A stretch of DNA of 64,000 nt from Heterodontus francisci (Eukaryota), in contig NC_090404.1 in NCBI RefSeq assembly GCF_036365525.1, forward strand, positions 13,420,550-13,484,549. Reading direction: 5' to 3'. Below are positions 1 to 64,000 of this stretch, one piece after another (positions within the stretch are counted from its first letter, which is position 1; every line of letters begins with the position of its first letter). Under the pieces are notes generated by a model. It searched no databases. It was not told where the DNA came from and worked only from the letters and a program-made list of their open reading frames with translations. Position numbers and translations under genes: made by a program.

Positions 1-329
1 GAAATGCAGATCCCAGTCCCACTGCACTGCTGATCCAACCAATGACAAGAATTGACCAGCGGCAGCTATCTCTCCAATAACACAATCGGGTCAGAGCGAG
101 AGCAGCAAACGGAAGCTGTGGGCGGAGATACCGCAAGGCTCAAAACTGAGCGAAGGGTGCGGCGACACTCAGCTGCACTCGGAACTGATGGAGCGGAAAT
201 AGCGACAGTTGAACCTCCGGAAGTCTGTGTTCATCCCTGCACCTGCTCACTGTGGAAGGGACGTTAAGGAACTCGAACGGAACGGAATGAGGCCATGCGG
301 CCTATCTTACATGTACTACTTTGAAAGAG

Positions 330-830
330 TTCTCCAATTCATCGTTCACTCTGCTCATTTTCCACAAAGCCCGGCATTATATTTCCTTTTCAAGTTATAT
401 TCAATTCCCTTTTGAAAGTTACTGTTCTTCTGCCACCCTTTTAGACAGTTTTCCAGATTTTAACAATTCGCAGTGCAATAAACACATCTAATCTTTCCTT
501 GCCTTTCGTTAATCAATTCTCTTAAATCCGGATGCCTGGGTTATCGAATTTTCTGCTAGTGGAAACAGTTACATGTGATCTACTCTATCAAATCCACTTA
601 TATATTTGAAAATATCAATTAAGTCTCTCCTTAAACTTCTTTGACACAAGGAGAACAATCCCAGTTTCTCCAATCTGTTCGCCTAAAAGTCCCTCATCCC
701 TGCTACCAATCTGGTGTATCTGTGCCGCACTTTCTCCAATGTCTTGACATTCTTTCTCATTAGCAGTGTCGACAATTGGATACAGAGCTCTAACTGATGT
801 TTAAACAATGTTTTATAAAGGTTTTGTATC
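330..830 (-). mobile_element. old CR1 LINE 3' fragment
   Basis: Degenerate similarity to the CR1 RT C-terminal region seen in younger copies in this window. Confidence 0.55.
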
Positions 831-877
831 ACATTCTGGCATAAACATCAGCAAAAGCAAAGTCTGGGTATACTATA

Positions 878-1815
878 AATAAAAGCAAAATACTGCAGAT
901 GCTGGAAATCCGAAATAAAACCAAAAAAAAGAATACTCAGCAGGTCCGGCAGCCTCCGTGGAGAGAGAAGCAAAGCTAACGTTTCAGGTCAGTGACCTTT
1001 CATCAGAACTGGCAAAGGTTAGAAATGTAACAGGTTTTAAGCAAATAAAGTGGGGGTGGGGCAAAAGAGAACAAATGGGAAGGTATTGATAGGACAGAGG
1101 GTGACAGAGAATAACTAACAAGGAGGTCGTGGGGCGAAGACATTGAGTGTGTTAATGGTGTTTTGAAAGACAAAGTGTTAGTGCAGAGAGGGTGTTAAAT
1201 GACAGAATAATGAAAGCCCTAGCCACAAGCAAAAACAGGAAAAAAATGAAAAAAAAAACAGTGGGTAGGCACATGGTAAAAAAAAGTGTAATGATGAAAC
1301 AAACTAAAATAAAATGAAATGCAAATAAATAATACAAAGTAAAACTAAAAAAAGGGAGCGTCAGTAATGCTCTGAAATTATTGAACTCAATGTTCAGTCC
1401 AGCAGACTGTAGTGTGCCTAATCGGTAAATGAGATTCTATTCCTCGAGCTTGCGTTGATGTTCACTGGAACACTGCAGCAATCCCAGGACAGAGATGTGA
1501 GCATGACAGCAGGGAGGGAGCGGGGTGTGGGGGCGGGGGTGGGCGGGGGGGGGGGGGGGGGGTGGTTGTGGTGGGTGGGGGGGGGGGGGGTGTTGAAATG
1601 GTAAGCGACAGGAATCTCGGGGTCATGTTTTCAGACTGAGCGGAGGTGTTCGGCAAAGCGGAAACCCAATCTGCATTTGATCCCTCCAGTGTCGAGGAGA
1701 CCACATTGTGAGCAGCGAATACAGTATACAAAATTGAAAGAAGTACGAGTAAATCGCAGCTTCACATGAAAGGAGTGTTTGGGGCCTTGGATAGTGGGCA
1801 GGTATTACACCTCCT
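878..1815 (-). mobile_element. Penelope-like retroelement 3' fragment (GIY-YIG endonuclease end plus terminal repeat)
   Basis: Minus strand reads VYCIRCSQCGLL..G..RLGFRFAEHL and RKLEE*NLIYRLGTLQSAGLNIEFNNFR, typical of the Penelope GIY-YIG C-terminus. Confidence 0.8.
970..1013 (-). ncRNA. minimal type-I hammerhead ribozyme motif in the Penelope terminal repeat
   Basis: Minus strand: GCCAGTT-CTGATGA-A-AGGTC-ACT-GACCT-GAAA-CGTT-AGCTTTGC; both core boxes, a 5-bp stem II and palindromic AACGTT. Confidence 0.65.
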
Positions 1816-1948
1816 GCTGGGTTAAATTAGCTCCAATTTGCTAATTAGCTCTTGGAGACACAGCCTGACATTCTTGTATTCATATGTAAATCAGGATACC
1901 CGAAATCCACTCAATGGCCCCAATCTAAACTAGATGAAACAGGAAGCG

Positions 1949-1962
1949 CCGGCAGAGGGCGC
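1949..1962 (+). promoter_or_regulatory. CTCF-like motif upstream of TCR V pseudogene 1
   Basis: CCGGCAGAGGGCGC, one mismatch to CCASYAGRKGGCRS. Confidence 0.55.
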
Positions 1963-1989
1963 CAAGTTCAAACATGGTAATTACAAACT

Positions 1990-2040
1990 CACGTGATGCC
2001 AGCACTAAAGCCAATCGGGATCGCAGTCTGAATGAGGTCA
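1990..2040 (+). promoter_or_regulatory. TCR V promoter elements (E-box, CCAAT, CRE-like)
   Basis: CACGTG 1990-1995, CCAAT 2011-2015 and TGAGGTCA 2033-2040, about 125-175 bp upstream of the leader ATG. Confidence 0.5.
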
Positions 2041-2164
2041 CAATGGGGCCGCCCCCTGCAGTGTGTGGGTGGAACTGTGAGTTCAACAGGCCCTGGGTTA
2101 CCTCTCTCCCCTTCTCCATCTCTGGCTCATTCCATTCCAATCCACTGCGAGGATTCAGTCAGAC

Positions 2165-2639
2165 ATGTTTCTGATAATACTGGCGGCTCTGTTGGACAGT
2201 AAGTACTGAATTATGTTAATCAAGGCAGGTTAGTAGATTGATGCAAAGAGTTTGTACTGGGATTTAATCGAATTAGCTGGGTAAATGGGAGGCTACACAC
2301 ACAGATAGACACACGTTTAGATCAACCTGTTTAACCTCTTGTTCTTTATTCCTCTAACGCCGCAGGCGGACGATGTGCAGATCCAGTCGCTTAGTCTCCA
2401 GTGACAATAACCGTGTCAGAAGGAGGTTCGGATCAGTTAGATTGCGAATATGCAAACCCGGATATTTACAGCATGCAATGGTAACGGCACAGCCTCCAAG
2501 CTGAATTATTAGCAAAGTAGTAGCATTCAAGGACGAAATCTCAGGACAATATCTGGCGGCTGCTGACAAGTCTAAAAAGTACGGGTACCTCAATGTAAGC
2601 GGCCTGAGTGTGGAGGACGCGGCGGTCTGTGCAGTGAGG
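2165..2639 (+). pseudogene. TCR alpha/delta-type V pseudogene (V1)
   Basis: Leader exon 2165-2198 MFLIILAALLD then GTAAGT; V exon 2366-2639 DPVA*SPVTITVSEGGSDQLDCEY..MQW*R..GYLNVSGLSVEDAAVCAVR; stops at 2392 and 2482, a frameshift, and YY missing before the second Cys. Confidence 0.85.
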
Positions 2640-2680
2640 CACAGCGTCAGATAAAAAGCCAAGACTCCGTAGAAAAAACC
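2640..2680 (+). other. degenerate 23-type RSS of V1
   Basis: CACAGCG, ~24-bp spacer, AGAAAAAACC. Confidence 0.75.
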
Positions 2681-2983
2681 TCAGCGGGTTTACAGCTCCG
2701 TTAAGTGCTGGTTGGTGCCTTTATCGGCAGGGTTAGTTCGATGCCAGGTCCACGGAGAACAAACACTGTCAGGTTTCAAATCAATCAGTTGTGTTGTTGT
2801 TTTTACCCTCATTCAAATCAACAGAGAAAACGGTCTGGGAAATCTTGAGACTTAGCTCCGTGCCCTGAGTTATACCGCCTCGGTGCATATCTTGGAGCTC
2901 GACGGTAGATAAGGAGAGTGTTATAAAACTGCCAGCGTTCCGTTAACTGCACAGGCTACACACGGTCAGGAGCAGCCCCGGTA

Positions 2984-3022
2984 GGTTTTTGTACGGTCCC
3001 TGCTGATCTTTGCTGCACCGTG
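2984..3022 (-). other. 23-bp-spacer RSS of V2
   Basis: CACGGTG, exactly 23 bp, perfect ACAAAAACC. Confidence 0.95.
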
Positions 3023-3459
3023 TCTCCATTGCACAGAAATAGGTGGCGGTGTCTGTCACTCGAGTGTCGCGAACAGTCAGAGAGCTGCGCTTCTCTGCTG
3101 TAATGAACCGAGCCGTGATCCTGTTCTGACCACTGGTACCGCTCGCCAGGTGCTGCACAGGTCGGTCCCAGACTTGTCTGTACCATTGTAGGATCCGTCC
3201 TCCAACTGTGGTGGAACAGTTCAAGGATGCAGTGTCTCCCTCGGTAACAAGCACTGACTCCGGAGACTGCGATAGCTCTTCATTGCCAGTGGCATCTGAG
3301 AAAAATATGGAGATATAATATCATATAATTCATATAATATAAAACAATGCAATATAACACACCGAAATAAAATACAACAGAACAGAAGTGACCACACTCA
3401 CACGGAGGGTGGAGTAAGAAATCCAGGGAGATAATAACTAAAGTGAAGCTCAGCTTCAT
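3023..3459 (-). CDS. TRAV: intact TCR alpha/delta-type V gene segment (V2); leader exon 3402-3459, V exon 3023-3295
   Basis: Leader MKLSFTLVIISLDFLLHPP with GTGAGT donor and phase-1 intron; EELSQSPESVLVTEGDTASLNC..LQWYRQ..SSLTVRDTRVTDTATYFCAME; no stops; canonical RSS. Alpha versus delta cannot be settled from this window. Confidence 0.88.
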
Positions 3460-3660
3460 CTTGGATCCCATCCACTTGTGTAAAGTAACTGTCGGCAGAT
3501 CCAGGCGGAGAGAGGCTCCTGGAGAAGGTAGCGCTGTTATGCATCCAAGTGAATCTGACACCAGGACACCGTGCCCGCGGGTGTCTGGGACTTGTGCTCA
3601 CAAAGTGAAGTGTGAGGGAGGTTCAAGCTCACCATTGATGGAGAGTAGGGGGAAAACTCA

Positions 3661-3683
3661 TACGTCAGAGCATCAGTGCGTCA
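3661..3683 (-). promoter_or_regulatory. paired CRE-like sites in the V2 promoter
   Basis: TGACGCA (3677-3683) and TGACGTA (3661-3667) on the minus strand, ~200 bp upstream of the ATG. Confidence 0.5.
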
Positions 3684-3774
3684 CCCTGAATCAAACCCAG
3701 AAATGGAAACAGAGAGAACACAAATAGTGAACAGTGACGGTGAGAACCGCTCAAAGAGGATTCTTTACACACAG

Positions 3775-3789
3775 CCACCAGATGGCGCT
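3775..3789 (+). promoter_or_regulatory. CTCF consensus motif upstream of V2
   Basis: CCACCAGATGGCGCT matches CCASYAGRKGGCRS exactly. Confidence 0.65.
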
Positions 3790-4253
3790 GACAGGCCGCT
3801 GTGTCCCACCACCGGTCCCGTTACCTCAACGAATGTTAACTGGCAGCTCTTTTCATATAAATTAACAGGAACTTGATTTTAACTCTTAGATTTGTATTTA
3901 TTAATATTATATCTTCACTAACACTGTTGTAATTTCACACATTACTTGACTGCAAATGAGCTGGTCACGTCATGCTGACAGTTTCGAAATATTTGCCCTT
4001 GAGAATTACAATTCGGAATGGGTTGGGATTTTTCTGAGTCATCCAACATCTGCTTTCAGCCCCATAGTTCAATCCCAGCTCAGTGGTGAAGGTATTTGTA
4101 GCTAAATAATAACATTGCAAATCCCTTTTCCGAGCTTGGGAGTATCAGGGTTTTTATAGAGAAGTGGAGTTATATTATTTACATTATTTTAAATCATTAT
4201 TTTGTTACTGAAATAATTTCCTCACACTTGTATTGTCTGTGTGCTGTACACAT

Positions 4254-4672
4254 CAACGTTGTAAACAGCGTCAACCGATATTATATCCCGTGCCACTGTC
4301 AATGCCAGCATCCCCTGCAAAGAGACCCCTGACTCTGGCGAGTGTCCCAGTGTTCTCCACTGTATTCCCCGTGTCTGTGAGGCCTCCAAATCTCTCGGCT
4401 CTCTTTCAAATTCACCCGTAGTTATTTCAACAGTTCTGTATGTTCTCCATTATCCCTACTTTTGTACAATACTTTGCAGGTTTCTACATTACGTTTCATC
4501 TGCTTGAAAAAAAATGCATTTTTTTCTCACTCGAGTGGATCATTGCGTTCACCGGGGACGGCGAACATTCATTTCTCCCTTATAGTCGGGAGCCCGAGTG
4601 CCTTGGAAGGTAAACGTTCTGACACACTACTCACTCCAGTCAGCGCCACCAGAAAAGGAGGCCTCTGTCCAC
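4254..4672 (-). pseudogene. highly decayed V segment (V3)
   Basis: Leader-like FLVALTG with GTGAGT donor (4629-4634); FR3-like ERFGGLTDT..NTGTLARVRGLFAGDAGI; CACGGGA, exactly 23 bp, ACAACGTTG (4254-4292). Confidence 0.45.
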
Positions 4673-5008
4673 TTTGTCTGGGTCAGATTTCAACACAGAG
4701 TCCAAGAGGGTGAAAGGTTGGCTGCGGACACATTGCGAGGACATGTCTGCGCTGCCAGAGTGAGTGGGCGCCAATCGCTTATTGACGTTTACCAAGTCCA
4801 ACTAAATGGAATATCGGGCGTGGCGGCAAGTCACACCTCAGGCATCTGACTATAAGATGCTGAAGAACAAACCTCTAAAAGGCGTCCGCCTTTGGCAGAA
4901 GCTGGCAAATTAAAACGCGGAAAAGCTTACTTGCTCAACGATTCAGGCGGACTCTGAGACAATTGATATCACTGTGATTTCAAAACCAATATCCTGAAGT
5001 ACATCCAA

Positions 5009-5328
5009 ATGGGACATTCACCGTTTTATCCTCATGGGGATATTCTCAACTGAGGAGGCTGGGTAGGAAAATAAAGCTATTGAGAGTTTTGCATGTTCGT
5101 CTTGTATTAACAAAGACCCACGGTGAGGAGAGGATGTCCCAAACCGAGCAGGTGGCGGCGGTGGAGGGGCAAGCGGTTAAAATCCGGTGCGGTGCCAACA
5201 CCAGACGCGATGTTTGGATGACGTGGTACCGGCAGTTACCGGACCTGGGTTTAACACGTTCGGACGGGATATATTACTGTGGGAAGATGTACATTGTAGC
5301 AAACGGTGGGACATCCTGTACAATAACT
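5009..5328 (+). pseudogene. V pseudogene with internal deletion (V4) and degenerate 23-RSS
   Basis: SQTEQVAAVEGQAVKIRC..WMTWYRQLPDLGLTRSDGIYYCGK; frameshifted leader from 5009; TACATTG (5290-5296), 23 bp, ACAATAACT (5320-5328). Confidence 0.8.
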
Positions 5329-5645
5329 CGAATACTTCTCAATCATCGAGTTCAGCATTTCCATCCTCACCCTCTCGATTCGCCCTTTACAGTGAATAGA
5401 AGAATTGCAGTATTGTTATATAATGTTAAATGACAAAGATCTGAATGTTAATGGTGCTACTACTGCAGGTGAACACATTTGTCGGAATTCCAGAGTGTTT
5501 GGGGTTACCCGCTAACAGTGATTTCCCCAGGATACATAAACCAGAATGGGTTGCATTGTTAAAAACTCAATTAGGGAGGTTTAGATAGGTAGGTATGGAT
5601 GACGGCATTGCCAGCGACAGCAACATCCCGAGAACGAGTTTAAAA

Positions 5646-5808
5646 TAAAAATAGAAAGTGCTGGAAATATTCGTCAGGTCCGGCAGCATCTGTGGAGAGA
5701 GAAACACAGTTAACGCTTCAGCACAGATGCTGCCAGACCTGATGGGGTTTTCTCAGCATTTTCACTTCTTACTTCAGATTTCCAGCATCCGCTGTCTTTT
5801 GCTTTCAT
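5646..5808. repeat. palindromic element made of two inverted Penelope terminal-repeat halves
   Basis: tcaggtccggcagcatctgtg ... cacagatgctgccagacctga; same sequence family as 878-1000. Confidence 0.7.
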
Positions 5809-6009
5809 TTAAACTAAGTTTTAAATAAATTGGTATAATATTCTAAGGCGTTTTTGTCCTATTATTTAGCGTCATTTCAAATGAAATAAATGATAATGGA
5901 AATTCCTGCAATATTCACGTCAGTGGTGGGTTGATCTAACCCCGCAGTAAATAACCGTCCTCGGTAAAATGCATAGAAACGTTACAGATGATTTGGGAGC
6001 AAATATAAT

Positions 6010-8700
6010 GGGCTGGATTTTACCAGCCCCTCGATTCCGAGATGCACCCGCCGCATTTTACCGGCGGCGCTGGCGGGACCTCGGTGCGCCCCGTCCACCA
6101 CCACCCCCCCCCCCCCCCCCGACCCCGTCGCATGGTAGAGGCACCATATGGTAATGCTTACTTACCTATGCTGATTATGCAGCCCGCCTCCACCGACACT
6201 GCCGGATTTTCCGCTGAACGGGCGGCCGTTACATGCCGTCCCGTTCACGATCTGAAAAGATGGCGGGTCCTCACTCTGCATTACCGAAGGAGGAGGGAGG
6301 GGGTGGGTGGGGGGGGGGGTGGTGGTGGGGATACACAGGGGTCTAACTCTGCATTCTGGAAGGGAGGAGGGAGGGGGTTATGCAGGGGTCACACTCTGCA
6401 TTCTGAAAGGAAGGGGGTCTGAGTTTACTGGATAGAAAGATGTGCTGGCATGAAGGGAGGTACCGTGTACCATCCCTCCGTTAACAGTGCAGGCTCTGTG
6501 TTTGTGAGGGGCAATGGTACACTAGGCACCCTGTGTGTGGGAGGGTTCCAGAAAGGGCAGGGGCGTTAAGGTTTTATGGATGGTGGAAGCAATCGACTCA
6601 GCTGGTAGGTCATGCCGTGCCACTCTGAGTGCTGTCCAGGATGGGCAATGCCATGACACGCCACATAGTTGATCCAGGAAAGCAGCTGGTGTACCCGTCA
6701 ACACCAATCCCTGCCCTGTTAGGAACCTTCGAATAATGCAGGGTTCAACTTTATTTATCACATGGAAATAGGTATGGCTCATCCTACATTGTGTGATCCT
6801 CTGCACGTGAGGATCTGTATGCACCAGAGGCAATATCAACAGGCAGGTGCGATCCACGTAGAGGCCCCTGGTCGCGAGCAGCAGCCCCAAAGGGGAGCTC
6901 ATCATTACGTTTGCCGTGCATCTCCAGGCCCCACATGACTTGCCATCGGATGTCAGAGCACCAGTGTCCCAGGAGATTGCGCATATAGAGAGGATGGTGA
7001 CACGACTCTGTGCCCTGCTCAAGGATCACCTGCAGCCCATGGGCTCCTGTGGACATCCCATGCCTTTGTTCCTCATAGTGGCAGCAGTTCTCAAGCCTGG
7101 CGCCCCAGCAGCCTTTCAGGGACCCACCAGAGACTTTTGTGGGGTCACACAGTCAGCATTGCACCGCTGCATCAGGGAGGTCACCAATGCCCTGCACCGG
7201 AGGGCCAGTGAGTATGTCCGCTTCAGGACGGACTCTCACAGCCAGGCCCAGAGGGCCATTGGTTCTGGCACCATTGCCGGAGAACCATAGGGTGTAATGT
7301 TCATAGACTGCATTCATGTGGCCATCAGGTCTCCCGCCAGGCTACCACCTGCAGATATCACCATTAAAGGAGCCCTCTTAATCTAGGTGAAGCTGGTATG
7401 TGATCACCGCAGATACTTGCAGCGAATGTGTGACCGCTTCTCGGGCAGCTGCCATGACACCTGGGTCTTGTGCCAGTCCCGGCTTCCACCGCTGTTCACT
7501 GAACTGGATCAGATGGAGGGGTGGCTTCTTGGAGATAAGGGCTGTCCGTTGCAGACATGCTTCCGAGAGACTCCGAGAGGAGAGATACAACGCCAGCCAC
7601 TGAGCTACCATTGAGCAGGAGATAAGCATGCTGAAAGAGTGCCTCCAATGCCTGTATGGATAGGGTGACGCCCTGTACTACGGGCTGAAAAGGCCAGCTC
7701 CTTTCTTTGCTGCTCTCCACAATTGCGCACCCAATAGGGGCCGGGCCTGGCATGATGAGAAGAGACGCCAACACGATCTCTCCTCGGACTATGTGTATGC
7801 TGAAGCCGTACACCATGAAAGACGCATGGAAGGGCAGATGGCACCCAGGCTCTGCACGCAGGGCTGGCAGTGAGCTAGGGATGTAGGGCAGTGGCTTATC
7901 AGACAAAGGCTGTCTGCTCCATAGGAACCGACACGAGCTCTGCAAGCCACACATCACTTGCTGTGCACCAGTCCACATCTGCAGCATCCCTGTGTAAACC
8001 AATGGAGGCAACAGCTGACTGAGCCAATGTCCACGTCACTGATTCCGTGGAGATGCTCATGAGCAATGGTGGCACAGCAATGATGTTATTACATACGTTG
8101 GCTCTCCTGAAGGGCCAATGGTGCAAAGGGATGTGACATTGGTGCTACATGCTGGCACACATCACTCTCAGAGAAAAGGACACACATGTTGGTGAGGAAC
8201 ATTTAGTGAAAACGTATTTACATTGCTGTGACATCCGTACATTCCCATTTGTGTTAGTGTGTTCTCTGTAAACCTCTGTAATACCTTTTGTGGTCTATTT
8301 AAGTCTCACATCCTGGAATGTGCAAATTTAAGATTATTCACCCAGGTGCGGCACGCCTACAAGAAGGAATGTTACACTTGAGTGGGAGAAGAGGATCACA
8401 ACTTCACAGGACACTGGGACACAGCAGGGTAAGTATGTGGCAGCAAAGCGGAAAGTGCTGGGGTAACTCAGCAGGTCAGGCAGCATCTGTGGAGAGAGAA
8501 GCAGAATTGACTTTCAGGTCTGTGAACTTGGACAACTTAACTCTGCGTCTCTCTCCCCAGATGCTGCCTGACCTGCTGGATTTCTGCAGCACTTTCTGCT
8601 TTGCTTCCAGATTGACAGCAGCCCCACTCTTCAGCAGTCAGGTAAGTATTTCTTTGACAGCTGTCAGGAAGCAGGTGCCAGAGCGCTTAAAATAGGGCCC
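6010..8700 (+). mobile_element. decayed PIF/Harbinger DNA transposon (HARBI1-like DDE transposase ~6900-7790)
   Basis: CGVTQSALHRCIREVTNAL, IDCIHVAI, GSCHD, WLLGDKGCPL and EERYNASH motifs across frameshifts; element ends approximate. Confidence 0.8.
8443..8607. repeat. second palindromic Penelope-derived element
   Basis: cagcaggtcaggcagcatctgtggagagaga ... tctctccccagatgctgcctgacctgctg. Confidence 0.7.
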
Positions 8701-9163
8701 CAGCCCCTGTTGCACAGCTGTCGAAGACTCACTCACTGCGCCGAATGTCCCGTTTCACCCCGCGTAATTTTTTTTACAAGGGAAGGAAATATAAAGTTAA
8801 TGTTCTTTTAAAGGAGCAAATAAGGAGAAATATCGAGGAGCTCAGATAAATAAAGTTTGAAACAACGCTGTAAAATTTTATGATTTCAGACCGCGCTGAA
8901 CATTTGCGATAGAAATATACAGATATCAAATCTTCCTGAACCATTTAATTTGTCACTACTCACAGCAAGAAGAGAAATTCCTTCCCAGTGACGGCTCAAT
9001 AGGGTCAAAAGAAACAGCCAATCCCTGACAGTCACAGTGAATAACATCAGGTGACAACATCCCATAACAGTCCTGTCGTATAACTCAGATACGTTGTATT
9101 TGGTTGCACCACATACAAAGTAAATAGATGGACGGACATGGAACACTGCCTCTCACACACCAA

Positions 9164-9199
9164 GATAGATAGGTAGATAGATAGATAGATAGATAGATG
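9164..9199 (+). repeat. (GATA)n microsatellite
   Basis: gatagataggtagatagatagatagatagatagatg. Confidence 0.95.
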
Positions 9200-9524
9200 G
9201 AGGGAGAGAGAGGGTTCCAGAAGCAAGTGCAATATAAGCAAAATCAACAATAAAGTAATTCAAATGAGACATCATCAGAGACATTATTCCTAATATAATA
9301 AAATAATATTTACTGCCTACTTGGAAAAACGATTAATTTTCACCATTTTACGCATCATCAGTCCAGACCCAAGCAGAACCTCTCTGTATAGTAATATAAT
9401 AAAAGTTATATGATTAAAGGTTCTGATGAAGGGTCCTGAAGCGTTAACTCTGCTTCACTCACCACAGATGCTGCCAGACCTGCTGAGTATTTCCAGCATT
9501 TCTTGTCTCTCTGTATATTATGTC

Positions 9525-9845
9525 GTGCTTTACCTGTCCTGGGAGTGTCTGATGGGGCAGTGTAGAGGGAGCTTTACTCTGTATTTAACCTGTGCTGTAC
9601 CTGCCTGGGGCTGCTTGTGGGGACAGTGTAGAGGGAGCTTTACTCTGTATTTAACCTGTGCTGTACCTGCCTGGGGCTGCTTGTGGGGACAGTGTAGAGG
9701 GAGCTTTACTCTGTATTTAACCTGTGCTGTACCTGCCTGGGGCTGCTTGTGGGGACAGTGCAGAGGGAGCTTTACTCTGTATCTAATTCATACTCTACCT
9801 TCTCTGAGTGTGTGTGATTGGGCAGTGTACAGGCAGCTTTGCTCT
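9525..9845 (+). repeat. 66-bp tandem repeat, ~4.5 copies
   Basis: Unit ggacagtgtagagggagctttactctgtatttaacctgtgctgtacctgcctggggctgcttgtgg; related copies at 25780-25970. Confidence 0.9.
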
Positions 9846-11069
9846 CTTCTTAACTGATGAAGTTCCCAACTTCGATTTTTTGATACGCAATGAAATGTTA
9901 TGTGTGTGCGGATATGTAGATACATAAACATACAGATTAAACCTCAATGGCAAAATATTAATCACATTAGCATCATGGAGTTACTGGATGTTGCTTGATC
10001 TCCATATTTGATGATTCGAGAGGCTGAAAGACTTTCATTCTTACCAAATTATAAATTCAACCAGATCGAATTTTTTTTCTGAAAAAAAACAAAAAATAAA
10101 TAAAAAAATAAATTCAACCAGATAGAACTGTGGAATTATTCCGTGACTTGGGCACACCAGAAAACTGAACAAGAAACCTCAGAATTAATATAGAATAGCA
10201 GCGGTGGAAGCAGTAAAACATTCAAATGGCAGCAGATACAGTGATAATAAAAACAAACAATGACAACTGTACTACCCTAATATAGTAATAGTTCAACATG
10301 ATCATGCAGCTGTGCTCGTTAATGAAATGCAGATCCAATTTTTTCACAGTCGCGAATACATCTTTGGCCAAATCTTGAACAGCCTCTAGTTTAATGATTT
10401 CACAGGTGACAACTGGAGATTACAGGAAATATTTCTGTGTGGTAAATTACAGGTGTTACAGCACGGTTGACTGCCGGAATTATTGTTTTTTCATTAATTC
10501 AGTGTCACCGTATAGTCGGAAGAAGATGATAATAATTCTTCCGTTCAAAATGGTACTTCAATGTGTCATAAACAGACAGGCAGACAATCTCATCAATTGT
10601 TTTGTGACCGGATGTTGTTTTATTATTGATGATAAATTGGAATTATCTGAAAAGTATTTGGACTCCCAAATACCTTCACTCCTCAACAAGAGTGAGATTG
10701 GTAAAACTTTCTGTCAGACATCTAAACTTCTCAACTCACTTTGTGTAAATAATATTTCCTGTATTGGAGCAGCAACGACACCTGGAAAGTATTTCCTTGG
10801 CTGCTAATTGGCGCTTTTGGATGGACTGAGGCCGGGAAAGATGAAGCATCAATCTGCCCCTTTCTATTAAAAATTCGTCCGTGTGATATATCACTCCAGG
10901 GGTTAAGCCTATTGTCCGCCTATTTCCGCGGGGAGCAGTAGAATTTCTTCTTTCCTTTTCTTTGGTTCAATCTGCCTTGTTTGATGAGCGGTCTCTGCCT
11001 CCTGCGACGTCCCAGATTTGGTCTCCAAACTACTCAGAGATTCTCCGCGCTCAAAAGGACCCCCGCAGT

Positions 11070-12740
11070 CTGTTTTTATTCTTTTATGGGATGCGGGCGT
11101 CGCTGGTAAGGCCAACATTGGCTGCCCATCCCTAATTGTCCTTGAGAAGGTTGCGGTGAGCCGCTTCATGAACTGCTTCAGTCCGTGTGGTGTAGATGCA
11201 CCCACTGTGCTGTCAGGGGAGGGAGTTCTATGTTTCTGACTGAGCAAAAGGGAAGGAACGGCGATATAGCCCCAAGTCAGGATGGTGTGCGTCTTGGAGG
11301 GGAACTTGCAGGTGATGTTGCTATGCCTCTTCTGCCCTTGTTCCTCTAAGTGGTGGAGGTCGCGGGTTTGTAAGGTGCTGTCGAAAGAATCGTGGTGAAT
11401 TGCTGCAGTGAATCTTGTAGCTGGTACACACTGCTGCCACTGTGCGTCGGTGGTGGAGGGACCGAATTATTAAGGTGGTGGATGGAGTGCCAATCAAGCG
11501 GGCTGCTTTGTCCTGTATAGGATCGAACTTCTTGAGTGTTGTGGCACACATCCAGGGAAGTGAAGAGTATTCCATCACATTACTGACTTGTTCCTTGTGG
11601 ATGGTGCACAGGTCTTGGGGCTTTAGGAAGTGAGTTACTCGCCGCAGAATTCCCAGCCTTTGACCTGCTCGTGCAGCCACAATATTTATATGATTGGTCC
11701 ACTTAAGTTTCTGCAAAACGTTAAACCCCAGGATGTTGATAGTAGGGGATTCAGCGAAGGCAATGCCGTTGAACGTAAAGGGGAGATGGTTAGATTCCCT
11801 TTAGTTGGAGATGATCATTGCCTGTAAATTACGTAGCGTGAATTTTACTTGAACGTTATCCAGGTCTTGTTGCTTGCCGGCATGTGGCGGTGGAAGCTCA
11901 ATCATTGAGCATGTTCAGGACAGAAATCGAGAGATTTCCAAATGATTAAGACTTCAGGGATATGGGAATAGTGGGGAAAATGGCGTGGAGGTAGGTGATC
12001 AGTCATGAGCTATTTGAATGGCGGAGCAGGCTCGACGGGCCGAATGACCTATTCCTGCTCCCATTTCCTATGATCCTATAACGACTGTTGTGCAATCATC
12101 AGCTAATATCCACACTCTGGCCTTATGATGGAGGGATAAAGTAGTTGAAAGTTGTTGGGCCTAGGACACAACTGGGCAGCTCCTGCAGGAATGTCCTGGG
12201 AATGAGATGATTACCCTTCAACGACAACAACCATCTTCCTTTGTGGTAGGTATAAATAAAACCAGTGGAGAGTTTCCCCCCATTCCCATTGACTTCAATT
12301 TTGCGAGGGCTCCTTGATGCCACACACGGTCAAATTCTTGATGTCGAGGCAGTCACTCTCTCCTCACCTCTCGAAGTCATCTGTTTGTTCTTTTGTGGAC
12401 CAAGGCTGTAATGTGGTCTGGAACTGAGTGTCCAAACTGAGCATCGGTGAGCAGGTTATTGCTGAGCACTGTCAATGACACCTTCCATCACATTGCTGAT
12501 GATCGAGCTTAGACTGATGGGACGGTAGTTGGCCGGATTCAATGTGTCCTTTTTTTGTGCACAGGGCGTACCTGGGCAATTTTCCACATTATAGTGAGGA
12601 TGCCAGTGTTGCGGCTGTCTGAAACAGTTTTGTTAGAGGTGCGGCTAGTTCGGGAGCACAAGTCTTTAGTACTACAGCTGGAATGTTATCAGGGCCTATA
12701 GCATTTTCCACATTCAGTGCCTTCATCCATTTCTTTGTTT
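11070..12740 (-). mobile_element. L2/Crack-like non-LTR retrotransposon fragments, with a CR1 tail at ~11880-12080
   Basis: ORF 11321-11716 KLKWTNHINIVAARAGQRLGILRR..IQDKAARLIG..SLHHRR, an RT C-terminal region. Confidence 0.75.
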
Positions 12741-13367
12741 CACAACAGCTTTGTTTTTCATTGAAAGCTAAGAATTCTATGTGCTTTTAAAAGTTAGAAA
12801 AATATTTTTTTCTGTGATCATTGTGTTTGAACTGAGTGCATTAATTGCAAGACACCTGTTCCAAGCAGCTCAACAGGGAAATGACAGGAAGATTTATGAC
12901 TGTCACATGACTTGATTGTGGGTTTTAGTTTCACTTGGGAATGTAAACTGAGCAGCATTGCAGTGAGCTGGCTGGGACCTGTGTTTACAGACCAGAGAAA
13001 AGACCTTCCGTTTGGAAAAAAGATTTGCCTCTCTTGGAAAAAAATCCTACATTTGGGGTGTGGCTGTGATCTGTTTGGAGAGATGAAAGGACTCCTGGAG
13101 AGAGAAAAGGCACAGAAAAAGAGGAGTTGCTACACTCTGTGGAGGAACGCTGCTTTGCAGAGAGGAAGCCCTGCAATTTTAAAGGTAGGAGATTCCTATT
13201 GCCTCCAGTCTCGGAAAGATCTCTGCCTCAAGATTCCTGTTGCCTCTTGTATTTTTGGAGATCCTGTAAGATCAAGAAAGCTTCTATGGCTAGACTGCTA
13301 CATCAAAGTCCAAGTAGACCTGTTGCTACACATTTTAAAAAATATCTGCGTGACGCCTGCTGCAGAC

Positions 13368-13960
13368 ATAGGAACATAGGAACATAGATAGATAAGAGCA
13401 GGAGTAGGCCATTCAGCCCATCGAGCCTGCCCCGCCATTCAATATGATCATGGCTGATCATCCACCTCAATGCCTTTTCCCACACTATCCTCATATCCCC
13501 TTATATCATTTGTATTTAGAAATCTGTCAATCTCTGCTTTAAACATACTCAATGACTGAGCTTCCACAGCGCTCCCGGGTAGAGAATTCCAAAGACACAC
13601 TCTGAGTAAATAAATTTCTCCTCAACTCGGTCCTAAGTGGCGTACCGCTTATTTTGAAATTGTGTCCCATGGTTCTAGACTCTCCAACCAGGGGAAACAT
13701 CTCAGCTGCATCTACCCTGTCTATCCCTTTAAGTATTTTGTAGGTTTCGATGAGATCACCTCTCATTGTTCGAAACTCTAGAGAATACAGACCCAGTTTC
13801 CCACTCTCTCTTCATAGGACAGTCCCACTATCCCAGGAACAAGTCTGGTGAACCTTCGTTGAACTCCCACGATGGTAATAACTTCCTTCCGAATGTAAAA
13901 GACCAAAAATGCACACAGTACTCCAAGTGCGGTCCAAACAAGGTTATATACAATTGAAGA
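13368..13960 (-). mobile_element. CR1 3' fragment inserted in the LTR
   Basis: RGDLIETYKILKG..; PHLEYCVHFWS; (ATGTTCCT)n-type tail. Confidence 0.85.
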
Positions 13961-14456
13961 AAAGTGAATTGCCTTGAACGCCTACCCATCACTGACTGTT
14001 CGTCAACCTCGACTGGAGAGACTTCGAGTGGCATCCGAATATTCGCCTCTGGGACACCTCACTTACCCGGAAATATCCTACCAGAACGTTACAATCCAGT
14101 TATTTGATTATTCCTAAGAAACAGATGCAAAGAGAAAAGCATCTTTTCCCAGTTAACTGGTTTTTGAATGTATGTGTGTGTGCATGAGGGTTAGGAAGAA
14201 TAAGAAATTATAAAATCTTTTCATATATATAGATTTATCTCAATATTGTTGTTTAAGATTTAGTTTATTAATAAATAGTCAATTTTATTGTTGTTTAATG
14301 AAACTCAGTTTGTGAGTTTTATTCTGGGGGACAAATATTGTGTTTAATTTGGCTATTTTCCTCGAGGTGAGAAACATTACTAATATGCTGTGACCCATGG
14401 AGTAGTGGGACTGAATTAACAGTGCATTACTTCTGCCTTGGCCACAACATATTAAT

Positions 14457-14474
14457 TGGGGGCTCTTCTGGGAT
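14457..14474 (+). other. primer-binding site, tRNA-Pro type
   Basis: TGGGGGCTCTTCTGGGAT, two mismatches to TGGGGGCTCGTCCGGGAT, just after the LTR end. Confidence 0.75.
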
Positions 14475-14656
14475 TCGAATCCAATGCTAATTACGTTAAT
14501 GATGAACAGGCATGAATAATTGAAAGAAAAATAAACTATTTCTTGTATAATAAGGTAAAGTCTATACCATCGGAAAGGGACGTAGAGGCATTTTACATTT
14601 TTTTTTAAATAGCCAAACAAATTAAATGGCCAAAGGAAAGCTGGATACTGCTTATT

Positions 14657-15760
14657 CTTATGACCGAGGTGGGTGTAATGCACTATTAATTCAGTCCCAC
14701 TACTCCACATGTCACAACATATTAGCAAAGTTTCCCACCTACCAGAAAAATAGCCAAATTGATCACTTTAATTATCCCTAAAATAAAGCACGCCAAACCA
14801 GGTTTCTTGAAACAGCAACATTGACTATTTATTAATAAACCAAGTTTTTAAACGATGATGTGATGAATCTATATGTATGAAAATATTTTATAACTTCTTA
14901 ATCTTCCTAACCCTCGTGCACACACATACATTCAATGACCAACGGTTCACCGGGGAAAACAGAAATATTCATTTTGCAAGAGCTTCTTAGGAAAAAAGAA
15001 ATAACGGCGTTGTAACTTTTTGGTAGCATTTTTTCTGGATCGTGGAGGTGTCCCAGAGTCGAATAGTCAGATGCCACTCGCTGCCTCTCCAGGTGAAATT
15101 AAGGAACAGTCGATTATGGGTAGGCGCTCAAGGTAGTTCATCTGCAGCAGGCGTCACACAGATCTTTCATCAGCAGATTGTAGCAACAGGTACACTTAAA
15201 TTGTGTAACAGTTTAACGGTAGAAGCTTCCTTGAAACTTGCAAAAAACGCAAAAGTCAACAGGACTTACTCTCAGCAAAGGAGCCTTCTCCACAGAGCAC
15301 AGCAATTACAGAACTCACTCTTCAGGCAGGAATTCTTGAATGGAGGCAACAGCAACTTGTCATGCATGAAACACAAGCCCTCCCTCGCAAAAGCAATGTC
15401 ACTCCACAACAATTCCGTCCCTCTTCGGGTCTCTTCCTCTTTGATATGGGAATAATTTTTCAAGAGAACAAGAGATGTCTGGGCTGTATTCCTGGCCACT
15501 TACCAGCAGTAACTCTTTCAGCTGCTCACAACAACCTGGTTTCTCCTTTCACTGCCAAAATAGAACTGAAAGCCTTTCTCAATAGGAGTCATAAAACAGT
15601 CGTAAAACCATCAGGTTGCTTGGATACACATTTCCCTGCAGCCTGGAATCTTCAAACACTAAACCTCTGCAGTTATTGTCCACATAGTTTCTTTTCAGTC
15701 TTAAAGGCACACAGTCCTCCAAGTTAAAAAAAATGCTTATGACATTATGCAAAGCGGAGT
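14657..15760 (-). mobile_element. related solo LTR in inverted orientation, inside the Gmr1 gag
   Basis: 14660-14725 is the reverse complement of the LTR end at 14380-14449 (ggagtagtgggactgaattaa..gtgcattac). Confidence 0.7.
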
Positions 15761-16257
15761 AATGGGCAGAGCTCATGTAGTTTAGACCATGCTTCCTGAA
15801 GAAAAGTCTGCAGATTATGAGATGTCAAAAAGCCTATTCTCGCTGCGTGTGTGTTAATCCCTGAATTTTACCATCAGAAGTTTCGGAATTTATGGAGATC
15901 AGCTGGGCAGACGCATGTAAAATTTCAGGGGGTAAAGAAAATTAATTTTATCGTTGGATATGAACAGTAAAGATGGAAGCACGTATGAGAACCTTAGAGA
16001 ATTGATTCTTTTGGAAGAGTTTAAAGGTTAAATCCCTCCAGTATTGAGAACGCATGTAGAGAACCAAAAGTTTCAAAAGTCAGGCAAACAACAGAAATTG
16101 CTGATGGTTTTGAGCTTGTGAATAAGCCATACCCTTTACCAATCACCCCGACAAACACGAGAAGGTTAGAAGGTGGGAGAGTGAAAGAAAGGCAAATAGC
16201 CGGGGACAAGAAGGAACAGCTGAGAACGTCCCAGGATCCCTTCCTCAGGCCTGAAAG

Positions 16258-19200
16258 AACACAAGAACACAAGACATAGGAGTAGACATAGACCATACGG
16301 CCCATCGAGCCTGCTCCGCCATTCAATACGATCATGGTTGATCTTGGGCTTCAATTCCACTTTCCTGCCCGCTTCCCATATCCCTTGATTCCCTGCGAGG
16401 CTAAAATCTATCTATCCCAGCCTTAAACGTATTCAATGATGGAGCATCCACAAACCCTCTGGGGTAGAGAATTCCAAAGATTCACAAACCCTTTGAGTGT
16501 AGTAATTTCTGCACATCTCAGTCCTGAATGATTGCCCCCTTATCCTGAGACTGTGTCCCCGTGTTTTTGATTCTCTGACCAGTGGGAACAATCTCTCAGT
16601 TTCTACCCTATTAAGCCCTTTCAGAATCTTGTATGTCTCAATTAGATCGCCTCCCATTCTTCTAAACTCCAGAGAATATTGGCCCAATTTACTCAGTCTG
16701 TCATCTTGGATATCCCCTCATTCCAGGGACCAATTTAGTAAATCTTCCCTGCACTGCCTCCAGTGCAAGTATATCATTTCTTAAATGTGGAGACCAAAAC
16801 TGCACACAGTATTCCAGGTGCGGTCTCCCCAAAGCCCAGTGCAATTTTAGTAAGACTTCTTTATTCCTGTACTCCAATCAACTTGCAATAAAGGGCAACA
16901 TGCCATTTGCCTTCCTAATAGCCTGCTGCACCTGCATGTGAACTTTACGTGTTCCTTGTACAAGTACCCCCAAGTCTCTCTGAACATCAATACTTACTAG
17001 CTTCACACCTTTTAAAAAAAATTCTGCTTTTCTATTCTTATGAACAAAGTGAACAACTTCATACTTCCCTATATTATACTCCATTTGCCATCTTGTTACC
17101 AACTCACTTAAGCTTTCTGTAACTCTTTTCAGCCTCTCTACAACCTCCCCACAGCTTACCTTTCTTCCAAGCTTTGTATCATCAACAAACTTAGATACAT
17201 TACTCTCTGTCTCTTCATCGAAGTCATTAATATAGAGTGTAAATAGCTGAGGCCCCAGCACTGATCCTTGTGGCACCCCACTATTCACTGCGTGTCAACT
17301 TGAAAATGCTCCATTAATGCACCCATCCAGGCAAGTGGAGAGCATTCCATCACACTCCTGACTTGTGCCTTGTAGATAGTGGACAGGCTTTGGGGAGTCA
17401 GGAGGTGAGTTACTCACTGCAGGATTCCTAGCCTCTGATCTGCTCTTGTAACCACTGTATTTATATGGCTACTCCCATTCAGTTTCTGGTCGATGGTAAC
17501 CCTCACTCTAACCCCCGAGTTTACTGCCTATTTCTGCTATGGAACTTGTATCTTCTACTATGAAGACAGACACAAAATATTTGTTCAATGTCTCTGCCAT
17601 TTCCTTATTCACCATGATGATTTCTCCAGCTTCTGCCTGTAAGGGACCAACGCCTACATTAGCTACTCTCTTCCTTTTTATATGCTTATCAAAGCTCTTA
17701 CAATCTGTTTTTATATTGATGGCTAGTTTAATCTCATATTCTATTTTTTCCCCCTTTTTATCAACTTTTTGGTGGCCCTTTGCTGGTTTCTAAAACACTC
17801 CCAATCCTCAGACTTACTGATAGCTTTTGCAACATTGTAAGCCTCTTCTTTTAGTCTAATACTCTCCTTAACTTCCTGAGTGAGACACGGATGGGTCCTT
17901 CTTGACGTGGTTTTGTTTTTGAATGGAATGTACTTTTGTTGAACCCTTTGAATTGTTTCTTTCAATGTTCCCACTGTTCATTTACCGCCATAACTTCTAG
18001 CCTATTTACTCAATTAACCTTAGCCAGTTCTCCCCTCATACCTTCGTAACTGGCTTTGTTTAAGTTCAAGATTCTTGTTTACAATTGAAATGTGTCACTT
18101 TCAAACTTAACATCAAATGCAATGGCATTATGATCACTATTTCCCACTGGATCCTTTGCGACGACATTGTTTTTAACCCTGCTTCATTACATAATGCGAG
18201 ATCTAAGATAGCTTTGTCCCCAGTCAATTCTACAAAGCATTGTTCAGAGAAACTGTCACAAAGGCATTCCACAAGTTCATCTTTGAGACCACTGTTACCA
18301 ATTGCATTGTCCATGTCTATATGCAGATTAAAGTCCCTTATAATTAATACATTACCTTTTCTACATGCTACAATAATTTCCCATTTAATGTTCACTCCAA
18401 TAATATAATTACTGTGAGGGGCCTGAAAACTACTCCCACCAGTGTTTTCTGACTCCTGCTATTCCTCAGTTCCACTCAAACTGATTCTATTTCATGATCT
18501 TCTGAGGCCAGGTTTTTTCTTAATTAGAACATTACAGCGCAGTACAGGCCATTCGGCCCTCGATGTTGCGCCGACCTGTGAAACCATCTGACCTACACTA
18601 TTCCATTTTCATCCATATGTCTATCCAACGACCACTTAAATGCCCTTAAAGTTGGCGAGTCTACTACTGTTGCAGGCAGGGCGTTCCACACCCCTACTAC
18701 TCTCTGAGTAAAGAAACTACCTCTGACATCTGTCCTATATCTATCACCCCTCAACTTAAAGCTATGTCCCCTCGTGTTTGCCATCACCATCCGAGGAAAA
18801 AGACTCTCACTATCCACCCTATCTAACCCTCTGATTATCTTATATGTCTGTATTAAGTCACCTCTCCTCCTCCTTCTCTCCAACGAAAACAACCTCAAGT
18901 CCCTCAGGCTTTCCTCGTAAGACCTTCCCTCCATACCAGGCAACATCCAAGTAAATCTCCTCTGCACCCTTTCCAAAGCTTCCACATCCTTCCTATAATG
19001 CGGTGACCAGAACTGCACACAATACTCCAGGTGCGGCCTCACCAGGGTTTTGTCCAGCTGCAGCATGACCTCGTGGCTCCGAAACTCGATCCCGCTACTA
19101 ATAAAAGCTAACACACCATATGCCTTCTTAACAGCCCTATTAACCTGGGTAGCAACTTTCAGGGATTTATGTACCTGGACACCAAGATCTCTCTGCTCAT

Positions 19201-20530
19201 CTACACTACCAAGAATCTTTCCATTAGCCCAGTACTCTGCATTCCTGTTACTCCTTCCAAAGTGAATCACCTCACACTTTTCTGCATTAAACTCCATTTG
19301 CCATCTCTCAGCCCAGCTCTGCAGCCTATATATGTCCCTCTGTACCCTCCAACATCCTTCGGCACTATCCACAACTCCACCGACCCTCGTGTCAACCTTA
19401 TGCCATCCTTTACTATCAGGGCTACCCCTCCTCCTTTGCCATTCTGTCTGTCTCTGAAATATTGTGAAACCTGGAATATTCATTTCCCAATCTTGATCTC
19501 CTTGTAACCATGTCTCAGTAATGGCAATTAGATGTCGATCATATACCTCCATTCGTGCCATTAGTTCACTTATCTTATTACAGATGCTTCGTGCATTCAG
19601 ACAAAGGAACTTTAATTTCATTTTTTTTTAACCTCAATTCCCTGCAATGGCCTTATTTGCCAATGTTCAATTTTTGTTAAACTTTCCGTCCCTTCCTGTC
19701 CCATTCTGTTGGGCGTTACCCACATCACTTTCCTGCTCCGAAGCCCTGGCCTCTCTCTTTGGATTTCAAAATGTCCCCTTACCCAAACCCACACCTCCCC
19801 AACCTCCCCAACCTCCCCATCCTTGTTAGTTTGAAGCCCTGTCCACAGCCCACTAATGTGATTGGCCAGGACACTGGTCCCAGCCCAGTTCAAGTGAAGG
19901 CCATCCCGATGGAATCGCTCCCTTTTCCCTGAGTTCTAATGCCAATGCCCCAAGCATCGAAACCACTTCTTCCCACACCACTCTTTGAGCCACACGTTTA
20001 GTTCTCTAATCTGCTTGACTCTGTGCCAATTTGCACGTGGCTCAGGTAACAATCCGGAGATGATTACCTTTGATGTTCTGCTTTTTAGTTTGGACCCTAA
20101 CTCCTCAAATTCTCTAAGACGAACATCATTTCTGGTTCTACCTATATCATTGGTTCCCTCATGGACCACGGCAACTGGATGCTCCCCCTCCCACTCCAGG
20201 TTTGTCTCCAGCCATGAGGAGATGTCCGTCACCCTGGCACCGGGCAGGCAACACAACCATTGGAGCCTCCGGTCACAGCTGCAGGGAGCAGTATCTATCG
20301 CCCTGACTATACCACATTCTTCTTCCCATTGGAATGGGATCTTTCATCATGGTGCCATGTTCAGTCTGTTCATCCATCTTGCAGTCCTTCTCTTCATCTA
20401 CACAGGTAGCAAGGACCTCGTACCTGTTGGTCAAAGTCAGGAGCTGAGGCTGCTCCATAACTACATGCTTCTTCCCCCTATCTACCTCATTTGGGGCCAC
20501 ACCCTCCTGTCCTTGACCATTAACCATCTC
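16258..20530 (-). mobile_element. CR1 LINE (SGNH-esterase ORF1, endonuclease and RT relics) containing a younger CR1 piece and an L2-like piece
   Basis: CCLPGARV..VVHEGTNDIG; LNARSICNK..IAITETW; SGVPQGSVLGP..KFVDDTK. Confidence 0.85.
18526..19395 (-). mobile_element. young CR1 3' fragment nested in the older CR1
   Basis: Uninterrupted RT C-terminus WQMEFNAEKC..LVRPHLEYCVQFWSP..FFTQRVV; near-identical to 51632-52247. Confidence 0.9.
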
Positions 20531-22969
20531 TAAAGGAAGGTACTGAGGCTAGAAGTGAGGTCCGCAAGCCAAAGTGTTATCATTGCCACAAGGCTGGACA
20601 TCTTCTTTCCGAATGCTGTAAGTTGTGAGGTAAACCCATGCGACTGGTTGGAGTACACAAAGCTAATGCTGAGAAAGGGCCTCTGACTGAGAGTACAACA
20701 CACCAGGCTGTAGCTTTGACAGCAGCAGTAACACCAGATACAAAGAAAGTATGTGTAGAGGTTGAGAATAAGATACCTGAAAGTTATAATGAATTCTTGT
20801 CAAAAGGAAAAGTAACTGCATATTCCTCAAGTGAGGCAGGCAAACCTAACGTTATACTTATGGTTACTGGAGCAACCCAAACTCTTTTGCTGGGGAAAGG
20901 TACAAAATTTCCACCAGAGAGCGCACTGAAAGCTAAAGTTTTAGTTAATGTATTGGCATGGAGTATATACCCATACCTTTGTATGGAGTGCACCTAGAGT
21001 GTGACCTAATGACTGGGGTTGTAACTGCAGGAGGTGTCCATAGATTGCCGGTAGAGGGAATTGACCTTTTCCTAGGGAATGACTTGGCTGGATCAAAAGT
21101 ATCAGTTTCTCCTAGAATCTCAGAGAAACCAAGTGAAGTTAAAGAAACGGAACAATTACTGGAACAAGTTCCAGGGACATTTCCTGCGTGTGCAGTCACC
21201 CAAGCAATGGCTAAGTAAATTCCATTGTTGGAGGTAAAATTGGCACCACAGATAGCCGAGTATCTGAAACTTTCCTTGGGGATTTACATAATCCAAATGA
21301 GATGTTTATCAAATCATAGAAACACAGAGAGTAGGAGCAGGACTAGGCCATTCGGCCCTTCAGGCTTGCTCCGCCATTCAAAAAAGATCATGGCTGATCG
21401 TCTAATTCAGTACCCTATTCCTGCTTTCTCCCCATATCCCTTGATCCCTTTGGCATTAAGAAATATATCTATCTCCTTCTTGAATATATTTAACGACTTG
21501 GCCTCTGCGGTAGAGAATTCCACAGGTTCACCACCCTCTGAGTGAAGAAATTTCTCCTCATCTCGGTTGTAAACAGCATATCCCGTATCCTGAGACTGTG
21601 ACCCCTAGTTCAGGACTCCCCAGCCATCGGGAACATCCTCCCTGCATCAAGCCTGTCTAGTCCTGTTAGAACCTTCTATAATTGCAGCACAGCAAACTGA
21701 TCCAGTGTTACATAGAACAGTACAAATGTTCAACAGGTAGTGATACCACATAAATATCACTGGGAATTATTAAGGTTAGCACATGACATTCGTCACGCAG
21801 GACATATGGGGATCCTGAAGACAAAATCACGTATAAATCAACATTATTACTGGCCAGGCCTTACAAAGGACACGAGGCAGTTTTGCAGGACATGCCATAC
21901 GTGCCAAATGGTGGGAGAACCGCAACCTAAAGCCGATACCACTAATTCCCATACCAGTTATTGAGGAACCATTTAGTTGGGTATTGGTAGACTGCCACAA
22001 ACAAAATCAGGACACCAATATATGCTCACGATCATGGATATGGCTAGTCAATTTCCAGAGGCTATTCCCTTGAGGAAAACTACTGCTAAAGTAGTCGGGG
22101 CGAAGTTAACCAAATTCTTTACGTGCTATAATCACCACTTGAAGCTTAATCAGATCAAGGTTCAGACTTCATGTCGAAGATATTTCAAGAAGTCAGTTAG
22201 AATATTCAGCATATCAACCACGGACACATGGAGCTTTAGAAAAGTACCATCAAACTCTCAAAACAATGATTAGAACATATTGTCACGAATATCCCCATGA
22301 TTGGGATAAAGGGCGAGACTTTCTTTTATCTGTCATTTGAGATTCACCGAATGAGTGCACAGGTTTTCGTCCTTTCGAATTGGTTTATGAACATGAGATA
22401 AAAGGTCCTCTAAAACTCATCAAAGACAGGTTCTTAGAACAAAGGAATGGATCTTCGGTTTCTAGATTATATATCTATGTTCCAGGAAAGGCTGACAAAG
22501 GTTTGCAGTGTGGCTCAGGAACACGTTGAAGCATCCCAAGCCAATATGAAAATATAGACAGACAAGAACGCAAAGAAGTATTAGTATTATTATCTTTACC
22601 AGGTGAACCAAACTACTTGATTGACACTCCTGATCACTGGAAAAAGAATTAGCTGTGTCATATCAATGTGTTGAAACAATATTATCGCAAGGAGGGGGAT
22701 AAGCTAGTACAGGTATATCAGGTAATTGGGACTCTTGAGAAGGAAAAGGATAGTGAGGATAAGACAGAAGGAGGCCTAGATAATTCTCCAACTATCTGGT
22801 TAACTAATACAGAATGGCAAGGAAAATTGGACAATATGCTTTTGTACTTAGATGCAGAACAACGAAAAGACCTAACAAGGCTACTCACAGCATTTAAAAG
22901 AGTCTGTAAGGATATGCCAGGATGTACAACCTTAGCCACACATGATGTGGATGTAGGGGATTCCATTTA

Positions 22970-25230
22970 TACAGATTGTGAACAGTTGTTCAACACTGAT
23001 CCTTGTGGTGCCCCACTAGTAATAGCCTGTCATCCTAATAATAACCCGTTTATTCCTACTCCCTGTTTTCTTTCTGTCTGTAACCAATTCTCAATCCATA
23101 CCAGTATATTACGCCTAATCCCATGTGCTCTAATTTTGTTTACTTAGCTCCTGTGTGGGACCTCAGCTTTCTGAAAATTCAAATACACGACATCAATTGG
23201 TTCTCCTTTATCTATGGTACAAGTAACATCCTCAAAAAATTCCAAAAGGTTTGTCAAACATGATTTCCCTTTCATAAATCCGTGTTGACTCTGCCCAATC
23301 GCATAATTATTTTCTCAGTGTCTAGTTATCACATCCTTTTTAATAGATTCTAACATTTCTCGCCAACTGATTGGAGGAAAATGTAACTGGTCTGATTAGT
23401 AAGTTTGCGGACGACACAAAGGCTGGTGGAGTTGCGGATAGTGATGAGGATTGTCGGAGGATACAGCAGGATATAGATCGGTTGGAGACTTGGGCAGAGA
23501 AATGGCAGATGGAGTTTAATCCATACAAATGTGAGGTAATGCATTTTGGAAGATCTAATGCAGGTGGGAAGTATACAGTAAATGGCAGAACCCTTAGGAG
23601 TATTGACAGGCAGAGAGATCTGGGCGTACAGGTCCACAGGTCACTGAAAGTGGCAACGCAGGTGGATAAGGTAGTCAAGAAGGCATACAGCATGCTTGCC
23701 TTCATCGGTCGGGGCATAGAGTATAAAAATTGGCAAGTCATGCTGCAGCTGTACAGAACTTTAGTTAGGCCACACTTAGAATATTGCGTGCAATTCTGGT
23801 TGCCACACTACCAGAAGGACGTGGAGGCTTTGGAGAGGGTACAGAAGAGGTTTACCAGGATGTTGCCTGGTCTGGAGGGCATTAGCTATGAGGAGAGGTT
23901 GGAAAAACTCGGATTGTTTTCACTGGAACGACGGAGGTGGCGACATGATAGAGGTTTACAAAGTTATGAGCGGCATGGACAGAGTGGATAGTCAGAAGCT
24001 TTTTCCCAGGGTGGAAGAGTCAGTTACTAGGGGACATAGGTTTAAGGTGAGAGGGGCAAAGTTTAGAGGGGATGTGCGAGGCAAGTTTTTTACACAGAGG
24101 GTGGTGAGTGCCTGGAACTTGCTGCCAGGGGAGGTGGTGGAAGCAGGTACGATAGCGACGTTTAAGAGGCATCTTGACAAATGCAAGAATAGGATGGGAA
24201 TAGAGGGATATGGTCCCCGGAAGTGCAGAAGGTTTTAGTTTAGGCAGGCATCAAGATCGGCGCAGACTTGGAGGGCCGAATGGCCTGTTCCTGTGCTGTA
24301 CTGTTCTTTGCTCTTTGTTCTTTGATTCAAACTAATAGATCTGTAGTTCCCAGTTTGCTTTTTCCCTCCTTTCTTAAATAGTGGGGTTACACTTTACTGG
24401 CCATCCTTTTTTGTCTCTCTGTCAAAATAATATTTCGCTATTTTTCTATTTGTCCTGTTTTGAGAATTGCATTGTACATATTGTTCACTTGAGGCTGCCA
24501 TGCACACATGAGCTAATAAAGGGAGCTGAAATCTCACATTTCGCACATTATATTCCATCTGCAAATTTTTTGCGCATTTAACCTATCTATACCCCTTTCA
24601 GACATTTGTGTCCTCTTCACAACTTGCTTTCCTACCCATCTTTGCACGCCCGTAAATTTGGCTACAATACAGTTGCCCCTTCATCCAAGTCATTAATATA
24701 GATCGTAAATAGTTGAGGCCTCAGCACTGCTCTCGGTGGCACTCCACTAGTTACAGTGTAGCAACCTGAAAGTGCTGCATTTATCCCGTCTTTAGGTTTC
24801 CTGTTAGTTAGCCAACCCTCTATTCACGCTAGTATATCACCCCGACAACTATGAGCTCTTATCTTGTGTAGTAACCTTTTATCTGGCACCTTATCCAATG
24901 CCTTTTGGAAATCCAAATACATTACATCCCCTTTATCCACCCTATTTGTTACATCCTCAAAGAACTCTGTTAAATTTGTCAAACACGATTTCCTTTTCAT
25001 AAAACCATGTTGACTTTGCCTGAGTGCATTATGATTTACTAAATGCCCTGCTATTCCTTCCTTAATACTGCATTCTAGCATTTTCCCAATGAGAGATATT
25101 GGGCCAACTGGCCTATAGTTTCCTGCTGTCTGTCATCCCCTCCTATTTGCGGTTTTTCAATCCCCTAGGAGCTTCCAGAATCTAGGGCATCTTGGGAAAT
25201 TACAACCAATGTATCCACTATCTCTTCAGG
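22970..25230. mobile_element. CR1 fragments (minus strand) with a nested plus-strand CR1 3' piece at 23370-24325
   Basis: KFADDTK..WQMEFN..RPHLEYCVQFW; tail ttctttgctctttgttctttg; flanking QHGFMKRKSCLTNL on the minus strand. Confidence 0.85.
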
Positions 25231-25779
25231 CACTTCTTTTAAAGGGAGATGGAATAAAGCAGGGTGAGAGGATCTCTGGGATAATGTTCAGTGAGTTCGG
25301 GGAGATGGTATCAGAGAGAATTCAGCAGGGAGAGCGGATACCTGGGGTAGTGTTCTGTGTGTTCAGCGCGATGACATCAGAGAAGAGCAGAGAGAAAGGG
25401 CATGAGGGAAACACGTGACAGAGGAGTAGGGACAACGGGTATAACAGAAAAGGTGGAGGCAGAGAGTCCACATGTGCGGAACAGGAAAGTGGAGTCTGTT
25501 GCGTGTCTAACAGAACTAGTGGGGAGAGTGTGATGTGTGTGTATAAGAGAAAATGCGAAGATAGTGTCAATGTTTCAGGTAGGTCTCAAACTCTGGGAAT
25601 CATTCCCTCAGTTTGTGCTCTCTGCTGTGTCAGATAGCATCCGGGCTCCAAGAATCAACCCTTCTTTGTTACATGGGCTTCAGGCTTTGGAAAATATTCC
25701 CAGGGGTTGTCCTCTCCTGTATATTAGATGGGCCCCAGGCTGTGGGATCATTCACAGGGTTCGTGCTCCCTCAAGTATC

Positions 25780-25970
25780 TGTGCTTTATTTAACCTGTGC
25801 TGTACCTGCCCTGGTAGTATTTGATGGGACAGTGTAGAAGGAGATTTACTCTGTATCTAACCCGGGTTGTACCTGCCCTGGGAGTGTTTGATGGGATTGT
25901 GAAGAGGGAGATTTACTCTGTATCTAACCCGGGCTGTACCTGCCCTGGAAACGTTTGATGGGACAATGTT
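25780..25970 (+). repeat. ~66-bp tandem repeat, ~3 copies
   Basis: ctgtacctgccctggg..tttgatgggacagtgtag..tttactctgtatctaacc. Confidence 0.85.
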
Positions 25971-26340
25971 CTTCCATACAATGCTCGACCAGGCAGTGTT
26001 GGAGCAGAGCGCAGCTCTTTAATATAACCTGGCATGTGACTGTGGCAGACGATAAGACAAGAGAAGTCAGCGAGGTGCGCTTGGTCGCGGTGCGGTCATT
26101 CTGCCTCTGGGAAGTGGCATAATGAGGCAGAGGAAAAAGTGTCCTTATTCTGATGAGACTCTCGAAGGTGCAGCGTTCCTTCACCGAAGGGCCGGGGGTT
26201 CAAAGACAGCCCAGACAGGACTTTTAAAAAATAGCTGTCAGGAAAGATGGGGAAAACATATAACAGGGGACATGAAGCGCAGTGGAGGGACCTTGGGCAA
26301 GGAATTCAGTCAAGTCCAAGTTCGCATATGTTATTCAAGA

Positions 26341-26346
26341 TTTATT
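26341..26346 (-). terminator. candidate polyadenylation signal of membrane IgM mRNA
   Basis: AATAAA on the minus strand ~250 bp after the TM2 stop. Confidence 0.6.
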
Positions 26347-26592
26347 AACAACTTCAAAAACAACATTTTTTACAGAGAAGACTTGTTTCAAAAAAGGATC
26401 CAAAATGAATATAACAACTGTGCATCACATTGAGAACAGAACACATGCGGTCTGAGCAGAAATGTTTATGATTTTCCCAGCTACAGATTCGGAACCATAA
26501 ACCGAAGGAATTTTGCTTTTACAGTTTTTTTTTTGGTAATACAGAGATGTTATAAAAATGACGAAAATCCAGGGCGGCCGAAATTCAATCAT

Positions 26593-26601
26593 TCACTTGA
26601 C
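26593..26601 (-). CDS. IGHM: IgM TM2 exon (VK*)
   Basis: cttttacag|GTC AAG TGA completes the KVK cytoplasmic tail. Confidence 0.9.
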   Translation of the reverse strand, partial: VK

Positions 26602-26746
26602 CTGTAAAAGAGGGATAAAAGAATAAAGCAGGGATTTCGTGGTCTGGGAAATTCATCTGAGTATTTTTTTTAAATCTATGAAACTTTTACAGATTTATTA
26701 AATAGCTTCAGTCAAATTGAAGTGTGAGTGGATTGAATATTCTCAC

Positions 26747-26874
26747 CTTCACCAGAGTGACAGCAGCACTGTAGAAAATGCTCAGGAAGAACAGGATGAT
26801 GAATGCGGAAGCGGTTGTCCAGATGTTGCCGCTCTCTTCCTCATTGTCTTCAATCCAGATGTGGTCTGAGGAAT
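26747..26874 (-). CDS. IGHM: IgM TM1 exon
   Basis: DSSDHIWIEDNEEESGNIWTTASAFIILFFLSIFYSAAVTLVK with the CART motif; AG acceptor and GTGAG donor. Confidence 0.95.
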
Positions 26875-27454
26875 CTACGGGGATGTAGAGGAGAAGATGT
26901 ATTTACATCGTTTATTAATCCAGGATATAAAATTGTTATTTTGCATTCGCAGTTCTCTTCCTTAAGCTATTATTTTGTTCCCGAATTTCGTTTTCAATGT
27001 GTATCTATTGTTAAGTTAATCACTTTCGGCAATCTATCTCTGTTACGAACTCCACAGCCATTCTTCCTTTATGATCCTCGTCCAGGTCGTGTTGGAAAAT
27101 GTGACAAGTTTTTTTTCCTTTAGTGTCAGGCGCTATTTTATTTTGGTTTAATCACCATTAGGGATTATTATGGTGAGATATTGAGGGAGGTTTACTGATC
27201 AATAATAATTATTTTGAAGATAGGTTCAGACAGCTACTTATTTGGAGATTGTCAATGTTGTTGGGTAAGCGATTGGAGGTGATTTCCAATCTTGTTTGTT
27301 TATTTGTGATGAAAGTCGTTGGTAAATCATTAACTTATCTCAGTTTCTAAGCGAGAACATTGCTTCATTGTGACTGCAGGTCCAACATGTATTGGGGAAA
27401 GTGATGGAGACGGTGTCTGTTCAAATAGTGCATTTGAATTCTGTTTTCGAATAT

Positions 27455-28380
27455 AGTCTGGCGTTTTTGTTTGTGTGTTTTAGTGTTTGTGTCTGTGTGT
27501 ATGAGTATCTTTTGCTTTGCATTACTCTCTGTTTGTGTATCCATGTGTGCGTGTGTGTGAGTGTTAATGAGTGTTTCTATTTGTTTGTTTGTGTACCTAA
27601 GTGTGAGTGTATTAGTGTGTTTTTTGACATATTGATGACTGTCTGTATGTCTCCATGTATGTTAATATGTGTTAATATACCAATGTGCATTGATGTGTAT
27701 ATTCAGGTGACTGCCTGTGTGTGTGTGTGTATGTGTGTTGTGTCTATCTGACCATGTGCGTATTTGAGAGTGTTAATATTTGTTTTTGCGTCTGTTTGTG
27801 TCCCCATGAGTTTGTTAATTTGTCTTTCTGTTTTGTTGGATGTGTTTATGTCTCCCTGTAAGTTAAAGTGTATTCATGTGTCAATGTTTATAAGGGGTGT
27901 GATATGTGCTTGTGTATGTCTCCATGTTCCCCCAAAAGTGTGATAATGTGTGTTTATATGTTGATATCTACATTTATGCATTAATACGTGTGCTAATGTG
28001 TGGTTATGTGTACATATATGCTAATGTATGTGTTTATGTGCGTGATTGTGTATCCATGTGTGTGTGTCAGTATAGTAATGTTTGTGTCTATTTGTGAGTG
28101 AATGTGTCTATTTATCTATGTGTTTGTGTGCACGTGTGTGAGTCTGTTAATGTATGAGTATGTGCGTCCATGTATGTGTGTTAATGTGTATCCTAGTGTG
28201 TGCGTTTATGTCTATATTTCTGTGTACGTGAGACGGCACTAACGTGAGTCTTTATGTTTGTGTGTGTGACTGTGGGAGCATTTATATCAGCATTTGGGTC
28301 TGTTCCTGTGTGCAGGTGCATGACTGCGTTAGTGCATGTGAGTGTGTTTATGTGTGTGGTCGTGTCAGTGTGCCTGTGCA
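27455..28380. repeat. degenerate (TG)n low-complexity tract in the CH4-TM1 intron
   Basis: ~0.9 kb of imperfect TG dinucleotides. Confidence 0.9.
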
Positions 28381-29421
28381 TTTTTATTATTTTTCAAAAG
28401 TTCCACAGTGAACCAATAACCAGGTCTGGCCTTGACGGTGTGCATTGTAGAGAATATTGTGAACTGTTCTGTGCATAAATGTGTTCTGTGTGAGTTTAAA
28501 TATTCCATCAGCTGACTGCATTCAGCAATGCACCTGCTGGGCCTCAGAAACGTCAGGAATACAAGTGTGAAAAAACAGAGGAGGGTTCTATCACCAGTTA
28601 GATTTGGACTATTAGAATTCAATCTGTTCGAATAAAATTAACAGGGAAAAGTTTAACGATTGTGTATTGCATACTTATATATTTTACAATATTATTCCCA
28701 AGTGGAAAAGTTAAAACCTTTGCACGGAGAGCTAGAAGCCGACTTTGTAGTTATGGCAACTGAGTAGATATATTAGAGAGCAGTTGCCTTCCGATCTCTC
28801 TGCCGGGGCAGTGGGAGTATAATGGGTTAACAAATGCCCTTGCTCCTTTCTCTGTTGAACAATGCAATGGGCTGCAGTCGGTTCACCATTGCCTTTTCCC
28901 TCTCTCTATTGGAGAAGTGGAGTTACAATGGATTAACAATTGTCCTTTTCCTGTCACTGTTTAGGAAGTGGTGGTGCGGTGGGTTAATAAATTGTCCTTT
29001 GCCTCTTTCTGATGGGAGGATTTTGGGTAGAGTTCATATTCGTGTGTGGCCCTCATTTCAGCTCCCAGTGGATGCAATGCTACAACTTAAAACTGACTCC
29101 TATTCGGAAAGGATGAACAACAGGAGAAGAAGGAGCACCGAGATCTAAATGTCCTGCGTTTGTTTGTTCGAAAAGGGAAAATTTTAGATTTCCCCCCAAC
29201 AGGAGGAAATTTGCTGAAGGTACTCTACAGAATTCTGTAATGAATCCGCTTCCTATCGATAACCTGTGGTGTATCTGAGCTGGGAGCACTGGTTCTACAA
29301 GGCCCTGGACCCGAGACCTGCAAATATCTTACTTTAGATGAATAGACCTACCTGTAGCAAATGTGGGAAGCAAAATTAATTGAGCGGCTGTGTATTTAAA
29401 TCGCGATTGACAGAAAATATC

Positions 29422-29437
29422 TTTATTGGTTTTTATT
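29422..29437 (-). terminator. tandem polyadenylation signals of secretory IgM
   Basis: Two AATAAA on the minus strand 30-45 bp after the stop codon. Confidence 0.75.
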
Positions 29438-29465
29438 TAAGATCTGAAATGCAATCGAGAGATTC

Positions 29466-29857
29466 TCATTGACATGAATTGACAGTGTCCAACAGTGCAA
29501 GGGAAATGTTCACAAAACTCGGTTTACCGCTGGATTTATTCACTGTTCTGTTGATGATTTTCAAGAGGATCGCTTCATGTCCCACCACACAGGAGTAAGA
29601 AGCGCCGTTGGCCCACTCCTCCGCTGCAATGGATAACTGGCTGTAGATGAAGTAGGAGCTGTTGTCGTTCTCCGCCATCACCTCGGTGTTCTTGTAGTTG
29701 CCGGGATTCACCGACTTGTCATTGACGGTCCACTTGACGAAGATCTCTCGGGGGGAGAAACCTCTCACTAAGCAGGTGAGGGAGAGGAACCTCTGAGCGG
29801 AGACTTCTTCTGCCGGGGGCAGGAGGACAGATACGGACGGTTCCCGCGGATTTGGAA
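29466..29857 (-). CDS. IGHM: IgM Cmu4 exon plus secretory tailpiece
   Basis: [62 protein letters not shown]; internal G|GTAAA donor at 29528 for TM splicing; penultimate Cys. Confidence 0.96.
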
Positions 29858-30357
29858 CTGCAGAAAAAATAAAATAAGTGTCAATAAACAGGAGAATTCC
29901 AGAGACAATGAAACCGGTGGCGAGATGTGAAAGGAATGTGCTTTGCACCGAATTTTAAAGGTTTTCCTTTTCCCCTCTGGGCCCTGTCCTGTTTTCCAGC
30001 CCGGAGCAGAGGCGGATACAATCCTTCTCTCTGAGAACTTAAAGGATTAGACTGGAAAATTACATAGAATTTACAGCACAGGAACAGGCCTTTCGGCTCA
30101 ACTAGTCTGTGCTGGTGTTTCTGCTGCACACGAACCTCCTCCCACCTTATTTCATCTCCTTCTATTCCTTCCCCCCCTCATCTACTTATCTAGCTTCCCC
30201 TTAATGCATCACCTCTGGTTCCAGATGGTTTCGTTAGTGGAATTACAATTAACTTATCGGAGTAATCCATTTGAGCGCTTAATAGGACGAATTGTCCCTT
30301 TCACAAACACAAGAGATAATCATAACCTCTCACTTGTGCTTCTATCTCTCCGCTCAC

Positions 30358-30666
30358 CTTCTTCCTTGTGGATGGAATCTCTGAGTGGAGTCGGCAGATC
30401 CTGATGGCTCACCACGCAGTAGAACTCATTCCCTCTCAGCCAGGATTGTGTCGAGATGTTTACGGTGCTGATCACGCTGTCGGGATCCTCTCCGGGTTGG
30501 ACGGCAGTCTCTGATTTCAAAGGCTTCATTTCTTGGGTCCAGGGCACGTTGACTCCATAAGGAGCATTAGACACGACGCAGGTTAAAGTCACCGTCGCCT
30601 CCAGTAAGGCCTGTTCTATTGATGGTGGCAGTAGTTTAATTACTGGATTATTGCACAGGGAAAGAT
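30358..30666 (-). CDS. IGHM: IgM Cmu3 exon
   Basis: [51 protein letters not shown]; 309 nt, phase 1/1, canonical splice sites. Confidence 0.95.
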
Positions 30667-31209
30667 CTGTGAAATAGAAATGAAAGTCAATAAAACCTCC
30701 ATTTTCGAAATCAGGACATCAATATTCAACCTTCACTCTCACGAGAAGAATAAATCACCTTCAAGATGTCAACTTTTCACAGTTGCTTAAGCACCATCGT
30801 TTATTGGAAGGGCAAGGATTTGAAATGAGCTTCTGGGCGATCCCTGACTCATTTCCGTCCAATCCCTCCCTCATTTCCGCCTGTCTATCGATCCTTCCGC
30901 TGGATCACATCTCCACTCAATTTAAAGCCTCTGCCCCCAGGGTCACGAGCTATACATGTAATTCACTCTGGCTCAAAATGAAATTCCGAATTTTAGGCGC
31001 AACAGGAAACCAAGTTAATTTGCTGCTACCTTGTTACGATATTTGGAGACAGGAAAATGAGAATGAGTTTGTCAGAGGAGAGGTAACAGGTCGGGAAAAT
31101 GCTGTTGCAAAGGATCTTTTTGCGGTGGAGAGTAGGTTGCAATACCGGTACATTGCTAACATAATCCACACGTGTCAGTCTGAAGTCAGAAGGAGATCTG
31201 ACCAGAGGC

Positions 31210-33520
31210 GGTAAAAGGAACATAGGGAAACGAGGAGGCCATTCAGCCCCTCGAGCCAGTTCCGCCATTGAATTCCGTCCACCCATATGTAACCCTTAAT
31301 AAATCTATCAGTCTCAACAGTAAAATATTCAGTTGGTGCCAAGGCTCAACAGCGAGTTGGGGGAGGGAATTCCAGATTTATGCTACCCCCTGCGTGAATG
31401 GAGTAATAGAGCACAGAAACAGGCCCGTCGGCCCATCGTGTCCGTGCCGGCCATCAAGCACCTAACGATTCTAATCCCATATTCCTGCACTTGGCCTGTA
31501 GCCTTGTATGCTATGGCGTTTCAAGTGCTTATCTAAATACTTCTTAAATGTTGTGAGGGTTCCTGCCTCTACCACCTCTTCAGGCAGTACGTTTCAGATT
31601 CCAACCACCCTCTGGGTGAATTTTTCCCCTTAAATCCCCTCTAAACCTCCTGCCCCTTACCTTAAATCTATGCCCCCCTGGTTATTGACCCTTCCATGAA
31701 GGGAAAACGTTTCTTCCTATCTGACCTATCAATGCCACTCATAATTTTGTATACCTCAATCATGTCCCCCCTCAGCCTTCTCTGCTCTAAAAGAAAACAA
31801 CCCTAGACTTTTCAGTCTCTCTTCATAGCTGAAATGCTCCAGCTCAGGCAACACCCTGGTGAATCTCCTCTGCACCCTCTCCAGTGCAATCACATTGTTC
31901 CTATATTGTGGTGCCCAGAACTATACAAAGTATTCCAGCTGTGGCCTAACTAGCGTTTTATACAGCTGCATCATAACCTCCCTGCTCTTATATTCGAGTC
32001 ATAGAGAAATGCAGCACTAAAACAGGCCCGCTGGCCCACTGAGTCCGTGCCAACCATCAATCACCCATTCATGCTGATCCTACATTAGTCATACTTTTCC
32101 ATTTTACGCCTCCACCGTCCCTCAATTCTCCTACCACCTACCTACACTAGGGACAATTGTTACAATGGCCGATTTATCTATCAACCTGCAAGTCTTTGGC
32201 ATGTGGGAGAAAACCCAAACTGTCACAGGGAGAACTTGCAAACCCAGAACTGAAGCTGTGAGGCTGTGGTGCGAGCCACTGCGCCACTCTGCCGCCCACG
32301 CCAACCCTTGGCTGAGAAAGGCAAGTATCCCATATGCTTTCCTAACCACCTTATCTACCTGTGCTGCTACCTTCAGTGATCGATGGACAAGTACACCAAG
32401 GTCCCTCTGACCTTCTGTACCTCCTAGGGTCCTACCATCCATTGTATATCCCCTTGCCTTGTTAGCCCTCCCAAAATGCATCACCTCACACTTCTCAGGA
32501 TTAAATTCCATTTGCCACTGCTCTGCCCGACTTACCAGCCCATCTATATCGTCCTGTAATCTAAGGCTTTCCTCATCACTATTTACGACACCACCAATTT
32601 TCGTGTCATCTGCAAACTTACTTATCATACCTCCTATATTCGCGTCTAAATCATTAACGTACACTACAAACAGCAAGGGTACCAGCACCGATCCCTGCGG
32701 TACACCACTGGTCACAGGCTTCCACTCACAAAAACAACCCTCGACCATCTCCCGATGCCTCCTGCCACTAAGCCAATTTTGGATCCAATTTGCCCAATTG
32801 CCCTGGATCCCATGGGCTCTTACCTTCTTAACCAATCTCCCATGCGGAACCTTATCAAAAGCCTTACTGAAGTCCATATAGACTACATCAACTGTTTTAC
32901 CCTCATCTACACATCCAGTCACCACCTCGAAAAATTCAATCAAGTTAGTTAGACACGATCTCTCCATGACAAAGCCATGCTGGCTATCTCTGATTAATCC
33001 CTGCCTCTCCAAGTGGAGATTAATCTTGTCTCTCAGAATGTTTTCCAATAGTTTCCCAACCACTGATGTTAGACTGACCGGCCTGTAATTACCTGGTTTA
33101 TCCCTGCTACCCTTCTTGAATAATGGCACCATATTCGCTGTCCTCAGTTCTCTGGCACCTCTCCTGTGGCCAGAGAGGATTTGAAAATTTGTGTCAGAGA
33201 CCCTGCTATCTCCTCCCTTCCCACACATAACAGCCTCACATAATAGCCCCTTCCTGATATCATCCCTGAATGACCTTGGTCTGATCTGAAGGTTATGCCC
33301 CTTTGTTCTGGAGTCCCCAACCAGAGGAAATATTTTTCTCCACTGACTCCATGAATTCGAGTAAACATCTTAAGCACCTCAATTATATCACCCTTTAATC
33401 TTCGACACTGAAAGGGATACCAGTTTGGTCTGTGAAACCTGTCCTCATAATTTAACCCATTCAGCCCCGCTACCATTCTAGTGAATTTGTGTTGCACTAG
33501 TCCCAAGACTTCCTGAGCTC
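31210..33520 (-). mobile_element. CR1 fragments in the Cmu2-Cmu3 intron
   Basis: ORF 32131-33228 is a CR1 RT core (NYRPVSLTS, QHGF, DFSKAFD, GVPQGS, FADD). Confidence 0.9.
32010..32300 (-). mobile_element. HE1/V-SINE-like tRNA-derived SINE
   Basis: Minus strand gtggcgcagtgg..cacagcctcacagc..ttgcaagttctccctgtgac..ccaaagacttgcaggttgatag. Confidence 0.7.
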
Positions 33521-33901
33521 CGGACTCCAGCATTGGACACAGTTTTCTAAGTAGGGAAGATGCTCTTTCTGACACTTGATTCCGAGGTTGTGACCAGTAA
33601 AGGGTTCCAGACACCTATTGCCGCTCCAAATAGGATCAGACAACTCAGGATAAACCTGAGATCAAGGCCACCTCACTCACTATATGACATCAAAGCAGCG
33701 AGAATCATTCTTTGGTGATGTGATGACATGTTGAACCGTGGGCAATCCTAATTCAGCACTCACAGCGGAAAGAAGCATAAAAACTACATGATGGGAAATT
33801 AGAAATTATTCAGTGCTTTGTACTAGTTCCAACAAATTCCTGTCGTTGGTTATCATCGGAGCATAGAATGGGCCAGAGCTTCCTCCGTTTGTGTCTCTTA
33901 C

Positions 33902-34219
33902 CCTGAGATCCGGTGATGTTTCGGCTTTGGGTGACTCCTTGATGGGAGACCTGGCAGGTATAGACCGTGTTGGTGAACCATTCCCTAGCGGGGACTGTCA
34001 GCCGACTGGTCGCCGAGAAGGTCCCGTTCACTCCACAGGTGGGAGATGTGACGAAGCCCGATTCCATGTGTTGTCCATCCTTCAACCAACTCACGGTTAT
34101 TGACTCTGGATGGAAATCGATGATTGAACACAAGACAGTTGCAAATCTGCTGCTTGTGATTTCTTCACTGGAACTCTGGGTGAGGATAACAGTTGGATGG
34201 ACCTTGTCACCTTTACAAT
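33902..34219 (-). CDS. IGHM: IgM Cmu2 exon
   Basis: [54 protein letters not shown]; 318 nt, canonical splice sites. Confidence 0.96.
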
Positions 34220-34430
34220 CTTCAAGAAAAATCATGTTAGACATTTTTCGAAGAAATTATTAATTAATGCAAACTGCTCTTATATTTTAACAGGTTCTTT
34301 GCTGTAAGCAGACTCTAACTGGGCTTTCCAGGGATCAGAACTGTGCACAGTACTCTAAATGTGTTATAGCCAAAGCTTGACACAAGACAATTATAGTTTT
34401 TCTGTTTTTCATAGTTTCCACATCACTAAC

Positions 34431-34727
34431 CTGGAATTTCCTTGATCCAGACTGACTCTCCGCGTCGAACGTCGCAGTAGATTTTGCTGTTTCCCACCTC
34501 TGACTCGGTGATGGTTAACTGGCTGCTCCGGATGTAGGTTCCCTTCTTGTTCAGCACTGACGGGTAACTCTTCAATCCAGTGGTGATCGGCTGTTTATCT
34601 TTCTTCCAGGAAACGCTGGTGATTTGGGGGATGTAGTCCATCGCCAAACAGCCGTAGGCCACGGAGCCGTCTGTGTTGGGTTGTTCACAGGAGCAAAGAC
34701 CGTAAAGGGTTGGCGGAGATGGTGTCA
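34431..34727 (-). CDS. IGHM: IgM Cmu1 exon
   Basis: [49 protein letters not shown]; 297 nt, canonical splice sites. Confidence 0.96.
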
Positions 34728-35309
34728 CTGGAAAAGAATGGCAGATTGAACAGGTTAGACTCTGTGATTCATGTTTATTAAGTAACCAGACAACTCGGAA
34801 TTTGACTCCTGATTTCACCTTCATCCGCATTTGAGCTTCTACCACTCCTATCATTTGCTGATCATTACCTGTCGGTCCCCTGGTCAGGAACACACCTCTC
34901 TTTCAGAACCTGTCACATTACAAAAGTAAGAGTCTTTTCATGTCATCTCAATAAACTATCTTCCATTGGATTACACTGGGATCCCACTATTCCGGCAAGT
35001 ATTTATTTCTAAACCAACAGCACTTTGTCAAAAATAAAACACTTGGCATTTATTAATTCCAGTTTTTGGAAATTTGCTCTCTGCAAATAGACTGCTGAGT
35101 TCCCTCAGCCCTCCACCCCTCCACCCCTCCACCCCTCTCTCCCCACCCACCCTGCCCCACCTCCCAAATAGCGACTACTCTTAAAAAGTGCCATCGCAAT
35201 GAGTGCTTTTAAATGAGCTTAAAATTCGAAACTTGACTACTAGGCAAAGTAATTCCATTATTTTCCCACAAAAACAACAACAAACCCCAGCATGTTCATG
35301 ATCCAGGAT

Positions 35310-37450
35310 TATAAAATAATAGAAATGATAGCAGAGAAGGAGACCATTCGGTCCATCAGGCCTGTGAAAGTTCACTCCAGCAATCCCGCTGACCTTCCAA
35401 TTTCTAATCTTCTTTTCAAAAGTTCCATTTTATCCAGCTATTTTGGATTCTGCTTACAGCCCTCTTTCTGTTAGGAGAATCCCAGATCCTAACAACCCCA
35501 TGTGTAGAAAAGTAGATCCATACCCTCTTCCTTCATTCTTTTGACGCTGATTTTAAATCAGTGCCCTCTACAGACCATCTCACTGATCTGGGCAAATTGG
35601 TTTTATACAGAAATTCAGAAATCATTCATTATTCAAAACACCTCTACCAGGCTTCATTTTAATCTTCTATGTCCCCATAACAATAAAGTTTTTTTTACAA
35701 TAAATAATTGAAGTCTCCTTTAAAATATTAGTACCCAGATTTCAAAGTGGAATTTTTACACTACCTAGTTTCTGGAATTAAAGTTTTAGATGACACTGCA
35801 TTGATTCTAGGCTATCACTTTCCTTCTCAGTACTTGAGGATTGTGATTTGTGTTCTATCTTAGTCTCCTGAATGGATCTCTCCAGAGTTTGCTTCGCCCT
35901 GCAACTCAACTAAACCCGATTCCTAAAATCGGTCATCTGGAACGATGTTCTTGAAATGCTCCATTTAATTTTCCAAAGTATCTTCCCACCTCTCACCAGT
36001 GAGAACTGGTGTTGCTGACTGTGTCGTTACAGACACCTCTTCTTGCTGCTTGCACCGACCATAATGCGACCATCAAGACAGGTTTATTTTATAATTCTCT
36101 GATATTGACATCACTTACACATTATACATTGAGTGAATATCAGTAGGCTCCATGCAAGGAAGGACAAAAGTTCCTGAAGTGTTATTGCTGACATGGTCAT
36201 CTCTCACTTCTGGTTTGTGTGGACAACTCGAACACCTGCGGTTTATTGGTCAGATATTGAAAGCTCTGTCACCAATATGATGGAAAAGAGATGGTCGATG
36301 TTGGTGCAAAAGTCGGACATCTGGGCTTTCAAATGGCATTAGATAACATACCACATAAGAGAACATTCGGAAAATAGAAGCACATGGATTAAAGGGATGA
36401 TGGTAACCTGCTAAGGTACAGGAAGCTGAGAGAGACGGTGAACCAATGATTTTCTGACTGGGATGAATTAAGCATTGTGATCCCCCTTGGTCGGTCGTAG
36501 GGTCACTGCTTTTTTTGTCAAACATAATGAGGTGGACTTGGGTGTGGGGAGTAGAATTTAGTAGTTCGAGGATGATACAAAACAAATAGTGAGCAGAATA
36601 GTGACAGGGTTCAGGAGGACATAAACAGACTGGTGAAATGTTCAGGGACAGAGCAGATGTAATTTAATGCAGATAAGTGTGAAGTGCAATCTAAAGTTAA
36701 TGTAATCTAAATGGTACTATTTTATAGGGGGTAGAAAGTACAGGGCCCTGAGGTGCATATTCACAATGTTTCGAAGGTGGTTAAGAAAGCAAATGTAATA
36801 CTTGGTCTTGTGAAATGGAGAACTGAATACAAAAAACAAGGAAGTCATATTAAAGCTTTACAACTCGCTGATTAGGCTGAAGTATTTTTGCACAAATCTG
36901 GCCATTACACTTTCGGGAGGATGTCAAGGCCTTGGGGAGAGTGCAGAGGGAGTTGACCAGGATGATCTCAGGAATGAGGGAGTTCAGTTGTGTAGAGAAA
37001 TTATACAAGCCGAATTGTTCTCCTCAGGTGGTTACCGAATAGGTATATTTAGAATTATGGGATATTTTGATATAGCAGATAAGGAGACACTATTTTCCCT
37101 GGCAAGTGTGTCAGTAACAAAATAAATAATTGTCAAAAAAAAAAATGGAGTGGGGCCGGGTGGTGGCTGCAGAAGGAGGGTTCTTTCCAGACAGAGGGTG
37201 CTTTTCATTGAACTATAGAATTGCTACAGCACAAAAAGCGGCTATTCGACCCATCGTGTCCGTGCAGGCTCTCTGCAAGCGCATCTGGAATGCACAAGGC
37301 AACCGGACATGTCCTCGTAGGGGACTAATTTGCATGGTTATGTCGAAAAAGCTGGCTTGTAGGATTAAATTGAAGAGCTCTTTGAGAGATAACACAGGCA
37401 TGTCGGGCCGAATGGCCACATTCCGTGCTAGAAGATTCTTTGATTCTACC
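35310..37450. mobile_element. old CR1 relics in the JH-Cmu1 intron
   Basis: Degenerate similarity to CR1 RT and 3' UTR (36300-37200 on the plus strand). Confidence 0.55.
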
Positions 37451-40400
37451 CGACTCAGTAGAATTAGTTCTTACAAATGTAATGGGAGGAAAGGCTTGAT
37501 AAATTTGAACATCTCTGACATATATTTTTATTGTTTGTTATAATGAAAGAGGATTTTTTAAATTAGAGGATCTGAAGGATTTAATACAAATGAGTCAATC
37601 AGATACTGTCAGAGACTTAAAGCTTATTGTGATTGATATTGATTGTAGGCTAACTGTCTCTCTTCAAAAGTTTCACAGAAGCTTACTTCAGTGGCTTTGT
37701 GTTCTCAGCTGTGACCCAGTCCAATGACTGCATCTCACCAGAGTTTATCACTGCCTGTTACCTTTTGAAAATACTTGAACGACATAATGATTTCACACAT
37801 GCAATTATCATGATGGTTATTGGGAGTGGAGTATCGACTTTCTCAATTTAAAGCGCCAATAGAACTTCCACCCTTCCATCAGATCAGAACAGACGCTGCT
37901 CTCTGGAGCGTTATAGTCACTTCCTGAAACTGTTTGCTTTGAAAGTGCATTCAAGATCAGGACAATCTCATTCAATGATTATCTGATGCTTAACATGTTT
38001 AAATATTATTAATTCATTAAAGCTTGGGCTTGAGTGCATGTTAAACTCAATCAATGTGTGTTGTTTCATCTGGGCAATGAAACAATTTATTTTCATACCT
38101 CTGGGTCGAGAACTCACAGCTTATTAGTTAGATGCAGATTAAGGTTCCTTGAACACTGCGGGGAAAACATTCTCGGGTCAGGTACAGGACAGTTAAGCTG
38201 TAAAGTAAAGATGCCCCTGTACGGCGCTATCATGTACTGTAAGGTCAGATATTGCAAGTGTTATATTCCATGGAAAGCCACCTCTAGATTTCAATGTCAC
38301 TCTGGGTCAGGTACAGCACTGGTTTGATATACACTGTCCCAGGACAGTAAAAGCATGGATTAAATAAACAGTGAAGTTTTCTCTACATTGCTCAATGTAA
38401 CACTCCCAAGGGAGTTACATTACTGATTACAAACTGACCAAAGCTCCTTCTACATTCTGTCTGTCCTGTCTCTGAACTGTTATTTCTGATTGCCACAGAC
38501 TGGAATATTGATCTCATCGCTGAGGCGCCTCATTAAACTTAAAGTGAAAATTTCACTTTTCTCACAGATGCAAGCTTCTTAAATAAATGGATCAAACTGC
38601 ACTCCTTGAAATACAGGAGAACAAACCAGAAGATTTACAACTAGTCGGGAGGTTTCCTGGTCCCGACACAGCGAGCAGAAACAGAACAGGCACAAAGGGG
38701 GTAACAATGGGGCTCCCAACAGATAAATCTGTTCAATCTGTCAACTGCAATGAAGATGTTTGATTCTAATTTATTAATTGTCAAATTGCGACCAATCTAA
38801 GTCTGTAAGCTCTTCAAAATTAGACTGATATTCATTTCTAAAACTCCATTCGACTTCCAACCGTTTCTCTCAGTATGTTTGCAATCTTAAAAACATGTAA
38901 GATATCGTTTCCCTTAAAATAAATACATCAAAACAATTCACATTCAGGGGAATGTGATGTCCGTGACCGGAACTCAGTGACAGAGTAAGAAATTAGCAAA
39001 TCAGGAGACATTTATCCTGCAAACCGATTACCAACTGGTTAGATACAATTTCAAAATTACATTTTACCAAAAAAAAAATTGAAGCAATACACAAAGTTAA
39101 TTCATTAAAATCTACGGTGACACTTTATCGAGCTGAGAACAGTTGAGTAAGAAATATATTGTTCTCTAAATTATTGTTAGACACAATTCAAAATTCTCTT
39201 TGACCCGTGAGATTTTGCACTCATTGGAATCCTGGCAAGTATACTACTCAATTGTGGGAGGTCATTTATGTTTAATGAATTAGCACCATTATGTTCTTGG
39301 TTAATTTTCATGTTAGCTGATTTTATACTGTATTTTTAAACCTACATTAATATTAATTCAAGACCAGTTTCTGCCTGGCACCTTGTGAAACAATGGGGTT
39401 TTAATTAAATTATTCTGACAATTAATCAATGTTAACTAATAAACGTCATATTAACAGATGAAAACATTCAGACAAATATATTACTTTTACTTAAATCAGG
39501 GCGGGACGAGAATTTATTGTTCATTTTAAATTATTGAACTGTGATTCGATTTAAGTTCTTCTTCTTCGGCCTCCTTGTCGCTCAATGCTCGCTATTCTCA
39601 AAGAGTATTTCACACGATGGATTTAAGAGTGGAATATTTTAAGTAGTTCCAAGCCTGGCCGGGATCACATCTCACTAACTGGCCATGGGCTATAATATCG
39701 TCTGTTTGTGATATCAGGACTCTCGGTGTTTAAATATTGTCATAAATCTTAACTATTTAAGAAAAAAATCAAAAACATCAGGGCCGTTTGCGATCAGTAA
39801 CTGTGCTGCCGCTATTTAATCACACAATGTTTTTATATTTCACTCCCGTAAATCACACAATCCCTGTAAATTAATTGTTAAATATATTGTGTTTTCTATT
39901 GAAAGAAGCTCCAAAATGATCACTGTAAATTTGGACGAGAATAATTACTATCTGCGACATGTGAAACTTAATGAGCAACTGTAGCCAATATATTGTTGAT
40001 CAATTTAATATTTAATAAGCATTGAGTATACCTTTCAGGTATAATCTGTTCTTTGTCTATAATTCTATCCTGTGTGTCGCACAGTTATGAGAGACAGAAT
40101 GCTGTTATTGAATTCAAAACTCACATTAACCTTTTGTAATTAATTGAATCTGCTTGAATTTCAAGGTGTTATTGCACTGTCTCTCGCCTTACACAGTCTG
40201 CAAGTTTCTTCAATTTAAATAAAACCATATGAACAATTCTTTGACTACCAGCGACTTCTTGTATCAGGAAAATGGTTAATATTAGGTTAATGATAATTAT
40301 CTCGCAATCCATCAACAAATGACATTGAAAGAAGAACATGGTTTGGGCTGCACGCAAAGAATGTAATAACCAGACAGATATATTACACTGAAAAACTGAA

Positions 40401-40914
40401 ATTTACAACTCCTATTTAAGTTATAAGTAAATACAAGCTTTCATTCACTTGTTTTAATCAGGAATATAGCTATTAATTCAAAAGCACTGATCAAACTGAA
40501 CTGAGCACTGGAATAAATGCCCTCTTATTGAAATAACTTCAAGCATAATTAAAATTTGTCTCCAGCCAATGAAATTTTCTGGTCACAATAATTGTGCACA
40601 TGGCACACCAGAATTGTAAAAGGCGATTAATGAATAATGAATTGATATTAATATTAAAGCATATTTGTTTCAAATCTGGAGATATTGCCGCACTAGAATT
40701 CTTTGAATTATATTAACTTTACTCTCCAATCTGCAAACTCGCTAATTATGCAGTTCGTAATTGCAGTAATATTTCACGTACTGAATGAGTGGCACAAACC
40801 ACAGCTTAATAAATTAATCTGCAATTCAATTTTCAATTTTAAAAATGCCTTAAAATATCTTTAAATTGTTTTTTTTCTCATTTCTGAAAGCTGCCAGTTT
40901 TCCATCTACAATCG

Positions 40915-41895
40915 TCTTTCAAACAGTTTTGAACACGTAGAATGTTTCCATTCGATCAGAAAACCTGGAGCCACTCGATGTCACCGAGATTAAACAAAGC
41001 AGAAACGCCAGTTTCACAAATTTTACTTATTCAAAGTAACATAGACACACACTCTCCACAGCAGATAAACACCAAATCACATCACTGAGGAACTGAATCC
41101 TGCCTCAGTACATTTAATGGAGAAACAGCTTAATTCTACAAACACTTTCAGCAGAATCAAATGTAACATTGCAAAAAAAAACTCAACACAGAATCCATCG
41201 AGCCCGCCTATCTCTGAACGAACTAATCGTTAAAATAACCAGAAATATAAGATCGTGGTAGCAGAATTGTTAGTACAGAGAGTATGCTTAACAAATTAAT
41301 ATTGATACTGGAGCATATTTCATATATATTGGCTGATATCACTGCATTATAATAAGTGAGGTTATGTTAATGTAAATCTGACCAAAGCTGCAAATTTGTT
41401 ATTTGTGTCGTTCTTAATTACATCAAAATTTATTGTATTACGTATGAGCATTCGTGAGCAGTAGATTGATAGATGGCAATTTAGTTACCACAAATAAAAA
41501 TAGATCAAAATATCATAAGGCTATTTTTGACCGCTGAAGCTTTCTGCATACAATCTTATTTCAAACACATTTAAACACTTATTGTTTGCATTAGATCAGA
41601 AAACCTGCAGCAACTGGATGTCATCAAGGTTAAACATTATAGAAACGTGAAACAGTTTAACAACAGTTAGATATTTAAAGTATCCCAGACACACAGTCTC
41701 AACAGCAAATAAACACGAAATCACATCAGTCAGGGGCCGAAACGCTCAACATTACCGTCTGTGGAGATGTCATTAAATTCTTTAATGCCTTTACAGCAAA
41801 ATCACGTGAAACATTGCAACAAATCTCAATACAGAATCCACCGAATCCACATTTCAGTGAACAAATGTATCATTAAAATAAACAGAATTATAAAA
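40915..41895. repeat. diverged ~330-bp direct duplication (40915-41252 and 41560-41892)
   Basis: Shared ordered blocks gatcagaaaacctg, agacacaca, aaatcacatca, aacattgcaa, acagaatcca, ttaaaataa. Confidence 0.8.
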
Positions 41896-41941
41896 TAAAA
41901 ACACAAATAAATCAGTTACTGAATAAGTGCCTGTTTCTTAC

Positions 41942-41989
41942 CTGCAGTCACCGTCACCATGGTCCCTTGCCCCCAGTTGCCAAGATAGT
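41942..41989 (-). CDS. IGHJ: IgH J segment
   Basis: YLGNWGQGTMVTVTA then GTAAG donor. Confidence 0.95.
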
Positions 41990-42028
41990 CACGGTGTTAT
42001 ATTCCCTGGGCTGGGTCACACAATAACC
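41990..42028 (-). other. JH 23-RSS
   Basis: Read on the plus strand: CACGGTG, 23 bp, ACAATAACC. Confidence 0.92.
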
Positions 42029-42366
42029 GGCTCTGCACAGAACAGAGAGAAATCCTTCATTATTTTAAATATCCACAGCCCAGAGGCAAAATAAAATGAT
42101 GATGGTTTTTCGGAAAATTATAACTGTGTTCATGATTCTTTTCACTCTTTATAAATTTCCCTGATGTTTTATATTTCACACAGTAACATGTCAGCAATTA
42201 TTGAAATCACCAACTGATGAATGAATAATTAATCAGTTTATCCATAATTAACCGTGCTAGGAGGACAGTGCTGGACACAAATAGTGTTTCACTGTATATA
42301 CAGTTGGATTGTAAAGCGAGCACTGACGCAGACTCATCAATTAGCGCTGAGTGACTTTTTGTATTG

Positions 42367-45300
42367 TTGGATACTGTTGAGGGAGATGGTTCACCAGGGG
42401 AAGGCAGCAAGAGCCAGGTTCATGGCACCGTGGCTGGCTCTGCTGTTCAGAAGGGCGGCAAAAAGAGTGGAAGGGCTCCAGTCATAGGGGATTCGATTGT
42501 AAGGGGAGTAGATAGGCGGTTCTGTGGTCGAAAACGAGACTCCCGAATGGTATGTTGCCTCCCAGGTGCACGGGTCAGGGATGTCTCAGATCGGCTGCAG
42601 AACATTCTGAAGGGGGAGGGTGAACAGCCAGTTGTTGTTGTGCACATAGGCACCAATGATATAGGTAAAAAACGGGATGAGGTCCTACAAGCAGAATTTG
42701 GGGAGTTAGGAGCCTAGGTTAAAAAGTAGGACCTCAGAGGTAGTAATCTCAGGATTGCTACCAGTGCCACGTGATAGTCAGAGTAGAAATGAAAGAATAG
42801 TCAGGATGGATGCATGGCTTGAGAGATGGTGCAGGAGGGAGGGGTTCAGATTTTTGGGACATTGGGACCAGTTCTGGGGGAGGTGGGACTATTACAAATT
42901 GGACGGTCTACACATGGGCCGGACTGGAACCAATGTCCTTGAAGGTGCTTTTGCTAACGCTGTTGGGGAGGGTTTAAACTAATGTGGCAGGGGGTTGGGA
43001 ACCAAATGAGGAGGTCAGTGGAGGTAGTAACTAAAGCCTGTAAGGAACTAGATAATGAAGTCAGCGTGACTAAGGGAAAGAGTAGGCAGGGAGCAGATGA
43101 TGAAAGCAAAGGGACTGGTGGTCTGAGGTGCATTTGTTTTAATGCAAGAAGTGTAGTAGGTAAGGCAGACGAACTTAGGGCTTGGATTAGTACCTGGGAG
43201 AATGATGTTAATGCTATTACTGAGACTTGGTTAAGGGAAGGGCATGATTGGCAACTAAATATCCCAGGATATCGATGCTTCAGGCGGGATAGAGAGGGAG
43301 GTAAAAGGGGTGGAGGAGTTGCATTACTGGTCAAAGAGGATATCACAGCTGTGCTGAAGGAAGGCACTATGGAGGACTCGAGCTGTGAGGCAATATGGGC
43401 AGAACTGAAGGGTGCGGTAACAATGTTGGGGCTGTACTACAGCCTCCCAACAGCGAGCGCGAGATAGAGGTACAAATATGTAAACAGATTATGGAAAGAT
43501 GTAGGAACAACAGGGTGGTGGTGATAGGAGATTTTAATTTTCCCAACATTGACTGGGATTCACTTAGTGTTAGAGGTCTAGATGGAGCAGAATTTGTAAG
43601 GAGCATCCAGGAGGGTTTTCTAGAGCAGTATGTAAATAGTCCAACTCGGGAAGGGGCCATACTGGACCTGGTGTTGGGGAATGAGCCCGGCCAGGTGGTT
43701 GAAGTTTCAGTAGGGGACTACTTTGGGAATAGTGATCACAATTCCGTAAGTTTTAGAATACTCATGGACAAAGATGAGAGCGGTCCTAAAGGAAGAGTGC
43801 TAAATTGGGGGAAGGCCAACTATACCAAAATTCGGCAGGAGCTGGGGAATGTAGATTGGGAGCAGCTGTTTGAAGGTAAATCCACATTTGATATGTGGGA
43901 GGCTTTTAAAGAGAGGTTGATTAGCGTGCAGGAGAGACATGTTACAGTGAAAATGAGGAATAGAAATGGCAAGATTAGGGAACCATGGATGACAGGTGAA
44001 ATTGTGAGACTAGCTAAGAGGAAAAAGGAAGCATACATAAGGTCTAGGCGGCTGAAGAAAGACGAAGCTTTGGAAGAATATCGGGAATGTAGGACCAATC
44101 TGAAATGAGGAATTAAGAGGGCTAAAAGGGGTCATGAAATATCTTTAGCAAACAGGGTTAAGGAAAATCCCAAAGCCTTTTATTCATATGTAAGGAGCAA
44201 GAGGGTAACTAGAGAAAGGATTGGCCCACTCAAGGATAAAGGAGGAAAGTTATGCGTGGAGTCAGAGAAAATGGGTGAGATTCTAAACGAGTACTTTGCA
44301 TCGATATTCACCGAGGAGAGGGACATGACGGATGTTGAGGTTAGGGACAGATGTTTGATTACTCTAGGTCAAGTCGGCATAAGGAGGGAGGAAGTGTTGG
44401 GTATTCTAAAAGGCATTAAGGTGGACAAGTCCCCAGGTCCGGATGGGATCTATCCCAGGTTACTGAGGGAAGCGAGAGAGGAAATAGCTGGGGCCTTAAC
44501 AGATATCCTTGCAGCATCCTTAAACACGGGTGAGGTCCCGGAGGACTGGAGAATTGCTAATGTTGTCCCCTTGTTTAGGAAGGGTAGCAGGGATAATCCA
44601 GGTAATTATAGACCGGTGAGCCTGACGTCAGTGGTAGGGAAGCTGCTGGAGAAGATACTGAGGGATAGGATCTATTCCCATTTGGAAGAAAATGGGCTTA
44701 TCAGTGATAGGCAACATGGTTTTGTGCAGGGAAGGTCATGTCTTACCAACTTAATAGAATTCTTTGAGGAAGTGACAAAGTTGATTGATGAGGGAAGTGC
44801 TGTAGATGTCATATACATGGACTTCAGTAAGGCGTTTGATAAGGTTCCCCATGGTAGGCTGATGGAGAAAGTGAAGTCGCATGGGATCCAGGGTGTACTA
44901 GCTAGATGGATAAAGAACTGGCTGGGCAACAGGAGACAGAGAGTAGCAGTGGAAGGGAGTTTCTCAAAATGGAGACGTGTGACCAGTGGTGTTCCACAGG
45001 AATCCGTGCTGGGACCACTGTTGTTTGTGATATACATAAATGATTTGGAGGAAAGTATAGGTGGTCTGATTAGCAAGTTTGCAGACGACACTAAGATTGG
45101 TGGAGTAGCAGATAGTGAAGGGGACTGTCAGAGAATACAGCAGAATATAGATAGATTGGAGAGTTGGGCAGAGAAATGGCAGATGGAGTTCAATCAGGGC
45201 AAATGCGAGGTGATGCATTTTGGAAGATCCAATTCAAGAGTGAACTATACAGTAAATGGAAAAGTCCTGGGGAAAATTGATGTACAGAGAGATTTGGGTG

Positions 45301-46004
45301 TTCAGGTCCATTGTTCCCTGAAGGTGGCAACGCAGGTAAATAGAGTGGTCAAGAAGGCATACGGCATGCTTTCCTTCATCGGACGGGGTATTGAGTACAA
45401 GAGTTGGCAGGTCATGTTACAGTTGTATAGGACCTTGGTTCGGCCACATTTGGAATACTGCGTGCAGTTCTAGTCGCCACATTACCAAAAGGATGTGGAT
45501 GCTTTGGAGAGGGTGCAGAGGAGGTTCGCCAGGATGTTGCCTGGTATGGAGGGCGCTAGCTATGACGAGAGGTTGAGTAGATTAGGATTATTTTCATTAG
45601 AAAGGCGGAGGTTGAGGGGGGACCTGATTGAGGTGTACAAAATCATGAGAGGTATAGACAGGGTGGATAGCAAGAAGCTTTTTCCCAGAGTGGGGGATTC
45701 AAATACTAGGGGTCACGAGTTCAAAGTGAGAGGGGAAAAGTTTAGGGGGATATGCGTGGAAAGTTCTTTACGCAGAGGGTGGTGGGTGCTTGGAACGCGT
45801 TGCCAGCGGAGGTGGTAGATACGAACACGATAGCGTCTTTTAAGATGTATCTAGACAGATACATGAATGGGCAGGAAGCAAAGAGATACAGACCCTTAGA
45901 AAATAGGCGACATGTTTCGGTAGAGGATCTGGATCGGCGCAGGCTTGGAGGGCCGAAGGGCCTGTTCCTGTGCTGTAATTTTCTTTGTTCTTTGTTCTTT
46001 GTTC
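42367..46004 (+). mobile_element. young 5'-truncated CR1 LINE (SGNH ORF1, APE, RT) between D2 and JH
   Basis: VIGDSIVRG..VVHIGTNDIG; CFNARS..ITETW; 405-aa RT ORF at 44256-45473; few disablements; (TTCTTTG)n tail; TTTGTATTG at both ends (42358-42366, 46005-46013). Confidence 0.95.
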
Positions 46005-46065
46005 TTTGTATTGACAGTAACTGCTGTGCCACCCCAGCACAGTGAGACAAACCGTGTCAAATACT
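46001..46065 (-). other. IgH D2 segment (core 46029-46037, CTGGGGTGG) with 12/12 RSSs
   Basis: 5' RSS read outward CACAGTG-12-TCAAATACT; 3' RSS CACAGCA-12-ACAAAGAAC, with the nonamer partly supplied by the CR1 tail. Confidence 0.9.
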
Positions 46066-46372
46066 GCGGCGCACTGTTAACTGTAAAATACAGAGATTAA
46101 ATTCCACAGCATTCTCAAAAACCTGATTCCGACTGCCCTAAGAGTGCAGCAGTGAGATAATTCCGTTAGTACGGGTCATTATATTTATAAAGGGGATTGG
46201 AACACTTCTGAAACATCTGTCCTGCTTTCACGTGACAGTTAACGTTAATAAAGCAGGAAACTTTTGTCCATTTTTACAAATCCATATCACGTTTCCCCAT
46301 TGTTTCTATCTTCTCCTCATTTTTTTCGACCTCTCTGCAGTGATAGTGATCACAGGTTTGAGCAAACTCCCA

Positions 46373-46453
46373 GGTTCTTGTATGAGGAACTCGCTCTGTA
46401 CAGTACCGTGACCCACTGCTGTGTCCACAGTGACACGAACCAGCATAAATACT
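46373..46453 (-). other. IgH D1 segment (core 46411-46425, GACACAGCAGTGGGT) with 12/22 RSSs
   Basis: 5' RSS CACAGTG-12-ATAAATACT; 3' RSS CACGGTA-22-ACAAGAACC. Confidence 0.92.
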
Positions 46454-46813
46454 ACACTCACTCTGTTCAGTACTGCCTCTCAACATTCACTTCAAATAGA
46501 AATTCATTTCAGATCTTGTTCAAAATATATGTAAAAGTTCACACCACCCAGTAAGAAGTAAACACAACTCCAAGTAACTCCCTACAGTTATCAGTCACGT
46601 TGAAACTAGTATCTTATCCAGGTCTGCAATTGCTGACACTGTTAACAAATCAGCATAGCCAAAATTACTCATCAGTATATCAGGCAGTGTCAACCACTGA
46701 ACTTTCACTGTGTTAGTTTTGTAAGAAACGGTATATGGTCTGGTTCTGAACACTGCCGTTAATATTACATTTAATACAATTACTGATGGGATTTGTAGAA
46801 TTCCCTCTCCATC

Positions 46814-46852
46814 TGTTCTTGTACGGGTCCAGCCCTGGTTCCTCTCGCTGTG
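46814..46852 (-). other. VH 23-RSS
   Basis: CACAGCG, 23 bp, ACAAGAACA. Confidence 0.92.
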
Positions 46853-47329
46853 GTATCTTGCACAGTAATACATGGCGGTGTCTTCAGTCTTCAGGTCCTT
46901 CATGTCCAAAGCGAAGATGTTGTTTGAAGTGTCTTTGGACGCAGTAAATCGATCCTTAATCCCTGGGGCGTAGTTATTACTTGATGAACTGAGGTACTCA
47001 AGCAGCCACTCCAGCCCCTGCCCGGGAACCTGTCAGACCCAGTTCATCCAGTCACTGCCAAGACTGAACCCGCTGGTTTTACAGGTCAGTCTCAGGGAGG
47101 CTCCGGGTTTCCCGGTCTCTGCCTCCGGCTGAGTCAACACGATATCCGACTGGACACCTGTAAAAAATATCAAAAACCCCGAGGATTAATCCTGGTGAAA
47201 TGATTCCTGACTCTGTAACATTCCAGAGAGAGACTAACACTGAGACAGTAACAGTGAGAGACTCGAACAATAAAACTACTCACTGGATAAGAAAACCAGT
47301 AACAGACAGAGAGAAATCGCTGACCTCAT
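46853..47329 (-). pseudogene. IGHV: IgM VH segment with one nonsense codon; leader exon 47284-47329, V exon 46853-47157
   Basis: MRSAISLCLLLVFLS; [79 protein letters not shown]; TGA at 47033-47035. Confidence 0.95.
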
Positions 47330-47418
47330 CCTTCCGGCAATTCGGGGAAAATGGTTCTGGCAAGAACTCACTGAGCAGACCCGCTCCCGGACTGTTGTAT
47401 TGCGGTCCTGGTGACCGG

Positions 47419-47515
47419 TATTTAAATACCCGGCAGAAGGGGGCGAGGTTGTAGGCGCCGCCTATTGATTCCCCGATAGAGGCGGTGACTGGATCCACGT
47501 CCCACCTTCCACATC
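47419..47515 (-). promoter_or_regulatory. VH promoter region
   Basis: TATTTAAATA at 47419-47428, a GC-rich tract, and an ACGT-core CRE-like site at ~47496; no ATGCAAAT octamer seen. Confidence 0.55.
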
Positions 47516-49122
47516 ATCAACAGAATAGACTCATATCATCACACTGGGTTGTTATTAAATGTAAACTTTTAATCTGTATCCAGGAATAGTTATTTTGACG
47601 GTATGGTTTCAATGCAATATGTTACTTGATACTAAGTGGAAATATTGCAGTTGAGAATGTGTTCAGTCATAAATAATTGCATCGTGGATTGTGAATTATA
47701 TCCCTTCATGTCCTCAGCACGACACTGACGATGTCAATGCCTAACACTAAATTATGTTAGCAGGGTCTAAAGTGACGGTTGGTTGCTCTATCTCTCGCTC
47801 TCTATCCCTTCAATCTATACCAATAAAGGATCCCCGATAACATGATTTTTTAATCAATTTATGCAACTAAATACGGGATATTAGTAACGTGATTCTAGTT
47901 GCAGTGTGAATTGCTGTAGTTACACTATTTAGAACCAGATTGAATATGAATGCCTCACATTATACCAGTTTTTCTCTGTCGCTCACTGTATTTCTTGAAT
48001 TGCCCCTAATTCTATGACCCTAAGCCAGCCCTGTGGAAACTAACTGTAAAAGAAGTCAGCTTGTCTGATCATTAAGGAGTCACACGATAAATTCCGATAA
48101 GCTTTTGAAAAACAGGAGCGAGTGAATCAGAACCGATACGGCGATCAGCAAAACTATCCCCCTGCACCCAAATCATTGCAGCTAACTTTAATAGCGACAG
48201 GCTGTGTAACATACACTGGTATCAGGAACACAGTATATCAGGATTTCACGCTATGCTCCAGAATATCACATGAATAAACGCGTTATCTACTGTAGAAACG
48301 ATCGTAAACTAGGGATTTCTCTGCCCATTGGTGGCCTGGCTACTAGAGGGCTTGTTAAGCGATCCAAATCATCCTAAATTAAACTATACAGTATGGAGCT
48401 GCTATCAATAATAAAGGAGTCTTGAGTTTTAATGTGATTCACAGCTGTGTAAGAAAAATCAAGGAAATGCAGCGGGTTCAAGGCAACTCCACATATTTAT
48501 TTATTTATTTTGCGGTTCCCACTTATCTCAATACGGTGTGTAGGGGTCATTAAAACGTCTCTGTAGAACTTCATGCAGTGCGAAATAAATAGTCTTCATT
48601 ACCCAGAATTATATTTAATTGTCACGTGGGCCAATTTATTATTTTGCGCTTCCATTTTATCATGATATGAGCACTGAATTTAAGTCATTCTTTCCATATG
48701 ATACAGTGAAATGCTTTTTTTTTGTAAGAGCGCTGCTGACTAATTTAATGTTCAAATGGTTAAATCCCAACTTTGTCCATTTATATTCATGCTAATCTGC
48801 CCCACACAATATTTGGCAGCAACCCAGCCGACTGCCGTCAGGGAGGCTCGAACACCCAATGTTATTTACAGGAAGCATCTGGGGGTCCTGAGCAGTAAAT
48901 CAAAGATCTGATTCCTCATTACTGACCGCTTGGCTGCAAGCCAGCTTCAAATCCTTAACATTGTCAATGAGACCTATTCATAAACAGATCTACCCAGCAA
49001 CAACACTGGAGTCAATTTTATTTTTTCAGTTGTGGAACTATGTGAACTGTTCCCATCTCTCAGGAAAGGAAATATATCCGGCATCTCGACAGTCTGTTAA
49101 TAGCAATAGGAGGATCTGTCCA

Positions 49123-49252
49123 NNNNNNNNNNNNNNNNNNNNNNNNNNNNNNNNNNNNNNNNNNNNNNNNNNNNNNNNNNNNNNNNNNNNNNNNNNNNNN
49201 NNNNNNNNNNNNNNNNNNNNNNNNNNNNNNNNNNNNNNNNNNNNNNNNNNNN
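49123..49252. other. assembly gap (130 N)
   Basis: Run of N. Confidence 1.
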
Positions 49253-50499
49253 GAGGATAGATAAATATGCTTATTTGTGTGGATGGAGGGACAGATGTAG
49301 CGATGCTGGAATGAGTGGACAGTTGGATGTCTGAACGTTTTGTTCAAAGGACCAATGAACAGGTTGACTGATGGATGGATGGATGGATGGAGATAGATGG
49401 GCCTGAAAGATGACTTTCTACATTCGCAACGTGTGACTGACTATTCCTAACATGAAGCAGCCCCTTTATTCCATTGGTATCAGTCTGACGCCTTCAGTCC
49501 TTCCTGATTTTCTTTATCATTTCAATCCCTAGGGTATCCAGAACTAACGAGCTGAATTCACAAAGAGAAGCCTGGAGATATCCCTGGGGTACCGATGAAT
49601 CATCTCTGCTTATGGGGAATCTCGTCTCAAAAATACGACTGTGTTGAGAAGGGACAATTGCAATATTTGTAGACGTGGTCCTTTCATGTACAACAAGACA
49701 CACATCATTTCCCCACCCGAATTAGTTCAATAACAGCAGAAATATAGCAAACCGTTGGATACATTTTTTCCAGTTCCTTACATAAATACTTATTCCTCTG
49801 TGAGACTAGTACAGTCGCACATGAAAGGAGCTTGGACTCTAACTTTCTTTACCACCATATAGTCATCGTAAGTCGTTGCCTCAGTGAAATATATCCTGTG
49901 GGTATTACACATTGTGGTCGCAAACTCCAATGTCCTGAAAGCCTTTAACCACATTCCCCAGAGCCTCTCCATTCAGTCCATTCATGCACTGACTGAATTG
50001 TTCATGAACTGGACGTGTGAGGTCAGTACTTCAATGAGATGTGCTCAGGTTGATGGTACAGGGTCACTGTGATGAGTGCATAAGAAATAGGGGCAAGATT
50101 AGGCCACTCGGCCCCTCGAGCCTGCTCCACCATTCAACAAAACCATGGCTGATCTGATTGTGGCCTTATCTCCGCTTTACTGCCTGTCCCCCATCACCCT
50201 TGATTCCTTTGTCAATCACAAATATAACAACATAACAAATAAAAGTAGGATGGGACATATGGTTAGAGTGGACATGGTGCATCAGCTGGACAGAGCTCAG
50301 TCAGTGAAGCTGCCGAATATGGTGATTTCAATCACAATTTTGAACATGATTCTCAGGCCTGTGCTCTATGGCATGAGGTTAATGCAGAATGCTGCTTTTC
50401 ATGCGGTTGCACTTCTGTGTTAGACGTGTTCAGTGTTGGGGAAAACTACTGTATGGTTATGAAGCCTCCAATAGGATGCCAGTATGGGAATATTCACAC

Positions 50500-50723
50500 C
50501 TCCGGCTGCTCCGGTTTCCTCCCACAGCCAAAAGACTTGCAGGTTGATAGGTGAATTGGCCATTATAAATTGCCACTAGTATAGGTAGGTGGTAGGTGAA
50601 TATAGGGACAGGTGGGGATGTGGTAGGAATATGGGATTAGTGTAGGATTAGTATAATATGGGTGGTTAATGGTCGGCACAGACTTGGTGGGCCGAAGGGC
50701 CTGTTTCAGTGCTGTATCTCTAA
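50500..50723 (+). mobile_element. 5'-truncated HE1/V-SINE-like SINE
   Basis: tgctccggtttcctcccacagccaaaagacttgcaggttgatagg..gggccgaagggcctgtttcagtgctgtatctcta. Confidence 0.75.
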
Positions 50724-51574
50724 AATTAAAAAAAACTAGTTTTCCACATAATTTTCTGCTCCGAATTTATACCTTGAAACCCTTTCCGAATATTCCAAAG
50801 TGCTGAAAAATGTATTATTAATATTGAGGAATAATTGGTTATGTATTTTAGATGAACGGTTCCGAGTCGATCGATTCCCAATTGGCCCCTTCTCTTTGTG
50901 CAAGAGACTCCCATAATCTAGGATAATTAATCTGGTTTTTGCACAGTTCCCATTCCCGCTCAGCACCCCACCAATAGGAGTAACAAACTGTCGCTGCGAC
51001 AATTAACAGAAACAGATAGACGGCCAGACATTTCCAGATTAATAAGTATTTCCCTCTTATACAAGGGGAGGGGTTAATCAGGGATCATATTCAAAGCAAA
51101 TGATATTTCTCATTGTTTCAGTCCTTCATCGTGTTTCCCAAACATTCGATGTTTCTCAATCCGTTAATAGTTTCAATCTATTGATAATCCACAACCATCA
51201 ACTTCCTCAAGCAATTGGAAACTTGTAACCGATTGATGTCTCTCGATGTATCAATGATTCCAAAACCTTTCACCGCTCCCAATCGATTGATGTTTCTGAA
51301 TCGATTAACGATCACTAGTTCTTTAACAATTCACAGTCCACTGAAGTTTCTTTTGCAGAAAATGACCGACTTGGTGCACATAGCCTTTGGATTATTTTAC
51401 AGTTCTGGCAGAGCTAGTCTGGTGTCAGATTCGAGGTCACACCCACAGTCAGTGTCTGTACTAATTACCTGCCGTACTGTACGATAGGGGAGAATACCTG
51501 AAAAGTCCAGACTCAGTCTGGTATTACAGTGTATATTAAAATTAGATGTTGAACTTCTGAATGCCCGACATCAT

Positions 51575-52625
51575 CAACCTTGGGTCAGTTGGTAGCACTC
51601 TCCTCTCTGGTTTAGCAGGTTCCAGTTTCAAGTTAAGAAGGCATATGGTGTGTTAGCTTTTATTAGTAGGGGGATCGAGTTTCGGAGCCACGAGGTCATG
51701 CTGCAGCTGAACAAAACTCTGGTGCGGCCGCACCTGGAGTATTGCGTGCAGTTCTGGTCACCGCATTATAGGAAGGATGTGGAAGCTTTGGAAAGGGTGC
51801 AGAGGAGATTTACTAGGATGTTGCCTGGTATGGAGGGAAGGTCTTACGAGGAAAGGCTGAGGGACTTGAGGTTGTTTTCGTTGGAGAGAAGGAGGAGGAG
51901 AGGTGACTTAATAGAGACATATAAGATAATCAGAGGGTTAGATAGGGTGGATAGTGAGAGTCTTTTTCCTCAGATGGTGATGACAAACACGAGGGGACAT
52001 AGCTTTAAGTTGAGGGGTGATAGATATAGGACAAATGTCAGAGGTAGTTTCTTTACTCAGAGAGTAGTAGGGGCGTGGAACGCCCTGCCTGCAACAGTAG
52101 TCGACTCGCCAACCTTAAGGGCATTTAAGTGGTCATTGGATAGACATATGGATGAAAATGGAATAGTTTAGGTCAGATGGTTTCACAGATCGGCGCAACA
52201 TCGAGGGCCGAAGGGCCTGTACTGCGCTGTAATGTTCTATGTTCTAAGTCCAACTCCAGGACCAGAGCATAAAAATCACACTGGCACTCCAGTGGAGTGC
52301 TACACTGTCAGAGATGCAGTTTTCCTGATGGGTCATGAGATAAGAGGTGCCGTCTGCCCTCTCAGGTGTAAAAGATCCCCTGGCACTAATTCAGCCAGCG
52401 CAAGGGAGTTATTCCTGGTGTCCTGATCAATATTTATCTCTCAATCGACATCATAAAAACAGATTATCTGGTCAATATCGCATGGCTGTTTGTGGAGCTT
52501 CCCGTGTGGAAATTGGCTGCTGCGTGTCCTACATTACAGCAGTGAGGAACTTCACAAGTAGTTCATTGGCTGCAAAGCCTTCGAGACGTCCGGTGTGCGT
52601 GAAAGGCGCCACATAAATGCAATTT
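51575..52625 (+). mobile_element. tRNA-derived SINE (Deu-domain/SacSINE-like) split by a CR1 insertion
   Basis: A-box-like tgggtcagttggtagcact; body gtctgccctctcaggtgtaaaagatccc; tail gtgaaaggcgccacataaatgcaa. Confidence 0.6.
51632..52247 (+). mobile_element. young CR1 3' fragment
   Basis: ORF 51650-52171 is the RT C-terminus; (ATGTTCT)n tail; AAGT at both junctions. Confidence 0.9.
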
Positions 52626-52699
52626 TTAAATTTTGTTCTTGTTATTAACAATAGGTGAAAAAGGGGTTGTTGGATGACATGGTAAATCATACACTCCTA

Positions 52700-54240
52700 G
52701 AATGATAAAGCTGAGGAGGCCATTCAGCCCTTAAGGACTGTACAGCTCTTTGAAAGAACTTTCCAATTATTCCGCTACCCCCTGCTATTTGCCCAAAGCC
52801 GTGTAACTTTTTTTTCATTTGAAATATGTATTAATTCCCTTTTACAAGTTATTGTTCAATCTGCTTCCACCGCCCTTTCAGGCAGTACATTTCAGATCAT
52901 AACAATTCACTCTGTCAGTTATCTTCCTCCTCACATTGCCTACAGTCACAGAGTTATAGGGTCATTTACGGCACAGAAGGGGGCCATTCGGCCCATTGAG
53001 TCCATGCTGGCTCTCCACAGAGTTATTCAGTCAGTCCCCCCTCTCCCCGCGCTCCCCCCCGCTATTTCCTCATAGCTGTGAAAGTCTGTTTCCTTCAAGT
53101 GGCCACTCAATTTCTTTTTGAATTCATTTATTGGCTCCACTTCCACCACCCTCGTGGGCAGTGAGTTCCAGGTCATCACTACCTGCTGCGCAAGAGTTCT
53201 TCCTCATATTTCCCCTGCATCATTTGCCCAATCCCTTCAATCCGTGTCCCCTAGTCCTTGTACCATTAGTTAATGTGAACAGTTTTTCCTTGTCTAACTT
53301 ATCTAAGCCTGTCATAATCTTGTACATTTCTATTAAATCTCCTCTCAATCTCCTTTGTTCTAAGGAGAATAAACACCCAGTTTTTCCAAACTAACGTTGC
53401 AACTAAATTCCTCCATTCTTGGAACCATTCTGATGAATCTCTCTCAAGGACCCTGACTTCCTTCCTAAAGTGTGGCGACCAGAACTGGGCGCAGTACTCC
53501 AGTTGGGGCCAAAGCAGAGCTTTATAAAGGTTCAGCATAACTTCCCTGCTTTTGTTCTCAATGCATCTATTTATGAAGCCCAAGATCCCATATACTTTGC
53601 TAAACACTCTCTCAATATGTCTTGCTGCCTTCAAAGATCAATGCACATGCACCCTCAGGTTCCTCTGCTCCTGCACTATTTTAGAACTGCATCATTAATT
53701 ATGTGTTGCCTCTCCCTATTCCTTCTGCCAAAATGCGTTACCTCACACTAGTCAATTTAAATTTCATCTGCCACTTGTCGGCCCACTCTGCTAGCCTATC
53801 TATGCCCTGTTGCAGAGGGTCCATATCATCCTCACTGTTTGCCACACCTCCAAGTTTGGTGTCATGGGCAAATTTTGAGGTTCTGCTCTGTATTCCAAGA
53901 TGCAAGTCATTTATATGTAGCCCTTGGGTGCTTTGCTATTTCCCTTGAATCTGTGTCCTCTGGTTACCGATTTTTCTGCGACTGGAAATATTTTCAGTAT
54001 TTATTCTATTAAAACACTTCATGATTTTGAAATCTTCTTTTAACCTTCTCTGCTCTCAGCAGAACAACCTCAGCTCTCCACGAAACTGAAATCTATCATC
54101 CCTGGTCCCAGTTTATAAAATATTTTCTGGACCCTCTCCAAGGTCTCGATGTCCTTCTGAAAACTTGGCACCCAGAATTGGACACAATACTCCAGCTAAG
54201 GCCTACTGGTGTTTTATAAAAGTTGATCACAATCATTATT
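52700..54240 (-). mobile_element. older CR1 fragments
   Basis: YGILGFINRCIENKSREVMLNLYKALLWPQLEYCAQFWSP. Confidence 0.75.
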
Positions 54241-54464
54241 TTTCCACTGGAGTAGTCTATGGCATAGTGCGATGAGAACTGAGAAAAGGCCTAATGTAAT
54301 ATAAACATATATATGGTCCTGTAGTGCATATGACATTGCATTACACTCGACCCTGTTTATATTACACTCGACCCTATTTCTGTCGCTGGTATTAAGGTCA
54401 TGTCTCAGTTTTAAGTGCAGAAGACTGTGCCTCTTAGTATATTATAAAAGATTCTGTCTCAGTT

Positions 54465-56860
54465 TTTTAAATTCGTTCATGGGATGTGGGTGTCGCTGGC
54501 TAGGACAGCATTTATTGCCCATCCCTAATTGGCCTTGAGAAGGTGGTGGTGAGCTGCCTTCTTGAACCGCTGCAGTCTTTGGGGTGTAGGGACACTCACA
54601 CTGCTATTAGGAAGGGAGATCCAGGATTTTGACCCCGCGACAGTGAAGGACAGTGTGGATTGGAGAGAAACTTGCAGTTGCTGATGTTCCCATGCATCTG
54701 CTGCCCTTGTCCTTCTCGGTGGTAGAGGTCGCTGCTTTGGATGGTGCTGGATAAGGAGCCTCGGCGAGCTGCTGCAATGCATCTTGTAGATGGTACACAC
54801 TGCTGCCACTGTGCGTCATTGGGGGAGGGAGGGAATGTTAGTGGATGGGTGACAATCAAGCGGGCTGCTTTGTCCTGGATGGTATCTACCTTCTTGAGTG
54901 TTGGATCTGCACCCATGCAGGCAAATGGAAAGTATTCCATCACACTCCCGACTTGTGCCTTGTAGATGGTGGACAGGCTTTGGGGAGTCAGGAGGTGAAT
55001 TACTCACTGCAAAACTGAAGTCAATGGGAAAACTCTCTGCTAGTTGTAGTCACACCTAGTGCAAAGGAAGATGGTTGTGGTTGTTGGAGGTCAATCATTT
55101 CAGCTCCAGGACGTCACTGCAGGAGTTCCTCAGGGTAGTGTCCTAGGCCTAACCATCTTCAGCTGTTTCATCAATGACCTTCCTTCAATCATAAGGTCAG
55201 AAGTGGGGATATTCGCTGATGATTGCACAATATTCAGCACCATTTGTGACTCCTCGGATACTGAAACAGTCCGTGTAGAAAAGCAGCAAGACCTGGACAA
55301 TATCCAGGCTTGGGCTGTTAAGTGGCAAGTAACATTTGCGCCACACAATTGCCAGGCAATGACTATCTCAAGCAAGTGAGAATCTAACCATCTCCCCTTG
55401 ACATTCAACGCCATTACAATCGCTGAAAACTCCACTATCAATATTCTGGGGGTTACCATTGACCAGAAAACTGAACTGGAGTCGCCATATAAATAACATG
55501 GCTACAACAGCAGGTCAGAGACCAGGAATCATGCAGCAAGTGAGGATGAGGATATTTGTGGAGCCACCTCCTCCAGTTAGTTGTTTAATTGTCCACCACC
55601 ATGCACGACTGGATGTGGCAGGACTGCAGAACTTAGATCTGATCCGTTGGTTGTGGGATTGATTAGCTTTGTCTATTGCATGCGGCTTACGCTGTTTGCC
55701 ATGCATGTAGTCCTGTGTCATAACTTCATTTTGCGGTATGCCTGTTGCTGCTCCTGCACACTTCATTGAACCAGGGTTGGTCCCCCGGCATGCTTGTAAT
55801 GGTAGAATGGGGGATATACCGGGCCAGGAGGTTACAGATTGTAGTCGAGTAAAATTCTGCTGCTGCTGATGGCCCAGAGTGCCTCTTGGATGCCCAGTTT
55901 TGCGGTGCTAGATCTGTTCAAAATCTATCCCATTTAGCACGGTGGTAGTGTCACACAACACGATGGAGGGTATCCTCAATGTGAAGATGGGACTTCGTCT
56001 CCACAAGGACTGTGCATTGGTCATTCCTACCAATACTGTCAAGGACAAATGCATCTGTGACATACAGCTTGGTGAGGACGAGGTCAAGTATGTTTTTCCT
56101 TCACCACCTGCTGAAAACCCAGTTTAGCAGCTATGTGCTTTAGGACTTGGCCAGTATTGGTGCTACTGAGCCACTCTTGGTGATGGATATTGAAGTCCCC
56201 TACCCAGAATACATTCTGTGCCCTTTGAACCCCCTCAGCGCATCCTCCAAGTGGTGTTCAACATGAAGGAGCACTGATTCATCAGCTGAGGTTTCCTTGT
56301 CATGCTTGACCTGATGCCATGAGACCTCATGAGGTCCGGAGTCAATGTTGAGGACTCTCAGGGTAACTCCCTCCCGCCTGTATAACACTATGGCGCCACC
56401 GCTGCTGGGTTTGTCATGTCACTGGGACAGGACATTCCCGAGATGGTGATGACGGTGTCTGGAACATTCTCTGTAAGATGGCCAACACTCGCGTTTAATT
56501 CGAGAGTAATTAATTGAAGCCAAATTCCACCTTCTGTCGTGGTGGGATTCGAACCCATGTCCCCAGAGCAATACCCTGGGCCTCTGGGTTATTAATCCAG
56601 TGACATTTCTTGTTTTATTCGTTCCTGGGATGTGGGCGTTGCTGGTTAGGCCAGAATACGAACATACGAATTAGGAGCAGGAGTAGGCCACTCGGCCCCT
56701 CGAGCCTGATCCGCCATTCAATAAATTCATGGTTGAACTGGTTATTCCACATTTCCACCTACCCCCGATAACCTTTCACCCCCTTGTATTTACTGCTCAT
56801 CCCTAATTGTCTTTGAGAAGGCAGTAGTGAGCAGTACAATACCACGATACCACTTCCTCT
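54465..56860. mobile_element. rearranged L2/Crack-like LINE fragments in both orientations plus SINE/CR1 pieces
   Basis: AGVPQGSVLG..FADDCT (plus strand, 55059-55379); IQDKAARLI (minus strand). Confidence 0.75.
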
Positions 56861-57967
56861 CCTGACTGCACTACAAGATATCTCTCTTTCTCTCTCTCTC
56901 TCTCTCTCTTCATATTGCACCACCTCCTCCCTCAGTTATTAAACCATGTCTCTATTTTTATTGCACCAGATGCTGCCTCAGTTAGTACTTGACTAAATCA
57001 AGTCTCTGTCGATATTTCACTATACCCTGTCTCTATTTCTGTTACATGAGGCACTTCCTCCTTTGTTACTGCACTAGAACATGTCTCTGTCTATATTACA
57101 CTGAACATTATCTCAGTTGGCACTGCATTGGACCACCTGTTTGTTTATATTGCACACAACCCATTCTTGGTTAATACAGCACTTGGCCGTGCTTCTGCTC
57201 AGATTACACTAGGCCCTGCCTCACCTATTACTGCACTGGACCATATCGCTGCTTCTATTACACTAGTCTATGTCTCAGCTTACTACACTAGACCATGTGC
57301 AGTTATTAGTGCAGAAAACCATTTGTCTGTTCATAATCCATTAGGCCTTGTTCAATTATTACTGCAAGGGATCATGTCCCACTTATATTAAACTAGACCA
57401 TGTTGCTTTTTATATTATGCTAGGCTGTGTCTCAGTTATTGTTGCACTAGGCCATATCTCTATTTATTCCACTAAACCGTGTCATATATATATAATGTTA
57501 GTTTGTGTATCAGCTGTTAATGAACGAAACAATAAAAAATATTAGAAGATGTCGGGGAGGAAATAGCGAAGGTAATGGGCTAAAATGAAGCCTGCGGAAA
57601 CAGAAATGGTACAGATTTTACTGGAAAGCAGCAATTGTTTCATTCCTTTGCAAATGAAGGAAGTAATAGATCAGTCAGTTACAGATTTATTAACTTCACG
57701 TCAGGTACAGGTAGTTTCATTTTTACCATCACTTGCACAAATCATCACACACAGGAGGAATAGACCAGCAGCTTCTGTGTGATGGTGAGGTGATCACTTA
57801 ACAATAAAGCACAGTGACCGGTGGGTAGCTGGTCATTACTCTCGGTCTGCAATTACATTTTAATTTAAAAAACAAATTGGTGAAGGTAATTATTTATATT
57901 TGTAGAATTGCAAACAACAAGATTTATTTTGTACAGATACGCAAATGTATATATAATAAACACTCTG

Positions 57968-58790
57968 GGTGTTATTTTGGTAAAAGGGTGAACCCAGGGG
58001 CTAAATGGTGACTGTGCTAATGAAACACCCCTGTTTGGATGTCCGGATTTAGCACACGATTTTGACCTGATTGCTGATTACCATAATTGAACTTGCCCGA
58101 AGGTGCTAAACCAGAGGCGAGCGGGTTTAGCACGCAAGTGCTGATTAACTGCAATTGTCTTGAAGCAGTATATGTGGGCTCCATGTACCCACTTCTACTA
58201 TAAGTGTGGGGTGGCCTGGCTGACACACAGTGACATGATTCAGGATGGCTCAGGAACCAACTGAGTTGGTGCACAGATTCTCAGACACAGCATTGTCCTG
58301 GTGGAGGAGATCCAGGGGAGGAGGGATGCTCTGTACCCGCAATGAGGAAGGACACCACCTCACCCTCCTGTCTCACTATCCTTCAGCAGCTGATGCTGCT
58401 CTGCCTGACCTCATGTCCCCCTCCCATTCGTCCAACCAGCTAGATGCCAATCATCAAGGACTTATTTTCTCCTGGTGACTCCTATAAGGTCAAGTCGCAC
58501 AGCTCTTCCACTTTTTGGGTGAGGCTGTCAGAGAATTTCCAAGAATGAGTGTTGATAGGGTGTTGGCGAAGTCGAAAAAGTGTTCCAGAAATTCTCCCGA
58601 TGGGTTTTTACAAGTCCTCTTCAAACCTTCAGCAGCAAGTCGATAGTAACAGGTAATGTGCCTTTAAGTAGCGCAGCAAACCTCTGCAACAACTTGTTCA
58701 CCCCAATCGAGGTATAAATCAATGTTTGAGCCTAAGATCCAACCTTGGCTCCATTGGAGGCTCTTTAGCAGTTGAAATATCGGGGAATTC
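57968..58790 (+). mobile_element. Harbinger-type relic with a Myb/SANT-like fragment
   Basis: MAQEP..RFSDTAL / LVEEIQGRRDALYP across a frameshift. Confidence 0.5.
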
Positions 58791-60119
58791 ACCCCCACTG
58801 TCTTTCAGGTGATATCATGAACCAGTAATCTCTCCCCTTCCCCTTGTCTGTTGATGTGGATATTAAAGCTCCCATGGCCCCCACAATGTGTCCTGGTCAA
58901 CATTCTTCCTTTCAATCAAGGTTTGACATCCTTCTATCTGCGAAAGATGATGAACACGCAACAAACAATCCATTAAGGTGGGGTGTCTTCTCTTGGTGCA
59001 CCTTTGCTAATGGCTGTGAAGGCCAATCCCTGAAAGGCAGTTTTTTGCCACAAGTGCCGGAACCTCTTCAACCAAGATCAACAAGAATACTTTAACAGAA
59101 GTTCAGTCCCTTTGCTCTATTAAGGATGTCTCTGCGCACAAGTGGGCCACATTCATCTGGAATTAGTTGCACCTCAAATTCTGGGACCTCCTAGCGAAGT
59201 TGATGAGCTGGTAGATCAATGCAAGTTGTTTCTTGGTGTATTAATATCAGAAGCAGTAACTGATATCGACATTTTCACAATAGGAGCAATGGCCAAACAC
59301 AACCACCAGGTGTCAGTGAAAGCCCGGTTGTTTACATTACATAAAACATGCGTTGCCTCAGTTATTACTGCACTGGACCCTGCTTCTGTTTATATCACAC
59401 TAGACTCTGTCTCAGTTTATATTACACTAGACCTTGCTGTTGTTTATGTTACACCAGGCCCTGTCTCAGTTATTACTGCACTAGACCACGTGTCTGTTTA
59501 TATCACACTAGATCCTGTCTCCGTTTATATTACACTCGACCCTGTCTCTCTTTATATTAAGCTAGAGCCTGCTTTAGTCTATATTACACTAGATGCTGCC
59601 TCTGTTTTTATTACACTAGGTCATTGTCCTATTTGTATTACAGCAAGCATTGTCTTTGATCATATAAAAACAGTCCGTGCCTCAGTTATTTCTACATTGG
59701 CCCAATCTCAGGTGTGAATATATTGGACCATGTTTCTGCTTGTGTCACAATGCCCTGTCTATGTTATTATTGCACTAGACTCCGTTTCTGTTTCTATCAC
59801 CCAAAGCCTTGTTACTGCTGTAATCAACCATCTCTGTTTTACTATTACTCGGAATCCTGTCGCACCTATTGCTGCACTTGTCCATGTCTCAGCTCATAGA
59901 AATCTAGGTCCAGTATCGGTAATTACTGCATTAGGGTCTGTATCAGTTTATATTGCACAATGTCCTCTGTCAATTAAAACTACCCTGGACCTTGTCTCAG
60001 TTTTTCTTCTACTAGACCCTGTTTCACGTATGACTATACTATACCACATTACACCAGATTCTGTCTCAATTATTATGGCGGTCCACTCATTTCATACTAC
60101 ATTATATCATGTGACATTA

Positions 60120-62995
60120 GAAGGCGAGCATCAACTAGGTTTAGAATGCAGAATGTCAAGAAGACAAGGTTAAGGGCACTCTACCTGAATGCACGCAGCA
60201 TTCACAACAAGGTAGATGATTTAAAGGCCCAAATAGAGATAAATGTGTATGATCTAATTGCCATAACGGAAAGGTAGCTACAGGGTGACCAAGACTGGGG
60301 ACTGAATATTCAAGGATATTCGACATTTAGGAAGGACAGGCAGAAAGGAAAAGGGGGCGGTGTTGCGTTGATAATAATGGACGGCATCAGTACATTAGTA
60401 AGGGAGGATCTCAGATCGGAAGAACAAAATGTAGAATCTGTTTGGGTGGAGCTAAGAAACAGCAAGGGGCAGCAAACATTGGTAAGAGTTATTTATAGGC
60501 CAACAAACAGCAGTGGTAGTGTGGGGCATGGCATTAATGAGGAGATTAGAGAAGCATGTGGCATGGGTAATACAGTAATCATGGGTGACTTCACTCTGAA
60601 TGTAGACTGGGCAAACCTAATGAGCACGAATGCTGTGGAGGACGAGTTTCTGGAGTGTGTTAGGGATGGTTTTCTAGAGCAGTATGTTGAGGAACCAACT
60701 AGAGAACAGGCTATTTTAGATCTAGTATTAAGTATTGAGAAAGGGCTAATTAATAATCTTGTTGTAAAAGAACCTTTAGGGATGAATGACCATAATATGA
60801 TAGAATTTTACATTATGTTTCAAAGTGAGGTGGTTCAATCTGAAGCCAGGGTGTTAAATTTAAACAAAGGAAATTATGAAAGTACGAGGGGCAAATTGGC
60901 TGAGGTGGATTGGGAAAATACTTTAAAAGGTATGACAGTATATAGGCAATGGATAGTCTTTAAAGAAATATACACAGTTTACAGAAACTATACATTCCTT
61001 CAAGGCATAAAAATCCCAAAAGTAAACCGTGGATAACAAAGGAAGTTAAGGATTGTATGAGATTAAAAGAAAAGGCCTATAAAGTTGCCAGACATAGTGG
61101 TAAACATGAGGATTGGGTGGATTTTAGAATACAGCAAAGGAGGACCAAGAAACTGATAAAGAAAGGGAGAATAGAATATGAATGTAAGCTAGCAAAAATA
61201 TAAAAACGGACTGTAAATGTTTCTACAGGTACGTAAAAAGGAAACATTTGGCTAAGACAAATATGTGTCCATTACAAGCAGAGTCAGGAGAATTTATAAT
61301 GGGGAATAGAGAAATGGCAGAGAAGCTAAATGATTACTTTGTATCTGTCTTCACTGAGGAAGATACAAGAAATCTCCCAGAATTAGAGATCCATGGGATT
61401 GGGGGGAATGGGGAATTGTAGGAAATTAGTATTAGTAAGACGGTTGTATTGGATAAAGTAATGGGCATGAAGGTTGATAACTCCCAGGAGCTGATATTCT
61501 ACATCCAAGAGTGTTGCAAGAGGTAGCTATGGAGATAGTGGATGCATTGGTGATCATCTTCCAAAATTCTATAGATTCTGGAGCGGTTCCTGCAGATTGG
61601 AAGGTCGCAAATGTCACCCCACTATTTAAAAAGGGAGAGAGAGAGAGAAAACAGGGAATTACAGACCTGTTAGCCTTACATCAGTCATTGGGAAAATGCT
61701 AGAATCTATTCTAAAGGATGTGATAAATGGACACTTTGATAATAATTATCTGATTGGGCACAGTCAACATGGATTTATGAATGGGAAATCATGTTTGACG
61801 AACCTGATGGAGTCTTTTGAGGATGTTACTAACAGAATTGATAAAGGGGAGTCAGTGGACATGGTCTACTTGGATTTTCAGAAGGCTTTTGATAAAACCC
61901 CCCACAGGAGATTGTTTAGCAAAATTAAAGCACCTGGGATAGCGGCTAATAGACTAGCATGGATTAAGGATTGGTTAACAGGCAGAAAGCAGAGTAGGAA
62001 TAAACGGGTCATTCTCACGTTGGCAGGCTGTGACTAATGGGGTACCGCAAGGATCAGTGCTTGGGCCCCAGCTGTTCACAATGATTTGGATGTGGGGACC
62101 AAATGTAATATTTCCAAGTTCACAGATGACAGAAAACTAGGTGGGAATGTGTGTTGTGAGGAAGATGCAAAGCGGTTTCAAGGGGATTTGGATAGACTTA
62201 GTGAGTGGGCAAGAACATGGCAGATGGAATGTAATGTAGAAAAATGTGAGGTTTTCCATTTTGGTAGGGGGAATAGATGTGCAAAGTATTTCTTCAATGG
62301 TAAGAGATTAGAAAGTGTAGATGTACAAAGGGACCTGGGTGTCCTTGTCAATAAGTCACTGAAAGCTAACATGCAGGTGCAGCAAGCAATTAGGAAGGCT
62401 AATGGTATATTAGCCTTTATCGCAAGAGGATTTGAGTACAGGACTAGTGAAGTCTTGCTTCAATTGTATATAACCTTGTTTAGACCGCACCTGGGGTACT
62501 GTGTGCAGTTTTGGTCCCATTATCTTCGGAAGGATATTATTGCCATAGAGAGATTGGGGAAACTGGGCCTGTATTTTCTAGGGTTTCGAAGACTGAGAGG
62601 TGATCTCATTGAAACCTACAAAATACTTAAAGGGATAGACAGGGTAGATGCAGGTAAGATGTTTCCTCTGGTTGGGGAGTCCAGAACCAGAGGACACAAT
62701 TTCAAAATAAGGCAGAAGACACGTAGGACAGAGCTGAGGAGAACTTTCTTTACTCAGAGGGTTGTGAATCTTTGGAATTCTCTATCCCAGAGGGCTATGG
62801 AAGCTTAGTCATTGAGTATGTTTAAAGCAGAAATTGACAGATTTCTAAATACAAATGACATAAGGGGATATGGGGATGGTGTGGGAAAAAGGCATTGAAG
62901 TGGATGATCAGCCATGATCATATTGAATGGTGAAGCAGGTTTGATGGGCTGAATGGCCTACTCCTGCTCCTATGTTCCTGTTCATATGTTCCTAT
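60120..62995 (+). mobile_element. CR1 LINE ORF2 (APE and RT), decayed
   Basis: LYLNARSI; ESVWVEL; MGDF; [14 protein letters not shown]; DFQKAFD; RPHLGYCVQFWS; (ATGTTCCT)n-type tail. Confidence 0.9.
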
Positions 62996-64000
62996 GTATG
63001 ACTTTAAATTACACAAGACTAATACCACATGAAACCCAATCTCAGATTTTACTGCATCAGTCCCTATCACTGTTATACTGCAACAGAGCCTGTCTCTGAT
63101 TATATTACATTAGTCCCTGTCTCAGTTCTTTCAGCACGAGGTCCTAACTCAGCTGTTGCTACACAGGACGATGTCTCTGTTTATAGTAAATTTGGCAAAG
63201 TCTCTGTTTTGCTGCTCCTCACCGTGTGTCTGTTTATACTACACAAAACCCAGTCTCAATTAATGCTGGCCTAGTCAATGTCTCCGTTTATATTACACTG
63301 GACCATGTCCCTGTTATTACTCCACTGGAATATGTATCTGTTCGTATTAAACTAAGCCCTCTCTCTTCATTAATATTGTGTTTATATTACACTCGGAACA
63401 CTCTCTCTGTTTATATTACAATGGAAAATGTCTCGGTTTACATTACACTAGACCCCATCTCTGTTAATATCAATGAAGACCCGGACTCTGTTCATATTGC
63501 ACCAGACACCATCTTTGTTTATATTACATGTACCCTGTCTCTGTTTATGTTACACTTGACCACATCTCTGTTTATATTACCCTAGGCCCTGTCTCTGCTT
63601 ACAATAAACTAGACCCCATCTCTGTTTATATTACATCAGACCCTGTCTCTGTTTATATTACACCAGACCCTGTCTCTGTTGATATTACATCAGACCCTGT
63701 CTCTGTTTACATTACACCAGGCCCTGTCTCTGTTTATATTAATCCAGACCCTGTCTCTGTTTATATTACACCAGACCCTGTCTCTGTTTATATTACACCA
63801 GGCCCTGTCTCTGTTTATATTAATCCAGACCCTGTCTCTGTTTACATTACACCAGGCCCTGTCTCTGTTTATATTACACCAGGCCCTGTCTCTGTTTATA
63901 TTACACCAGACCCTGTCTCTGTTTATATTACACCAGGCCCTGTCTCTGTTTATATTAATCCAGACCCTGTCTCTGTTTACATTACACCAGGCCCTGTCTC

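What the first reader, a model, noticed from the sequence alone, without database searches (positions are those of the whole stretch)
2165..47329. Complete IgM heavy-chain cluster contiguous with a TCR alpha/delta-type V array
Seen: no gap separates the TCR-type Vs (2.2-5.3 kb) from a full VH-D-D-JH-Cmu-TM cluster starting at 26.3 kb. VH and intact V2 share strand and 23-RSS type. Known: sharks make IgVH-TCRdelta chimeric rearrangements, and Ig-like Vs occur in their TCR alpha/delta locus. Inference: VH or VH-D1 (22-RSS) could join TCR D/J in cis. Conversely, plus-strand TCR Vs could join the 12-RSS IgH Ds by inversion and use the intact Cmu, giving TCR-V/IgM chimeras. A whole cluster with secretory and membrane exons this close to TCR Vs bears on the shared origin of IgH and TCR delta.
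Basis: partly seen in the sequence, partly recalled or inferred. Interest (0 to 1): 0.82.

Follow-up and report, generated by a model that had tools for sequence, protein, structure and literature searches.

The report
Shark IgM cluster beside TCR V genes
A shark-type IgM antibody gene cluster lies 21 kb from three T-cell-receptor-type V segments, but this layout was published for sharks and rays in 2025, and here the cluster's own V gene and the two TCR V genes placed to make a hybrid chain are dead.

Summary
The layout is real. A minus-strand VH-D1-D2-JH-Cmu1-4-TM1-TM2 minicluster (47329 to about 26340) lies in gap-free sequence with three TCR-type V segments at 2.4-5.3 kb.

Two details change the reading:
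- **The cluster is complete in layout only.** VH has an in-frame TGA at the conserved FR2 arginine (47035-47033). A 3.6-kb CR1-like LINE sits between D2 and JH.
- **Only V2 of the three V segments is intact.** V1 and V3, the two plus-strand V segments that could join the IgH D segments by inversion, are pseudogenes. V3 also has no recombination signal sequence (RSS).

V2 lies downstream of Cmu in the same orientation as the cluster, so a V2-D1 coding joint would form on an excised circle. A VH-to-TCR-delta product from this VH would carry the stop codon.

RNA-type contigs from the same animal show many VDJ joints of this VH/JH family. None can be assigned to this cluster.

Close IgH/TCR alpha-delta linkage, with TCR alpha/delta-type V exons between IgH clusters, was published for four elasmobranchs (Flajnik et al. 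2025, PMC12227049). This scan has also noted the same arrangement at many other places in this genome. The finding is a local, partly decayed example of a known architecture. Interest is low.

The parts
47284..47329 (-). VH leader exon: ATG at 47329, GTGAGT donor from 47283. A TATA-like TATTTAAATA lies about 90 bp upstream.
46853..47157 (-). VH V exon, with an in-frame TGA at 47035-47033 where the conserved FR2 Arg (CGA) is expected. Otherwise open, ending YYCARY.
   Evidence: Pfam V-set; PDB VH hits
46814..46852 (-). VH RSS: CACAGCG, 23-bp spacer, ACAAGAACA
46373..46453 (-). D1 (46425-46411, 15 nt) with a 5' 12-RSS (46426-46453) and a 3' 22-RSS (46410-46373)
46001..46065 (-). D2 (46037-46029, 9 nt) with a 5' 12-RSS (46038-46065) and a 3' 12-RSS (46028-46001). 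The 3' nonamer ACAAAGAAC overlaps the LINE tail repeat.
42361..46000 (+). CR1-like LINE (endonuclease and RT ORFs, high-copy family) inserted between D2 and JH. The 5' end is approximate.
   Evidence: Pfam; read depth 1e5-1e6; diverged copies elsewhere in the window
41942..42028 (-). JH (41989-41942, WGQGTMVTVTA, GTAAGA donor) with a 5' 23-RSS (41990-42028)
34431..34727 (-). Cmu1 exon, open
   Evidence: Pfam C1-set
33902..34210 (-). Cmu2 exon, open. The acceptor is at 34210, or in frame at 34219.
   Evidence: Pfam C1-set
31568..33168 (-). Diverged copy of the same LINE family (RT) in the Cmu2-Cmu3 intron
30358..30642 (-). Cmu3 exon, open
   Evidence: Pfam C1-set
29466..29857 (-). Cmu4 exon with the secretory tailpiece and stop codon. 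A cryptic GGTAAA donor for membrane splicing lies at 29528.
   Evidence: Pfam; aligns to solved IgM C-mu-4 plus tailpiece
26747..26874 (-). TM1 exon
26340..26601 (-). TM2 (GTC AAG TGA, 26601-26593), 3' UTR and AATAAA at 26345-26340
5131..5289 (+). V3: V-set remnant. FR1 to FR2 runs straight into YYC (about 45 codons lost). No recognisable RSS. Pseudogene.
   Evidence: Pfam V-set below cut-off; PDB
2984..3459 (-). V2: intact TCR alpha/delta-type V. Leader 3459-3402, intron, V exon 3295-3023 with Cys23, Trp41 and YFC. RSS 3022-2984 is CACGGTG, 23-bp spacer, ACAAAAACC.
   Evidence: Pfam V-set; PDB TCR alpha/delta hits; Atlas TRAV/TRAV-DV clusters
2395..2679 (+). V1: decayed V with at least 3 stops, a frameshift and the YY/YF before Cys lost. 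RSS 2640-2679 is CACAGCG, 24-bp spacer, AGAAAAAAC.
   Evidence: PDB

Best explanation

The IgM cluster is a 21-kb VH-D1-D2-JH-Cmu-TM minilocus of the classical shark type. As assembled it cannot make a heavy chain from its own VH, because of a CGA-to-TGA nonsense mutation in FR2. It also carries a young LINE between D2 and JH.

The neighbouring V group is one intact TCR alpha/delta-type V (V2) and two dead ones. If V2 is used at all, it would be by long-range rearrangement to TCR D/J elements outside the window, not by joining this cluster.

Shown: the layout, the RSS types, the open or broken frames, and the family assignments. Inferred: the consequences for recombination (from RSS geometry and the 12/23 rule) and the silence of this cluster.
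For: - Layout and RSS pattern.
- Domain families.
- Mu-type C4 and tailpiece.
- VH type.
- V2 is TCR alpha/delta type.
- V1 and V3 are decayed.
- LINE identity and high copy number.
- Removing the LINE restores about 400 bp between D2 and JH, within the published 250-500 bp spacing (PMC5192425).
- Contigs at single-copy depth from reads of the same sample match 46082-46846 and 47234-47365 with no differences.
Against: - The TGA rests on the assembly alone. The laid contigs neither show nor exclude another letter at 47035; one DNA contig stops at 47034 with its last letter unaligned.
- Contiguity across 5-26 kb was not tested with spanning reads.
- Expression of V2 was not tested.
- The position and orientation of TCR D-J-C relative to the window are known only from unchecked scan notes.
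Confidence: 0.85

Rival explanations
1. The window is a working hybrid substrate. Its TCR-type V segments join the IgH D segments to give TCR-V/IgM chains, or its VH or VH-D1 joins TCR-delta D/J in cis to give VH/TCR-delta chains.
For: - RSS spacer types are compatible, and the plus-strand V segments have the right geometry for inversion.
- VH-to-TCR-delta rearrangements are documented in nurse shark (cited in PMC6795676, and PMC12227049).
Against: - V1 and V3 are pseudogenes, and V3 has no RSS.
- V2's orientation would put a V2-D1 coding joint on an excised circle (geometry).
- VH has an in-frame stop.
- All listed RNA joints are ordinary VH-to-JH joints.
- No TCR D, J or C was found in the window.
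Confidence: 0.04
2. The juxtaposition is an assembly artefact. Repeats between 5 and 26 kb joined an IgM cluster to unrelated V segments.
For: - The interval is rich in retroelement fragments.
- No spanning read evidence was obtained. The laid contigs are short and cover only 41.8-47.4 kb.
Against: - There is no gap in the interval.
- LINE copies within the window are only 68-80% alike, too diverged to collapse a long-read assembly.
- The same neighbourhood is published in four other species.
- Unchecked scan notes report it at many other places in this genome.
Confidence: 0.04
3. The VH stop codon is a base-call error or one allele of a polymorphism, and the cluster is a functional IgM gene in at least some haplotypes.
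For: - It is a single CpG transition. Every other element is intact, including all splice sites and both TM exons.
- One DNA contig ends at 47034 with its next letter unaligned, so a variant among copies or alleles at 47035 is possible.
- The VH/JH family is strongly expressed.
Against: - No alternative letter at 47035 reached the reporting threshold in either DNA run.
- Pseudogene IgM clusters are known in sharks (PMC5192425).
- The LINE insertion in the D2 3' RSS region also suggests relaxed constraint.
Confidence: 0.12

Closest known systems
Elasmobranch antigen-receptor complex: IgM, IgW and IgNAR clusters linked to TCR alpha/delta (Flajnik et al., Sci Adv 2025, PMC12227049)
   Same: An IgH minicluster lies within tens of kb of TCR alpha/delta-type V exons. 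One V here (V1) has features between TCR and Ig types, as the paper describes. The paper already invokes this proximity to explain VH-to-TCR-delta rearrangement.
   Different: [quoted passage not shown] Earlier scan notes name this genome as horn shark; my tools gave only coded organism names. The paper does not describe this cluster's defects. Linkage to PSMB5, UrIg2 and TCR C genes cannot be seen from this window.
Classical shark IgM minicluster, VH-D1-D2-JH-Cmu (review PMC5192425)
   Same: Same segment order, four C exons, secretory tail, two TM exons, and about 390 and 370 bp between VH-D1 and D1-D2. The 23 / 12-22 / 12-12 / 23 RSS pattern matches what I recall for horn shark clusters (from my own knowledge, not checked against a paper here).
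   Different: VH has a nonsense codon. D2-JH spacing is 4.0 kb instead of 250-500 bp because of a LINE. A second LINE fragment sits in the Cmu2-Cmu3 intron.
Inverted V downstream of the constant gene that rearranges by inversion in TCR beta and delta loci (noted in PMC12227049; the segment names TRBV30 and TRDV3 are from my own knowledge)
   Same: V1 and V3 lie downstream of Cmu in opposite orientation. That is the geometry which allows inversional joining to a D 5' 12-RSS.
   Different: Both are pseudogenes and V3 has no RSS. No such IgM product is known.

Membership tests
Elasmobranch IgM heavy-chain minicluster | Order VH-D1-D2-JH-Cmu on one strand within about 20 kb | tested here: met
   47329 to 26340, minus strand
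Elasmobranch IgM heavy-chain minicluster | RSS pattern VH 23; D1 12 and 22/23; D2 12 and 12; JH 23 | tested here: met
   The D2 3' nonamer is partly LINE tail.
Elasmobranch IgM heavy-chain minicluster | Four C1-set constant exons, a mu secretory tailpiece with penultimate Cys, and TM1 and TM2 exons | tested here: met
   Pfam; PDB IgM alignment over residues 6-128; TM exons
Elasmobranch IgM heavy-chain minicluster | Functional member: every coding segment is open | tested here: not met
   TGA at 47035-47033 in VH FR2
Elasmobranch IgM heavy-chain minicluster | Rearranging segments 250-500 bp apart | tested here: not met
   VH-D1 is 390 bp and D1-D2 is 373 bp, but D2-JH is 4040 bp because of the LINE (spacing rule from PMC5192425)
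TCR alpha/delta V gene segment (V2) | Split leader, V-set exon with Cys23, Trp41 and Cys104, and a 3' 23-RSS | tested here: met
TCR alpha/delta V gene segment (V2) | Closest in sequence to TRAV/TRDV rather than to Ig or TRB/TRG V | tested here: met
   The best single-domain PDB hits are TCR V-alpha, then delta. The nearest Atlas clusters are TVA11, TVAZ2 and TRAV/DV. No shark reference set was available.
TCR alpha/delta V gene segment (V2) | Rearranges to TRAJ or TRDD/TRDJ and is expressed with C-alpha or C-delta | not tested
Antigen-receptor complex (PMC12227049) | TCR alpha/delta-type V exons lying between or next to IgH clusters | tested here: met
   V1-V3 lie 21-24 kb from the cluster's 3' end with no gap
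Antigen-receptor complex (PMC12227049) | Same scaffold as the TCR alpha/delta D-J-C genes and PSMB5 | not testable with these tools
   Only the 64-kb window can be read. Scan notes place TCR C and NAR-TCR about 4.9-5.5 Mb away (unchecked).

The most novel reading that the evidence does not exclude
The intact D1-D2-JH-Cmu-TM part of this VH-dead cluster is rescued by a V from elsewhere. The donor would be another cluster's VH or an inverted TCR-type V outside the window, joining the D1 5' 12-RSS by inversion. This would give productive chimeric heavy chains and would make IgM clusters with dead VH genes acceptors for foreign V segments.
Probability: 0.03. Interest if true: 0.75.

Novelty: new member of a known kind. 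Interest (0 to 1): 0.2.

Why it matters
It adds one more locus, and possibly one more species, to the published picture of shark IgH clusters lying among TCR alpha/delta V genes. That picture bears on the common origin of IgH and TCR delta and on VH-to-TCR-delta rearrangements. This locus adds little mechanistically, because the segments that could form hybrids are dead. Its use is as a catalogue entry: a pseudogenised cluster with a dated LINE insertion and one intact TCR V that can be tested for use.

Tried and rejected
- **Word-based protein search with the V2 exon** found nothing. The length filter and sparse shark V entries explain this, so it is not evidence of novelty.
- **Self-tblastn of the window** with its own V, C and TM exons found no further Ig or TCR domain exons beyond V1-V3 and the cluster. 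The queries were the window's own Ig exons, so diverged TCR C exons and short D or J segments could be missed.
- **Octamer search** found no ATGCAAAT near the VH promoter. I draw no conclusion from this.
the one ORF scanned has no Pfam match, and the six-frame read shows nothing Ig-like beyond a YFC-like motif. Not pursued.
- **Reads to test the VH stop and assign transcripts to this cluster:** contigs are too short and the paralogues too similar.
- **Criscitiello 2010 (PMC3222143)** is not held. I cited it through reviews instead.
Exons were searched singly, by reference.
- **Species:** run organisms are coded, so I could not name the species. 'Horn shark' comes only from earlier scan notes.
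Full report
**Observation.** The window has one N run, at 49123-49252, so the stretch 2.2-47.3 kb is gap-free.

A full shark-type IgM minicluster lies on the minus strand:

| Element | Coordinates | Notes |
|---|---|---|
| Leader exon | 47329-47284 | |
| VH exon | 47157-46853 | |
| VH RSS | 46852-46814 | CACAGCG, 23-bp spacer, ACAAGAACA |
| D1 | 46425-46411 | 5' 12-RSS and 3' 22-RSS |
| D2 | 46037-46029 | 12-RSS on both sides |
| JH | 41989-41942 | WGQGTMVTVTA, GTAAGA donor, 5' 23-RSS at 41990-42028 |
| Cmu1 | 34727-34431 | |
| Cmu2 | 34210-33902 | |
| Cmu3 | 30642-30358 | |
| Cmu4 with secretory tail | 29857-29466 | cryptic GGTAAA donor at 29528 |
| TM1 | 26874-26747 | |
| TM2 | 26601-26593 | encodes VK-stop |
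| Poly(A) signal | 26345 | AATAAA |

Pfam assigns V-set to VH and C1-set to each C exon. The VH piece matches heavy-chain V domains in the PDB. Cmu4 plus tail aligns across C-mu-4 and the tailpiece of solved IgM.

- VH has an in-frame TGA at 47035-47033. It sits where the conserved FR2 arginine of WVRQ is expected, and a CGA-to-TGA CpG transition would explain it.
- D2 and JH are 4040 bp apart because a CR1-like LINE lies on the plus strand at about 42361-46000. It has endonuclease and RT ORFs (Pfam) and belongs to a family with read depth of 1e5-1e6.
- Without the LINE the D2-JH spacing is about 400 bp, inside the published 250-500 bp range (PMC5192425).
- The LINE's tail repeat now supplies most of the D2 3' nonamer.
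- A diverged copy of the same LINE family lies in the Cmu2-Cmu3 intron.

**The TCR-type V segments.**
- **V2 (minus strand)** is intact. It has a leader at 3459-3402, a 106-nt intron and a V exon at 3295-3023 with Cys23, Trp41 and YFC. Its RSS at 3022-2984 is CACGGTG, a 23-bp spacer and a perfect ACAAAAACC. Its best single-domain PDB matches are TCR V-alpha and then V-delta. The nearest ESM Atlas clusters are TRAV and TRAV/DV families.
- **V1 (plus strand, 2395-2639; RSS 2640-2679 with a 24-bp spacer)** has at least three stops and a frameshift, and has lost the YY/YF before the second Cys. Its N-terminal piece matches only TCR alpha V, weakly. Its FR3 piece matches VH best. This fits the 'intermediate' V segments described in the literature.
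- **V3 (plus strand, 5131-5289)** runs from FR2 straight into YYC. About 45 codons are missing and it has no recognisable RSS.

A tblastn scan of the window with its own Ig exons found no other V or C exon. Because the queries were the window's own exons, diverged TCR C exons and short D or J segments could be missed.

**Geometry.** Read in the cluster's orientation, the order is VH, D1, D2, JH, Cmu, TM, then V3 (inverted), V2 (same sense), V1 (inverted).
Both inverted V segments are dead.
- V2's RSS and the D1 5' RSS point away from each other, so their coding joint would lie on an excised circle.
- Joining V2 to the D2 3' 12-RSS by inversion would place V2 tail-to-tail with D2.
- A VH-to-TCR-delta joint satisfies the 12/23 rule, but it would carry the FR2 stop.

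These points are inferences from the RSS positions and the 12/23 rule.

**Reads.** I laid four runs from one sample on 41800-47400.
- DNA contigs at single-copy depth (12-19) match 46082-46846 and 47234-47365 with no differences.
- VH and JH have 5-10 times that depth, which reflects paralogous clusters.
- The two RNA-type runs hold many joints between JH (41975-41978) and the VH end (46855-46861) with varied inserted letters. These are ordinary VDJ transcripts of this VH/JH family.
- None can be assigned to this cluster. The one leader-V splice contig listed has other letters at the junction, so it comes from a paralogue.
- No alternative letter at 47035 reached the reporting threshold. One DNA contig stops at 47034 with its last letter unaligned. 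The stop codon is therefore an assembly-level observation that I could not confirm independently.

**Contiguity.** The 5-26 kb interval is made of retroelement fragments. The LINE copies within the window are only 68-80% identical to each other, so repeat collapse is unlikely. No spanning reads were examined.

**Known context.**
- Flajnik et al. [quoted passage not shown]
- They state that TCR alpha/delta-type V exons lie between IgH clusters and that other V segments are intermediate between TCR and Ig.
- They use this proximity to explain VH-to-TCR-delta rearrangements.
- Those rearrangements are also cited in PMC6795676 and PMC5192425.
- Horn shark is not mentioned in the 2025 paper.

**Earlier scan notes.** They report the same IgM/TCR-V neighbourhood at many places over about 10 Mb of this genome. 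They also report further V genes just before the window's start and a TCR C/NAR-TCR region about 4.9-5.5 Mb away. I checked the cited paper myself. I could not check the positional notes.

**Verdict.** The layout is real and the cluster is structurally complete, but its VH is dead and a LINE interrupts it. Only one of the three TCR-type V segments is intact, and it is not placed to join the cluster. The finding is a new local example of a published architecture, and the proposed cis chimeras are not supported for these segments.

Noticed in passing
window 42354-42362 and 46001-46028: The LINE between D2 and JH appears to have landed in the D2 3' RSS. The nonamer now in place (ACAAAGAAC, 46009-46001) is mostly LINE tail repeat. 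A nonamer-like ACAAAAAGT sits at the LINE's other end (42362-42354), as if the original nonamer had been displaced.
   Followed up: partly
window 9525-9845, 25258-25383 and 25787-25965: Tandem arrays of a 66-67-bp unit occur at three places between the V group and the cluster's 3' end. They are probably SINE- or satellite-like.
   Followed up: no
I saw only a YFC-like motif at about 10.39-10.45 kb. The one ORF scanned (10379-10804) has no Pfam match. UrIg2, a non-rearranging V-C gene, is known in this complex, so a proper profile search could be worthwhile.
   Followed up: partly
window 6000-8000: A GC-rich block (GC 0.565 against about 0.43 nearby) has long overlapping ORFs on both strands and no Pfam match. 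It is possibly a decayed DNA transposon.
   Followed up: partly
window 27390-28400: A low-complexity TG/CA-rich stretch downstream of the Cmu4 secretory end produces several spurious RSS-like hits and Cys/Val-rich ORFs.
   Followed up: no
window 47418-47700: The VH promoter region has a TATA-like TATTTAAATA but no canonical octamer. The nearest is a 7-of-8 match (ATGCAATT) about 250 bp upstream.
   Followed up: partly

Follow-up and report, generated by a model that had tools for sequence, protein, structure and literature searches.

A CR1-clade LINE inserted within the D2 recombination signal nonamer of an IgM minilocus in Heterodontus francisci

In a 64-kb window of Heterodontus francisci DNA (the whole stretch that we analysed), a minus-strand shark IgM cluster with a VH-D1-D2-JH-Cmu1-4 layout, running from about 47329 to 29466, is interrupted between D2 and JH by a LINE of 3.64 kb on the plus strand. 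We consider this arrangement to have probably arisen when a CR1-clade element retrotransposed in the germline, as an ordinary one-off event, into the A/T-rich nonamer belonging to the D2 3' 12-RSS of this one minilocus. The nonamer-like sequence that now stands in place of the original is an automatic by-product of the mode of insertion and does not count as evidence of signal seeking by such elements.

The junctions carry the hallmarks of target-primed insertion, namely a short duplication, a complete tail, a 5' truncation and the return of a canonical RSS when removal of the element is reconstructed. In direct reading, TTTGTATTG is found on both sides of the LINE, as a left copy at 42358-42366 and a right copy at 46005-46013, and all letters of this strandless target-site duplication are where the earlier note had placed them. 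Because TTTGT in the right copy (46005-46009) equally continues the period of the LINE tail, the duplication is between 4 and 9 bp long, and only ATTG is unambiguously duplicated target. The original D2 3' nonamer, ACAAAAAGT on the minus strand at 42354-42362, is stranded 3.6 kb from its own heptamer, again as the earlier note had claimed. Deletion of 42367-46013 (3647 bp) in silico gives CACAGCA-12-ACAAAAAGT, a canonical 12-RSS, and the proposed restoration of the signal upon LINE removal therefore appears sound at the sequence level. The restored D2-JH distance is 377-378 bp between heptamers and 392 bp between coding ends, which resembles the other intersegment gaps of the cluster (427 bp for V-D1 and 373 bp for D1-D2), as had been proposed, but exceeds the figure of about 330 bp given for it. 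VH homologues were detected in Chiloscyllium punctatum, Mustelus asterias, Scyliorhinus torazame and Heterodontus francisci, and no paralogous cluster turned up within the window when the V-D1-D2 and JH sides were compared against it by self-BLAST.

The inserted copy (body and tail, 42367-46004, plus strand) is, judging from its domains, 3' hairpin and tail, a canonical CR1-clade non-LTR retrotransposon, in agreement with the identity first suggested for it; Pfam matches, family copies and ORF1 homology all bear on this assignment. Its ORF1 fragment (42367-42714) carries an SGNH/GDSL esterase motif (GDSIVRG...HIGTNDIG) and ends at a premature stop. The Lipase_GDSL_2 match on this fragment (E=1.2e-4) is below Pfam's cut-off, and homologues number 653 at E<=0.001 and 148 at E<=1e-10, with the GDSIVRG and HIGTNDIG blocks conserved; the best match aligns query residues 5-120 with residues 112-226 of a 314-aa protein at 81% identity. 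The 5' boundary at 42367 is independently supported, since the alignments of ORF1 homologues begin at the codon that starts there, about 110 codons into ORF1, and the homologues extend beyond the point at which the present copy stops. An APE-type endonuclease follows at 42982-44108, where Exo_endo_phos and Exo_endo_phos_2 match two ORF pieces in different frames (E down to 1e-10), with a frame break near 43441, behind which part of the family contigs have one extra G. The reverse transcriptase domain (44256-45473; RVT_1, E=1.6e-34) has in-frame stops at both ends, and the order of endonuclease and RVT_1 on the plus strand is that of ORF2. This copy is dead, being 5'-truncated and interrupted by frameshifts and stops.

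At its 3' end the element has a conserved CR1 3'-UTR hairpin at 45935-45975 (CGGCGCAGG...GGGCC GAAG GGCCU...CCUGUGCUG, plus strand), which appears in the centroid fold with a z-score of just -1.35; six of the CR1-type 3' ends in the window keep the hairpin block, and the stem is preserved in variant copies. There is no poly(A) and the element ends instead in a 7-nt microsatellite, (TTCTTTG) x 4.1, at 45981-46009 (plus strand; Tandem Repeats Finder, period 7, 100% matches), the last five bases of which, 46005-46009, can be assigned to either tail or target. With canonical vertebrate CR1 (chicken and turtle, and the elasmobranch HER1) the copy shares an esterase-type ORF1, an ORF2 with APE endonuclease and reverse transcriptase, severe 5' truncation, a 3'-UTR hairpin followed by a microsatellite rather than poly(A), and a short duplication together with a 3' end that overlaps the target. 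The esterase ORF1 is carried by canonical CR1 of vertebrates and is absent from chondrichthyan L2 (PMC13343379); the likeness to HER1, the elasmobranch LINE that is the partner of the HE1 V-SINE, is one of description. Hairpin and octamer are conserved in amniote CR1 (PMC4316615), whereas the tail unit here is the 7-mer TTCTTTG in place of the octamer ATTCTRTG. At 30.07 kb, a further CR1 copy of the window shows ATTCTATG as its tail.

The present 12-RSS of D2 is a chimera at 46001-46028 on the minus strand, consisting of the heptamer CACAGCA (46028-46022), the 12-nt spacer GTTACTGTCAAT (46010-46021) and ACAAAGAAC (46009-46001), and it is the sole heptamer-12-nonamer match in the window at a nonamer score of at least 7/9. 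The earlier claim that the tail supplies a nonamer-like 9-mer 12 bp from CACAGCA is thus borne out. Five of its nine positions (TTTGT) are, however, the overlap of tail and target, and the insertion changed only the four distal nonamer bases, from ACTT to GTTC on the plus strand. Among the seven registers in which the tail can be read against the consensus ACAAAAACC, one scores 7/9 and the others 4-5/9, the 7/9 register being the one that the TTTGT overlap sets. Since the five nonamer bases nearest the spacer are retained through this overlap, which also fixes the register, a nonamer-like 9-mer arises without special explanation, and the partial healing described in the earlier note, while real as to the 9-mer and its spacing, is a mechanical outcome of the overlap alone.

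A sequence of events that would produce this anatomy can be proposed. The LINE endonuclease would have nicked the cluster-sense strand within the A-tract of the nonamer (ACAAA^AAGT), after which the freed 3' end, ...CAAA, may have paired with the UUUG end of the (UUCUUUG)n tail of the LINE RNA and primed reverse transcription. The short duplication would then stem from cleavage of the second strand at a distance of 4-9 bp, and the new copy would have been cut off within ORF1. With the tail paired to the target in register, the resulting junction would necessarily resemble the target: it would retain ACAAA and gain GAAC from the tail, leaving ACAAAGAAC with the 12-bp spacing unchanged. Duplications of CR1 and L2 elements peak at 3-5 bp (PMC4245944), and PMC6007223 (citing Ichiyanagi and Okada 2008) describes 3' ends of CR1, L2 and RTE whose overlap with the target, one to several bp long, comes from pairing between RNA and target. 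The proposed steps match microhomology-primed target-primed reverse transcription, as known for L1 at TTTT/AA and for CR1, L2 and RTE, in the 4-5 nt shared by tail and target and in the nick within an A-tract; the mechanism would be the same, with a target that just happens to be a functional motif.

The family to which the insertion belongs is abundant enough that mis-assembly has to be weighed against a real insertion. CR1-group elements account for 22-34% of the genome in elasmobranchs (PMC13343379), and the window holds seven CR1-type 3' ends, or about one per 9 kb, with CR1 fragments also within the Cmu2-Cmu3 intron; a Pfam search of ten other long ORFs of the window returned just one further LINE endonuclease fragment. 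The summed depth of family contigs is very high over exactly 42367-46004 in three organisms, the present one and two others; the contigs of those two cover the LINE and not its flanks, and so provide no orthologous site. Such extreme abundance would favour a LINE copy having been collapsed or mis-joined into the D2-JH interval by the assembly, and among the matches listed no contig bridges either LINE junction. Nevertheless, we hold this explanation to be barely credible given the exact flanking duplication and complete 3' tail, the clean 5' truncation point in frame with ORF1, and the precise restoration of the RSS upon LINE removal, which together are the signature of a real insertion rather than a mis-join; in addition, the 42367-46004 copy has private substitutions of its own relative to the family contigs.

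The earlier note had gone further and proposed that this CR1 subfamily prefers RSS nonamers, that its tail heals them in part and that it seeds arrays resembling nonamers at other sites. The T-rich strand of the canonical nonamer (GGTTTTTGT) does include TTTGT, the 3' end of the tail itself, and under the overlap rule nonamers of this kind would be about eightfold likelier targets per bp than average DNA (2 of 237 TTTGT sites, compared with 63 of 63,870 bp). The same count, however, leaves nonamers with less than 1% of the overlap sites in the window, and with seven CR1 3' ends and seven nonamers in the window the chance expectation is 0.7-1.7% per RSS-bearing window, which amounts, as a rough figure, to about one to two hits in 132 windows of this genome. 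In the 3' flanks of 124 family contigs from another organism, the only common feature is A/T richness (agreement 0.35). The similar tail at about 24303-24324, cited as a candidate seeded array, belongs to another copy of the family, older and likewise 5'-truncated (23371-24324, plus strand, 79.5% identical, tail TTCTTTG/CTCTTTG/TTCTTTG), which lies in ordinary DNA: no heptamer was found 12 or 23 nt from its tail, and no recognisable target duplication was found for this copy. With the healing also accounted for by tail/target overlap, preferential targeting is unsupported and we judge it very unlikely. Slighter still, if only by a little, are the chances of the wider version, in which (TTCTTTG)n-tailed CR1 subfamilies are measurably biased to the T-rich strand of the nonamer and recurrently split and partly re-form RSSs in shark Ig/TCR miniloci, with chimeras that are competent for recombination. 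We retain a single, ordinary insertion as the preferred reading.

The consequences of that insertion depend on the state of the cluster in which it lies. On the minus strand, VH (46814-47329) consists of a leader (47329-47284), an intron whose joint is visible in RNA-like contigs, a V exon (47157-46853) and a 23-RSS, CACAGCG...ACAAGAACA (46852-46814). D1 (GACACAGCAGTGGGT) occupies 46373-46453 together with a 5' 12-RSS and a 3' RSS with a 22-nt spacer (CACGGTA...ACAAGAACC), and D2 (46029-46065) has the coding sequence CTGGGGTGG (46037-46029) and the 5' 12-RSS AGTATTTGA-12-CACTGTG. JH (41942-42028) comprises the 23-RSS GGTTATTGT-23-CACCGTG (42028-41990) and the coding segment ending in LGNWGQGTMVTVTA (41989-41942), followed by a GT donor at 41941-41940, and the Cmu1-Cmu4 exons extend over 29466-34893. 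The window also contains an N run at 49123-49252. JH is open, as are all four Cmu exons when each is translated by itself, and VH is interrupted by an in-frame TGA in FR2 at 47035-47033 (translation WV*Q).

In an RNA-like run from the same sample, almost every VDJ transcript differs from the cluster at 46897, 47126, 41978 and 41980, and the private JH letters of the cluster read G-N in place of D-Y. The clusters behind the VDJ joints in RNA-like contigs are at least 90% alike and have letters other than those of the 47329-29466 cluster; the 15 joints listed, out of 920, are all VDJ joints of paralogues. The cluster is most likely a pseudogene in view of its VH stop, its private JH and VH replacements and the lack of any sign of rearranged transcripts of its own, a call that depends on a single base (CGA to TGA) and on RNA data at the level of contigs, which speak to presence and not to absence. 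Pseudogene clusters of shark IgM are known, and those of the nurse shark (Groups 6-8, G2C) have the same VH-D1-D2-JH-Cmu layout with disabling changes alongside many functional paralogues (PMC2435157); the difference here is that one lesion is a LINE within an RSS, of which a literature search found no report, itself a weak negative. Since the genome contains many IgM clusters, the insertion is close to neutral.

Whether the chimeric signal could nonetheless serve RAG bears on a further suggestion of the earlier note, that V(D)J joining deletes the LINE somatically and so hides it from selection. It is possible, though in our view rather doubtful, that CACAGCA-12-ACAAAGAAC is still used, that D2-JH joints delete the LINE and that the insertion was functionally silent when it occurred. 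The chimeric nonamer scores 7/9 against the consensus, the same as the original, where the other nonamers of the cluster score 6-8/9, and many changes are tolerated at nonamer positions (PMC2193808). Its A-tract is broken by a G at nonamer position 6, although the 5' D RSSs of the cluster also carry a non-A there; at 13-nt spacing, moreover, the 9-mer CAAAGAACA has AAGAACA in common with the VH nonamer. RSS activity is not decidable from sequence alone (PMC2193808), and no D2-JH joint or VDJ transcript with the private letters of the cluster was seen, which, coming from contigs only, is weak evidence against use of the signal. Any product of joining at the chimeric RSS would in any case be sterile owing to the VH stop. 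Concealment from selection would follow from the geometry only on condition that the chimeric RSS is active, and the argument is largely moot, since VH has a TGA and the expressed VDJ transcripts carry other letters.

On present evidence, no new targeting mechanism is revealed, and the LINE represents an ordinary insertion at a notable place. It offers a clean natural case in which a V(D)J recombination signal has been split by a retrotransposon, together with a ready-made pair of test substrates in which ACAAAGAAC and ACAAAAAGT stand behind an identical heptamer and spacer, and it illustrates that apparent motif repair by a LINE tail can be an inherent result of overlap-primed insertion. Were a nonamer bias and competent chimeras to prove true, germline LINE insertions would regularly feed RSS variation and the turnover of clusters while erasing themselves somatically; as it stands, the insertion is one dated lesion within the birth-and-death turnover that IgM clusters undergo in sharks.

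The window holds a complete cartilaginous-fish IgM minilocus on the minus strand (47329-29466), and a search of the whole 64 kb found no second IgM cluster. Reading the heavy-chain exons singly, exon by exon and not as a joined model, we placed the leader at 47329-47284, the V exon at 47157-46853 with its 23-RSS (CACAGCG-23-ACAAGAACA) at 46852-46814, and D1 at 46425-46411, flanked by a 5' 12-RSS and a 3' RSS that has a 22-nt spacer and ends ACAAGAACC. D2 (CTGGGGTGG, 46037-46029) also carries a 12-RSS on its 5' side and is followed by the heptamer CACAGCA (46028-46022), JH lies at 41989-41942 behind a 23-RSS (GGTTATTGT-23-CACCGTG, 42028-41990), and Cmu1-Cmu4 are four open exons inside 34893-29466, Cmu4 bearing a secretory tail. 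The RSS order, 23 / 12-22 / 12-12 / 23, conforms to the nurse shark minilocus plan of VH, two D, a single JH and a single Cmu (PMC2435157). The VH comes closest to Heterodontus francisci HV01, at 86%, with a model from Mustelus asterias next, at 84%. CR1 reverse transcriptase (RT) fragments, including a 365-aa open piece, occupy much of the Cmu2-Cmu3 intron (31568-33228, minus), and a further CR1 3' end lies between Cmu3 and Cmu4 at ~30068, its tail ATTCTATG resembling the amniote CR1 octamer. On the same strand, ~26 kb downstream of the constant exons, is a TCR-like V segment (~2950-3060, ...WYRQ...DTATYFCAM) with an intact canonical 23-RSS (CACGGTG-23-ACAAAAACC) behind it. Also present are two related arrays 16 kb apart (9525-9845 and 25787-25965) of a 66-67-bp tandem unit (GTGCTGTACCTGCC..GGGACAGTG.AGAGGGAG.TTTACTCTGTAT.TAACC), which look like SINE- or tail-derived minisatellites, three blocks of a 27-bp satellite (TGTTTATATTACACCAGACCCTGTCTC; 59357-59619, 63040-63123 and 63379-64000), the last with 23 copies and continuing beyond the window end, and 130 N at 49123-49252 (gap or masked).

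The element between D2 and JH is a plus-strand CR1. Among its open reading frame pieces, 42367-42714 encodes part of a GDSL/SGNH esterase, 42982-44108 an APE-type endonuclease split over two frames, and 44256-45473 a reverse transcriptase (RVT_1 E=1.6e-34). Its 3' UTR has the CR1-type hairpin and microsatellite (PMC4316615) without poly(A). Despite a Pfam score under the cut-off, the esterase fragment found 653 homologues among 1.84 billion representatives, the best (81% identity) aligning query residues 5-120 with residues 112-226 of a 314-aa ORF1, so this copy is truncated ~110 codons into ORF1. An esterase ORF1 is carried by, or ancestral to, all vertebrate canonical CR1s in a 2026 survey, which reports chondrichthyan L2 without ORF1 and CR1-group elements at 22-34% of elasmobranch genomes (PMC13343379). 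Family members are very numerous in the source organism and two others, whose contigs match the LINE without its flanks. This copy is dead: ORF1 stops prematurely at 42715-42717, the frame breaks near 43441 and 45744, and in-frame stops lie at ~44106 and ~45471.

The sequence letters quoted in an earlier note on this DNA are all present where it placed them. TTTGTATTG occurs at 42358-42366 and again at 46005-46013, bracketing a 3.64-kb plus-strand element whose 3' end is (TTCTTTG) x 4.1 (45981-46009). Query residue 5 of the ORF1 fragment is the codon at 42367, and family homology therefore begins at the boundary predicted by the duplication. With 42367-46013 deleted, the cluster strand reads CACAGCA GTTACTGTCAAT ACAAAAAGT, a regular 12-RSS; its nonamer agrees with ACAAAAACC at 7/9 and has an intact A-tract. 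The D2-JH interval, now ~4.0 kb, shortens to 378 bp from heptamer to heptamer, or 392 bp from coding end to coding end, beside other intersegment gaps of 427 and 373 bp. Duplication, independently placed 5' boundary, restored RSS and restored spacing, all internal to the window, support the empty site reconstructed in the earlier note, whose reading of the element as an inserted CR1 also holds.

The 9-mer now standing 12 nt from the D2 3' heptamer is ACAAAGAAC, the old nonamer now lying at 42354-42362. The change is confined to the four heptamer-distal bases; matches to the consensus stay at 7/9, with a G inside the A-tract. TTTGT (46005-46009) serves twice: it closes the target duplication and also carries on the periodicity of the tail, leaving only ATTG as unambiguous duplication. 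CR1/L2 duplications peak at 3-5 bp (PMC4245944), and PMC6007223, citing Ichiyanagi and Okada 2008, attributes an overlap of one to several bp between the CR1/L2 3' end and its target to pairing of the LINE RNA with the nicked strand; the short duplication and TTTGT overlap match the behaviour so described. In the mechanism we propose, a nick would have fallen inside ACAAA^AAGT of the nonamer, the ...CAAA-3' of the target would have paired with UUUG-3' of the LINE RNA tail, and reverse transcription would then have begun. Pairing in register means that the junction must resemble its target, so that both spacing and resemblance would be expected at any target with equal overlap. The claim of a nonamer rebuilt at the correct spacing stands insofar as a 9-mer is there; it calls for no special explanation, since the only one of seven possible tail registers to reach 7/9 (the others give 4-5/9) is the one set by the overlap. 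As read from these junctions, the apparent healing is a mechanical by-product of insertion.

That the chimeric RSS (46001-46028, minus) can still recombine seems to us possible but rather unlikely. Its 7/9 nonamer falls within the 6-8/9 spanned by the other nonamers of the cluster, the 5' D signals likewise have a non-A at position 6, and nonamers tolerate many substitutions (PMC2193808); against this, its A-tract is interrupted, and no joints using it were observed among contigs of an RNA-like run, which register presence only.

The earlier note further suggested that this CR1 subfamily prefers RSS nonamers. The window contains seven CR1-type 3' ends and seven nonamers, six in the IgM cluster and one behind the TCR-like V at ~3050 (minus). 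With uniform insertion, 63 bp of nonamer in 63,870 bp and seven insertions give roughly 0.7% per such window; if a TTTGT overlap is required, nonamers are 2 of 237 sites, or roughly 0.84% per insertion and, since the window has two (TTCTTTG)n-tailed copies, ~1.7% taken together. Over 132 scanned windows of this genome, chance would provide, as a rough estimate, ~1-2 nonamer insertions, and the present window supplies one. A canonical nonamer is perhaps ~8 times likelier per bp than average DNA to be the target of a TTCTTTG tail, yet nonamers make up less than 1% of equivalent sites, and in another organism 124 family contigs have nothing but A/T richness in common in their 3' flanks. The tail at 24303-24324, offered in the earlier note as a possible seeded nonamer-like array, ends an older, truncated second family copy (23371-24324, plus; 79.5% identity), and no heptamer lies 12 or 23 nt from it. 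Targeting is unsupported, and the insertion is compatible with chance.

The host cluster is probably a pseudogene, as its VH carries an in-frame TGA (47035-47033, minus) in place of the conserved arginine codon of WVRQ (a CGA-to-TGA type of change), its remaining exons being open; the earlier note did not mention this stop. In nurse sharks, several IgM clusters are pseudogenes (PMC2435157). The RNA-like run, which shares its sample with the probable source DNA, covers VH and JH very deeply, and its dozens of JH-to-VH joints, in which 10-39 diverse letters separate the two segments, are rearranged VDJ transcripts from clusters at least 90% alike. At VH 46897, 4,018,535 of 4,019,418 in depth carry letters other than the cluster's, as does nearly all depth at VH 47126, JH 41980 and JH 41978; where this JH reads L-G-N-W (41978-41980), expressed JH are nearly all D-Y-W, marking private replacements. 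The run's contigs, which show presence, not absence, gave no sign of the cluster's own rearranged transcripts. Contigs of a paralogous D2, present in a DNA run as well as the RNA-like one, depart from 46029-46051 at positions 46035 and 46037 and carry an extra AGTA behind 46034, so that a longer D2 sharing this 3' heptamer and spacer exists in at least one further cluster. The argument that V(D)J deletion hides the LINE from selection is superfluous. The CR1 insertion between D2 and JH is itself ordinary, its location interesting; the cluster is under little selection because it is one among many and already carries a stop.
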